DNA of 56,474 nt, filler included, from Dugesia japonica (lineage: Eukaryota): the NCBI GenBank assembly GCA_001938525.1. It is 5 parts of 5 records of this genome, joined end to end, with 100 filler letters (N's around TTAATTAATTAA, not from the genome) between each part and the next. Parts side by side here need not be neighbours in the genome. Positions count along the whole stretch, not along the records: positions 1 to 9,310 come from MQRL01551998.1; positions 9,411 to 21,741 come from MQRL01612637.1; positions 21,842 to 31,501 come from MQRL01594514.1; positions 31,602 to 47,538 come from MQRL01604241.1; positions 47,639 to 56,474 come from MQRL01647629.1. The stretch is one strand, 5' to 3'. Shown here piece after piece: positions 1 through 56,474 of the stretch (the stretch's first letter is position 1; each line of letters starts with the position of its first letter). The notes under the pieces were generated by a model. That model was not told the DNA's origin. It saw only the letters and a program-made list of their open reading frames with translations, and ran no database searches. Both the position numbers and the translations under genes were made by a program.

Positions 1-520
1 ATGCGAGCTTTGATGCCATCAGAGCAGTTTTATCACAAATAGATGAAAGAGGTTCAGAAAAATTCATTGCATTAGGCAATATACACTAAATGCAACAGGT
101 CAAAAGACTTTAGGGATAAGAAAAAATAAAAAATTAACGGGCTTTACAAATAAAGCAGTTGATTGGAGTTATTCATTAAAAGAGGAAAAAAATTATATGG
201 AAAAGGTAAGAGAAAAGATTTATAGGCTCATGAGGAAAAAAAAGTATTGGGGTGAATGAAGTATAAAATATGTGGGAAGAGAAGCCATGGATTTTATCTA
301 ACAGACTTCAGAATATATCCAATGTGTAGAGTTTAATGCAAACACTAGATCAAAATGTCTGTAAGATACTAGCGCACATATTAGTGTGATAACATTGGAT
401 TATTTCACGATGTTTAGAAATATGGAAGTTCAACAAAATTGGAATTAGAAACAACAAAATAATTTCTAATATGTAAAACTGGTATATACAAAATTGTAGA
501 AACCTGTGTGGGTTCTATGT
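1..520 (+). mobile_element. Scrambled Ty3/gypsy LTR-retrotransposon remnants (RNase H, gag knuckle, protease fragments)
   Basis: From nt 3: (D)ASFDAIRAVLSQIDERGSEKFIA, matching the gypsy RNase H 'TDAS..AIGAVLSQ' motif. At ~263-290: YKICGKRSH, a partial CCHC knuckle. At ~353-410: KCL*DTSAHISVITLDYF, a decayed 'LLDTGA' aspartic protease. Stops and out-of-order domains. Confidence 0.7.
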
Positions 521-574
521 AAAACCAAAATAAACTGTTTGTATATTCAAACTTGTGATATTTAATAAATTTTG

Positions 575-700
575 TATAATAATAATATTATTATTANNNN
601 NNNNNNNNNNNNNNNNNNNNNNNNNNNNNNNNNNNNNNNNNNNNNNATAATAATAATAATAATTATAATAATAATAATAATAATGATTATTATTATTATT
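575..700. repeat. (AAT/ATT)n microsatellite spanning an N gap
   Basis: Direct reading; it explains the poly-Ile ORF 572..757. Confidence 0.9.
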
Positions 701-795
701 ATTTATTTTATAGTTATAATGAAGTTTTATGATTTCAGTGCTTTATACTTAATCTAATTTTTCTTATTTTTCTATGGTTTTCTATTTCATTTTAG

Positions 796-3700
796 ATAAA
801 TATGAAAATTTTCAAAAAAATATTGAGAACGCTTTTTTCAAATCGGAATTATTACTAAAATGTAAAATTGAATTTGAAAGATTAATTAAAATCGATATAC
901 CGGAACCGAAACAAGACCCAGAGATTTCTGCTGATGATATAAGTTTAAATCTTATTTTTACTGGATCTATAAAATCAGGTAGAAGTAGCGTAATAAATAT
1001 GATATTGAACGCAAAGTAAAACAGAATAAAGTGTTGTACTTTAATTTAGTTTTTTCCCCATAGAGTAATGCCAATAAATGTTCTTGGAAGTAGCTGCTGT
1101 GTGAAAATATGTCATCCAAAGAGTTCATCAAAACAAATTTCTGTTGGAACATACGATTGGGAAGGTTGGGAAATGGATAAAGTAACAGATATTGAAATTG
1201 AAGAATTACCAAAGAGAATCGAAGATATGCAAAATAAATTACTTAGAAGTTCATTTGTAAAGGGTCGTAGATTATCAAGACGTTTACATGTAAATTTAAA
1301 ATTTTTCATATTTAATTTTTTATAAAATTAAACGTTATTTATATAGAAAAAGGTTTTAGTTAAAATTTCTTTATGAAGATTATTAAAATATCCTTTGTAA
1401 ATTTAACAATGAAATTTGTAAGTTAGCAAATTATTGAAAATGATTTAAAATAATTAGTTGATGTGATATTATCAATAATGTTTTCCAATAAAATTTTATA
1501 AATTATAAACAAGATTATTTTAATGAATTCTGAAAAACTATCAATGGTTACGTTTAACAAATATTCTCGCAATAATCGTAATTGTTAAAGTTTATTTTCA
1601 AAGATAAAGATAATATCTTAAATTAATGATAAATTTTTTTTATTATTCTAACCATTGATCTGTAAATTTAAAATATCTGAATTTTTGATTACAAAATTTT
1701 TAGAAGCAAATATCAAAATCGCTGTTCTATTTTCATAGATTGTTCAATCTTTTGGCTATGCTTTCTTCGGGAACTATTGTTTAATTCATTTTGGTTATAA
1801 TCTTTTAAATAAAAACAATTTAAATTTGATCAAAATTAATTTTCATTGGTTAGTAATTATAACATTAAATTTATTGATCAATTTTTCGAATAATAAAAAA
1901 ATATTTATTTTAATGTTTGCATCAATTAACCAAGAATATATTCAATAAATTTAATTTTATAATTATTAACCAATGAAAACGGATTTTAATCAGATTAATT
2001 TAAATCGTATTTTAATTTAAAAGTTAATAACCAAAATGAATTAAACAATAATTCCTGAAGAAGGCATGGCCTAAGTATTTAACAATCTATGAAAATAGAA
2101 AAACAGCAATTTTGATCTTTGCTTTTAAAAAATCGAAAATGAAAATATTTTATCAAAACTTCAGTTTAATGAATTTAATAATTTGAGTAATTTAAACAAA
2201 TAATAATTTTTATAATTTTTGAGTTAATCAATTTAAAATTTTTTTTTAAATTTAAAATATAAATTTGAAATAAATTCAAACGGAAAACTAAATCAATAAT
2301 CAAAATTAATTAATTTAATTTTAAATAAATTCACTACAAAGCTCATTTTAATGATTTTAAAAACCAATCTTCAATAAATTTTAAATTATGTCATTATATA
2401 AACTATAAATCTAAAATGATAAATTTATTATACATTTAAAATTTTGCCTTGAAAAATTTGATTGAAAAAAATTTTAATATTTATTTATTAATACAATTTA
2501 ATAATTTATTTACAAATTAATTTTCAAAATATTTACAAGAAAACTTCAGCCAAAATTACAAAATGTTTAATTCCGTTTTTTAAAGCAATCTCACAATTTA
2601 CTTTTATTTATTTAAAGCTAAACTGAAAATTTGTAGATAAAATACCTTCTTTCAGAAATGATCAAATATCAACTCTTCATTGAATATTGTGAGGTATTAA
2701 ACTTAAAATCAATTTAATGATGCTTAAGTAAATGTCAAACGAAATATGTATGTATGAGTTATCAAATAAAATGATTCTCTTGAACCTATTACATTATATT
2801 AGTACGCAATGATGCCTAATTTTTGAAGTGGAGTAAACAAGTGAATTCTTTTTTACTAGTCACATACATAATTAAAAGACAATGATTTTAAAATCGTGTT
2901 AGATTTGAAAGTTTCAAATTTTCTAAAAAATTATTTGAAAGATTTTTTAAAATTTTGGTACGACATTCGTTGAAAATTTACATCGAAACATGAAATTGAT
3001 GTTTGGTTTAAATGTTTTACTATATTTCAATTCGATGAATTTGAACAATTCGTATTTTTTTTATTTGATATAATAAAGATTATTTTTTATTTATAATATT
3101 TTTTAAATGTTAAATAAATTTTTAAAATATTTTACCATGATTTTATATTTTCGTCAAAAATTATTAATAAAAATAATTTTTTGAATGTCAAATTAAAAAT
3201 GGGTGTTTTATCATTTTACATTTCTACAAGTCACTTCACCAAGAAATTGGCTTTACTTACTATCAGAAACGGAACAAACTCTCAACTCAAGGACTACTTG
3301 CTAATGCAATTGCCGCATCTGACTTTAGTAATAAATTTATGAAGAACCTTAATGTGATGGAGAAGGTTGTTTTTTATTGTCAGAGCAAAGAACAACCTTC
3401 TTAGAACTAATTACAACCCACATAGACTAAAAAAGAACATGTTCAATCACTACAGGCAATGTTGAACACATGCTTAGACTCAAACTCATATATTCAATCC
3501 TTTTCCAGCCATGAAAAATCAGAAATACAATAAACACAACCAAACCCTTAAAAAACAGCATCCATCTTTAGGAAATGGGATTTTGATGTTCAATATGAAT
3601 GCTCTTCCCAAGAACTTGACACCAAACTCAGACCAAATCTTGTATGGCTAGAAGTAGAAACGCTAAGATATACATCCTGGATGTAAAAGTGCCTCATGAT

Positions 3701-4660
3701 TCTCTAAAAGGATTCAAAATAGTGAGAATAAATAACAAAAATAAATATGAACAAGTCAGAAAGGACTTAGAAGCCAAGATTACGCTTGATGTAATTGTAA
3801 TCGGTACCCTTGGATCTTGGGACCCAGCCAATCAAAAAGCTCTCAAAACAATTGGTATCAATAACGAAGAAATAAAAAATTTGTCTTGGATACTTACAGA
3901 AAAGGTCGCAGAATTTTTCTCGATTATATGATCAACAAAGCCAGATTCAATACAATAGATTGTGCTTCTCATGTGTGATGTTTGAACCAAGTTTTCTACC
4001 AAATATTTGGCTGTTTGTTGTATGTAATTGTAAAAAAGAAAGTTGAGGTAATGGAATCTTCTATGCTTATTTGACCTGTTAAGGGGATTGGTTTATCACT
4101 TGAGTGTTAAATAAAGCTTTATTTATTTATATAGATAGAAGGACCTAAGCCTAAGCAATACAAGCATGCAATCAAACTACGGATTACGAGTTACCGACTC
4201 TATTCTGAAAATCTAGAACAAATTCTTTGTGGGATGTCATTATATGTATTACCTTAGACTTAAATTAAAATTGAGATGCTTAGATGAAACTTAACAAATA
4301 TATTGTTGACATAGCAAGATACATAGTCATTTCTTCTATAAAATTACAGATAATTACTTACCGTAGTAAAAATACAGTGTTCCATGAAAAGTTTAGGATT
4401 TTTAGAGTGTTCCATTGCATGAGGAGTTTGGAAAACCCTTATTTAAAGTATATGATGAAGTTTTATACTAACCATTTTATTTATTTAATTTTAAATTACA
4501 GGTTCAGTTGCCTCATTGGTTTTTGAAAAATATTAATATTTACAAATGTTCTCCAATTGATGGAATGAATTCATTTGATGAACCTTTTGACATCATAGAA
4601 AAATCCAAAAATTCCGTTCTCGTGCATGTGATTGATGCATCAAATGGTTTAATGGAATGG
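796..4660 (+). CDS. Partial multi-exon gene for a dynamin-superfamily-like (mitofusin/DSTYK N-terminal type) P-loop protein. Exons 796-1015, 1064-1289, 4502-4660; both ends not found
   Basis: GT-AG introns 1016-1063 (48 nt, phase 2) and 1290-4501 (phase 0) join in frame to give ...LNLIFTGSIKSGRSSVINMILNAKVMPINVLGSSCCVKI...RRLHVQLPHWFLKNINIYKCSPIDG...VLVHVIDASNGLMEW. This follows the family pattern GxxxxGKSsxINxlLgxxvlP ... vxxPxxlLkxxxxlvDxPG ... vvyvida. Confidence 0.75.
1510..1592 (+). repeat. 3' fragment of the dispersed hammerhead-bearing repeat family
   Basis: ttattttaatgaattctgaaaaactatcaatggttacgtttaacaaatattctcgcaataatcgtaattgt aligns by eye with the reverse complement of 13270-13345. 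Confidence 0.8.
1697..2133. repeat. Inverted repeat, arms ~1697-1831 and ~1991-2133, each carrying a degenerate hammerhead-like motif
   Basis: The reverse complement of 1991-2133 aligns along its length with 1697-1831, e.g. ttttcatagattgtt and attgtttaattcattttggttat. The right arm has aattc-CTGAAGA-a-GGC-atg-GCC. Confidence 0.85.
3230..4120 (+). mobile_element. 3' remnant of an R2/NeSL-type non-LTR retrotransposon (restriction-like endonuclease domain)
   Basis: LDTKLRPNLV / ARSRNAKIYILDVKVPHD...NKNKYEQV...VIVIGTLGSWDPANQKALKTIGI matches the RLE pattern RPDLV..iiDVtvP..KxxKY..vvGalGsW. Frameshifted and located in the 3.2-kb intron. Confidence 0.85.
4140..4310 (+). repeat. Diverged dispersed repeat, copy 1 (copy 2 at ~45740-45920)
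   Basis: caatacaagcatgcaatcaaactacggattacgagttaccgactctattctgaaaatc vs gaatataagcatgcacttaacatacgggttacaagtcactggctccattctgaaaatc. Confidence 0.7.
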
Positions 4661-4661
4661 G

Positions 4662-4848
4662 TATTATATTATATTATATTATATTATATTATATTATATT
4701 ATATTATATTATATTATATTATATTATATTATANNNNNNNNNNNNNNNNNNNNNNNNNNNNNNNNNNNNNNNNNNNNNNNNNNATATTATATTATATTAT
4801 ATTATATTATATTATATTATATTATATTATATTATATTATATTATATT
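4662..4848. repeat. (TATTA)n pentanucleotide microsatellite starting at the intron donor
   Basis: Direct reading; it explains the ILYY repeats in the ORF track. Confidence 0.95.
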
Positions 4849-5299
4849 AATTTATTTCACTAAAAAAATTGTCTTCCGGTATTTAATGTTTTTTATTTAT
4901 ATTGTTTTCACCGTTTAAATTAACATTTGATATTATTTATATATTTTGTAATTGTTTTGTGATTTTATTTTACAGGTCATCATTTGATTTTTGATACAAT
5001 TATTTATTTTTTATTTAGTAATGTATTTTTATTATCTATTTATACTTTAATAAAAATTATACATTATACAGGGAATTCCCAAGTTTTCAAACGTTTTATA
5101 ATTAAAGGTTTTTCTTTAATATCACAAATAGAAATGTTGCCAATAAAATATATTTGTATAGGACTGTAAAATATTTATTTTCCTTGATTTAATTATTGCT
5201 ATATATAAGATTTTTAAATTGAAGGAATAGATTTTTTGAAAATGTGTTTCTCTGACCTCTCAAGAACAGGTTCTTAGTATACAGTAAGCAAAAAAACAA

Positions 5300-6010
5300 C
5301 CTTTTAAAAATGTTACTTTCAAAAATATTAAAATATATGCAAAAAAAGATAATTTAACTTTATTCTAAAATCTTTCGCCTATTCCAACGTTTTTTTGCCA
5401 ACTTATGTTTTGATTTCATATCTAATTCCAATTACTAAAATGGACTTTGTCAAAAATTCATTTAATATTTTTATAACTGATAAGATTATTTTTTTTCTTA
5501 CTATAGTTGTTTAAAAAACAGAAAACGTACAGATTAAAAGGTTTCTTGTTTCTTTGAGATAGGCATTTATACTCAGCAGCATTATTCGTGTTTTTACCAA
5601 ACTTAAGAGCAGGAAAATATTTCCTTGAGAAATTCCTTTTGTATGCTTTAAAGACGAAATAACAAGGATTTTTGTTGTATATAAACCAAATCGAATTCAG
5701 ATATTCTACATCATAAGAATTTACAATTTGTTAAAAGTCTTTATCCAAGCTTCTACTTTTGAATTTAGTAAAGTTGTTTGCGGTTAAATGTCTCATAAAA
5801 TTTGCATGTGAACTTTTTGTACTTCAAGATAAATAGTTTTATAATGTTTTTTAAGATATTTTCTAGCAGTCTTCCATAACATAAAAAGTATCTTGAATGT
5901 ATTTTTCCAATTTAAAAACTTCAGAGTCGTCAATTTTTTCTTTTAATTTTTTCAAAGAACATTTACCTTATAAAGATAGACTATATTTTCCGTACACATA
6001 AACTCAAATT
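5300..6010 (-). mobile_element. Possible highly decayed DNA-transposase remnant (Mutator-like)
   Basis: Only one motif: PALKFGKNTNNAAEYK at ~5565-5613 (-), resembling the MULE 'TNNxxE' motif. Confidence 0.25.
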
Positions 6011-6400
6011 ATCGTAAAAGAAAGTACGGCTATATTTAAATTTCTCAAAATATTTCTCAAAATTTTTAAATAAATTTAAAATTTTCATGTACTCTCAATG
6101 ATTTATGTTTATTTTCATTTTAATTGATAAATTTAAATAATCAAATATCGTGATATGACATAATTTCCCCTGATTTTATTATTTAATTGTAAATTGTAGT
6201 TTGATTAATCACATTTTTATTATTGTAAAATAAAATTTATTTGGAATCCATTTTGCGTTCAACAAAATCTCAGTAAATTTTATTTAAATCTTTTAGAATT
6301 GCAATGCCAAGTAGATCAAAAAAACAACATATTAGACATCTACTTTCATTTACTTTTAATGGAGGTTTAAAAATTGCAGAAGCGATTTGATATATATGTG

Positions 6401-9310
6401 CAGGGCTGCGCCAAGCGGAAGGGCAAAGGGTGCACGGCACCCGGGCGGTACGTCTTGGGGTGGCAGGCAAAAAATAGTTTATTGAAGAAATACTAGTTGT
6501 CCAATCTTTATTATGTCCATGATTGTTTTAACATACTGCTTATTATTTAAATAGGTAAAATTTGTAAGTATATTATATACTTATGTATGTAAATAAATAA
6601 TGCAAAAAGGACGTCATTCGTAACATTGTTAATGTTAAGATATTGCTTCGCAAGCGTTGCTCCTAAAATATAAAATAATAAACCTATTAAAACGATCGTT
6701 AATATTATTATGCGTATTTATAGCATAATATTTAATTTTATGGTCACACATATTTATAAAATATTAAACTTTATGCGTGGTAAGTTTCATTGAAATGTTT
6801 GAGTTAAAACACTTGTAATCTGTATTAATGCCCGAGTTTCTCAGCTTCTAACATAATAACTGTGACTTTTAATATTTTTTTCGGCTAACTGCATTTTTAT
6901 ATGAAACAAAATGTTATATATAGTTTATAAACCGTATTTTAAAATTAATTTATTAAATATATTTTTGTTAATATTGTTTTCTATAAGAAAATATATAAAA
7001 TTAAAATAACATTTCTCAAACAAATCGTTTGTTTTCAATATATAAGGTCAAATTAAAATTATTTTAAAAAAATTGTTAGATCTCAGAGAAAAGAAGAAAG
7101 CTATCCAATGCAGCATATAGAAAACGAAAACTTGAAAAAGAAGAAAAAATCAAGAAAGAAACCACTTCAATAGCAAATTTTCTTTTCAATCAGTTCCTTA
7201 CTCAAGCAATTCAACACCATTTGAAACTGAAGATAAATTGCCACATTTTCCATGAAAAGAATATGAAGATAAAATCAATGCGAATGGAAGAGAGCGAAGC
7301 AGTTTATCTTCTGCGCCAGAAAAAATATCTTTACAATTGGAGGTTGAGGTGACAACACAAATTCACACAACGAAAAATGGGAACCAGAATCTACCTCTAT
7401 TCAAATGAAAGTAAAGATTTATCAAATATTACTGAATTAGATTTAAATGATCCAGGCCTATGGCCTAAAATAATTGCAGACGAAATTAGAATGTCATTAA
7501 TAGAAATAGGACCAAAACAAGTGAAAAATTTTAACTTTCTGGTAAATAATAAAAGATCTTTTGAGGAGACTTATTACATAAAAACATTAAATAATGGAGA
7601 AAAAATAAATAGAGATTGGCTAGTTTTTTTCTACATCCAAAAATTCAGTATATTATTTCTATTGTAAAATATTTGGAAACATTGATAACGCCCTTAATAA
7701 TGCAAATGGGTATTGTGATTGGAAACAAAGACATGAAAAAAGTAAAGTAAATGAACAATTTTAAATCTGTGATTGATTTAAATAAATTAATTAATAAAAA
7801 TAAAACTGTTGATACGTTGAATGAAAAATTAATTACATTAGAAAAAAAGAGATTGNNNNNNNNNNNNNNNNNNNNNNNNNNNNNNNNNNNNNNNNNNGAC
7901 AAAATTTAGCATTTAGAGGAACAAATAACAAATCTTTTGACGCACAAAACGGAAATACTTTAAAATTAATGGAAACGTTTGCTCAATTTGATGGTTTCAT
8001 GGTTGAACATTTAAACTGTGTTCAAAGTAATGAGAATAAAATTCCACATTATTTAGGTGAAAAAATTCAAAATGAGTTAATATTTTCAATAGGAGGAAAA
8101 ATTAAAACAGAAATAATTACTTCACTAAAATTTTGCAAATATTATGCAATAATATTAGACTGTACTCGCGATATTAGCCACCGGGAACAAATAACTATTA
8201 TTGTGCGATTTGTGCATTTAAATAATACTAATAAAAAATTGAAATTAGAGAACATTATTTATGCTTTTGTTCTATATTAGATTTTACTGGAAAGGGAATA
8301 ACCAGATTTATAATAGACCTTTGAAATCAAGAAAATATATGCATGTACGATATGCAGGGACAAGGCTATGCTAATGGTGCTAATATGAAAGGAAAACATA
8401 ATGGTCTCCAAAGAAAATTTTAGATGTAAATCCTAGAGCTTTTTATGTGCCATGTTCTTCATAGTTTAAATTTATTAATTAATGATGCGGCAAAGGCATC
8501 TCTTGAAATTACTAACTTTTTTACTTTGATTCAAGAAATTTATGTTTTCTTTTCATCATCAACTCGTCGCTGGAAAATTTTAATGAAAGAGTATCCTTCA
8601 TTGACCTTTAACCCAGTGTCTGACACAAGATGGGAAAATAAAATCAACGCTGTAAACGTTTTAAGATATAATTTGGAATAAATTTATGATGCATTATACG
8701 CTTTATTTAATGATTTATCTTGGGATGCTAATACAAGAAATATGGCTAAATCTCTTATAAAAAAATCAAATCATACAAATTTATATGTTCCATAGTTATT
8801 TGGTATAACATATTATCCAATGTAAATATTGCAAGTAAATTTTTGCAAAAATTTGATTTAGTTATACCAACTGCAATTGAAATGCTAAAAGACCTCAAAG
8901 ATTCGTTACAAGAATATAGATAGGATGATAATTTTAAAAATATGATGAATGAAGCACAAAAGATTGCACAGGAGATTGATTGTGGAACTGAGTTCCCAGC
9001 AGTTGATATAATAAGACCTCGTAAAAAAAAGAAAATGTTTATGTATGAAAATATGGATGAAAGTTCTCAATTGCCATTAGAAAATTATAAAGTTTATTTT
9101 TTTCTCACTATTTTAGATACAGCAATATCAAAAATAGAGGAAAGATTTGAACAAATGACTGTTCATAACTAAACTTTTCATTTTCTAAATTACATTTATA
9201 CGTTGCTAGAATTGAATAGGGATACTACATTTAAATATTGTATGGATTTGCAACTTAAATTGTCCGATAATGAGCGAAATAAATCTGATATAAATGCATT
9301 AGATTTATGT
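6401..9310 (+). mobile_element. hAT DNA transposon (ZMYM1-like/DUF4371 transposase pseudogene), truncated by the scaffold gap
   Basis: GC-rich left end CAGGGCTGCGCC at 6401. Transposase fragments: NDPGLWP, NGEKINRDWL, QNLAFRG, IQNELI...YYAIILDCTRDISHREQ, GQGYANGANMKGKH, HSLNLLIND, FFSSSTRRW, SDTRWE. Many frameshifts and stops. Confidence 0.92.
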
Positions 9311-9354
9311 NNNNNNNNNNNNNNNNNNNNNNNNNNNNNNNNNNNNNNNNNNNN

Positions 9355-9366
9355 TTAATTAATTAA
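9355..9366. other. Artificial scaffolding spacer TTAATTAATTAA inside ~100-nt N gaps (also 21786-21797, 31546-31557, 47583-47594, possibly 49016-49027)
   Basis: The same 12-mer, with stops in all six frames, is centred in N runs of about 44+44. Confidence 0.9.
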
Positions 9367-9559
9367 NNNNNNNNNNNNNNNNNNNNNNNNNNNNNNNNNN
9401 NNNNNNNNNNTAAGTAAATTTATTGTAGTTTGGAGAAAAATTTTATGAATTTAAGTAAATTTCATAAGAAAAATATAAACAAAATGATCATGTTAAATAA
9501 ATATTTTATTTAAAACAATAGTAATTGTCAGAATATTATATATATACAAATAAATCTAT

Positions 9560-12490
9560 TTTATTTTCCGAGCTTTTTTTGTACTGAATTCTTCAATTGT
9601 ATCATCATGATTTATTCCTCTTGCAATTTCATTTTCGATTGACAACATTGATAATGAAGTAAACCTCTCCTGACTAATTGTTGGCCATAGATAATTTTTA
9701 TGTTTTTTAGCTTTGAAAATGATCGTTCTGCAGAAGCCACGGTAACAGGCATCGACAACAATATTTGTAGACTTGTAATTAAATTCAGATAAATTTCCGA
9801 CAAGTGGTTTTTAATAATATATTTTAATAATTCTAAAGCAGTTCTATTTTCAGGAACGATATTCATAAAAAAACTTAATTTCTTCATAAAAATCCATAGC
9901 ATCTATATCTCCTTCTATTGCTAGTTTTAAGTCCTTACAAGAATTTAAAATGTAACGGTCATCTTTCAATTTTAATTTATTTAAATCGTATAAAAACACA
10001 AAAATATTGCTATGTTTATCATAGCTGTTAGTTTTATTTGTTTTCTTCTTCATTTAAATAAACTAAAATAAGACTTTTGATTCAATACTTTCAAATTCTT
10101 CTTGCTTTTTGAATGCTTCTTCCAACATTTGCCTTTCCCAATTTATCTTTTTAAATAATAATAAACTTTAACAAATATATTCTTTTTATTATAAAANTAT
10201 TTTGCAAAAATAAAACATTCGAATTTAAAATAATTTAAAAATAAAACGATAAAATCTAATTATTAAACTTTTCACTTAATATTTAAATTAAAAAATTTTT
10301 GTAAATAAATATTTTTATAAAGCTTTACAATTAAATTTCAAACTTTCAATAAAAAATGTAAACGAATAAACATTGATTTTAATAAAACCATTATTGCATT
10401 AAATTTTAAAAATATTTACGAATTTTTAAAATTACCAAATAATAGCATTTGAATTTTTTTGAAAGCAGATACGTGCAGTATCAACAATTTTAAAAAAAAA
10501 GCTTATTCTGAAACTTTCCTTAGGATCATCAATCGGTTCATTTTTCCTTTCATACTCAAATAATTTTCTATTTCGTCTACGATGTGTTGTTTCAAATTCT
10601 GAAGATATTTTCGACTCATCTGCACTCTCTTCAGCTTTCTTTAAACATGATTCAAAACCGGATTTTCTAAAAAAATATACCAAAAGCTCTCTTAGATAAA
10701 AAACGGCTGCATCTATCTGCATTGTGAAAGTCTGTAGTATTTTGCTGACGAAATTGACTTTTGATTATAAATCATACCAAATGGTGAGGCTAACAATAAA
10801 TTCAAATTTGGTGAGTTTCTGCTCAATTGAAATTATTTCACTTTTAATTGTATTATCAGATGCTGCATTTGAAATCTCAACTAAAGCAGTTTGATGCAAT
10901 ATTGCTTTACACTTTCTGCACTACATCCAAACGTGTTTTAGATAGGAATTTTGGGGGGAAAAGTTTAAAGTATTTTTTCAATATGTCTCAGCGTGATGTT
11001 GATGCCACAAATATATTGTAGATCATTTGTAAGGTGCCAAAAAAATTTAACTGCTATGACTGAAAATTTCGCGATATCTCCNNNNNNNNNNNNNNNNNNN
11101 NNNNNNNNNNNNNNNNNNNNNNNNNNNNNNNNNNNNNNNNNNNNNNNNNNNNNNNNNACTCCTTTATGCACTCCTTTCATATTGGCCCCGTTGTCGTATT
11201 CTTGGCCTTGGCAGTCAGATAGCTTTAGACCTGTGGTATTTAAAACATCCTTTATTGTCTCAGATAAGCCCATTCTCGTAGTTTCGTACATTCTTACAAA
11301 TGCTATAACATATTCCAGAATTTTTACTTCCCTTTCTTTTATATCAACACAGCGTAAGACAACTGATAGTTGTTTCTGATGACTTATATTAGGAGTACAA
11401 TAAAGTAATATAGAATAATACTTGTAGTGCTTTATCAATTCTATTATTTTGTTTTTAACTTTATTTCCAAAAGAATTAATTAGTTCATTTTGAATTAAAT
11501 GAGACAAATAACAGTTTCTCTTTTTTGCCATTTTAAATGGTAGTACGATTAAGGTGATCTTTTAAAACCGGATCAAATCAAGCAATCAGTTCTAATAAAC
11601 CTAAATGTTGTCATTGTGCGGTGAATATAGCAAATCACTTCTTCCTCGGAGAGCTAAATATAAATTTGCTCGGATTATACATTCAAAAATCTTTTTCCAA
11701 CGAAATGTTTCAATACCAATTATCCATTCATGCTCCTAATCTATTGTATTACCAATGTTTAAATTGTATTTAGTTTGAAACCAAGTTTGTATAGATTTTA
11801 TATGACACACTGATCGCTCATGCGCTTTAAGCCTTTGACTCAAATGAATCCAATCATTAAAACCATTATTGTATAATGATACATCAGTTTCGGTATCCAT
11901 AAACAGTTTACATGGAAAACACTATACTTTGTTCATAGTTTTGGAATATATTAGACATCATCTTTTTAGAGTTTGGCCGTTTGTAATCTTTTTATTGTAA
12001 TATTTTATAGAAAAAGATCTTTTATTTTTTTCTATGGGAAAATCGAAATTATTAATTTGAACAGGATTATGCCGAATTGAAGAAATTCTGATATGTTTCG
12101 ATATTTTACTTGGCCATGTACCAGGATATTCAAAATCTAATAGATTAATTTCTTTTGTGGTTTCAATATCGGATTTTTAATTCAAAATCATTACAAGGTT
12201 TTATTCTTGTGGATCCCTTTCAAAAATAATATTATTACTTGCCTCATTATTATTTTATTTATCACCAACACTATCAGTATCTGTATCTTTAACTTCCATA
12301 TTGCGACTGTGAGTTTCTACTTCTACAGTACTACTATGAGCCAATGCAGTATTACACACGTTGACGACATATTTTAACATACTATTACTCTGTTTTTTCT
12401 CCAGTAATTCACGCTTTAATTTGTTCATAAGTTTTATACTGCCACTTAAATATTTTCTTTCTCGATCTCGATCTCTTCCCTTTTTGCCAA
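9560..12490 (-). mobile_element. Second hAT transposase pseudogene (ZMYM1-like), with an AT-rich interruption at ~10030-10430
   Basis: YLSHLIQNELI...YYSILLYCTPNISHQKQLS...GQEYDNGANMKGVHKG; RRNRKLFEYE...ESFRISFF; C-terminal dimerisation motif ILLSMPVTVASAERSFSKLKNIK. Confidence 0.92.
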
Positions 12491-12670
12491 CTTAAATGTA
12501 TACAATATATAAATATAGACAAATATGCTATTTATACCAAATTACCTATTTACCAATACGAATTATAATATATATTATATTATAAACACAAACACTAGAA
12601 ATTAATTATTTTTATACAAATTTAGCAAGTTCAATTTAAATTAAAAAAATTTAAATACAGGACATCAATC

Positions 12671-12856
12671 AATAATATTTGCGAAAATACTTTAAATTTA
12701 TTTATTCCTTGAAATTCATTATTTTTGTTGTTTTAAATTGGTTTACAATTGACCTTCAAGTTTCAAGTTTGAGAAAGTGGATCATGAAAAATTTTTTTAA
12801 ACTAATTATTAATTGTTTGATATTTTAAAATTAGGGATCTTTACAAAAATGACCCA
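12671..12856 (+). repeat. Direct repeat, 'empty' copy of the segment repeated at 13663-13983
   Basis: 12681-12742 matches 13673-13734 and 12760-12856 matches 13885-13983. The second copy carries a ~150-nt insert. Confidence 0.85.
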
Positions 12857-13233
12857 ATCAATCTGGTAGAATAACCAATCAATATGGTAGAGTTATCATA
12901 ATAAGTTGCCAAAAATACAAAGTTGGAATATTCTTTGGTTTTCCCAATATTTATAAAAAAAAGCCAACTGCAACTATAAATTTGAATTTTCTTTAAAAAA
13001 AGTTTGAATTTGAATTTCCATCATTAGGCAGCCACTAAATCTTTCCAATTTAAATTAACAAAAATAATAATGTATAGATTTTTTAGGTTTCAAAAAACAT
13101 TTAAAAACTCAAAGAAATTGTTTGAATTAAAGGAAATTTTAATATATTGTGTAAATTCTTTTCTTGTATTTAATTATAATATATAAACTTTCCAAAGTCG
13201 GAGCCAGGTGCGGTCGCACCTTCTATGTTTTCT

Positions 13234-13421
13234 AATAGTAGTAGTAATAATAATAATATCAATAATTTTACAATTACAATTATTGTGAGAATGATTGTTG
13301 GACGTAACCATTGATCGTTTTTCAGAATTCATTTAAAATAAAAGCATCGATCAAAATTTGTTTTTCTTTTGGATTTTGAAAATAGTTCTATATTTAGACT
13401 TAGTCTTCTCCAGGAATTGAC
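13234..13421 (-). repeat. Near full-length copy of the hammerhead-bearing repeat with an (ATT/ACT)n tail
   Basis: Minus strand: gtcaattc-CTGgAGA-a-GAC-taa-GTC-tAA-ATAT-A-gaact ... ttgatcgatgcttttattttaaatgaattctgaaaaacgatcaatggttacgtccaacaatcattctcacaataattgtaattgtaaaattattg, then a simple-repeat tail. Confidence 0.85.
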
Positions 13422-13734
13422 TTTTTAAAATAATTAACTTATTATAATAATCATAATAATTATTATAATAATAGTAGTAGTAATAACAATCATAAAAGTG
13501 ATAATGATTATTTAATTACTACTTGAAGTAAACAATAAACGAAATAAACTGAAAATATAATCAAAACAGATAGTATCTATGGTTAGATTTAAGGATTACA
13601 TAATAATTTTAATTACCAATTTTATGATATATTTTATTTTGTATTTGAATTCAAATTTCTTAAATAATATATGTGAAAATACTTTAAATTTATTTATTCC
13701 TTGAAATTCATTATTTTTATTGTTTTAAATTGGT

Positions 13735-13745
13735 AGTAGTAATAG

Positions 13746-13776
<31 letters not shown>

Positions 13777-13884
13777 CATAATATCAATAATTTTACAATT
13801 ACAATTATTGCGAGAATAATTGTTGGACATAACCATTGATAGTTTTTCAGAATTCATTTAAAATAAAAGCTTCGATCAAAATTT
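13735..13884 (-). repeat. 5'-truncated copy of the hammerhead-bearing repeat with a simple-repeat tail
   Basis: Near-identical to 13235-13365 but lacks the hammerhead end. Confidence 0.85.
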
Positions 13885-13974
13885 GTTTCCAATTTGAGAA
13901 AGTGGATAATGAACAAAATTTATTAAACTAATTATTAATTTGTTTGATATTTTAAAATTAGGGATTTTTACAAA

Positions 13975-15008
13975 AATGACCCACATGAAGATAGAATTGC
14001 TTTACTCTCCTGAAATACCCGAAGAAAACAACACTTCAGGTGGAAATTGCACATAACTCCAACAAAGAAAAGAAATTCAATACATTCTGGAAATTCAAGA
14101 GATAAACGTTGTTCAGTTTTAACATATTTAATGAAATTGAAATTATATAACGTACCGGTATTTCGATGAACATATTGCGTAAATTCTGTAAATAACTTAA
14201 CTATCACTAGAATAATGAATAGATGGTAAATTTAAGTATTACAGATAGAATACTATTGTGGTATTGGAATTAGATGTTAAACGAAAACATATATTTATGC
14301 TTTATCTTCATGCAATCGTTTTTAAACCCAAATGCTGATGGCCATTTTCAATCGTCGATAATATTCCAAGCAACAAAACTATCGGGAGCATCTACAAAAA
14401 TTTATGGAAACTGGAAGAGTTCGTGACTTAACCCTATCAGATAAGGCAGAAAATATACCAACTCTTATTTAAGAACTAAATCGTTTCTTATCAATAACTT
14501 AATTAGTGTTATTTTTGTTCCGTTACTAAGCGAAAGCAAATGTTACAAAAGACTTGGTTTTTTAACAAGATTGAGATCCTCCTCATTGGTCGGTAGATGT
14601 TCTGAAATTTATTAATGGAAATTTTCCATCACGCTGGATTTAACCGAATGACCCTCTTGCATGGCCTGCTAAATCCCCAAATCTTGCTTCGTCCGATTTT
14701 TTCTTTACCTGAAAAATGAAGTTTACAAACGAAACCCTCCCAATAAAAAGCAACTAGTGGAATTCATTTCAAATGAATGTTCTAATTAATCCCATAATTG
14801 TTCTAATTAATCCCATAATTGCTAAAAACTGTCGTTTTGGTCTTTGAACACCGTTTAAAGTAAATTTTGAAAATTGATTGGAAATGTTGTGAACATTTAA
14901 AACTTAATTAAATACATTATAAACAAAATGTCTTTATTTTTCTTACCTTTTATTTTATGCGAGTTTTTGAAAAGTGAAATTAGAAAAAGACTTGTCATAC
15001 ATCCTGCA
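13975..15008 (+). mobile_element. Decayed Tc1/mariner-superfamily transposase (DD37D/DD41D-like)
   Basis: DPLAWPAKSPNLASSDF / YLKNEVYKRNP at ~14650-14740 matches WPpxSPDLxPxDFflWgyLKxxVY. Ends in ...catcctgcata. The left boundary is uncertain. Confidence 0.75.
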
Positions 15009-16089
15009 TATCTATAAAATTTATTCATTGAAAGAAATAAATTTATACGTTTTTTACTTTCCAAGAAAGGCCGTTAGTATGATTAATTTTGTTTAAAATT
15101 TTAAACTTTTAGTAGCTAAATCTAATATCGCATTTATTTCCAATAAAACAAAAATTGAGAAAATAATACGAACTAAATAAACAAACGAAGTTAAATTCAA
15201 ATTATAATAATTTCTATTTCAACGATGATGATGTCGTTAACATTTGATATTTAATTGGAATAATTTTGTATTTGAAGTATGTCATACACACAGCTCACGG
15301 GTTGCATACGGCACTTTGCAAACGCAATTTATTTCCACTCAAAGGATACTGCAGTATGACTAGTTAACTATCAAAATTGTGATTTGTTAGTTTTAACAAA
15401 AAAAGCATGTCATCTACAGATAAAATATTTTTTACGTTTAATCAGTTTAAACCACAAAAGAAGCATAAATACAACATGAAATGAATAAGTATGGGCCATA
15501 CTGTATGGCTCTCAAATAATACAAATATAACCTGTGACCCTTTGGGTTCACTAAGTTTGAAATGCCTGTTTTATCACTATTTATTGGACATGTTTGTTTC
15601 AAAGAAAGTGCTATTGAATTAATAAGACGTCTTATATTGCTCAAGAATTATGGTACAGCTTAAAAGAGATGTTTCATTATAAAATCATATTAGGCGATTA
15701 AAATCGAGCCAATGAAATACTCGACTTCTACTGATATCCCAACAGATATTATATCCTCTCTCTCAATCTTTAAATCTAACACTTACTAGAAATTTAGCAG
15801 TTGAGAGAGTGGTTGAAAATAAAATAATTAAAAGAACATAACTACTTATTCTAACAACATCCAAATCTTGTACTTTATTACGAATATGCTGGTATATACC
15901 ACATATTAATAAATTATTAAACCACACACACATATATATCCAGTCAATCATGTCCAATATGAAAACTAGCGTACCGATTTTTTCAAATGTTTATATTAAA
16001 AAATAATATGAACATCGATCAACATAAAAATAACAAAGATTTCCAGAAAAATTGTATTTATTATATCTATTTATTACAATTTTTATTTC

Positions 16090-17277
16090 TTTGACACCTA
16101 ATAAAGTCTGTGATTTTTAATTGCCTAGATACTTTTTCTCCTTGAATTTCATCAATCAGATCCCATATTTTGTTCATCTTATCAGGAATATTAGCTTGAA
16201 AGTATTTTTCAAGTTTTTTGCATACTCATAAGCTTCGTATCCTGTTATTATTGCATCTTCTACCTCTTCAATAGAATTATCACTTGTTTCCTTTTTTACA
16301 GAACTTTCTTTTTCATACTTCTCTACTAGATCAAATAAGAGATGTTCATCAAATTTTGGATTAATCTCAAAACATGGAAAATCATCACATTCAGTATTCA
16401 CTTCTTTAACATACGCATTTTCGAAAGACTTGGTAAAACAATTAGAGATAGTGGCTGGTTTTACACAATTTCATGCTTTCGAAATCCAAACCATTGCTTG
16501 ATACAGATCAACCTTTTTGCACCATATTCTCTTGTGTAATATTATTATCTAAATTAAAATTCATTGACATTCTCAAAAACTTCTTATAATAGTCTTTAAA
16601 ACATTTTGGTGGGAAAAAGAATAATTCGAATAATTGCTCAATTTGAAGTCTTTTGGGTAAATAGGTGAGATGTCTATATGGAAATCTTTTTTATAGAAAT
16701 TTTTAAAACAACAAGGTTTCTTCGATCTGCTTATCACTAAAGGATTTAACTTAACTCCTAACATATTTAATCCCAAGAGTATAGTAATTCGATCTTTAGA
16801 AAACTTACCATTAAAATTAAGAATATACCTTTCATCCACGGTTTTTGATTCCCCATTAATTCTTTTGGACGATATTATATGCCTGGAAAGAAAAGAATTA
16901 AGCCAACCGTTTGATGCCTAAAAATCATGATTTCCTAAGTGCTGTGCTAATTCTAATACCTTCTGTTGCAATATATCACTAATGATACTGATATTTCTTG
17001 TTTTCTGAATCTGGAACCATTCATACTTGATGGCATCAACTTGATATCCACTACGTAAATGTGTTTTTCTTTTCTGTTTGGTATTCACGTTTGACTTCAA
17101 AATGTATTCTCTAGATTTCATAAGATTATTTATACAACCTAATGAAAGATTGTATTTTGATGAAATAAAACGTTGAGAACAACCTTTATTTTCAACAAAT
17201 AATTTTAACAATTTCTGATTCTCTTCAATGCTTAAATCCTTTCTCTTTCGTTTAGGATTTGTATTTTTCATGTTCAT
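16090..17277 (-). mobile_element. Tigger/pogo-family transposase pseudogene with internal deletions
   Basis: CENP-B-type HTHs (KRKRKDLSIEE...SQRFISSKYNLSLGCINNLMK; YEWFQIQKTRNISI...LAQHLGNHDF*ASNGWL) and the DDE_1 start GKFSKDRITILLGLNMLGVKLNPLVISRSKKP. Confidence 0.9.
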
Positions 17278-19236
17278 AAAAGACAGTTAAAAATGAATAT
17301 TTAAAGAAAAAAATGGAGAAATTATTAATTTATTTTACACTAATTATTGTTCATTGTTCAAAATAAACAGTTTTTATATTTCAAACATATAAAAAATAAA
17401 GAAAAAAGTCTTCGAACAAAATTTCACCAGAAAAACATTATATAACATAAAAAAGATTAGGAGCAGACTATATTTCTACAATTCACAGAAAGAAACATTA
17501 AGAAATACTGATTAAAGAAGATAAACCTAAAATCAATGTAGTATATAATAATTAAAATAAAGTTAAATTAATTTAATTTAAATTAAATTAAAATTATCTC
17601 ATAAAATTTCAATAAAATGCAAACAATTTTGTAAAATATTCTAATCTTTGTTAAATCAATCGAAGAAGACAATAATCGAAAATTCTAATAACTACCGAAA
17701 AAGAAATAAAACAACATTTTNNNNNNNNNNNNNNNNNNNNNNNNNNNNNNNNNNNNNNNNNNNNNNNNNNNNNNNNNNNNNNNNNNNNNNNNNNNNNNNN
17801 NNNNNNNNNNNNNNNNNNNNNAAAAATAAAATTTACTTAATACTTGAAATTGACAAATTTGAATTTTTGTGAAATTTTCATTAAGTGACATAATTCTAAT
17901 ACTTTTAAATTTACTAATACATTTAAATAATTCACTGGCAGATAGAACCTCGTGAGATTTGTAGAATGCTGCACATGTTGTCCAATGAATATTGTTTATG
18001 GAAGTTTCTATTTTAAAATACTGAGCATTTTTTGAATATAAAACAACAGCAATTGAATCTATTTCATATGGGAAAAATAATGTAAACCATGGATTTGTTG
18101 TAACACTTAGCACAGATTTACAATTCATATTGCCGTTGTTTACTAATATATTACAATTAATTTTCGGTATACAATCGGCAAACGATGATACTAAAACTAA
18201 NNNNNNNNNNNNNNNNNNNNNNNNNNNNNNNNNNNNNNNNNNNNNNNNNNTTAAATCCTTTCTCTTTCGTTTAGGATTTGTATTTTTCATGTTCATAAAA
18301 GACAGTTAAAAATGAATATTTAAAGAAAAAAATGGAGAAATTATTAATTTATTTTACACTAATTATTGTTCATTGTTCAAAATAAACAGTTTTTATATTT
18401 CAAACATTTCAAACGTATANAAAATAAAGAAAAAAAGTCTNCNAACAAAATTTCACCAGAAAAACATTATATAACATAAAAAAGATNAGGANNAGACTAT
18501 ATTTCTACAATTCACAGAAAGAAACATNAAGAAATACTGATTAAAGAAGATAAACCTAAAATCAATGTAGTNTATAATAATTACAATAATTAAAATAAAG
18601 TTAAATTAATTTAATTTAAATTAAATTAAAATTATCNCATAAAATTTCAATAAAATGCNAACAATTTTGTAAAATNTTCTAATNTTTGTTAAATCAATCG
18701 AAGAAGACAATAATCGAAAATTCTAATAACTACCGAAAAAGAAATAAAACAACATTTTAATAGAAACTATTAATTTAATGAAATCACTTATATATTATTA
18801 AATGATTTTGTTATTTTGCAGCCTTCATAATATAAATGTTTTTAATAAAAATAAACCAAAAATAAAATTTACTTAATACTTGAAATTGACAAATTTGAAT
18901 TTTTGTGAAATTTTCATTAAGTGACATAATTCTAATACTTTTAAATTTACTAATACATTTAAATAATTCACTGGCAGATAGAACCTCGTGAGATTTGTAG
19001 AATGCTGCACATGTTGTCCAATGAATATTGTTTATGGAAGTTTCTATTTTAAAATACTGAGCATTTTTTGAATATAAAACAACAGCAATTGAATCTATTT
19101 CATATGGGAAAAATAATGTAAACCATGGATTTGTTGTAACACTTAGCACAGATTTACAATTCATATTGCCGTTGTTTACTAATATATTACAATTAATTTT
19201 CGGTATACAATCGGCAAACGATGATACTAAAACTAA
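17231..19236. repeat. Near-identical ~1-kb tandem duplication (17231-18200 vs 18251-19236), probably an assembly artefact
   Basis: The copies are almost base-identical, are joined by an N run, and the second has scattered single Ns. Confidence 0.85.
18873..19232 (-). CDS. Exon encoding an F5/8 type C / galactose-binding-like extracellular domain (duplicate at ~17836-18195)
   Basis: tttag acceptor and gtaaat donor enclose a 360-nt phase-1/1 open exon: ...SVTTNPWFTLFFPYEIDSIAVVLYSKNAQYFKIETSINNIHWTTC...FKCISKFKSIRIM...KIQICQFQVL. This fits the nPW..., f.ie.S.d...W..C, .irI...l.lCE..V pattern. Confidence 0.55.
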
Positions 19237-19585
19237 AATTGAAAAATATATATTAAATAAATCGAATAAATGTTTGAAATATGACTGAATTATAAAATAT
19301 CCCCATACTATTCTTCATTTATTTGATGTAGTAAATTGACATGTATTTTGTAATATATGATTGAATGTCAAGCATGTGTGCGATTTGTAATGCGAGAACA
19401 TCACACTATAAACGAATTCTCAAAAAATATATACAGTGTGTTTCTTAATTGTTATTTATCAAATAATTTTTAAATAATTTGTTAAATAGGAACATTAAAG
19501 ATTCAAGTTTAACATATTATTGTAAAACATATTTCATCATATTTAGTTCAATATTATTGACTACACAAAAATAAAACATTATTAT

Positions 19586-21741
19586 TGTAAGTATCGATTC
19601 ATGAATTTCGGATGTCTGAGATNNNNNAATTTTTATATTTAATATTAAGATTGGTTTTATTGAAATTTTTAAAATATAAAATTTTAAAAATTATAAGGTT
19701 GAAAAATAAATAAATATATAGGTAAAGCAAAGATATTATAAATTAAAGTTAAAATTTTACATGGTGTTAAATTATAAAATTATTTTCTAAAATGAGGTTT
19801 AAAAATAATTANNNNNNNNNNNNNNNNNNNNNNNNNNNNNNNNNNNNNNNNNNNNNNNNNNNNNNNNNNNNTGTGAATTGTTATTTCATATTTTTATTTT
19901 TTAAGAAAAGACTTGTAATAATTAATAAACAATTTATGGAGACTTTTGAGAATTTAAATTTAACTAATAATGGCGACCAACGCATCATTGGATTTGCTCA
20001 AAGAAGCCATGAGACCTGGAATATTCAAATCAGGCGAGGATGTCAAAAAATTTATTTTGAAGACAACGAAATATTTTGATATAACCGGAATAAAGAAAGG
20101 CCAAAGTAGNNNNNNNNNNNNNNNNNNNNNNNNNNNNNNNNNNNNNNNNNNNNNNNNNNNTGAAGACGAATCATTGGGATTTGAAGAAAGATTCAGAAAG
20201 GCTTTCTTTAAACCATCAACAATGATTAAAGATATGGAGGAAGCTCTAAATTATCAAAGGAATGGAGAGCACATAAATATCTAAAAGAAGAAGATTGAAG
20301 GATTGGTAGAAAAGTTAATGGCTCATAAATGGAACAAAGAAAACTTAACAAAAGAGCTAATAATGAATAGTTGCAACGACAGAAAGATTAAACATAAAAT
20401 CAAATCAGGAAAAATAGAAAATGTAAACGATGTATTTAAAGCAATAAAAGAATGCGAAGATATACAAGACGAAGTAAAAACCGGAGGAATAAATGTAGTT
20501 CGTAACTACAGAGATGCCGTTCGCAGAAGCCCAGAACAAAGAAATTTCAACAAGAATCGTAATGAAGGAATGCAACAGAACAGAAACAACGAAAGACGAG
20601 AAATCACGTGCTGGATCTGTAACCAAATAGGTCATGTAAGCAGAAATTGTCAAGAAAGAAAAAGAAAGTGCTATACTTGTGGATCTGAACAACATTTGAG
20701 AAGAGACTGTACCAAAGCTAGTTGCTCAAGTTGTAACAAGAAAGGTCATTACGCAAAGGACTGTTACACAAATATGAACAGACAGTTTAGTCATCAAAAC
20801 AAAAGTGAACAGGCCAGAAAAGAATTCGGAAATGGCAAACAAAGATATTATTCAAATAATACGAATAATTACACAAAGATGAATGGAAGTCACATTAATT
20901 CGATTGAGGAAAATGGGAAAGATTGTGCATGTAGAGACGACAAAGGTCACTATTGCAATGAGGGTTCAAATAATTATCAAGATGAATACCCAAATGACCA
21001 AGCTTCGACCGAAATCAAGATTGTCGGAGCGTTGAATTAAGTATCTCAAAAAATNGCAGTATTGTTAATTATAGTAAAAGTAGTATAAATAATTATATAA
21101 ATAAAAGAAGCGAAGATAAACGAGTAGATGATTACAATGATGTAAAAAAAAAGGTTTACAAGTTCGTAAAAAAGAAGTGACTAGAAGCTAACTGGAGATT
21201 ATCAATGATATAAATGAAGAAGATGATTGTGAAATTCTGATGATTGAAGAGATAAAACGACAAGAAATAAGTTATGACAAGATGCAAGGTAGACCAAGTA
21301 TAACGGTTGAAATACAAAACGTAAAAGTTGATTGCTTGTTAGACACTGGAGCAAGAGTTAATGTTATGAGTTTGAGAATATTGAAAAGATTGAGAGAAAT
21401 CAATATATTAAAAAGTGAATACAATTTAAGATGTACCAATAATAGTCAACTTGAAATCGTCGGTATGATAAAGGTAAAAGTAAAATTTGATAATAAAAGC
21501 GAAACAGTTAAATTCATTGTGGTGAAACAAATACACCCAGATCTAATTGGAGGAATAGAATTACAGAAACAGTTTCGATTCCAACTGCTGAGAGAGACTA
21601 AATGTGAGGATACTGAAATGTATCTTTGTAATATAGAAGCAAAGTATGGACGCAGTACAACAGATGAAGAAAAAGTACAGAGAGCAATAAAAATATTGAT
21701 TAACAAGCCAAATGAGAATTTAGAGGAAGTTATAAGAATTT
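19586..21741 (+). mobile_element. Ty3/gypsy retrotransposon 5' half: putative LTR, PBS, gag (19970-21040, one in-frame stop at 20282) and protease (21240-21741), cut by a gap
   Basis: PBS-like TGGCGACC at 19971. Three CX2CX4HX4C knuckles: CWICNQIGHVSRNC, CYTCGSEQHLRRDC, CSSCNKKGHYAKDC. Protease CLLDTGARVNVM. The LTR start (TGTAAG at 19586) is tentative. Confidence 0.92.
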
Positions 21742-21841
21742 NNNNNNNNNNNNNNNNNNNNNNNNNNNNNNNNNNNNNNNNNNNNTTAATTAATTAANNN
21801 NNNNNNNNNNNNNNNNNNNNNNNNNNNNNNNNNNNNNNNNN

Positions 21842-21931
21842 ATATACAATATTACCATATACACTATTATCATATACAATATTACCATATACACTATTAC
21901 CATATACAATATTACTATATATACTATTACC
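21842..21931. repeat. 15-bp minisatellite (catatacaMtattac)n
   Basis: About six visible units running out of the gap. Confidence 0.9.
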
Positions 21932-24900
21932 CGATATATGTTCATACTGTGGATTTTTGCTGCTAACATTCGGTTATTGTTGATTGTAAACTCACTGCCT
22001 GCTTACACTTACTTGCTCTCGTAGACCAGGCATTTTCTTCTTCAACATACGATTCTCTTCTCTGGTCTCTTTCAATTCCTTCCTCAGTTATTTCAATGCT
22101 GCACCGCACACTTTTTGCTCCGCTAGTAATTCCCCACGATTGGGACTTATTAAATATTCTGGAACAATGGAAACAATATTTAATTATTATCATATATAAT
22201 TCCAATCTTTTCAATACTCTCTCATATGCCTGAGATTCGGCTAGCCGATTTTTAAGATAAAAAATTTGGTTTTTTTGTTTCTTCTACGCATTTACTGTCT
22301 GGAACTCGACGATCTGAGCTTGTTCGATATTTATTGGCTCGTATAGTAATAAATTTATATTTTTATTATACATGTTATCATTAAATTTCAATTGTCATTT
22401 AAGATCTTTATTAAAATTATTAGCAGTGTATTTTTAAAATTTTATATTTATATTGGTTTGTATATTATTTAATATTTATAACGAAATGTCCGGAAAAGAG
22501 GTTAAATATTATTTACATAAATATTATTAACCGATTGAAATTGTTATCCCAATTCAGTAAACAATAGTAGAAAGACAAAATCAGTGGTTAAGCAGTTTTA
22601 AAATTTATTTCTAAAAAATATGATGGATGGCGCCGCTCTACAAATAAAGCATCAATATGAAGCAGCAGCAGAATAATATAAAATAACAAGTAGTAACACA
22701 ACAACTATTGTAACTTATTTACTATTGTGTGATACTACAATATGAGTATTGATGAAACTGAGCATAAATAAAATCAACNNNNNNNNNNNNNNNNNNNNNN
22801 NNNNNNNNNNNNNNNNNNNNNNNNNNNNNNNNNNNNNNNNNNNNNNNNNNNNNNNNNNNNNNNNNNNNAAAATGAAAATGACAGTTTGAAGGGTGGTTGT
22901 ACTAGCAAACAATAACACCAACTCAGGTTGAAATGGTATTTAAACAGGTAAATTTCAGAACAAATTATCATCCAAAAATTAAAGAATTGTTGAGCGCTAA
23001 GGTTTTCTATGTTATTACTTTTCGTTTCAATGCTTCCTTGTTGTTATTCTTTCCATTCACTCTTTCGATATATCTTGTAGTGGTAGATACCCCGAAACCG
23101 GTAAAAATTTGACAACACCTCGAGTGTTGTTCATCTACCCCGTGGTCTATGCGGGACTTTATTGTATCTCGTCTTTAGAAAAAACGACTTGTTAGTGATG
23201 CTCAAAATCATTTTAATTATTTTCATTAATTTAATATTTTTAATAATTAAGTAAACTCTCCGCTCTCAATAATACACTTATTTGCCTTGAAAACATCAAG
23301 ACGATCCTAAAATTTGCTCGCTGGTGTTTATATAGTCGGTATCCTCCGTTCTTCATTTTCCATCAAATTCTTTCCGAAATGGGCTGACATTAGCAAGCGC
23401 AGATGCCTCCCGAAAGAAATACTTAGTAACTTTTATTGATTTGATGTTCATATTAGCGATATCCTTTTAATCTAATATAGCTATTAACAGTCGTAGAATT
23501 TAATCAAAATATTCCTGTCGTAAATCATTGATATTTGTCAGCATTCTCTTCTGTAGTAATAAACATTTCCTATGTTGATCGGCTACTTCAGTACTACTTC
23601 ATTTGATACGGTAAATAGTTAATATTATGCTAGAACAGTAAAGATTCTATTTAAAATCTGACTGATTATGACTAAAACAACTGTAACTCACATTACGAGT
23701 CTATAAGATTTCGTAAAGGGTAAGAAAAACATTCCACTAGTAATGGCTTTTAAACGGTAAAAGATCATTACACTTAAAATACTTTTCATTTGAATTTTTA
23801 TGACACAGAATGTTTATTCGTTGGTTGTCAGTTCATTTTCGGCTTCAGACAAATCTGCTACTAGTTGTTTCAGTGCCCGCATGATCCTTAATCGTAATTA
23901 TTTAGCTTTCCTTTTGTATTCCGCAGCTTCCTGACGACAGAAGTCTTCCTTTCCGGAGACAATTGGTAGTTATTTGAGATGTTTAGGCATTTCTCTTTCT
24001 CTCCTCCATATTTTGGCTTCTACAACCAGCTCTTGGTATTTTTATCCCTAATCCTCTTCACTTTTGAATTGTTCATAACTTAACGTATAATCAAATCATA
24101 TTTGATAATATACTTGCTCTCAAATCGTTCACTTATTATCAATTACTCGTTTACTTTATAATCGTTTATGGAATCTGTGGTTGATGATCTCGCCAGACAT
24201 TATACATGTGTAATATAAATTAAACTCGTTAGTAATAAACGTTAAATTACTTAAGTTTTTATCTGATCTGGTCCTCCGAGACTATGTGGTTTTCCGTCTT
24301 TTTTTTTAAAATCTCAGGTTAAATAGCTTGCTTTTCTGTAATATTTTTATTTTAATCACTTTTTGTTTTGTATAATTATATATGTTGGGTTACTAGGCTT
24401 TGGATGTTATTTTCTTTTCTTCTAGTCTGATAGGTTTTCAGCTTTCTGATTTAAATTCATATCTGTTGGATGATACCTAGTAAACACAAGAATTTTTGCG
24501 ATGCCTTCTCCTGTATCGCGAAATCCCATTCCCGAATTCAGCGGGACTATGCTGTATCCCACCTTGAGAAAGTCCTCTCGATGTTAGTTCTTGCTAAGTG
24601 CAAACTTGGGAAATATCTATGTTTATGTCAAATAAATGAAAGATAACCTAGTTAATACTTTATTTTACACATTACGGAGAGCCAAATATCGTCTACTCCG
24701 TGATGACACATTCCGTGTCCGCTCGATCTTAAATTCTGTATTTTTTCAATAATTACTTAATGTTTGCCAAAACCGAGGCTTCCCTGTCCGCGTACGATTT
24801 GACGACATTTGCTAGCATTCTGTTGTCGGCAATGAGTGTGAGTTCTCTCTGTCAATTCACACTCAACCACAGACTTCGTTTGGGTAATACTGATCGTATC

Positions 24901-25530
24901 CTTCAGTTCTTTTACCTCCTTCCGTAACTTTTTAGTTTCAGCTCGTAACTTTTGTTACTCCAACAGTAACTCTTCCAATGATGGCTGCGAACAATTTCTT
25001 TAACAATGTAAGTTCTAACATGAGCAAGCTTAAATGAACCGATAACAGTTGCAATTCAGACTCATCAAATATGATCTTATTATCGAATCTCAATATTTTT
25101 TTGTTCGTCAGGAGAAAATATCATAAAATCGAGTAAGTAAATATTGTATTGTAAAGTCAATGAACTACATATTGAAAAAAAATTCAATTAACTAGATATA
25201 TGAATTCATACAGTACATTGTGTCATTTCCGTTTCGCTAACGAATTTCCCGTCCTCGAGCTGCACTAGGTATGTGGCATTACCTGTTCACTATGTTGATC
25301 TTCAGATGGGCGGAAATTCTGCTCAACAAATCGGCTAGTACATTCTGTTGATTTTGATTTCGCTCTGGTTGAAGTTTTTTTTCCTTCAACTCGGTTATAT
25401 GTTTTTCTAAAGCTAATTTCTCCGTCTCTTTATCGCAAATTTCTATCTCTTTTAGCTTCAGCTTGTCTGCGTATATCCCCCATGTGTCGTGGTCGGTTCC
25501 AGTCTCAGTCCACGAGTCAGCATTCGATTA

Positions 25531-25660
25531 AATAATGATGAAATGAGTATTAAAGAGGCAGCGCAAAAGCTAGGAATAAAGTACTCAAGTGCAAAGTCTA
25601 TTAATAAGTTGAATATAGATGAAACTGTGATTAAAAATGGCAGGAGCTACCTTATATAAA
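25531..25660 (+). mobile_element. Isolated HTH fragment, probably from a Tc1-like transposase
   Basis: EMSIKEAAQKLGIKYSSAKSINK is a typical helix-turn-helix pattern. Confidence 0.45.
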
Positions 25661-25845
25661 CATCACTGGATCAAAATTTTATAGGCAACATATTATTCAT
25701 TATTCAAAATGTTATAGTATACCTCTTATTCTGCGTTTTCAAAATATTGATTATATTTGGTTGAAATGAATCAAGTAAACTCTCTATGGTATTTATTATT
25801 CAATGCCGTTCATCTGTAAACTTAAATATCCTAAATAATATCATA

Positions 25846-26229
25846 TTAAATAAAAGCATTCATAAAACTAAGATGTATTGAATCATTATTTAATTCTAAA
25901 CATAAATCATTATCAACACTAATATACAAGAAATAAAAAATAAAAATAAATAAATTACGCCTCTCCTCAGTGCTCCGGACCATCACCAGCAAATTCTTGA
26001 TGATTTCCAGCATCATCAGATTGTTAGCAATGAGTGTAAGCTCCCTTCTTCTACTCACGCTCAATCTTTCTCTTAGGGTGAACATCTTCTTTTTAGTCTC
26101 ATTTGATGCTTCCCGTAGCTCGCGATTTTCTTTGCACAGTTTCTTGAGCTCCGCACGGATTATTTGTTGTTCCGCTAACAATTCCTCTCTTGTGGGTTTC
26201 GAAATCCTTGTTGACATGTCTAGGCACAA
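25846..26229 (-). CDS. Open copy of family-B coiled-coil ORF (likely start ATG 26217), function unknown
   Basis: Uninterrupted ORF with heptad-like, K/R/E-rich composition, and decayed paralogues nearby. Confidence 0.4.
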   Translation of the reverse strand: MCLDMSTRISKPTREELLAEQQIIRAELKKLCKENRELREASNETKKKMFTLRERLSVSRRRELTLIANNLMMLEIIKNLLVMVRSTEERRNLFIFIFYFLYISVDNDLCLELNNDSIHLSFMNAFI

Positions 26230-29200
26230 AATAATTTTTAAAATTCGTATATCGGTTTAACTTGCACATATATGATATGTGCTATAAGAATTTATTGTCG
26301 AGTACAAAAGTTAATCTCACTACTTCCTGCAAACTTATTTATTCATTTAAATTCTTTCAATTTATTATATTTAAGTTTTTCTTTAATTTAATATTTCATT
26401 TAAATAATTTATTATTAATTCTAACAACAATCGATTATCCAGATATATTATACTATTTCCACAACTACACTGCGGACTCTACAGTCTCCTCTCCTGCCAA
26501 CGTCTCTAAATAGGCTGTGAATACAGGCATCGTCTGATCGATATGTTGATCGATATATGATCGATATATGTTGGTATTTTCTTCTGCTCGCCTGATTTAG
26601 CAGATTATTCTCCAGCACTGTGTGTCGATCTGTGATCGTTGGTGCTCGTCTCAGGTGTTCTGAAGTCCAAGATAATAAATCGGCCAACGACAAATTTTTC
26701 TGCTGTCTTTCGTATTCCTGTCATTTGATCTAGTCCTACAGGTGCTGAATTCGGGTCTGTAACTCTACTATTTCTTCTCTCTGCTTTCTGATCTCAAGAT
26801 TTCGTAATCTTAATTTGTCCTCATAAGCACACCATGGTTCTCGGTCAGTTCCATATTCGATCTAGGAATCAAATAACCCTGGCATTTGGGATAGTGGTGG
26901 AATTTCGAAACTCCATCCACGTAATGATTTCATCGCTCCTTGTATGGATATTTCTCTTGACATCTAAATCACAATAATTCATCTTTGTCAACCATTACCA
27001 TTTATTATCATTTATTACNATTCTTTATTGAAACAAAAAAATTAATTTTAATCCAAACATTTTATATAAATGAAATGAAATAAATAATTATTCAAAGTAT
27101 CAACACCTAATAATAATTAAATAATAATTAAATAAAATTATCAACAGATATAAACTGGTTTTTTTAGAAATAAGATTACCAATACTCATAAAATTATATC
27201 GTATTCAAACTGAAATAATCATTCTAAACAAATCTAAGCTTCCTAATTCAAAACCCATATTTTATCGTTATATTATCAGTTCATTAAAAAAAACATCCTA
27301 TGTCTTAGAAATTATACTCAAAACCTAATATCCGAATCTATATAAAAATTCATTTTCGATAGAAAACTTGATAGCCTATTGCCATTCAGTGGTTAAACCT
27401 TTACAATTATTATGTTAACATAGTCTCTATTTCAGATCAATATATAATTAAATAAAACAAAACTACGTATAATTTCTGTGTAAATTATATCATTAAATTC
27501 AAAACAGATTTAAATAAATTATACCAGTCAAAGTATTATTAAATACACAATATTTATTATAATGTAAATCTTTTTCGAATAAAAAAAATAAAAATTAATA
27601 ATAAATAAATTACGCTACTCCTCGATCACCACCAGTTTGCCCGCTTTACAGTTTGATCAATTGGACTCCATCCTCACAATTTCATCACATTTTCCTTATT
27701 ACCTCGCTCATATTTGTGTCACATTTATTTAGTTCATTATCTCGGTCCTATCATTTATTTTATTATCTCGATCATACTCATTTCCATCAATGCCGCGATC
27801 GTATTTATGTACATTATTATTTCAATTCTATTCATCTTCATTATTATGTCGATCATATTTATTTAGAATATCTTGGGGGATGATCTCGGAGCAGCTAAAT
27901 TTTTGATAGCATTTGATATTAACTTTTTGATCTCTCGTCACAAGTAGAAGTAATGAGTTTCTCAAAGTTTGCTTCTGCCGATAGATTGTTACTAAAAACT
28001 TTCTTTAAAGCTGCATATTCTTGTTTTACAAGCTATATTTCTTTTAGGAAGTAGTTTTTGGTAGTTTTTTTCATCATTTAATTTATACTGATCCGATTTC
28101 AGGTGGGCCTCGTTGCTCACTGTGAGCACCCACCCGAAAACCATTCAATTGTTCACGATTTTATTTCTTTATCAGTATTGTGTATTTTACTCATCCGATT
28201 GTTCTTTCACACTGCTCAATATCTGTTACTTTGCTCAGCGTTTGCAATTGAATCATTTTTACGCTACCATTTGCTGATACTTTTAAGTTTTTCTATTATC
28301 TACAGAGCATGGTACTGTCGTTCTGCAAAGATGGCTTTATAGAATTCATGCCTCCTGAACGTTTTTATCATTTGCTATGTTTGTTCATTGAACGTCCTGC
28401 ACTAATGATTTGTAATAATGCTACAATTTTCAAATTCAAAATTGCTCATTCTAGATTTATTTTGTTTTAGAAAGTCACTTTTAGGTGACCTTAGGAATCA
28501 TAAATAATAAAAACACATTATATAGATAAGAATACATAATATTTCTAATTAATTATTCAGTACAATATAGTAATAAAATTCAGTAATAATAATAATAATA
28601 ATAATNNNNNNNNNNNNNNNNNNNNNNNNNNNNNNNNNNNNNNNNNNNNNNNNNNNNNNNNNNNNNNNNNNNNNNNNNNNNNNNNNNNNNNNNNNNNNNN
28701 NNNNNNNNNNNNNNNNNNNNNNNNNNNNNNNNNNNNNNNNNNNNNNNNNNNNNNNNNNNNNNNNNNNNNNNNNNNNNNNNNNNNNNNNNNNNNNNNNNNN
28801 NNNNNNNNNNNNNNNNNNNNNNNNNNNNNNNNNNNNNNNNNNNNNNNNNNNNNNNNNNNNNNNNNNNNNNTATATTAATTTCTCTAATAATAATAATCAT
28901 AATAATTATAATATTCCAACTTTAAATACCTATTTTATTATTTATATAGTAAGAACAATTGCCCTTTTGTTTTAATCTATTATAAATTTGTTAATAGATA
29001 ATAATTTAATCGTTTCCGATTTTTCATAGTAATATCACTGCTATTATTCCCATACTCTTAATACATTATAAATAATAAATTAATATAATAGTTTTATACC
29101 TTTTAATATATATTACTTTCATTCGCATATTCATCATTTTAATATATTATTACTTTTTATTTATAGGGTTATAAATAATATATATATATATATAATTTAT

Positions 29201-30639
29201 TGTCCAATTATCATTCCTTTTCGTTCATTTTCTCCTTCTATACTTTCAACAATTTTGTATTTATTATTCTCATTAATTTATTTACCATTATTTATTTCTT
29301 TTGCTGTTATAAATTCCTTTACTTTGATTTACTTTCTCATTTGTTATTAATCATGATCTGAATTTTCATTTTCCTTCATTTTTCTTTTTATCATTTATCT
29401 CTTTTAATTCTGTAAATGCATTTCATCAATTATTTTATTTATTTCTTTAATTTTAATCCTGTTTCTTGTCATTATTTCGAGATAACTCGTATTTCATTCT
29501 GTTATACTCCTCAATTTTTCCATCGTTCTAGCTCAACATATATATATATATATATATATAATTTAGACTAAATTGCCATTAGTTTCTATGACTTGTGCCA
29601 AAATTCATCTGAACTATTCAAATCTAATTGGGTTTAATTAAGCATAGTTCAAACGTATTATTAAGATTACTGATCATAATATTTAATGAAAGTGTAATAC
29701 TGGATTTAATTAGGAAAATATTTGCTATAAATTAAATATAATTAAATAATAAAAATCATTTATAACCGAACATTGACTTAATATTTTTTTCAAAAATACA
29801 ACCGTAATATTATGGTTCACAAATATTTAATTTAATTATCAACAACAGATCCGAGAAAATAACAATTCAATCATCAACAAAGGAATTCAACCGCCACCTC
29901 TTCTCCTTTATCTTCACAACATTTCACAACTCGGAAGCATAATCGTTTTATATTTATTTACTATCACATCATCCATGTATATCTCGTTTCACTTCAAGAT
30001 TTATCACTAACGATTCAAAAATTCATCTCTCAGACTACTACACAATCACGTCATAATCGTTTACTACCAATTTATCAATTTATATTTCGCCCTATGTCAC
30101 CATCATTCACTATCATATCATCTCTCTTAACAAATTCTCATGTCACGACATCCTTCACAACAACATCCTTTAATAATACCACATCTTCCACATGTATTAA
30201 CACTTTCATCTGCATCCATTAAAATCTCTCATGACATNTTCATTATTAACTCTCATGATTCTCGTAATATTAACATCATTATATTTGCATAGTATATTAA
30301 AATTCATGGTGGATAATCCCGTATTTACTTCGGGTCTCTGGGCACTGATGTCCATCGTTGCTGGCGTTGCCATTCAACGATAAACCTCGTCCCAGTCTTC
30401 CGATCATATAATAAACATACAAATTCAAATATTACTTTTCGTTTGTTGACGATAGCTTTGCCGTAAAATAACAGTATAAATGCTACTAGTATCTTTAAAC
30501 AATGAGATAGCTAGATTCACAAATTTTATGAGATTTTAGAGTATCTTTTTGTGTAATTTGTCTCTACTTTTATACTAGAGTGTATCGTCATATTTGACAG
30601 GTGATGTAGGTGGTTACTTGAAAGTTTTAGAGAATTCAC

Positions 30640-30910
30640 TGAATCGCGCGGTACTCACTCGCAGATTCATGTTTGATGTCTTAATTTGGANNNNNNNNNN
30701 NNNNNNNNNNNNNNNNNNNNNNNNNNNNNNNNNNNNNNNNNNNNNNNNNNNNNNNNNNNNNNNNNNNNNNNNNNNNNNNNNNNNNNNNNNNNNNNNNNNN
30801 NNNNNNNNNNNNNNNNNNNNNNNNNNNNNNNNNNNNNNNNNNTGCTCACCCGATACATATAATTCAATTCTTAACACACGATGCGCGGTGCTCACCCGAC
30901 ACAGATAACT
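30640..30910. repeat. ~46-bp GC-cored tandem repeat mostly hidden in an N gap
   Basis: gcgcggtactcac (30646), tgctcacccga (30843) and gcgcggtgctcacccga (30884); period 46 on the right side. Confidence 0.65.
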
Positions 30911-31874
30911 CTTAAAATGATGCTTGTTCCAACGTGCAACGGTTCCGATGAAATCCGTGATCATCTCACCGGCACGAATGAATTTGAAAATTAACAATAT
31001 TTATAGATAGNAAATAATTTTTATTTTCTTGTTTTTAATATATAAATCTAAATTTTAACATGAACAAATAAAAATAATTTAATATCATTTTCATTTTTAA
31101 TTTAACTTTTTATTCTCTTTTATAATATTTGACTCTTATTTGAAAATTCCAATCCTTTCGTTATAAATAATAATATTTATGTAATAATAATAATTTTAAT
31201 AATATTTATGATACAATAATAATAATTTCAGATAGTTTCTTTCTATCTTGTGCATATGGATTTATACGGGAATAAATATAAATATTTTAATATTCTTACA
31301 CAATCTTACATTAACTTTTTATAATCTTTCATTACATATAATTCTATTTTCTTAATTCTAATTTCTTCTTCGTAATTAATAATATTTAGCTAAAATAATA
31401 ATAATACTATATTCTAATTATTCAAACACTTTTATTAAAATAATAGGCTTTTCTTTTTTACATTATAATAATGTTTATACATATTTTTAACTACAAATAT
31501 ANNNNNNNNNNNNNNNNNNNNNNNNNNNNNNNNNNNNNNNNNNNNTTAATTAATTAANNNNNNNNNNNNNNNNNNNNNNNNNNNNNNNNNNNNNNNNNNN
31601 NAATTTTTTTTATCTAAACTGTAATTGAAAATTGATATTATTAAAATCTAAAGATGTTATACAGGTTCTACAGTAAGGTTCTATATTCTTTTCAAAGGTA
31701 TATTTGTATGTATTATCTGTTTCTTGTCATTATTAATGCGTTTCATTCGCATTATTTCTTCGTAGTTTAGCACATTTTGTAAACTTATTACTTGTTTAAC
31801 AATTTTATTTTAAAATTTTCTTCAAATCTGAAGAGTAAGAAAAGTGTATATTAAAACNTTTTGAATTCTACCTT

Positions 31875-32100
31875 TCATTAAAAATAAAATAATAGTTTTG
31901 ATCAAATTAAATTGTTGTTTTCTATTCAAATTTTCAACTATTTCCTGGGATATTCCTGAAGAAGACAAATAGTCGAAAATTTGAATATCTATAAAACAAA
32001 AATTTAATTTGATCGAAGCTTTTACTTTATTTTAATAAAATCTCAAATGCAATCAATAGTTAAGTCCAACAATTGTACTCAAAATAATTAAAATTATAGA
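31875..32100. repeat. Hammerhead-bearing repeat (31949-32100, +) with an abutting inverted partial copy (31875-31948)
   Basis: The reverse complement of 31875-31945 (aaatagttgaaaatttgaatagaaaacaacaatttaatttgatcaaaact) aligns with 31967-32020. Confidence 0.8.
31949..31989 (+). ncRNA. Minimal type I hammerhead ribozyme motif (Penelope-type)
   Basis: GATATTC (stem I) - CTGAAGA - A - GAC AAATA GTC (stem II) - GAA - AATT (palindrome in place of stem III) - T (cleavage site) - GAATATC (perfect 7-bp complement of stem I). Confidence 0.75.
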
Positions 32101-33479
32101 ATTTGAATTGTTTACTTTTTATTTTATTTCCTACTGCGTATTGTTATGACAAAAACAGATCAGTTTATGGTTGGATATGAAGTAAACAAAAAATATTTAG
32201 TGCAAACAAATACTCCTTTAGAATAATTAGAGAAAAAATTGATAAAAGGTTTTCTAATAGTAAAAACTAATTAATAAATAATAAAACAACAATTCATTAA
32301 AACAAATTTTTATTTTGAAAATAATATTTAAACATTGCATTTTTTTACAATGCTAAAAGTACTAAACATGAATCAATTTGATACATAAAATTTCAGATAA
32401 TTTATAAAAATTGTCGAAGATAAAATTTATTAACTTACAGGAGTTATAATTATTTGATAGCAAATTGATAACAAACATAATCACAAGTAGAAAATTTACG
32501 TTATTCAAACAAAATAATAAATTAACATTGATTGAGCTATTCTCAATGAGCACAAGCAGCAGCATCTGTACAATAGCGCATTATCGACAAAGAAATATTT
32601 TCAAATAATCATTTAATAAATTAATTTACTTATTTGCTACAAACAGTTAGACGATTATTCCAGAGAGTAATTAATTACACACTCTCTAATGATTAATTAA
32701 ATAGANGTTTGCGACTGCTTAGATACTACTTTTTGTGTTTNGTTTGAATAATCNCAAATTGTAACATAATTATTTCGAAATGTTTATGATGTTCCAACCA
32801 ATTTAATTCTCATAAGTTTGTTAATAAATTATAAAATTTGTCCATTTAAACTATTTATTTTCAGATTAAGTATGTTTTTAATTTCTTTTCTTTCTCTTAT
32901 CTTTGTTGATTCACAAATAATGAATTCCTCCGAATCCAAGAAAAAATACTTCATTTATTTCTTAAAAATAAATTTTTCATATTTATTTTTATTTCTGGAT
33001 TGTAACTTATTTTCCGTTTCCTTAGAGATTTAATTTTACTTGATTTCTGTTTACTAAATTGAACAAATATTGTTTACCGTTCATTAAGTTGCTTTCCTAT
33101 CTTTTTTATTTGCATTCTGATTTGTTATTCTTCTCAAATTAATTTACTTGCTTTAATTATTAACAATAATTAACTTAATCATTTTTTATTCTTCCTCTCA
33201 GTCTTATAGTTCTGTTTAAATTTATTTGTTAACATTTGTTTGCTTTTTTTCATTAGAATAGTCAGTTTTATCTCAGATTGCTGAATTATTTATTCCCGAT
33301 TTAGCGAATCAGTCTTATTGATGTAATATAATATTTGGCTTGTTATTAATTTCAAGGAATTTTCTTTATTTACTTTCAGGTGATATAACTTCATTTTTAT
33401 GTTAAATACTACATAAACCTAGTAGACCAGATCGCTTAAAATCCCAAGATTATACGATACTATAATTATTAGTTCTAAA

Positions 33480-34580
33480 AATGAATAATACAAAGTTTTC
33501 AGTAAACTTCAATATTTATTAAAAATGTGACACAAAATTTTAATCAAAAGTGATCGCCATTGTTTTGGATAACATTAAACAATAAAATTCCATTTCTAAA
33601 AACGTTTGGCTGTTTGGAGGAGATAAAGTCGTCCAACTCTTTTCATATGACATCCATTAATTGAAAGTGTGTATGTCACAAGGAGACCTGTATTGATTAG
33701 AAAAAATGATAATCAGTTTGACTATGTCAGGTGAATACGCTAGGTGCACCAAGATTTCCCAGTCAAGTTTCGTTATGGTGTCCTTTGTCTTTAAAGCAAT
33801 ATATAACTTAGAGTTTTCATGCAACAATTTTACAAGACGCCTTTCATATTATCACAAATGTACAGCATTAAGGTTTTTCTAAAACGATAGTGCTTTGCGA
33901 TCGATGTTAAAGGTTTGTCGGTATTTATCCATGACATTTTACGTTTAAAAATATNATATTGTATTTATTTCTCATCTACTGTCACAATTGTATGCAATAA
34001 TGACTTTCAACGCTGTCTATTGAGAAGAGAAATAAAAGTTCCAATTTGTTTATCTTTGCTGGATTGACGGAGTTCACGATGGACATTTTTTCTTTTATTT
34101 TGGATGATACCCATCTTATGTAAATGGTTAGAAACAGTTTGTTAAGTTACTCTCAATTGTTTGTAAGCTTTGTTTGTGTCAAATTATGAGAAATTAGTAG
34201 TTCCAGATATCCATTGCTGCATGTTCTACTAGTTACAGTACGTTGTATGTCTGTGACACTGAAATCATCTCTTTTAAATAGCCTGAACCAAAATGCTCAC
34301 CCATCATACGACACTTCATATTTGCCGGTAACGGAACAAAATGATTCACATGTTCTTTCTGTATTTTCCTGCTGAAATTCATACATGATACAGTGTTGAA
34401 TACGCGCCTTATCTGTCGCAACGTAGAACTGAAATATTTTGATGTTTTTGTTTGATTCATTTGCCAATTAAATTTCATTTTAATATTTTATTTAAAAGTT
34501 GGTTGTAAATTGGAATATTAAAAAGATTGCATTATGTATATAACATAGAGAAAACATTTAGATTATTTATGGACCTACTA
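33480..34580 (-). mobile_element. Decayed mariner (DD34D) transposon
   Basis: Minus strand: HTIVTVDEK (~33970-33995) and LDWEILVHLAYSPDIV..DYHFF (~33700-33768), matching IVTGDEKW and HPPYSPDLAPSDYHLF. Confidence 0.85.
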
Positions 34581-35409
34581 TAATATTTAAAATCTAAATT
34601 TAAATAAAAATTAGGAATTAATGAATGCTAAACTTATTTAACTATTATTTTATTTGATTTATTATAATACATATTGTAAATTTATTTATTTGTTAAATAA
34701 TTTGACAAAACCAGGCCTAAAATTTGATATTCATATATAATAAAGGTTTAATATCGTAAAGAAGTACATTTACTAATAGTTATTCAAATACTTTTGTAAT
34801 AGATTGATTATAAGATTAGATTTTTCACTGACAATGTATCTAATATACTTGATACTACTTCCTAGATTTTATTGACTTTGTTAACTATTGATTTCTGTTT
34901 TCGATTTTATTAGAATTGTACTAATGCTCTGAAAAATCTTACATAATTAATGTATACATAATTAGCATGTAATTTAAGCTGTTATACAATCATTTTTATG
35001 ACATTTAGCATTACATAGAACAATACACGATTGCTACGTTACATATCATTACGTTATATTATCATTATCATTATTAATCTTATTTTATCATTATTTATTA
35101 TATTTAAACACATAACTAATAAATATTACCTATTATCGCAATAAAATACATATTTCTTATTATTATCCTTATTATTATCCATATAAATAAATCTAAGGAG
35201 TCATTATACTTTTTATAAAAACAACAACAATAAATATTTCTTTGTTTATTATTAACAAATACCTAATCAATAAATAAAAAAATAACAAATATATAATAAC
35301 ATTTATTTCATCATTCAAACTAAAATTATCAACGTCGTCTTCTTCTTCTTCTTNNNNNNNNNNNNNNNNNNNNNNNNNNNNNNNNNNNNNNNNNNNNNTT
35401 ATTTAATTA

Positions 35410-38400
35410 TAACTTTTATAATGACCATTTGCATATTAGTATTTCTTTCGCTCCAAAAGCGTTTATCATCCAGGGGAGACAATGCGCTTATTATACTCTC
35501 CATTGTATAAACCTGATAGTTTATTGATTGAAAGAGAGTCTACATAACATTGTTTTGTTCTTCATCTCCATCTCCATCTTTGTTGTATGCATTTAAATAA
35601 TTTCAATTATTGATGTCTGTTTGTTTTAAACTGATCTCTTTTGCTTTCATTGCCATCATAGCATCTGCTTTCTCNNNNNNNNNNNNNNNNNNNNNNNNNN
35701 NNNNNNNNNNNNTATAACCTTCACCTTCTCTTTCATATTTAATCAATCCAATTCTGTTGGCCATATTGTTAGAATAAAGTGGATAATCTTTAAGTTAATT
35801 GCTTGTATCCAAGAGACTATCCAATTTCATTTGAGACAAAAGTTGGCTGTTATCTACTACAGTAAATGATAAGAAAAAGCTATCCGTTTTTCCAGAAGTA
35901 ATATCAATTTTGCAATGAAATTGCTGACGATATTTTTCCAACTCTTCATATTGGACCTTATACATTCACAATTTACTCAAATCTATAACCATCTGAGTTC
36001 TTTTGCAATATCCATTGTTTTCTTAAATAATACTTTACTAGTGTAAGTCACAAATTCTTCTCTTTATTACATAGCTAGAAAACCATTTTCAAATTCTCTT
36101 CTCTCGTGTTGTATAGCGCATTATTTGATAGTTTGTAGAAATCCTTTTTAAATTTAGATTTTGATTCAGCTCTTCTCTCAGAATTCGAATTAATATAATT
36201 GGCAAATATTTTTCTTTGTTTGAACTAAAATTATCTATGTACTGCAGTTACAAGAGCTCCGAGCTTTAGATATAATTTCAATAATCGCCAATATACGATA
36301 TAATGTAGTTTTGGTTCATATGTCATTAGCAACTTCTTAACTTTCGATCTAATTAGAAATTTGTGTTCTGGGGACAAAAGTAATTGATCTTACTTATCAT
36401 GATGTTTGATAGATATTTCAAGATCAATTTCACGCAGGCATCCAATCTCATTATTGTTATTGGTGAACATCTTCTGTAGTATTTTTTAAATTTGATCTTT
36501 TTATATAAAATCAAAATTTCTATATGGTAAAGGCTGCCCAATCATATTGATGTCAATAACAAACATTGAAATATTCTCATCTTCCTGGACATAGTGCGTG
36601 TCCACAAAGATCATTCCAACACAAATTTCTAATTCAAATAGACCATGTATTTCAGCATCTTGACATAATTTTATTGGTTTTCTCACGACTTGAGAGCATT
36701 TGTTTAGCTTACTTCTTCAAGTGACACAAATTTTCGCGGCTCCAATCTATGTTCTTCAAGTGCTTTTTTGCNAAATGTTTAAAAATTATCAGCAAACAAG
36801 TATATATCTAACTTTATATAGTACATAATGTATTACATCAAGTTATTGCTTCTCCAATACATCCACGCAAACATAAGGATTTCATATTCTCTACTTTTTA
36901 TTTGTGGTCATTGTGATAATTTGGTTTGATTTATGAGCACTTCATGCGAAGTTGCAAATTTTTACGGAAATATACCCTGGTTTTGTTGTCCATGAAGAAA
37001 TTCATTAATGCTGATAAACTGGAACTGAAAAACCGGAGTGAATCTATAAATGGTTCCGTGACATGAATTTCCACATTTGCAAACATTGCCAAAAACCTTT
37101 CAGTTGTTTGCTTGATTGGATTAAGATTTCAATGTAGATATTGGTTAAGCGCATATTTAATTATGTGTGGTGAATCATAATCTTTAAAGTTATGAAACAC
37201 AACCGGCATTTCCATCCTCATCTTGCGTGATAAATTGCACTGATTACATGGCGCTTCGAAATATTCTTTAGTATAGTGATCATTATCACAAACCAACTTG
37301 TTTTATTGCATCCATACAAATTAAAATGTGTGCTTTTTATAAAGACTTCTTGGTATGATGTTGTCAAGTTCAATTTCATACACATAGCTTTCTTATCACA
37401 AGAGTCTAGTAGATTCTTTGACACCTTATAAATTATCTTTAAAATCTCAACCATACCGTTTATACCCGATAATGAATAGTACATGCATTTAATTGTCGTA
37501 TTCAATAAGCAAATCAATAAAAGACCTACAGCTATAGGCACATGTTTTACTAGACTACTATCTTTTTCTGATAAAAGAACAGCTTCAATATCTGCATTTA
37601 TTATAAAAGCCGGTGTTGAGGTTTTTACCTAATCTTTGCATTTCAATTATCCTTTTTCAGGCATTTTATATAACGTTGTTTTTTTGTATTTGATTTACAT
37701 AAAGCTACATGATGATTGAATGTAGATTTAGTATTGAAACCATGTAAGCATTTAATACTCCATTTTCTTCTAATTTGAATGTTTTGTATTCGATCATATA
37801 AATTCAAAAATCAATTTAAATTTATCACTGAAGTATAATGAAACTCTTGATCAATTTCCAACACTAATAAAAATACAGTCTATTTGGGTTTTTATCTCTA
37901 AAAATGATATCACATATGGATTTTTCTATAAAATTTCATTTTCTTTTTTTACGGTTTCTTTATATTTAAACACTGTGATCAATAAATTATTTTGACTTTC
38001 AAAGTTTGGAATATTGATGACTTTCATTGACATTTTCAGTTTATCATATACTAATTCATTTAAAACACTGTTATACTTCTGCGGCCTCTATCGATGATCC
38101 TTAACTATATCATACTTCAGCATTGCTATGTATAAAGTATGCTATATATTGTTGTCAGTATTGTGAACATTTACTATTGCATTGGATCTATGTAATGCTG
38201 TAGGACTATGAATAAATAATAATTCATATAAATAAATTACTAGGGCATATTTCGATAAATAAATCGTAGCTCTAATATTCTTCTAATTTTACATCCACTG
38301 CTGAGCTCTGAATACACTGAAATTTCTGTATTTGTTTTTTCTGTTATTTTATCGATAAAATCATCTGAATTTTCCATTGCCTTATATGACCATTGTTCTT

Positions 38401-38700
38401 TTTTAATTTCTTCTTCCTCACCATCAGTCTTTTCGAATTCTGCATGGAATTCAATGTTTGAATTTCTTGAACTCTTCTTCAAACTGATTTCTCTCTGGAA
38501 TAATCGTCTAACTGTTTGTAGCAANTAAGTAAATTAATTTATTAAATGCTTATTTGAAAATATTGCTTTGTCAATAATGCGCTTTTGTACAGATGCACTG
38601 CTTATAACAATGTTAATGGTATATTTTAGGTGTATCAGTGACTTTTCATTTTCCTTTCTCATTGAGTCTTTAATAATATCTGATGAAATTATAAATTAAT
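35410..38700 (-). pseudogene. Polinton/Maverick (adintovirus-like) protein-primed DNA polymerase B pseudogene
   Basis: Collinear motifs: ELSSGCKIRRILEL, AIVNVHNTDNN, PAFIINADIEAV, VCDNDHYTKEYFEAPCNQCNL (endonuclease VII-like), MPVVFHNFKDYDSPHIIK, GIFP, MIGQPLPYRNF, TDSFF, MKAK, ALSPLDDKRF. Many stops and frameshifts. Confidence 0.87.
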
Positions 38701-38749
38701 TTTGACCATTTTTTAACTGTTTAAAACATGCTTTTGAACTTATCTTACC

Positions 38750-39052
38750 TTCTAGGCTATTTTTGATTAGCAACCATTTTGGAGACAAAAATGACCTTGG
38801 CAACACCAATCAGATTTTTTAATTTGTTTTAACTCGTCTCACGTATCTTCTATTTACTGTTATATTTAGTCAAATTAAGCAAAGTTTTGCAATGCGTTAA
38901 TACTCATAAAGAATTTTGGTAGCTAAAAAAATCAAATGTCGAAGATGATAATTCTAGAAAATGAATAGATTAACGAGATGTTTCGATTCAAGTAAATACC
39001 CAATATTTCCTTTGTTAGGGCTTGTGAGCTTTGGTAAACAGTAAAAAGATAA
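38750..39052 (-). mobile_element. Probable heavily deleted Penelope-like reverse transcriptase relic
   Basis: FYCLPK/HKP with a 1-nt frameshift (~39015-39047), cf. the PLE motif FYGLPKIHKP. Followed in order by IIFDI (cf. SFDV) and RYV/DE (~38833-38848, cf. RYVDD). Confidence 0.45.
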
Positions 39053-40810
39053 CAATTAAAATATGTATTTTATGTAAAATGTACTATAACTTGCGACATG
39101 TGACCCGTGGGTCGTCAGTTGATTATCACTGGTTTTAAATTAATGAATATTTTATTACTTTTATGATTTGTAAAATTAGCATAATTATTGTGATTACTAC
39201 CCATCCACAAAATTTAGAAGTAATAATTTCAAAATATTCTAGAATAGATGATAAAATATTATATTTAATGATGAACGTATGAGACTGGTTAATCTTTTGA
39301 GAATAAATAAACTGAATTCGAATTTTCTAAAATTAAAATATTAAACCGAAATAATTAATAGTTTAATTCATAGTATTTATGTTGTTTCTATGAATTCAGA
39401 CTTAGTATGACGTCAGTAAAAGAAAATTGATTAGATTTACTAAAAGAAACTTGTACAAAACAAAATGTACATACTTTCAGTTTTAAGTGACAAATAATAA
39501 TTCACTTAACAATATCAAATTTTTGCTATGTAAAAAATTGGAAAAACACAAGAATGTTTTCGACTAAACCTGCTTGAGGCTTTTTACTAAATTTGATACT
39601 GAAATTTTTTTTTTATTAATACAATTTCTGTTTTAATTTTCTTAAATGTTGTAATAAAATAATGTTAATACATTAAATATCGATTAATTTAATGTAACGA
39701 TTGGCTATAAATTAGAATTAAGTTTTAATGATATCGACTACATATCATCGATTTCATTATTGATCGATAAATGCTAGTCTATATTATTAATATTTGTTGA
39801 TTGTATAATTCATAATTAAATTCGAAAATCAATAAATAATTATAAGTAAATTAAATATAACAGATTGATCTTAGGCTATTTTTATTTTTACGAGAGAAAT
39901 TGCTGGTGTTCACCGATGGACATTATATGGTTTTCACAAAATATTCGTTGAAGGTAAAATTTTGATAATAATTGATTGCTTTCCAGTACTCCTGATATTA
40001 CTGTGTATTAAGTTCCCATAATACTAAATAATTATTAGAAGAAAATTATATATTTCACATTGATCTTAGGATGTTAATTCTTTTACAATAGCACCAATGA
40101 TCACCGATAGACACACAGTATATTTCATTTCGAGACTGTTTCAGTTATGGGTTGAAAGTGTAAAGAGCAATGAGTCAAATATATTTATTTTATTATTTTC
40201 CATTAATCTTAGAAATCATTTAATTAAATATCTAAATTGAGTCTTAATTTTGCAATTTCGATGAAGAATATTAATTATTGTGTTTGACCAAAAATGCAAA
40301 TTAAATCATTGATTTTAATAATGAAAATCAATAATAGTATTTGTAAGAACTAGTTCTTGCCTTAGAAAAGTTTTTAATTAATTAAAGAAAAAATTTTTTT
40401 AAAGCTTTTATTATTTTATAAAATATTTAAATTTATAAATTGTTGTAATTTATTTTAGTTTGTAGAATTTTTTCATTTAAAATTTCTAGAAAATCATAAT
40501 ACAGTTGTTAGATGTGTCTAAGACATTCATAGTTGAATTCAAAAAGAGAATTTGATTGCATTTATTTAAAAAATTTATTAAACAATAAATAAAACTTTAT
40601 TTCCAAATATAAAATATTGCAAAAAAAATTAATTGTATTAATTTATTTAAATATTTAAAAACATTCTTATAAATAAACTTTAAATTATTTTTAATAAAAT
40701 AAACAAAATGCATTTCCATAAAAATTTCATATTTTTTACATTAAATTAAAAAACACTTTTATAATTTTTTTAATAATTTAATTCAAATTGCTTTTAAATT
40801 AATTTAAAAT

Positions 40811-40985
40811 TCAATTTCTGATGAAGACAAAGTCATAAGTTTGAAATACTATCAAAAACTAAAACCAAAAAAATACAAAAAAAATAAATATTTCGATGGA
40901 AACTTTTAATTTAATGAAATCTCAAATACGATCAATGATTAAGTCCAACAATTATTCTCGTAATAATTCTTATAATTGTAAAATT
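40811..40985 (+). repeat. Hammerhead-bearing repeat copy (CTGATGA variant)
   Basis: caattt-CTGATGA-a-GAC-aaa-GTC-ataa-gttt-gaaat ... atctcaaatacgatcaatgattaagtccaacaattattctcgtaataatt. Confidence 0.8.
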
Positions 40986-41257
40986 TACATTAGAATAATA
41001 TTTTGTAAAATATTTCAATAGAAATACCATAAATATTTATAAATATTTAAAAATATATTTAATTATTTATTTTAAATAATTTTAATATATTTGCAGCTAA
41101 AATCATTGTTCGTTAAAAATAAATAAGGAACAAATTAAATAATAAACATTTAGAATAATTAATAATTTTATTTTTTATTATTTAGATAGTCCTTAATACT
41201 TATTTCATTTTTTTTCTTAAATTACTTTTCTTTCAAATTAATTAAGTGTCCATAAAC

Positions 41258-41300
41258 GTCAATTCCTGACGAAGACAAAATCAAACATTTGAAATACTTA
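41258..41300 (+). repeat. 5' fragment of the hammerhead-bearing repeat (CTGACGA variant)
   Basis: gtcaattc-CTGACGA-a-GAC-aaa-aTC-aaac-attt-gaaatac. Confidence 0.7.
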
Positions 41301-41329
41301 TATTATTCATTTTTCGGATTATAAATTTT

Positions 41330-41610
41330 ACTAATGTTTTCATTTCTATTCGGAAATTGGAAAATGTTTGAATCGTTTAAGAAGGAACCATTAGAATAAA
41401 CCTTCATCAAAATNTTTTGTTGTNTTTTAATATCTGCTGTGATTTTCAATGCTCTTCTTTAATGTTCATTAGGCTTTTTAAGAATACTATTTACTGAACT
41501 AAGTGAAATTTGAAACTCCTTTGCAATATATCTTTGCTAACAATTACCATTTTCTATTGCAAATTGAATGACTTTTTTTCTGGTTTTACAAGCTATTGTT
41601 CTTTTTATTG
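41330..41610 (-). mobile_element. Second Tigger/pogo HTH remnant
   Basis: ENGNC*QRYIAKEFQISLSSVNSILKK...FDEGLF*WFLLKRFKHFPIS parallels the peptide at 16918-17277. Confidence 0.6.
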
Positions 41611-41799
41611 TTCATTATTAAAGGTGTAGAAAATATTAAAATTTAAACAAAAACAATATTTTACGGCGTAAAATATTTGTTGAAAATATTACAAATAAAT
41701 ATTTTTTAAAATTTGAGTGAATTTAAAACCAAAATTAATAGAATTTTTATTGATTATTTTGAAAAATTCAATTTAACTTAAAATTCTTATTTAGGTAAG

Positions 41800-42185
41800 T
41801 TTTTACAATTAAAATCATTGCAAAAATAATTGTTGGACTTAACCATTGAAATTTTAATTAAAATAAAAGCTTCGATGAAAATTTCTTTTTTATATTTCTA
41901 GTATTTTGACTTTTTGATTTATTCAATATTTAATATCACAATAGAAAATTTTTTTTTTGAATTAATTAATTTTATTGAATTTTAATTAGTTAATTTTAGT
42001 TTTTTAATTATTATAAATTACATTGATTTAAGATTTATCTTCTTTAATTGGTAATTATTCCCATGAAAAATATAATAATTAAATATTATAATCTATTGTA
42101 AAAATAAATATTGAATAAATCAAAATATTTTAAATAAATAAAAAAATAAATTTTGATCGTAGTTTTTATTTTAATAAAATTTCGG
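41800..42185. repeat. Inverted pair of degenerate copies of the hammerhead-bearing repeat (41800-41930 -, 42105-42185 +)
   Basis: aataattgttggacttaaccattga...aaataaaagcttcgatgaaaattt...gatttattcaatattt vs aaatattgaataaatc...aaattttgatcgtagtttttatttt. Confidence 0.65.
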
Positions 42186-43269
42186 TAAGTTTTATTTGAA
42201 ATTTATAAGATAATTTTTTTATAATTTAAACTTGATTTTAATATTATCTTCAAAATAAGATTCGTTTCAAAGCTACTTATTAATAAATTATTAATTAAAT
42301 ATTTTTATATAAAAGTAATTTAGTCTAAATGGTTTTAGAATTTCTACTACCGTTTATAACGTGAATGATTTACAGGGTAGACAATATGTTTTCTAAAAAT
42401 TACCGAAATACAAAAGAAAAAGGATTTGGGATAATTATTAATTGATCAATTAGTATAAGTGATTTCTAACCTGATGAAAATTAAAAGAAAAATATGATAA
42501 TTTCTAATTAAGACAAGTCATGAGTGTTATCGTATTATTTATTATTATTATTATTGCAATAATTTATTAAGAAATGTCTACTTGATAAATCTAAAAATAG
42601 AAGAAATATCTGTAATTTCTGCAAATAAAAAATAATTTTACGTTTGTTTCAAAGTACATTCTAAAAATTTAAAATACCCTTCTAAAGTTCTAATAAGATA
42701 TTGGGTTAAAACAAATAAGAAATGTTTTTTAATAAAAATATTATTTAAACAAAAATTAGTTTTCTTTGTAAAGTTAATAAATTTTCAGTATGATTTTTTA
42801 TTAAACTTAATTCTTAAATTATAAGAAAGCATTTGAAATTTGAAATTATTATGCTATATTGTAATGTATTTTAAATCTATATTTTTTATATAAAATTAAA
42901 AATGTTTTTAATTAAATAAAATTAAATTAACAAAATAATAATTTAATAAGTGGGAAAACAATAAACAAATCAATCAATGAACAGTAAACAGTTTGATACA
43001 ACAAAATTTATATTTCATCTACGTGTGTCATTTGGTTGAATTTTAATCTTGAATTTAGTTTTAAAAATAAATAAAATTCAACTACACTCTTTCAACACGA
43101 TGATTTTATTCATATTTTTGTATTTACTTACATTTTGTATTATTTATTGTGTGAATCTTTAGTTATTTTCAATCTTTATCATCATAATTTACAACTAGGT
43201 AATTATTTTTCAAAATTATTACTCTGATTCTCTCCATTTTACTTTCACAACACAAACAAAAAAAATACC

Positions 43270-44650
43270 ACAGTTTATTCTAGTCGTGAGCACAGGATGA
43301 ACTAAAGCTATCTTCGATAACGTCTTCTAGANTTATTTCACTAGGAAGTAAGGTGAGATGCTGTCAGTAGATCTTATTTATGCTGAAGATGAAGCCTCAC
43401 TAAAAGGAGTATAATGAGTATGGTTTTCAGATATAAGAGTTACATAACTTTCCTCTAAAGTTTCCTTATGTTGGGGTAAAATACCTGGTATAAAATGATA
43501 ATGAAAGCGACATAAAAAGGCAAAATCAAAGAAGAATATGTCAGAAAATAGAAGGTCAAAGATTAATTAAAGAAAGTAATAATTAAAGGAAAACCAAGAA
43601 TAAAGGATTAAATTATAGACAATGACCAATACAATCATGAAACAGAAAGGAAACAACTTGGGAATGAGGAAACCAAAGAGGCAATAAATGACAAAACAAA
43701 TACCAGCAGACTTAACATACAAAGAAACACAAAGAATAACTGGAGCAAATAACTTATTTAGAAGAATAAGGAAGATTAAATTAATAATTAACTAAAGAAG
43801 AAATAAATGAAAAGAATTATTTATGAAAAAAACACCTAAATTAAATTAAATTCCAGCTTTAAAACGAGAAACGGCAATTCAATTAATAAATTAATTGATA
43901 AGAAAATAAAAGTAAACAATCAATTTATTAAATAAAATAAATCATGTCAATTAAAATGATTTATTATAAAAAAAATCAGTTTTGCAAGAAAATAAAAAAG
44001 GATACAAAACGAAGACTTTCCATTAAGAAAAATGCAACAAATAAGAAAACTATGGTCAAGAAAACGTCAAAGAATTCAATCATTCAAGCTAGAAAATGAT
44101 AGCTCAATCAAGAGGAAAGTTACACGGGTTTTCAAGACAGCCAATTGGATTCCATCAGTAATAGAATCCCAAAACATTGACCAATAAGAAGAAATCGTGT
44201 AGCAAGATGTCAATAATTTAGCCATTTTGAGCTGTAGAACAATTAATTGATAATGCAAATTAAATAATAAGAAAAATGGGGGCACACCTGAAAACCGGTA
44301 TAAATATCGTTGAGTTTTTGCATAAAAAACTACCAAATAAATTCACGTTTGAACTTGAATTATAACCAATGGAAAAAGGTAATTTATTGAAGAATTAATG
44401 TTTCCGATTTAGAATTTTTATTACTGAGAACTTAGACGGGACCCTCTGAAATAATAAAAATATGAATGAAATGTAGGCATGTGCAGTAGCTATAAATATA
44501 CGATGTGAGTGTGTCGAAAATTATAGAAAACTATCAATTGTACTAGTGTGCATATAAACAACAGAAAGTTAATAGACTTTCATGTTGGTGTGTAAGGGTT
44601 ACCAAGGTGATATCATCAAGGTTTGTCCAGATTGATATGACACGCTTATG
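43270..44650 (+). mobile_element. Possible highly decayed non-LTR retrotransposon
   Basis: Strongly A-rich, coding-like strand bias. ENRYKYR*V (~44290-44315) resembles the RT 'YKYLG' motif. No intact domain. Confidence 0.25.
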
Positions 44651-45084
44651 TTTGTTATTGATTAATTTATTTTCAATTAAAAACGTTTGCTGAAATTCGA
44701 TAAATTTTAGTAAGACTTAATAAAAAAAATTTTAATACATAATTCTTCTTTAGTAATGATATTTTTAATAATATAATTTTCTTTGTAAAAGTTGCAGATA
44801 ATGTTAATTATTGTTAAATAGTTGATAAAATTAAATAATGGTTAAAATGATTGATTAATAATTATTTTTCTTAGTATCGATAATGATTAATAATTGTAGT
44901 AATGTTTAATGATGATATTAATTATTATTAATGATGATTATAAATCAATAACTAGAGGGAATATTTATAGTGGAATAATAAAAGTAAAGTCATTTTGAAA
45001 GTAATTAGTAATGANTAATCATCTGTAATAACTATTGATGTTGTTAGAGGCAACTTTAATAATATTAATAATAATATTAGTAAT

Positions 45085-45245
45085 CATTTAAAATAAAAGT
45101 TTCGATTAAAGTTTTGTTTTTCTTTTGGTATTTGATAACAAAATATACATCGAAGCTTTTATTTTAAACAAATTTTGAAAAACGATCAATGATTATGTCT
45201 AACAATTATTCTAGCAATAAATGCAATTGTAAAACAATAATAATA
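45085..45245. repeat. Head-to-head truncated copies of the hammerhead-bearing repeat
   Basis: tttaaaataaaagtttcgat (45087-45106) is inverted against atcgaagcttttattttaaa (45149-45168), followed by the family 3' body and an AAT-rich tail. Confidence 0.7.
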
Positions 45246-45739
45246 GTGTTAATAATGACCACTATCGAAAGTAATAATCGATAATGATAGCGAANAAATG
45301 ATTAATAATGTGAATAATTGACAATAAAGTTCAACGATAAGTGATAGTGATAATAATTAATGGTGATATATAATTAATGGAAATTGGAACAAAGATAATG
45401 ATGCAAGTAAGGTTAACGTATAAGGTACATAATTAGTATGACTAGATGTCAACATTAGTGCGAATCCACGATAATAAAATAATAAGAATAATACTAAAAA
45501 TATTAATGAATTATAAACTAAAAGCTTGATTATTTACCCGATTTTCATCATTAACAATTTACGACAAATCTAGGAAATTGTCTATCGATTGCTAATCTTG
45601 CATTCATTTTAAAATTTATTACCAACAATAATAATAGTTGCAACAAGATGCGAGTGTATAAATGATGCAACAACAATCATCCTGATCACTAGGCTCACAA
45701 AGCTGTCTGTCGAACCAGAGCGAGTATTATTGAATTGTA

Positions 45740-45920
45740 AACCCGAACCAAAAGAATATAAGCATGCACTTAACATACGGGTTACAAGTCACTGGCTCCA
45801 TTCTGAAAATCAAAAATGGGACGCTAAATTAAATTCTTCGTGGGGTTTCACTAGACCATGTCAACCTAAATAACTTAAAATTTGAGCTGTTTAGACAGAA
45901 CCTTAGCACTTATGTTTCAA
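45740..45920 (+). repeat. Diverged dispersed repeat, copy 2 (see 4140-4310)
   Basis: By-eye alignment with 4140-4310. Confidence 0.7.
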
Positions 45921-46384
45921 AAAATAATTCATTTGTGGAACAAAAAATAAACGTCAAAATACATATTTAAGGTACATTCATTGTAACATTCCGCTTTGTG
46001 TACCTAAATATCTTTGACATACTAAATTACATTTCTTAACCTTTTTCTATTATATTTTAATAATATTTATGATTTCGTGCCCGAATTTTATCGGAAAATC
46101 TCAAGTTTTTTAAATATTTCTAATTTTTCGTAAATGTAACATTGTCAATAAATATCTCATATTTTCTTTTTATTATTAAAATATTCACCATTGAAATTAC
46201 TTTATATGTATTTTTCATGATTTCTTTTTATTAAAAATGTCGGGATTGAAAGAGTTAAAAATCTTTATTTAACATATTTTTATATTTTTAAATCTTTTTA
46301 TTATTTTAAAATTAAATAAAGAAAAATAATGATAAATTGTATTTTTATTTAAAGTACTTTTGTAAAATTACTTGTAAAAAAAAC

Positions 46385-47538
46385 TTAAAATATCCTATTT
46401 CCCACTCGTCTAATTCGTAAATGATTAAGTAGTGAAAATAAAATCCTTTTCACAGTTTCACGAAACGTTCCCAGAAAACAACAATAGAGCATGAAATTAA
46501 TCGAGAAATTGATAACTTGCATAATATTCGTAATAATTTCCGCATCACGATATATTTCATCATTTGTTGAAGTTGAATAATTATTTATTTTGTTTTTATT
46601 AATCGGAATCGAATAAATAATATGTTTGATGATTTCTGATGGTGCTACTAAAATCAGAAATGTCACAATGATTGATATTAATGTTATGGTTACTCTCATG
46701 TTATTTGAGGAAAAATGCTGAGGAGTTCTTGATACAGACAAAATCTGAGAATCTCCTCTTTGACTTCGAGTTAAAATTCTGTACAAAGCTGAATTTGTTG
46801 AATTGCTATATGAAGATGAATTCTGAGCTAGTTTTACACGATGCGCTTTGGAAACTGTAATCGTTAAACGAATATTGAAAATAAATAGTAAAACCAAAGG
46901 TATAATATTGCCCAATAATGTCCATGTAATACGAAAGAAATGCTCCATTTCAAATGAAAACGATTTGAATTCGAATTTATAATAATAAAAAAACGAATCG
47001 TAGAATTTGTTTGAACAATTCTTTACGTGTAACTGCATGTTGATTCGGAACACATAAGGAATATTGAATAGAATAGAAATTAGAAATGTAAGAAAAATAC
47101 ATATTCTCGTTTTGGTCAATGTAATAAAATGACAAGCTTTTAGTGGATAACAAACCGCAACAAATCTCTCAGTTGCCAACAATACTGTTAACCAAGTACT
47201 TGAAAAAATAAATATATTGATAAATACATAGGAATATTTCGCGTAATAATAATAAAAATCCACTTGAATAAAAATCTCATGATGTGGCGATAAACCAGTT
47301 GGGAAAACAAAACAACACACCATTAAATCACTTATTGCCAGGGCTTTTAAGCATTGATTTGCACTCTGGACTCGTCTACCGAGAGTGTTTCGTAATCGTT
47401 TCTCTGATAATACAGCAAGATTTAAAATATTTCCAATTATTCCACATAAAGTGATAATCGGAATGAGAATATGATAGCAAATAAATGATAGAGTTGTTGT
47501 TTCAAGAAATATTGTGCACTTTTGACTGTGATTTAATG
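46385..47538 (-). CDS. Class A (rhodopsin-like) neuropeptide GPCR, FMRFamide/myosuppressin/sex-peptide-receptor-like clade. Intronless in view; the N-terminus is lost in the gap
   Basis: The frame stays open upstream of 47323: LNHSQKC...IPIITLCGIIGNILNLAVL (TM1 GN)...LKALAISDL (TM2)...STWLTVLLATERFVAVCYPLKA (TM3)...LFNIPY...IIPLVLLFIFN...FLILVAPS...NFSINFMLYC (TM7), then stop. Confidence 0.95.
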
Positions 47539-47638
47539 NNNNNNNNNNNNNNNNNNNNNNNNNNNNNNNNNNNNNNNNNNNNTTAATTAATTAANNNNNN
47601 NNNNNNNNNNNNNNNNNNNNNNNNNNNNNNNNNNNNNN

Positions 47639-47990
47639 GAAATCTCAAATCCGATCAATGGTTAAGTCCAACAATTATTCTCACAATAATTGTAATTATA
47701 AAATTATTATAGTTTATGATTATTATAATTAAAATAAAATTTTAAATATTGAAAAAGATTTTAAAATTTTAAAAAAATACAATTTAATAACATTTTAAAA
47801 TTTCAATTTAATTTAAATTTGATTAAAATCATCGAAAAAAATTTTAATAAAATACAAACCATTGTGTAAAAATTTTCTAATATCTTTCAGATTTGTCAAA
47901 AAGTTATTCCTAAAGACAATAGTTGCAAATTCAAAAATCTATAAAACAACAATGGAATTTGACCAAAGCTCTTATTTCAATAAAATTTTA
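47639..47990 (+). repeat. Two fragments of the hammerhead-bearing repeat (3' part 47639-47710; degenerate 5' part ~47903-47990)
   Basis: gaaatctcaaatccgatcaatggttaagtccaacaattattctcacaataattgtaatt; gttattcctaaagacaatagttgcaaattcaaaaatctataaaacaacaatggaatttgaccaaagctc. Confidence 0.75.
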
Positions 47991-48285
47991 ATGTCAATTA
48001 AATAAAAATATAAATATTTTATAATTCAATTTTTAAGGTATAAAATTACTTCTAATAGTATCTAAAAATTATTAGTTTAGTATTTTATTTTTATATAAGT
48101 ACAGTCTACAAATATCATTTACTATAAATATTGATCTGAAAATCAATCAAGAAGAATATAATTTTGATACAAAATTTTTTAACGTAAATTGATTTAAATA
48201 TTTTGCTACATTTTAGCAGTTCGTCATCGTTTAAAGATTGGAAATTATTTTGTTATTTTAAATTTTACTTTTGATACGAAAGTTA

Positions 48286-48316
<31 letters not shown>

Positions 48317-48451
48317 CGTTAAGATATAAAAATTTCATAAAACTATTTTTGTAAAAAAATTAAACATAATAACATAATTTTACGGCATTGATGACCTTCA
48401 TTGTTTTATTGTATCATTTAAATTACTAAAGAATTCATGAATTACATGTAA

Positions 48452-48848
48452 ATGTCAAAAAATATGAATGAAAGTAATTCTATATTTTGTGATTTTTGTA
48501 ATAAAAAGCTCGACATTACTCCTCTTCTAACGAATACAGAAGAAATTAACATAGACTACTTACATGAATTGTTAAGAGATTTTAAAATTATCGCTAACCT
48601 CTCACAAATCATTTCAAAAAATGTTAAGCGATTGTTAGAACGAGGTTAATTTTTAATGAAAAAAAGTATTTTAGTAAAAGTCTTTTATTAAAGAAATAAT
48701 GATTAGTCGACACATTTTGTTTCATCAGAAGTATGTCACCAAACAAGAGAATGATTTATCAAAATTTTTACAATCAGAATCCGCAGCTGAGAATGCAAAT
48801 GTTGTAATAACTGAAAAAGTTTTAGTTCCAGTTCATCTTAATCCAACA
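48452..48848 (+). CDS. First two exons (48452-48644, 48694-48848) of a STAR/GSG-family RNA-binding protein (Quaking/GLD-1/HOW-like). KH-core exons not found in the window
   Basis: A 49-nt GT-AG phase-1 intron joins IDYLHELLRDFKIIANLSQIISKNVKRLLER-E-IMISR, which is QUA1-like (cf. DYLMQLMNDKK...LERLLDEEISRVR), to VVITEKVLVPVHLNPT (cf. VQLQEKLYVPVKEYPD). A phase-0 donor follows at 48849. Confidence 0.8.
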
Positions 48849-48852
48849 GTAA

Positions 48853-48934
48853 ATTATTATTATTATCATTATTATTATCACTATTATTATTATCATTATT
48901 ATTATCACTATTATTATTATTATTATTATTATTA
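48853..48934. repeat. (ATT/ATC)n microsatellite
   Basis: Direct reading; it explains the poly-Tyr/His translation. Confidence 0.95.
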
Positions 48935-50049
48935 NNNNNNNNNNNNNNNNNNNNNNNNNNNNNNNNNNNNNNNNNNNNNNNNNNNNNNNNNNNNNNNNNN
49001 NNNNNNNNNNNNNNNTTAATTAATTAATTAACTGTCATTTAAAATTTGATATAATTAGTAAATTTATTATTAAATATTTCATAACGTTATTTGACGAAAA
49101 ATAAAAATTCAATTATTAAAACTAGTTGTGAGTATTGTTGTACCGAAATTAAACTTAAGTGTTAGTTGGCCTATTGTCAACGGTATAAATATTTCAGTTT
49201 CGGTAGACTTATTCTACCGAAGCCGAAATTTAGATTTGTAAATCATTGAAAAGTCTTTGAATTTAAATCTTTTCATACATTAATTTTTGAGCAAAATACA
49301 ATAAGTGCCACTCTACAAGATGTAGACGTTCCGGCGAATATAGTTTAACTTTATGAGTTAATTTTTATTTTGAAACATATAATGACATCTAACAAAAACG
49401 TAAAGAAGAATTATTTTTCTGATAAGCTACCTAGCAAAAAATCTGTTCAACAGAATATTATACAGTTCTTTGAAGGAATAATGGACGATGTTAGGAGAAT
49501 TTGGAAAACTCATCGAATCATTAACATTAGAATTCAATTCCATAAATTTATTAAAATAAAAACTATAACATCGTTACTGATTTAAACAAACAAATTAAAA
49601 TCCATGCTCTAATCGGGAATTATTTTCTAAGAAATTTAAAATTTTTAATTAAAACTTCATTTAAAATACTTTGAAAATTTAAGCAAATAATTATCTGTTT
49701 TCGAAATTTTATTTAAAAAAACTTTCACAAAAATTTTTAAACGAAACATCATTCGCTACTAAAATATTTAATTCTTAATTTTAAAAATTTTTAAACTATA
49801 TAAATATTTTTATATAAAAAATATTTGGCATAATCTTTAACTACACATAATTTTCGTACCAAAACTTAATTTATTTTATTTTGATTTCTTGATTAATTTG
49901 TGACGTCGAATTTATCAAATAAGAGATTTCTTAAAAAATAACTCCCAATCAAAGCACAAAATTTCAACTCGCTTCAAAACCACTCACAGACGACAAATCA
50001 TGTTTCTTCGATTAATATTCATAGTTACATTATTTTCACAATCAAACTT

Positions 50050-51960
50050 AATTAAATTCAAAGATTTATTTAAAAATTAAAAGTTACACAATTTCTGACA
50101 ATATTTACTGTTACTCTGCTCTTCTTCAAAATGCTTTACACTTCTTCAACCATTCTATTATTCTGTACGGAAATTCGATTTCAACTAGACGATCTGATAT
50201 GAACTTCATTATCTGATATGGTTCTTCATATTGGAAATCATTCTCTTTTTTATGGTTCAATACAAACTAACATCCACTTTTAAAATGTTCTGTCTACACT
50301 TTTCATTTTCAAAATTTGTAATTTTATTAGCTACACCATTTAAATTTTGTCCAACTGTTTCTAGATCAATCATTTAATATTAATATCATTCAATGTTAAA
50401 TTTTCAGAAATGGTTTCAGTCTTTGTAGGTAAATTTGTCCGTCTTCCAAATATAAACTTAAACAGTGAGAATTTTGTCGACTCTTAAAAATGATTGCGTT
50501 TATATTGAACTCAATTCTTGGAAGTAATTTATTTCAGTTTGTCCCGCTAAAATTTCCTTATCATATATCTTATGGTCTGAATCATCCTTTCTATCCGCCA
50601 ATTCGATTGGTGTTGGTACGGGCGCTGAATTCTTGTTTAATTTTAGCTTGTACTTAGTTCTACTTGTATTTAAACTCTAATATATTTGCGTATCAATATA
50701 TATTTTCTGTGTTTTTAATTATTTGCCCTATCAGTTATACAATTGAATGACGTTTACAACGTTATTTAAGAGAATCATAGCCAGAAATCTAGATTGGAAT
50801 GTTTATAGAGGAAGCAAATTATTTCAAATGTTTAAAAATATTGAAATGAAACAAAACTTCTCCAATTATTTTAAAAAATACATATTCAAAATTTCTAGAT
50901 ATTACTACGACTATTTCTACTATTACCAAAAGATCTTAAAAACCGAACCCGAAAAGGAAACCGTTGATTTTTGTTTTCAAAAATCGAAAACTCCGGATTT
51001 CCAGAAACCCTGCCAACATATCATGCATCAACTTTTTTAACGTGGCCGGTGCCGCCGCTAACCCTAATAGGATCCTATTGAACATAAATTGGCTCTCCAA
51101 TGTACCAAACGCTGCAACATCTCTCGAACATTCTGCTAATTATACCTGATAGTAAGCTTGTTCTAGATCAATTGAAGAAAATATTGACAATGGTGGTTTT
51201 ACTAATTTTATTCAGTACTCTTCACACATAACTGTAATCTATGCTCCTGAATCCGATGAAATTTTCAATTGTACTCCATTTATGTCAACTCTCCTTCATT
51301 CACTCCCGTTTTCTTTATCATACCTATCTCTTCTCTATCTATCGTAATTTTTCTTGTGGTTACGATAATCGTTTACTTTCGTTAAAATGACATTTTGTCA
51401 GCTGTTTCATAGAAACGGTTAGTTTTCCGCTTACACCGTGCTTTTTATTCTACGTAATTACCGGTTGTGACATCCTCTCGCTGTATTTTCTGATACATTG
51501 CCATTTTTGTTATCTTTTTTATCAATATCTTACATTATCGTTTGTTTTAAAACTACTCGACGAAAGGTTTTGATCTCTTCTCTCATGACTATTTCGATTT
51601 TTCTTTCACATATTTGAGTAACATTCTCTGTACTACATAAATATTTCCATTACCATTGAAAATGTTCTTTATCTTCATATATTTTTGCGAGAGATCTTAT
51701 CGTAGCAACTTTAAACTCTGTTTTTATTGTAATCATCTCTCGCGAATTCTCATTCCTGATATTCTTTATTAGCAAACCAACTACGATTTCGTCATTAAAT
51801 AAGCATGAATTTATTAGACAGTTTACTAAATTCTTTACTTGTATCTTGAAATTTGCAAATAATTAATCGAATTCTTGCCAAACTAACGATTATTTAGTAA
51901 TGCGGGTGATGTTTTTCAAGTCACAGTTTTCTTCCACAAAATTCCGAATTATTGAGGTTT
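50050..51960 (-). mobile_element. Decayed Ty3/gypsy element (gag/protease relic, RT, integrase) with internal deletions
   Basis: RT: FSSIDLEQAYYQV*LAECSRDVAAFGTLESQFMFNRILLGLAAAPATLKKLMHDML (51010-51185). Integrase-like RIERMIQTI (~50570-50600) and FIFGRRTNLP (~50430-50460). Protease-like DSGA at ~51245. Confidence 0.85.
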
Positions 51961-52227
51961 TTTAAATCAAATTTAAAACTTTTTCAAGTGATAATTTATT
52001 TATTAATTTTTTAAAGTTTTCAATTTACGATAAATAAATTTTTATTTTTCAGTTTTGGCTGAAACCAAAAAGCGCTTTTGTTATAACCTTAGTTATAAGT
52101 AATCAGTTAATTTATATCAGTGACCGTAAACCGGGAAATAAATATTACGTGGAATCGCGGACCTGACTTATATCTGGAATTTTAAAACAGCATAAAGAGA
52201 AGTTTTTTTGACGTCTTCCTTTTTAAT

Positions 52228-53350
52228 TTATCTCCCAAATTTTGCTTCAATATTACAAATGTAATTTTCTACTTCATCCGTTTGGCTATTGACATTTTGT
52301 ACTAGCTGATACCCAAAAATATTCAGCATATCTATTCCTACAATCAGATCTGGTGTCAGTTTTTCTGCAATTAAGAAAGCAACTTCTTTGCAAACTTCAT
52401 CAATTATCACTCCAGTTCTAACTTTGCCAACAATTTCAAGTGTCCTATTGTTTGCACAACGCAATCTTGCATCAGTCATTTATAAATGTAGTTCTCGTAA
52501 TTTATTAAAACAACTTAAACTCATAATGTTAATTCGAGCTCCTGTATCTAATAAACATTAAACTTTATTTCCTTGAATTCATACCGTAACACTTGGTCTG
52601 CCTTGCAATTTATTGTACGAAATATTTGTTTTCTGTTCTGCTTCAATTGATCCAACCCATTCTACTTTCCAATCATCCGTAAAACTTTCCATTTTTAAGA
52701 ACGTGTATACTTTTTCTGTAACTTTCCCGATATCATCCTACTTTTCAACCCCTTGGTGATAATCAATGGATGGCTTCAACCAGCTCCTTTACTCATGAAG
52801 CTCCGCTTTTTGCGTACTATTTTTCATAATCACTTTCATATGCTTCGTCATATCTATCGTTAGTATTGACTTCTTCATCTGCAATCGCATTCATTTGAAT
52901 TTGTCGGTTTCCTGGCCTTCTAGCAGTCACAAATTTCTCAGTTGTTCTTTTCATTTTCAAATTTGTGTAGCACTCTTCTACTCTATGTCCATCATTTCTA
53001 AATCTTTTATACCTCGCCTCTTGGCATAACCTTATGTGGCCCACTTTTCCACAACCAATACATTTTGTTGGTTTTTTATCTGGACAATCTTGACTTATAC
53101 GTCCTGTTTTTTGAATATTCTAACATTCAACCACGTTTTTGTCAGACAATTTGCTTTAGTAATACCGATCCTATGACATAACCAACATTCGATATTTCGT
53201 TTTTCCTTTCTTTGATCCACATGTCTACTTACTGTATGGTTTACAGGTTTCTGATAATTTCGACTTGTAACTCTGGCTTAATTTCTAACTTCTCTGCGTT
53301 TTTCTATTCGATATACTAAAGTCATTTTTTCTTCAATTTCTTCTATATTC
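52228..53350 (-). mobile_element. Ty3/gypsy gag-protease remnant related to the 19970-21741 element
   Basis: CWLCHRIG and CIGCGKVGH knuckles; GRPSVTV*IQGNKV*CLLDTGARINIMSL; LRCANNRTLEIVG; YICNIEAKFGR (cf. YLCNIEAKYGR). Confidence 0.9.
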
Positions 53351-54689
53351 TGTCGTTTCCACAAATATACTTCTTCTTCAACTTTTTTGTTATCTGAACC
53401 ATATACTAGGATCTTCGCTAAGTAATAAATATACTTCTAAGTAATAAAATATTTTAATAATTTTTGAAATAATTTAGTTTAATAATACGTTTGCTACCTA
53501 CACGTAAAATGGATAACGTTCCTCAAAGACTCAAAATATATTTTGCACTGTTACACAAAACTGATTCCAGTATAAGAATCTCGGTTTGTTTTAGCCAAAA
53601 ATATGATTTTGATGTGATTCTCACAATGAATCTCAAGTATGAGTCAGCTTTTTATAGACTAATACTTAATATGAATTCAGTTACAATAGACTTCACGATA
53701 AATAATATATTGAATACGTCTCAACTGCCATCCACATATGAGTCATTATTCTGTTTCAGCAAACCATGTGGCTAATATATGAGCCAATATGTAGTGAACG
53801 TGTTAAATTCTGTCAAAATATTCATCAATAATTACTTTTGTGTTATGATCTTTAAAATATTTTATAAAATAAATGCATATAGGAATAATAATGTGAACAC
53901 AATACAAACTATTTCTGTTGATTTTTCTTTGATATAATTGCCAAATGTATACCGAAAATTTTTATCTTTTACTAAATTCTATGAACTTAATAAAAATTGA
54001 TTTATAATGGAATAATTAATGGAAATGTTTAAAATTTGTTGTAAAAACATGTTTTAAAAATCAATTTTTGTTTTAAAATTAAATAAAATGTATATAGTAT
54101 GTTGGTTTCACCTCCATTTTACCTTAAACCTCTCATAAATACTGTGTATTACATTAGAAAACTCCTATTGCCTGTTAGTTTGGTTCTAAAATTTATCATT
54201 AAGTCATCTGATACATCAAGTACACTTCAGTAGACGTTCTCTATACACTGATATCATCTTGTGGCCAAGAGAGTTTAAAATTACTTTTTAAATCCCTTTA
54301 GTCATGTATGATAGAATTAAAAATATTTAATTAATAACGGGTCTCTTAGAGCAAAATAAAATGTCCGTTACAAACATATCCGATTAATAATAGAAGAGAT
54401 TAAAAGAAATTGAAATTACGCCTTTATCTCTAATAAATGGTTTGTATGACATTTGTGATAAAGTTAATAAAGGAGAACACCTAATTACAATGTGACCTTT
54501 CATGTAAATAAAATTTCATTATTAATAATATATAGGGATAACCAGAAAAAATTCCCGTTTTTAATTAGATGTTTACAAATATAACTACAAATGGAATTAA
54601 TGTATTTTAAAATTATTATGATAAGTAACGAATTATTAACAACTTTATTTACTTGTGTCATCATTCACAAATAATTTCCACCTTTTTTC

Positions 54690-54960
54690 AAGATTATTTT
54701 CAACAATACGACATATCTTTTCTATGTTATCAGCAGTTTGATGTTTCGAAGCCTCCCTGAATCATTTTTTGCTTACAAAACATGTTCTTTCACTTCTCTT
54801 TTATTCCTGTACCAATTACTGGACTTTCCTTTCCGTCATGACATTATCTATGCCACATACATTTGATAAACAAAGTGTAGATATCTGTCGCATTGAATTT
54901 ATTGCATACCATAGTCACAGTGAAGAAATTTATGTATTCCATTTTCATTTCCATAACCTT
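54690..54960 (-). mobile_element. Mariner N-terminal HTH remnant
   Basis: NATDIYTL / SNVCGIDNVMTERKVQ*LVQE*K ... TADNIEK resembles the mariner HTH followed by the GRP region. Confidence 0.5.
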
Positions 54961-56406
54961 ATACAACTAATATTCTATGAATTCCACAATTTGAAATTTA
55001 AAAATTATAATTTAGTATATATATATATATATGCTTTAAACCGGTAGTTTTTTTCTGAGCACCCAAATTTTCAATAAAAATGTTAAGAATTCCTCTAGAA
55101 TTAATTTAAATAATCGGAAGAAAACTTGTTGAACTTATTGAACCAGAAATTATAAAATATACAAAATAAAAATGTATTTAAAAATTTTCAATTAAATTAT
55201 TTTCAAATTCACAAAAATAAAATTTGAAATAAATTTGCGATTGGTTTAAATAAGAGAGAAAATTGAAATAATTAATTTACTGATAAGAAGAGCTGAAAGG
55301 TTTTAAAATTTGTAAAGTTCTTTTACAAAAAAATAACGAAAATTTTTAATTATAGAAACTATATAAGTTTACAAAACTATTTGAAATTGAAATCTATCAA
55401 ATAAAAAAAGATGTTAAATTTGTTTATAAATAATATCAAATCTGGTGTTTATTATTATTCAAGATTTAAATAAATCTTAATATGAGCTTACTTAGTGATT
55501 CTGATTTTAATTATCAAGAGCCGACGATTGTTTCATCTAACAATACGTTTTTAAATATTAAATAAACATTGATTGTTAAAGAATATTTTTATTATTACAA
55601 ATATTGACATTTTTTAAAATATTTCTATAGTTATTTGTCAATAAAATGTAAAAATTTCTCAAATACTTTAAGAAACACGTTGACTAAAACGAAATACGGC
55701 GAATTCCGCTTAACTGAGACACGTTTGTGTATTCGGGTTTTGTTTCAACCACTTAAGTGGGTCAATTTTTATGAAAAATATATTTTCCTAAAATTTTTGA
55801 CAAAAATTTCTTTTAAATTAACTAAATATCTCTTCGGTTTAGTAGCAGTCTATTAAATTGAATAAAACCAGTTGGACAAATGTAGTTTGGACAAATGAAA
55901 TTTAATAAAACAGCACATATTGATAGTTTCTTTGGAGGTTCAATACCAGTATAAATAAGAGTTTATTTATTTATTATTGTTAACCGTTAATCTGAATTTA
56001 TCGAATTAAATTTTTTGAAATGCGAAAATCAAAATTTCCTACATTACTAGATTGTTTAATAATCCGTTCCTGTTAAAGATTATGTTGAATTATTGCCCAA
56101 TCTAGTAAAATAGAAAATTTTGATCTTCACAATTTGAAATATTTTGAAGTAAAGTATTAATAAAATTTTAAAAAATATCAAAACAAAAGAAATCATCACT
56201 TCAAAGTTCCATTTAAACATGGTTGATTATTTCTCATTTTATCAGACCATGAAACAATAACAAATAACAAAAATAATTAATTGTTAATCTTGTGACTCAT
56301 ATTGACACAAAAGGTCACTCTCATGCAGCTAATTAATATTTTATTGGTATCACATTAAAAATGATTGAGTTCATTATATTAAGTATATAACTGATTTCAA
56401 ACTTTG

Positions 56407-56474
<68 letters not shown>
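56407..56474. repeat. (ATT)n microsatellite to the window end
   Basis: Direct reading. Confidence 0.98.

Follow-up and report, generated by a model that had tools for sequence, protein, structure and literature searches.

Dispersed repeats with a minimal hammerhead motif in Dugesia japonica: probable debris of a Penelope-like retrotransposon

Penelope-like elements (PLEs) are retrotransposons whose reverse transcriptase is, in phylogenies, sister to telomerase. Their insertions are described as 5'-truncated copies with a head-to-head inverted partner, with TSDs of 8-10 bp, a 'tail' that may be present or absent, and a pseudo-LTR (pLTR) that includes the first 12-22 codons of the ORF (PMC3846280; PMC8557442). 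Thousands of single minimal hammerheads left by PLEs are found in animal genomes, and these follow a descriptor with an extra nucleotide after A9, a G10.1-C11.1 pair, a palindromic 15.2-16.2 pair and a stem II of 3-7 bp (PMC4209133). In vitro, the PLE Poseidon cuts 5'-ATT-3', its reverse transcriptase (RT) starts inside the ORF start, and hammerhead mutants still inserted (PMC11167929), so that the role of the ribozyme is uncertain. Non-LTR retrozymes are recognized by tandem repeats of 150-450 bp, in which two or more successive units have a complete hammerhead, and by abundant small circular RNA.

We analysed a stretch of 56,474 nt from Dugesia japonica (the window), in which an initial annotation had described about a dozen copies of a ~190-nt SINE/retrozyme-like family carrying a hammerhead.

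Coding ends on both sides of the repeat

A profile built from three copies gave 17 nhmmer matches in the window at E ≤ 1, of which 15 (the three seeds included) reached E ≤ 0.003, the weakest of them with 12.5 bits; the reversed window gave no match and five local shuffles did not exceed 9.9 bits. Related sequence was present wherever a copy had been annotated, the piece at 17655 lying outside the nhmmer matches and being tied to the family by 3' UTR and other pairwise comparisons and by its twin at 18699. The estimate of a dozen copies, one per 4-5 kb, was revised to 16 pieces at nine loci, or about one locus per 6 kb, several annotated copies being two arms of one insertion. Every piece is 5'-truncated. 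A unit of ~190 nt was not recovered: hammerhead to 3' end measures ~145-165 nt, and homology extends ~250 nt further upstream of the hammerhead, into coding sequence.

The order within the repeat is ORF end, stop, ~105-nt 3' UTR, minimal type I hammerhead, 5' UTR, ATG and ~17 codons. At locus C, 17409..17555 (+) holds the decayed C-terminal 48 codons of a GIY-YIG endonuclease, with two in-frame stops. The peptide of 17400-17549 retrieved a protein, P0021 (E 3.5e-12 among 1.84e9 proteins), in which W and E stand where the window peptide has its two stops, and a search with P0021 led to P0023, an 843-aa protein from a contig of 2,764 nt with an RVT_1 domain (E 7e-7 at 476-573) and a GIY-YIG domain (E 2.8e-4 at 753-794; score 21.6, slightly below the 22.6 cut-off). 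The final 48 residues of a P0023-type protein are encoded 5' of the hammerhead, at 17409-17552 (29/45 identical to P0023 799-843; pairwise E 3e-17; phmmer iE 2e-13 among six-frame chunks), and the terminal TAA at 17553-17555 aligns with the end of P0023. The ~105-nt 3' UTR and a degenerate hammerhead at ~17660 follow (17556..17720, +) and enter an N gap; this 3' UTR matches 47805-47888 and 42059-41950 (-), with 0/300 in two nulls for each. A second assembled copy, with a short-class 3' end, lies at 18426..18790 (+). The pieces at 17655 and 18695 belong to a single locus that is represented twice across N gaps (an assembly or haplotype duplicate), with flanking blocks matching at 94% and 100%.

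The other side of the hammerhead provided an independent test, since the N-terminal end of P0023 had played no part in finding it. In eight copies the final ~55 nt code for the N-terminal ~18 residues of a P0023-type protein: when 112,848 six-frame positions were scored with P0023 residues 2-18, the eight best scores (38-74; next 29) were those of the eight long copies, and the ORF start of locus B1 was identical to P0023 2-20 at 12/19 positions (pairwise E 7e-7). Sorted by codon position, the ORF start gave 6/8/6 and hence no third-position excess, as expected of decayed copies. At locus F both ORF ends lie on the same strand, C-terminus first: the long arm (41801..42059, -) holds a C-terminal relic with stop at 42054-42007 and the ORF start at 41852-41802, the UTR/hammerhead region between them being shortened. 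The order ORF end, UTR, hammerhead, ATG, that is, the partial-tandem junction of a pLTR, was thus found at locus C with its duplicate and at locus F, the only two of the nine loci that reach back into C-terminal coding sequence. ORF length together with the stop-to-ATG distance in the window predicts a monomer of ~2.75 kb, to be compared with the 2,764 nt of the P0023 contig.

These findings indicated that the dispersed repeats are very probably 5'-truncated insertions of an endonuclease-containing PLE with a single RT plus C-terminal GIY-YIG ORF. The initial annotation had proposed asking whether the unit is the pLTR of an autonomous Penelope, and both ORF ends of a P0023-type protein do flank the hammerhead. 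Neither Pfam nor phmmer of P0023 against the six frames found an RT core or full-length element in the window, so that the link to an autonomous element is made through one protein, P0023; it is through this homolog that the single RT plus GIY-YIG ORF is known, and the window itself holds the ORF ends, where the only convincing phmmer matches lie.

Pfam searches of 19 long ORFs and of 146 of the 167 composition-filtered stop-free frames of at least 45 aa gave no RT and no GIY-YIG (16 of the remaining frames were covered among the long ORFs and 5, which overlap other genes, were omitted; 124 of 291 frames had failed the composition filter). Pfam searches of the ORF-start peptide and of 17289-17551 translated in three frames gave only chance matches, and a word-indexed protein search with the C-terminal peptide gave no match. 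PDB searches gave nothing at E ≤ 0.01 with P0023 and chance matches or nothing otherwise, and prokaryotic genome scans by DNA pattern and by protein yielded no relative. An Atlas search with P0021 retrieved eukaryotic clusters, one with GIY-YIG on 15% of its members, which serves as a lead only. The single-sequence AlphaFold model of P0023 was uninformative (pLDDT 33) and was not used. Two candidates were set aside: P0022 (5096 aa), the second match of the peptide search, whose window match had E 0.86, and a reading of the sequence 3' of the hammerhead as the endonuclease C-terminus in another frame, P0023 placing the C-terminus upstream and the ORF start downstream.

We considered the possibility that the family is a non-autonomous, PLE-derived hammerhead unit of 350-450 nt (a non-LTR retrozyme or SINE-like) that would amplify itself via circular RNA with a borrowed PLE RT, loci E and H being dimers. 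The copies are indeed short and dense, and pLTRs have been reported as a source of retrozymes (bioRxiv 10.64898/2026.07.22.740005). At locus E, two same-strand mutated hammerheads (40818 and 41266) stand 448 nt apart, the first in a copy that continues through the ORF start (40797..40986, +), the second alone (41254..41299, +). At locus H the spacing is ~350 nt and the spacer holds 3' UTR: copy 1 (47639..47705, +) has an ORF start and its 5' part in an N gap, and copy 2 (47805..48001, +) has 3' UTR, a degenerate hammerhead (~47907) and a short-class end. Yet the spacer at E showed no detectable repetition; it repeats neither the DNA upstream of E (scores as high arose in 20/300 and 51/300 nulls) nor the 3' UTR of C and H, and extended homology to H, F or C was rejected. 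The tandem copies that the initial annotation had suggested looking for did not appear, TRF with periods up to 500 finding no array of the unit, and no locus holds two intact hammerheads. Every 5' end is different, one copy extends 48 codons into the endonuclease, and the retrozymes of PMC7229834 have canonical, not minimal, type I motifs. With coding ends of one RT plus GIY-YIG ORF on both flanks, no tandem intact hammerheads and no tandem array, the SINE/retrozyme label is unsupported, and self-amplification of such a unit is very unlikely. An Rfam scan of the whole window (4227 families, E ≤ 1) placed nothing on the repeat, neither a SINE head nor the hammerhead, and gave one chance-level SNORD69 match at 36997; the 5' ends vary, which argues against a fixed SINE head (tRNA-, 7SL- or 5S-derived, with Pol III boxes). 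Judged from its sequence, the repeat is very probably the pLTR (3' end) of an autonomous PLE, not a stand-alone SINE or retrozyme.

The hammerhead motif and its decay

The proposed minimal type I hammerhead held up at 31948..31990 (+), the sole intact motif and the sole match of the published descriptor in the window; 2/1000 shuffles gave any match, and none gave one with a stem I of at least 7 bp. It consists of an 8-bp stem I (31948-31955/31983-31990), the core CUGAAGA (31956-31962), an extra A (31963), a stem II that begins with G10.1-C11.1 (31964-31966/31972-31974), GAAA (31975-31978), the palindrome AAUU (31978-31981) and H17=U (31982), after which the cut is predicted. Three features of the PLE descriptor are present: the additional nucleotide that follows A9, G10.1-C11.1, and a palindromic pair at 15.2-16.2. 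Folding by minimum free energy (MFE) returns the hammerhead structure (-10.3 kcal/mol, z -2.25). Having no monomeric stem III, this hammerhead would need to dimerize via the 4-nt palindrome, to be assisted by the PLE protein, or both, in order to cut.

Most copies have a mutated core and are probably dead, as had been supposed: among the six with a readable 5' box one is intact and five carry two core mismatches each, and stem I has only 3 bp in most copies. The core variants CTGAAGA (2055 and 31956), CTGATGA (40818) and CTGACGA (41266) are all present, but variation is not confined to the free core position. Two of the four first-box changes fall at N7 (P ~0.10 for at least 2 of 4) and two at conserved positions (U4 in the 1770 copy, A6 in the 13413 copy), and the GAAA box is changed in 5/6 copies. 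The palindrome (15.1-16.1) is AATT or ATAT, as described, in four of eight registered copies. The GGC/GCC variant at 2063-2071, proposed as a compensatory pair, is a double-sided change of stem II, but it stands in both arms of one insertion (locus A, 1642-2182) and therefore represents a single event; the left arm (1642..1912, -), of a divergent subfamily, has a mutated hammerhead with C3 at 1770, and the right arm (1912..2182, +) one with C3 at 2055 and the G-C pair in stem II.

Another reading accepts the PLE end but takes the hammerhead match as incidental, or as a motif on which selection in this family has ceased. The covariation score was 0.244, against 0.165 ± 0.030 in shuffles, and was reached by 7/500 of them, a level that according to the tool is attainable by chance among related sequences; the score is affected by poor alignment of two degenerate rows over their 5' halves in the underlying alignment (A1). 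A crude neutral simulation gave P 0.006-0.06 for the four double-changed pairs, and most stems I have only 3 bp. RNAalifold on six copies recovered stem II but not stem I. Against this, the 31956 copy combines a complete core with an 8-bp stem I, the motif lies in the pLTR, the usual place of PLE hammerheads, and the true register pairs 71% of cells versus 19-43% in slid registers. Furthermore, the hammerhead can still be aligned between subfamilies without alignable upstream DNA, that of locus A having no significant alignment to C, H or E. An incidental or no longer selected motif is a highly improbable explanation. The suggestion that ancestral subfamilies were under selection for ribozyme structure is plausible and expected for PLEs, though the covariation is weak.

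Ends, inverted arms and integration

Head-to-head inverted pairs, in which a 5' truncation adjoins an inverted truncated copy, occur at four of the nine loci and form long imperfect palindromes (1642-2182, 31861-32052, 41837-42190 and 45087-45168). At locus D the long arm (31948..32103, +) runs from the hammerhead through the 5' UTR to ORF codon ~K18, and the inverted arm (31861..31943, -) begins in loop II and stops before the ATG. The inverted arm of locus F (42092..42183, +) has a short-class 3' end, as does that of locus G (45083..45138, -), which lies within (TAA)n-like DNA next to a long arm reaching ORF codon ~18 (45141..45234, +). One arm is long and one short at these three (D, F, G) of the four inverted loci. 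The two 3' end classes, which recall the optional PLE 'tail', are ~60 nt apart, an approximate distance; among the 16 aligned pieces there are 8 long ends (~+46 to +57), 5 short ends (~-21 to +1) and 3 unclassified, the end positions being fuzzy in DNA of 75-90% AT.

Other pieces stand singly. A short 3' fragment (1515..1592, +) covers ~-29 to +50 around the ATG. Locus B1 (13233..13423, -) has a mutated hammerhead (C3 at 13413), 5' UTR, ATG at 13311, ORF start and (ATT/ACT)n, with microsatellite on both sides; locus B2 (13735..13884, -) is 5'-truncated, has no hammerhead and carries an (ATT)n run. The (ATT/ACT)n run described at the 3' end of the family is clear only in these two of eight full ends, in copies 93% identical to each other, a third lying at the 95th percentile of the null. 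One of ten units tested has a TSD-like repeat, the 10-bp direct repeat of locus F (41794..41803, +, and 42184..42193, +; null 95th percentile 8 nt), a probable TSD in which the last four T of the left copy could be element sequence; a second 10-mer, at G, is microsatellite. In the single empty-site comparison (B2 with the paralogous site 12671-12856) ~17 bp are replaced and there is no TSD. Relics of hAT and pogo/mariner elements were seen near the repeats.

The reading as a DNA transposon (a MITE or foldback element), in which the four palindromes would be long terminal inverted repeats and for which the neighbouring hAT and pogo/mariner relics might speak, can practically be dismissed, since the arms are unequal head-to-head truncated retro-copies that encode the ends of an RT ORF, meet at a different point in each locus and have no inverted partner at five loci, and since neither the symmetric TIRs nor the constant, fixed-length TSDs that the initial annotation had named as evidence against its own reading were found.

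For the PLE insertions, published work suggests how the pLTR junction, the end classes and the head-to-head loci of this window might have arisen. A full-length element in partial tandem would be transcribed, and predicted hammerhead cleavage in the parent element would process multimeric transcripts. The GIY-YIG domain would nick AT-rich DNA, (ATT)n included, and the RT would start at one of two internal RNA sites, the first ~50 nt into the ORF and the second ~60 nt further upstream, the distance between the two sites being the optional 'tail'. Synthesis would mostly abort within 50-400 nt, often folding back or switching strand to give inverted pairs, and insertion would leave a variable-length TSD or a microhomology junction. 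The fragments would then decay neutrally, one of six readable cores being still intact.

Relation to known elements

The annotation is thus corrected: what looked like a dense 'ribozyme SINE' consists of the remains of a Penelope-like retrotransposon, and the window offers a tidy natural case of PLE insertion anatomy, with inverted arms, long and short 3' ends and the ORF start within the pLTR. An intact relative (P0023) and an intact motif (31948-31990) provide one more system for asking what PLE hammerheads do, a question that this window alone does not change.

The parent element probably belongs to the Nematis-like group of PLEs. The linker of P0023, C-x3-C-x-C-x5-C, is one residue shorter than the Nematis CX2-5CxxC, CCHH is present, and by eye P0023 is closest to PNL2_SM, an element presumably of Schmidtea mediterranea, going by the suffix in Repbase naming. 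The two share a Cys-rich linker, CCHH and, by eye and hand count, 30/75 residues without a gap across the GIY-YIG core; C-terminal residues and linker spacing, also compared by eye, differ and indicate a different family. In Fig. S2 of PMC8557442 the PNL2_SM row comes immediately below those of Nematis, and RT motif 4 of P0023 is of the canonical type of the nematode rows in Fig. S1 of the same paper. The S. mediterranea minimal hammerhead (PMC4209133 Fig. S3) differs in its stems from the one described here.

With Hydra-clade PLEs (PMC8557442) the family shares DKT in place of DKG (P0023 301-303), a short element (<3 kb) and AT-rich targets. Unlike these, which have no CCHH and a divergent RT4, P0023 keeps CCHH and canonical RT4, with CxxC between GIY and YIG, both His and a canonical QxxGxxMG; moreover, Hydra hammerheads have a real stem III, which is absent here. 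CxCX5C in the P0023 linker was rejected as a Hydra motif, its cysteines differing from those of Hydra. A combined reading, in which the parent would be an undescribed lineage bridging Nematis and Hydra (DKT plus CCHH finger, minimal hammerhead, about twice the usual tail) and the short same-strand pairs at E and H would be pLTR-pLTR units with internal deletions from which a retrozyme family is just emerging, is unlikely.

Non-LTR retrozymes (PMC7229834; bioRxiv 10.64898/2026.07.22.740005) resemble the family in being PLE-related and as short dispersed repeats, rich in AT, that carry a type I hammerhead; here, in contrast, there is no tandem array and no fixed monomer, the hammerhead is minimal rather than canonical, and remnants of a PLE ORF lie on both sides.

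The closest agreement is with endonuclease-containing PLEs (Penelope/Poseidon, Neptune, Nematis; PMC4209133, PMC3846280, PMC8557442). It comprises the RT plus C-terminal GIY-YIG ORF (here P0023), a pLTR that runs from the ORF end across the hammerhead to the ORF start, minimal hammerheads with the extra nucleotide, G10.1-C11.1 and palindromic 15.2-16.2, mostly as single truncated motifs, as well as inverted 5' copies, an optional tail and possibly variable TSDs or microhomology. The differences are an apparent tail of ~55-65 nt (from approximate ends) versus the published 30-40 bp, and a stem II with only 3 bp, the minimum in the descriptor's range of 3-7. The family is an ordinary representative of an already known class of retrotransposon.

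The dispersed repeat and its surroundings

The repeat family is genuine. A profile built from three copies gave 17 matches in the window at E ≤ 1, 15 of them at E ≤ 0.003 (the three seeds counted), compared with none in the reversed window and a best score of 9.9 bits among five local shuffles. The initial annotation had described a SINE/retrozyme-like hammerhead family of about 190 nt in about a dozen copies. The family and its motif positions hold (the 14-nt core pattern matched five times, against 0.74 expected), but the claims about the free core position, the microsatellite tail, unit length and number of copies all need correction, the last becoming 16 pieces at nine loci once a duplicate at 17.2/18.3 kb is merged. 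This duplicate consists of near-identical blocks, 17232-17720/18251-18758 (94%) and 17822-18200/18858-19236 (100%), with N gaps between them, and is probably an assembly or haplotype duplication. Within the blocks lies part of an ORF that weakly matches F5/F8 type C (galactose-binding).

Overall, the window is AT-rich DNA of an animal (GC about 26%, CpG observed/expected 0.97) with many N gaps, and also contains hAT, pogo/mariner and LTR-retrotransposon relics as well as a one-exon GPCR gene. The latter, intact and rhodopsin-family (46385-47590(-); 7tm_1, Srw; FMRFamide-receptor-like), has animal relatives that are 24-40% identical, the best 36-40%. Two broken hAT-type transposases (DUF4371, Dimer_Tnp_hAT) face each other at 7353-9310(+) and 9559-11561(-), and a mariner-type transposase relic lies at 34300-34467(-). 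Gag zinc knuckles and an aspartyl protease of an LTR retrotransposon occupy 20285-21797(+), with a diverged second copy at about 52427-53119(-); reverse transcriptase (RT) was not detected for this element. A 103-aa frame at 3620-3931(+), without a Pfam match, resembles the terminal restriction-like endonuclease of non-LTR elements of the R2/NeSL type. Inverted arms of 56 nt (56008-56144; 79% complementary, 25 nt between) are possibly a small MITE with no relation to the repeat family. Further dispersed pairs were 32554-32671/38603-38487 (93%) and 4157-4213/45755-45811 (81%). The 12-mer TTAATTAATTAA, flanked by N runs at several gaps (about 9350, 21790, 31545, 47585 and 49020), resembles an artefact of scaffolding or masking.

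Coding ends of the repeat unit

DNA 5' of the hammerhead is common to loci C (about 17409-17720), F (41801-42183) and H (47639-48001); two comparisons with C were equalled in 0 of 300 replicates of both nulls, and nine other spacer comparisons, upstream of or between copies, reached no clear significance. The peptide translated 5' of locus C resembles the endonuclease end of Penelope-like elements (PLEs), and was first spotted through the C-terminal motif of that endonuclease. Among 1.84 billion proteins it had two matches, the better of which (P0021, E 3.5e-12) has W and E facing the two stops of the window peptide. A search with P0021 led to one longer protein, P0023 (843 aa; contig of 2,764 nt), which carries both an RT and a GIY-YIG domain. 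Segment 17418-17552 is identical to the last 45 residues of P0023 at 29 positions and ends at the same codon.

The N-terminus of P0023 provided an independent test, since it had not been used in the search that found this protein. When residues 2-18 were scored over 112,848 six-frame positions, the eight long copies came top (38-74), the next score being 29. At locus F, a C-terminal relic and an ORF start lie on the same strand, 155 nt apart, C-terminus first. The unit thus reads ORF end, stop, 3' UTR of about 105 nt, hammerhead, about 100-117 nt, ATG and about 17 codons. With C-terminal coding sequence 5' of the hammerhead and an ORF start 3' of it, the unit is, on this sequence organization, the pseudo-LTR of a PLE. 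The ORF plus the stop-to-ATG spacer gives a predicted monomer of about 2.75 kb, near the length of the P0023 contig. Nothing further of P0023 was convincing in the six frames of the window.

Two related pieces about 195 nt apart, 40094-40044(-) and 39896-39849(-), show similarity to that endonuclease C-terminus too (39 and 27 in ungapped scoring, background ≤27; phmmer iE 4.7) and align with each other as DNA. No hammerhead was recognised there, and they possibly derive from the ends of a related but older family of PLEs.

The hammerhead and the mode of insertion

An Rfam scan of the window detected no hammerhead. The published minimal-hammerhead descriptor (PMC4209133, Fig. S7) gave a single match, at 31956; any match occurred in 2 of 1000 dinucleotide-preserving shuffles, and a stem I of at least 7 bp in none. 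A looser descriptor matched once more, within the protease frame of the LTR element (21237), a site that the published one rejects. On its own, the 31956 copy (31948-31990) adopts the hammerhead fold at -10.3 kcal/mol, a stability equalled in 6 of 200 shuffles. It shows an extra base after A9, G10.1-C11.1 and a palindromic 15.2-16.2 pair, and lacks stem III, all of which are reported PLE-motif traits (PMC4209133); U at position 17 is found in the published alignment too. In five further copies the 5' box is readable, and each of them has two core mismatches. Among six copies, four pairs have two Watson-Crick types, and the covariation pair counter gave 0.244 versus 0.165 ± 0.030 (7/500), slid registers being far lower. 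A crude neutral simulation of double-changed pairs yielded P 0.006-0.06, and unguided RNAalifold recovered stem II alone. Selection on the hammerhead structure in this family appears likely.

Head-to-head inverted pairs occur at four loci, and at D (31861-32103), F and G (45083-45234) a long arm is paired with a short one. Relative to the ATG, the 3' end lies at about +46 to +57 in eight pieces and between about -21 and +1 in five; both arms of locus A (1642-2182) and the second copy of locus E (40797-41299) belong to neither class. Direct repeats were sought at the borders of 10 units; one of these, locus F, has a repeat of 10 bp, against 8 nt at the 95th percentile of the null. Compared with an empty paralogous site, the copy at 13735 replaced about 17 bp, TSD being absent; the site comes from the dispersed pair 12671-12856/13663-13983 (92-96% identical). 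A Pogo/Tc5-type transposase relic (16576-17286(-)) directly adjoins the 5'-truncated copy at locus C.

By analogy with other PLEs, the element's own protein would drive target-primed reverse transcription, with nicking at ATT-type sites; RT would begin within the RNA at two alternative points, thereby defining the tail (both as in PMC11167929), and would abort early and fold back. Cleavage by the hammerhead would require a dimer or the assistance of a protein. The PLE hammerhead is described as weakly active in vitro (PMC4209133) and as dispensable for insertion in vitro (PMC11167929). The fragments in the window are most likely inert.

Comparison with known elements

The family does not qualify as a retrozyme: retrozymes consist of tandem units with complete hammerheads (bioRxiv 10.64898/2026.07.22.740005), an arrangement not found here. 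The MITE reading was rejected on insertion borders and arm ends. On every feature testable here, the repeat is the end of an endonuclease-containing PLE, and it works like one.

That PLE pseudo-LTRs leave single minimal hammerheads en masse is already established. This family was not found described in the literature on planarians; five terms, three of them peptide words, are absent from the PMC8557442 supplement, where long sequences are incomplete, and it may already be catalogued in Repbase or Dfam. Adineta PLEs have an inverted pseudo-LTR containing the first 12-22 codons, an 8-10-bp TSD or microhomology and an optional 31-bp tail (PMC3846280). Their insertion features resemble those seen in the window family, and are described for PLEs in general in PMC8557442.

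Like Hydra-clade PLEs, P0023 has DKT, but it differs from them in retaining CCHH and canonical RT4, and the Hydra hammerheads have a stem III, in contrast to that of the window family. For these reasons the family was not filed under Hydra. By eye, P0023 is closest to PNL2_SM, listed beside the Nematis rows; a hand count gave 30 of 75 residues without gaps. This closeness, taken together with the base composition, hints at a host resembling planarian flatworms. The suffix of PNL2_SM is read as denoting Schmidtea mediterranea.

What the first reader, a model, noticed from the sequence alone, without database searches (positions are those of the whole stretch)
31949..31989. Intact minimal hammerhead ribozyme at the head of an abundant short repeat
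Seen: GAUAUUC-CUGAAGA-A-GAC(AAAUA)GUC-GAA-AAUU-U-GAAUAUC. It has a perfect 7-bp stem I, both conserved core boxes (CUGANGA, GAAA), a 3-bp stem II, and a palindromic tetranucleotide in place of stem III followed by the UH site (cleavage predicted after 31982). Known: this is the architecture of the minimal type I hammerheads of Penelope-like elements and animal retrozymes, thought to cleave as dimers through the palindrome. Inference: this is a non-coding, ribozyme-bearing mobile RNA family that an ORF-based annotation would miss.
Basis: partly seen in the sequence, partly recalled or inferred. Interest (0 to 1): 0.85.

Follow-up and report, generated by a model that had tools for sequence, protein, structure and literature searches.

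The report
Minimal hammerhead in Penelope-type repeat
The hammerhead ribozyme motif is really there and is unlikely to be chance, but it is one surviving copy in an old family of truncated retrotransposon ends of a kind described in animals in 2014, so it is a correct but ordinary find.

Summary
The 41-nt motif at 31949-31989 (+) is exactly as described. It has a 7-bp stem I, CUGAAGA, one unpaired A, a 3-bp helix II closed by G10.1-C11.1, GAAA, a palindromic AU, then U16.1-U17. Predicted cleavage is at 31982/31983. It was the only hit to my minimal-hammerhead descriptor in the 16-kb piece. In 317 Mb of dinucleotide shuffles, one hit had stems as long, and none also had the G-C closure.

The motif lies in a roughly 160-240 nt dispersed repeat with four full copies plus fragments, 71-82% alike. 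Only copy A is intact. Two others keep the left box exactly, differing only at the free N7 position, but have lost G12 and stem I. One copy and its inverted twin share a dead left box, and one copy lacks the motif.

Three of the four insertions are a forward copy abutted by an inverted, 5'-truncated partner. The partner lacks a roughly 60-70 nt tail. All four units are flanked by candidate 8-10 bp target duplications. This is the published anatomy of Penelope-like element (PLE) insertions.

No Rfam hammerhead model matched. I found no tandem array, no reverse transcriptase ORF, and no further copies. Catalysis is untested and likely weak. Verdict: a genuine relic PLE-type minimal hammerhead family, a new member of a known kind.

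The parts
31949..31989 (+). Minimal type I hammerhead motif, the only intact copy. Stem I is 31949-55 paired with 31983-89. CUGAAGA is 31956-62, followed by the unpaired A at 31963. Helix II is 31964-66 paired with 31972-74. GAAA is 31975-78, AU is 31979-80, U16.1 is 31981 and U17 is 31982. Predicted cleavage is at 31982/31983.
31868..32101 (+). Insertion unit A: inverted partial copy plus forward copy, treated as a single insertion.
31870..31943 (-). A': inverted, 5'-truncated twin of forward positions 31967-32043. It keeps G12 and the 3' box but lacks the left box and the tail.
   Evidence: One search gives arms 31881-31924/31990-32033 (86% complementary) and 31923-31943/31967-31987 (95%).
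31944..32101 (+). Forward copy A. The hammerhead sits at its 5' head, followed by the arm and then the tail.
32044..32101 (+). Tail: the best-conserved part of the family. It is present only on the forward copy and absent from the inverted partners.
   Evidence: (D1)
31860..31867 (.). Candidate target-site duplication TTTGAATT, left copy. The right copy is at 32102-32109.
   Evidence: null p about 0.10 alone
32102..32109 (.). Candidate target-site duplication TTTGAATT, right copy.
40744..40983 (+). Unit B. Its decayed hammerhead at 40811-40850 keeps CUGAUGA-A-GAC..GUC, but G12-A13 now read A-U and stem I is weak. Candidate 9-bp duplication TTTACATTA lies at 40735-43 and 40984-92.
   Evidence: (D4)
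41253..41298 (+). Fragment E: a hammerhead-only homologue, 83% identical to B over 46 nt. It has CUGACGA-A-GAC, but helix II, G12 and A15.1 are mutated. Its flanks are not recognisably family sequence.
   Evidence: (D4)
41804..42008 (-). Copy C, with its tail. The left box has decayed to UUGAAUA-A-AUC and G12 has become A.
42081..42183 (+). Copy F, the inverted partner of C. It shares the same dead left box and lacks most of the tail. Candidate 10-bp duplication GGTAAGTTTT lies at 41794-803 and 42184-93.
45087..45234 (+). Unit D: inverted arm 45087-45118, an 18-nt junction, then forward arm plus tail at 45137-45234. Both copies are truncated downstream of the hammerhead, so there is no motif.

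Best explanation
The motif is a genuine minimal (helix-III-less) type I hammerhead of the kind carried near the 3' end (pseudo-LTR) of Penelope-like retroelements.

**What it sits in.** It lies in one old insertion of a short, non-coding repeat family. The members are either heavily 5'-truncated PLE ends or a short non-autonomous derivative copied by PLE machinery.

**How the insertions formed (inferred).** An RNA template was reverse-transcribed from nicks on both target strands. That produced a forward copy abutted head-to-head by an inverted, 5'-truncated copy. The two copies used different internal start sites, so a tail is present on one side only. Staggered nicks left 8-10 bp target duplications.

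**Role of the ribozyme (inferred).** In the source element's transcript it would cut after U17. It would do so only when two motifs pair through the AAUU palindrome to build helix III.

**At this locus.** The motif is a fossil. It has no intact partner, it competes with a much stronger hairpin, and its sister copies have decayed.

**Shown versus inferred.** Shown: the motif, its statistical rarity, the family, the inverted-twin anatomy and the candidate duplications. Inferred: PLE parentage and dimeric cleavage.
For: **The motif**
- It is exact, and unique in the piece.
- In 317 Mb of shuffles, one hit had stems as long and none also had G10.1-C11.1.
- It has three hallmarks of PLE min-HHRs that the authors' own descriptor did not require. 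[quoted passage not shown]

**Conservation among copies**
- The 13 fixed bases of CTGANGAAGACAAA are identical in copies A, B and E. N7, the one core position free to vary, is A, T and C respectively. Elsewhere the copies are 71-82% alike.
- E resembles B only over the hammerhead: 83% there against about 50% elsewhere.
- The inverted twin A' also carries G12-A-A-A. The template RNA therefore had the 3' box, and it was not gained after insertion.

**Insertion anatomy**
- Three units (A'/A, D'/D, C/F) are a forward copy plus an inverted partner, joined at different points (23, 18 and 124 nt centres). The partners lack the tail.
- Candidate 8, 9, 10 and 10 bp direct repeats flank the composite units. 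Null p values are 0.10, 0.04, 0.012 and 0.012.
- This matches published PLE anatomy: 5' truncation, an adjacent inverted 5'-truncated copy, and a one-sided tail (PMC8557442).
- It also matches PLE biochemistry: both strands are nicked and extended, with two internal RT start sites (PMC11167929).
Against: - No reverse transcriptase or GIY-YIG ORF lies in the 16-kb piece. PLE parentage therefore rests on anatomy and motif only.
- No Rfam hammerhead model matched, even on 101 nt at E<=10.
- Helix II is 3 bp, against the 6-8 bp usual for PLE min-HHRs.
- The tail is about 60-70 nt, against the published 30-40.
- Three of four independent lineages have A at G12. The 3' box is less conserved than the 5' box, and no compensatory change supports stem I.
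- CpG is not depleted (o/e 0.92), so CpG decay does not excuse the loss of G12.
- The C/F twins share a dead core, so at least one template was already ribozyme-dead.
- In the whole unit, the hairpin fold (-55.1 kcal/mol) beats the best fold that keeps the hammerhead (-44.3).
- I chose the duplication boundaries after viewing the alignments, and D's repeat is low-complexity.
- Only six copies or fragments could be examined.
Confidence: 0.68

Rival explanations
1. Chance look-alike. An AT-rich palindromic repeat happens to spell a hammerhead-like string in one copy, and no ancestor ever had ribozyme function.
For: - Across a scan of many gigabases, a few motifs of this quality are expected. One search gave about 0.003 per Mb for stem I >=7 and helix II >=3.
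- Only one copy is intact, and the local majority lacks G12.
- No Rfam hit was found.
- Helix II is only 3 bp.
Against: - The per-piece expectation is about 5e-5 or less.
- The left box plus helix II is exact in three diverged copies, with variation only at N7.
- Stem I is not a by-product of the palindrome. Its 5' strand lies in the unique centre.
- The host repeat independently has PLE-type anatomy.
Confidence: 0.12
2. The repeat is a MITE or foldback DNA transposon whose terminal inverted repeats form the hairpin, and the hammerhead string is incidental.
For: - Long inverted arms: 44 nt at 86% and 21 nt at 95% complementary.
- A very stable hairpin: -51 kcal/mol, z -9.
- Candidate 8-10 bp duplications fall within the range of hAT and Mutator elements.
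- Mariner and pogo-like relics lie nearby.
Against: - The arms are not at the termini of the unit. A conserved 60-70 nt tail sits outside one arm only.
- The termini of the unit are not inverted repeats of each other.
- The junction between the arms differs in every unit: 23, 18 and 124 nt, with or without the motif. That fits independent truncation, not copies of one DNA element.
- The candidate duplication length varies.
Confidence: 0.07
3. It is an animal non-LTR retrozyme: a unit of a tandem repeat that is transcribed, self-cleaved and circularised into a small circRNA.
For: - It is a type I hammerhead in a short, AT-rich, non-coding repeat of retrozyme size.
- The rod-like fold of the unit resembles retrozyme and viroid-like RNAs.
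- Retrozymes are proposed to be PLE derivatives (bioRxiv 10.64898/2026.07.22.740005).
- B and E carry same-strand motifs 448 nt apart.
Against: - No tandem array with a period above 20 nt is present.
- The sequences following B and E are not homologous.
- The copies are dispersed and lie in both orientations.
- The motif is the minimal variant, not the canonical loop-loop hammerhead of retrozymes (PMC7229834).
- The rod arises from an inverted DNA duplication that differs between units.
Confidence: 0.08

Closest known systems
Minimal hammerheads (min-HHR) in the pseudo-LTRs of Penelope-like elements (Cervera & de la Pena 2014, PMC4209133)
   Same: - It has type I topology with both catalytic boxes and no helix III.
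- It has an unpaired nucleotide between A9 and 10.1, G10.1-C11.1, and a palindromic 15.2-16.2.
- Most copies are solitary and heterogeneous, and some occur as close pairs on opposite strands.
- The host is an invertebrate-type genome.
   Different: - Helix II is 3 bp rather than 6-8 bp, and stem I is 7 bp rather than 4-5.
- No PLE ORF was seen in the piece.
- Only one intact copy was found, and no family covariation could be shown.
PLE insertion anatomy: 5'-truncated copy with an adjacent inverted 5'-truncated copy and a one-sided tail (PMC8557442; PMC11167929)
   Same: - Three of four units are a forward copy plus an inverted partner, with a variable junction.
- The partner lacks the tail, as expected from two alternative RT start sites.
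- Candidate flanking duplications have variable length.
- Templates with dead hammerheads were still inserted, matching in vitro data that the hammerhead is dispensable for insertion.
   Different: - The tail is about 60-70 nt, against the published 30-40 nt.
- The units are only 150-380 nt long, with no coding part.
- PLE parentage is inferred, not shown.
Animal non-LTR retrozymes and classic satellite hammerheads (newt satellite 2, Schistosoma Sm-alpha; PMC7229834)
   Same: - It is a type I hammerhead in short, AT-rich, non-coding repeats.
- Helix III is weak or palindromic, implying action as a dimer.
   Different: - Retrozymes and satellite hammerheads form head-to-tail arrays and have canonical helices with loop 1-loop 2 contacts.
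- Here the copies are dispersed, in either orientation, and the motif is the minimal variant.
Rfam hammerhead families (types I, II, III, HH9, HH10)
   Same: The conserved core boxes are shared.
   Different: No model scored at E<=10, even on a 101-nt slice. These models expect a helix III.

Membership tests
PLE-type minimal hammerhead (min-HHR) | Core boxes C3-U4-G5-A6-N7-G8-A9 and G12-A13-A14-A15.1, then U16.1-H17 (H not G) | tested here: met
   Boxes at 31956-62 and 31975-78, with U16.1 at 31981 and U17 at 31982. Met in copy A only. Copies B, E and C have 2-4 core changes.
PLE-type minimal hammerhead (min-HHR) | [quoted passage not shown] | tested here: met
   A at 31963. The same A is present in B, E, C and F. 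The criterion comes from PMC4209133.
PLE-type minimal hammerhead (min-HHR) | G10.1-C11.1 closing helix II | tested here: met
   G31964 pairs with C31974. The pair is also kept in B and E. None of the 57 shuffle hits with stem I >=4 and helix II >=3 combined this closure with stems as long as here.
PLE-type minimal hammerhead (min-HHR) | No helix III, with palindromic 15.2-16.2 so that two motifs can build helix III together | tested here: met
   A15.1-A-U-U16.1 at 31978-81 is self-complementary. The 4-bp all-A/U duplex is not stable on its own, at +2.2 kcal/mol.
PLE-type minimal hammerhead (min-HHR) | Long helix II (6-8 bp) and short helix I (4-5 bp). This is typical of the family rather than strictly defining. 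| tested here: not met
   Helix II is 3 bp with a 5-nt loop, and helix I is 7 bp plus one G-U pair.
PLE-type minimal hammerhead (min-HHR) | Genome holds consensus families of the motif with covariation in the stems | tested here: inconclusive
   Only five motif-bearing copies were available. The left box and helix II 5' strand are exact in three of them, with N7 varying, but there are no compensatory stem changes and G12 is lost in three lineages.
PLE-type minimal hammerhead (min-HHR) | Lies in the pseudo-LTR of an element encoding a telomerase-like RT and a GIY-YIG endonuclease | tested here: inconclusive
   No such ORF lies in the 16-kb piece. Published genomes also hold mostly solitary motifs away from full PLEs.
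PLE-type minimal hammerhead (min-HHR) | Self-cleavage at the H17 site as a dimer | not testable with these tools
   This needs in vitro transcription of monomer and tandem-dimer constructs.
Penelope-like element insertion | 5'-truncated copy with an inverted 5'-truncated copy abutting its 5' end, a tail at one end only, and flanking duplications | tested here: met
   Units A'/A, D'/D and C/F. The tail is absent from the partners. Candidate duplications are 8-10 bp. The criteria come from PMC8557442 and PMC11167929.
Animal non-LTR retrozyme | Head-to-tail tandem repeats of 150-450 bp, each unit with a type I hammerhead | tested here: not met
   Tandem Repeats Finder found no array with a period above 20 nt in the piece. 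The copies are dispersed and lie on both strands.
Rfam hammerhead families | Score at or near the family gathering threshold | tested here: not met
   No hammerhead model appeared at E<=10, either on the piece or on a 101-nt slice.
MITE / foldback DNA transposon | Inverted repeats at the very termini of the unit, shared internal sequence, and a fixed duplication length | tested here: not met
   The arms are internal, with a one-sided tail. The junctions differ between units, and the candidate duplications are 8, 9, 10 and 10 bp.

The most novel reading that the evidence does not exclude
The family is not just random truncated PLE ends. It is a discrete, very short (about 160-240 nt) non-autonomous element copied in trans by PLE machinery. 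Twin priming routinely turns it into hairpin units with the hammerhead at the hairpin apex. Its ribozyme-dead variants (the C/F twins) still transposed. That would be natural, in-genome evidence that the hammerhead is dispensable for PLE-type insertion, and a possible bridge between PLE tails and retrozyme or viroid-like rod RNAs.
Probability: 0.15. Interest if true: 0.5.

Novelty: new member of a known kind. Interest (0 to 1): 0.3.

Why it matters
It shows that a reader working from sequence alone can pick out a real minimal hammerhead that Rfam models and ORF-based annotation both miss.

The locus also gives a compact natural illustration of PLE-type insertion: twin inverted copies, a one-sided tail, and variable target duplications.

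It also hints that templates with dead ribozymes were still mobilised, in line with recent in vitro work.

It does not open a new class of ribozyme or mobile element. Minimal hammerheads in PLE-derived repeats have been reported in thousands of copies across invertebrate and lower-vertebrate genomes since 2014.

Tried and rejected
- **Rfam cmscan.** I searched the whole piece and a 101-nt slice at E<=10. No hammerhead family appeared, only spurious miRNA-hairpin and snoRNA-like hits.
- **More family copies.**
  - Two metagenome scans gave nothing for the tail pattern.
  - The arm pattern gave two hits, which were chance matches with no extended similarity.
  - One scan of bacterial and archaeal genomes and one viral scan found nothing.
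- **Organism identification.** I tried the GPCR gene at the piece's edge. The best relatives were 35-38% identical on an unnamed ENA assembly. The Atlas neighbours were spread over nematodes, molluscs, arthropods and flatworms. The source is an invertebrate-type animal and nothing finer can be said. The related loci L003 and L004 hold no family copy.
- **CpG decay as the cause of G12 loss.** Rejected, because CpG o/e is 0.92.
- **Homodimer cofolding of the 41-mer.** It gave a trivial extended duplex. It cannot represent the double-hammerhead, whose helix III crosses the stem I pairs, so it was uninformative.
- **B and E as a decayed tandem dimer (448-nt spacing).** Rejected, because the sequences following the two motifs are not homologous.
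- **Supplementary descriptor and alignments of PMC4209133.** These are not held in the library.

Full report

| Element | Coordinates |
|---|---|
| Stem I, 5' strand | 31949-31955 |
| CUGAAGA | 31956-31962 |
| Unpaired A | 31963 |
| Helix II (GAC/GUC) | 31964-31966 / 31972-31974 |
| Loop II (5 nt) | 31967-31971 |
| G12-A13-A14-A15.1 | 31975-31978 |
| Palindromic A-U (15.2/16.2) | 31979-31980 |
| U16.1 | 31981 |
| U17 | 31982 |
| Stem I, 3' strand | 31983-31989 |

- On its own the 41-mer folds into stem I plus helix II with both boxes single-stranded (-7.6 kcal/mol, z -2.6; 6 of 200 shuffles fold as well).

**2. Is it more than chance?**

I wrote a relaxed min-HHR descriptor. It requires CUGANGA, an optional extra nucleotide, helix II of at least 2 bp, GAAA, a palindromic insert of 0-6 nt, U, a non-G base, and stem I of at least 3 bp (G-U pairs allowed).

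- In the 15.9-kb piece (24.6% G+C) it found only this site, on either strand.
- In 20,000 dinucleotide-preserving shuffles of the piece (317 Mb, both strands scanned) there were 240 loose hits.
- Of these, 57 had stem I >=4 and helix II >=3.
- One had stem I >=7 and helix II >=3, and none also had the G10.1-C11.1 closure.
- The expectation per piece is therefore about 5e-5 or lower.
- A scan covering many gigabases would still meet a few such strings by chance. I therefore did not rest on this number alone and turned to the repeat family.

**3. The repeat family**

A profile search found four full copies:
- A: 31874-32108 (+)
- B: 40760-40990 (+)
- C: 42005-41801 (-)
- D: 45061-45234 (+)

It also found a partial copy F at 42081-42184 (+) and a 46-nt fragment E at 41253-41298 (+). 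In the well-aligned 3' part the copies are 71-82% identical, so the insertions are old.

| Copy | State of the hammerhead |
|---|---|
| A | Intact |
| B | CUGAUGA-A-GAC..GUC kept; G12-A13 read A-U; stem I pairs over about 3 bp |
| E | CUGACGA-A-GAC kept; changes in helix II, G12 and A15.1 |
| C and F | Share a dead left box (UUGAAUA-A-AUC) |
| D | Truncated beyond the motif |

*For an ancestral functional ribozyme*
- The 13 fixed bases of CTGANGAAGACAAA are identical in A, B and E. The one position free to vary in hammerheads, N7, is A, T and C respectively.
- E resembles B only across the hammerhead: 83% there against about 50% in the flanks.
- The extra A after A9 is kept in every copy.

*Against*
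- The 3' box is much less conserved than the 5' box.
- G12 is A in three of four independent lineages.
- No compensatory change supports stem I.
- CpG is not depleted in this DNA (o/e 0.92), so CpG decay does not explain the loss of G12.

**4. Anatomy of the insertions**

*Unit A.* Copy A sits in a near-perfect long palindrome. Arms 31881-31924/31990-32033 are 86% complementary and arms 31923-31943/31967-31987 are 95% complementary.
- Only 31944-31966 in the centre is unique. That stretch holds the stem I 5' strand, the CUGAAGA box, the extra A and the helix II 5' strand.
- Unit A is therefore a forward copy starting about 31944, with the hammerhead at its head. It is abutted by an inverted copy, A', that was truncated inside loop II.
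- A' also carries G-A-A-A followed by AUUU. The RNA that templated this insertion therefore already had the 3' box.
- Stem I is not a by-product of the palindrome, because its 5' strand lies in the unique centre.

*Other units.* The same head-to-head design recurs with different junctions:
- D'/D: arms 45087-45118/45137-45168, with an 18-nt centre and no motif.
- C/F: arms 41912-41956/42081-42125, with a 124-nt centre.
- In every case the inverted partner lacks most or all of the roughly 60-70 nt tail (about 32044-32101 in A). The tail is the best-conserved part of the family.

*Candidate target duplications.* Short direct repeats flank the composite units, not the forward copies alone.

| Unit | Repeat | Positions | Null p |
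|---|---|---|---|
| A | TTTGAATT | 31860-67 / 32102-09 | 0.10 |
| B | TTTACATTA | 40735-43 / 40984-92 | 0.04 |
| C/F | GGTAAGTTTT | 41794-803 / 42184-93 | 0.012 |
| D | AATAATAATA (low complexity) | 45067-76 / 45236-45 | 0.012 |

- The null comes from 5,000 random window pairs of the same geometry.
- I set the boundaries after seeing the alignments, so these p values are somewhat optimistic.

**5. What it most likely is**

This anatomy matches what is published for Penelope-like elements:
[quoted passage not shown] Hammerheads lie in the pseudo-LTR near the 3' end (PMC8557442).
- A purified PLE protein nicks and extends both target strands. It starts reverse transcription at two internal sites whose interval corresponds to the tail, and hammerhead mutants still insert (PMC11167929).

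The motif itself carries three of the hallmarks that Cervera and de la Pena listed as emerging beyond their descriptor (PMC4209133):
- G10.1-C11.1
- a palindromic 15.2-16.2

I therefore read the family as PLE-type 3' ends, or a short non-autonomous derivative, and the motif as a genuine min-HHR relic (confidence about 0.68).

The C/F twins share a dead core. This implies that at least one ribozyme-dead template was still copied, which agrees with the in vitro result.

**6. Does it work here?**

Probably not at this locus.
- The nearest other motif is about 8.8 kb away and is mutated, so there is no partner for the dimer.
- The AAUU helix III is all A-U and unstable alone, at +2.2 kcal/mol.
- Helix II is only 3 bp.
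- In a transcript of the whole unit, the long hairpin (-55.1 kcal/mol) beats the best fold that retains the hammerhead (-44.3).
- A transcript starting at the forward copy does adopt the hammerhead stems in its minimum-energy fold.
- Published min-HHRs cleave poorly even as dimers.

**7. Rivals**
- *Pure chance (0.12).* Disfavoured by the shuffles, by the N7 pattern, and by the hallmarks that were not needed to spot the motif.
- *MITE or foldback element (0.07).* Disfavoured because the arms are internal, the tail is one-sided, the junctions differ between units, and the termini are not inverted repeats.
- *Non-LTR retrozyme (0.08).* Fails its defining feature. There is no tandem array, and the B-E pair 448 nt apart does not share its following sequence.

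**8. Limits**
- No RT or GIY-YIG ORF lies in the piece.
- No hammerhead model in Rfam matched.
- No further copies could be fetched from metagenome, prokaryotic or viral collections.
- The source organism could only be narrowed to an invertebrate-type animal.

**9. Verdict**
- It is a new member of a known kind, and of modest interest.

Noticed in passing
window 32562-32676 and 38482-38596: A 115-nt inverted repeat, 93% complementary, with arms 5.8 kb apart. It brackets mariner relics and several unexplained ORFs. It could mark the ends of a large DNA transposon or an inverted duplication.
   Followed up: no
window 33660-33848 (-) and 34300-34467 (-): Relics of a mariner-type transposase. The second ORF matches the Mos1 HTH_48 domain (E 2e-5). 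By eye, the first reads like the C-terminal catalytic region, but it got no Pfam hit.
   Followed up: partly
window 46388-47536 (-): An intronless rhodopsin-family GPCR gene of the Srw/FMRFamide-receptor-like kind (7tm_1 E 1e-16, Srw E 4e-11). It is cut off by the piece's edge. The best database relatives are only 35-38% identical.
   Followed up: partly
window 41440-41612 (-): One frame reads like a pogo/Tc1-type helix-turn-helix DNA-binding domain interrupted by a stop, so it is probably a decayed DNA transposon. It lies between repeat copies E and C. It was not tested against Pfam.
   Followed up: no
window 36997-37071 (+): A sub-threshold match to the C/D-box snoRNA model SNORD69: 28.6 bits against a gathering score of 37, E 0.12, over the full model length.
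   Followed up: no
window 36504-37810 (-): A run of same-strand ORF pieces (71, 57, 136 and 55 aa) with no Pfam match. One has a C2H2-like cysteine/histidine spacing. It may be an unannotated or decayed gene inside the 5.8-kb bracketed segment.
   Followed up: partly
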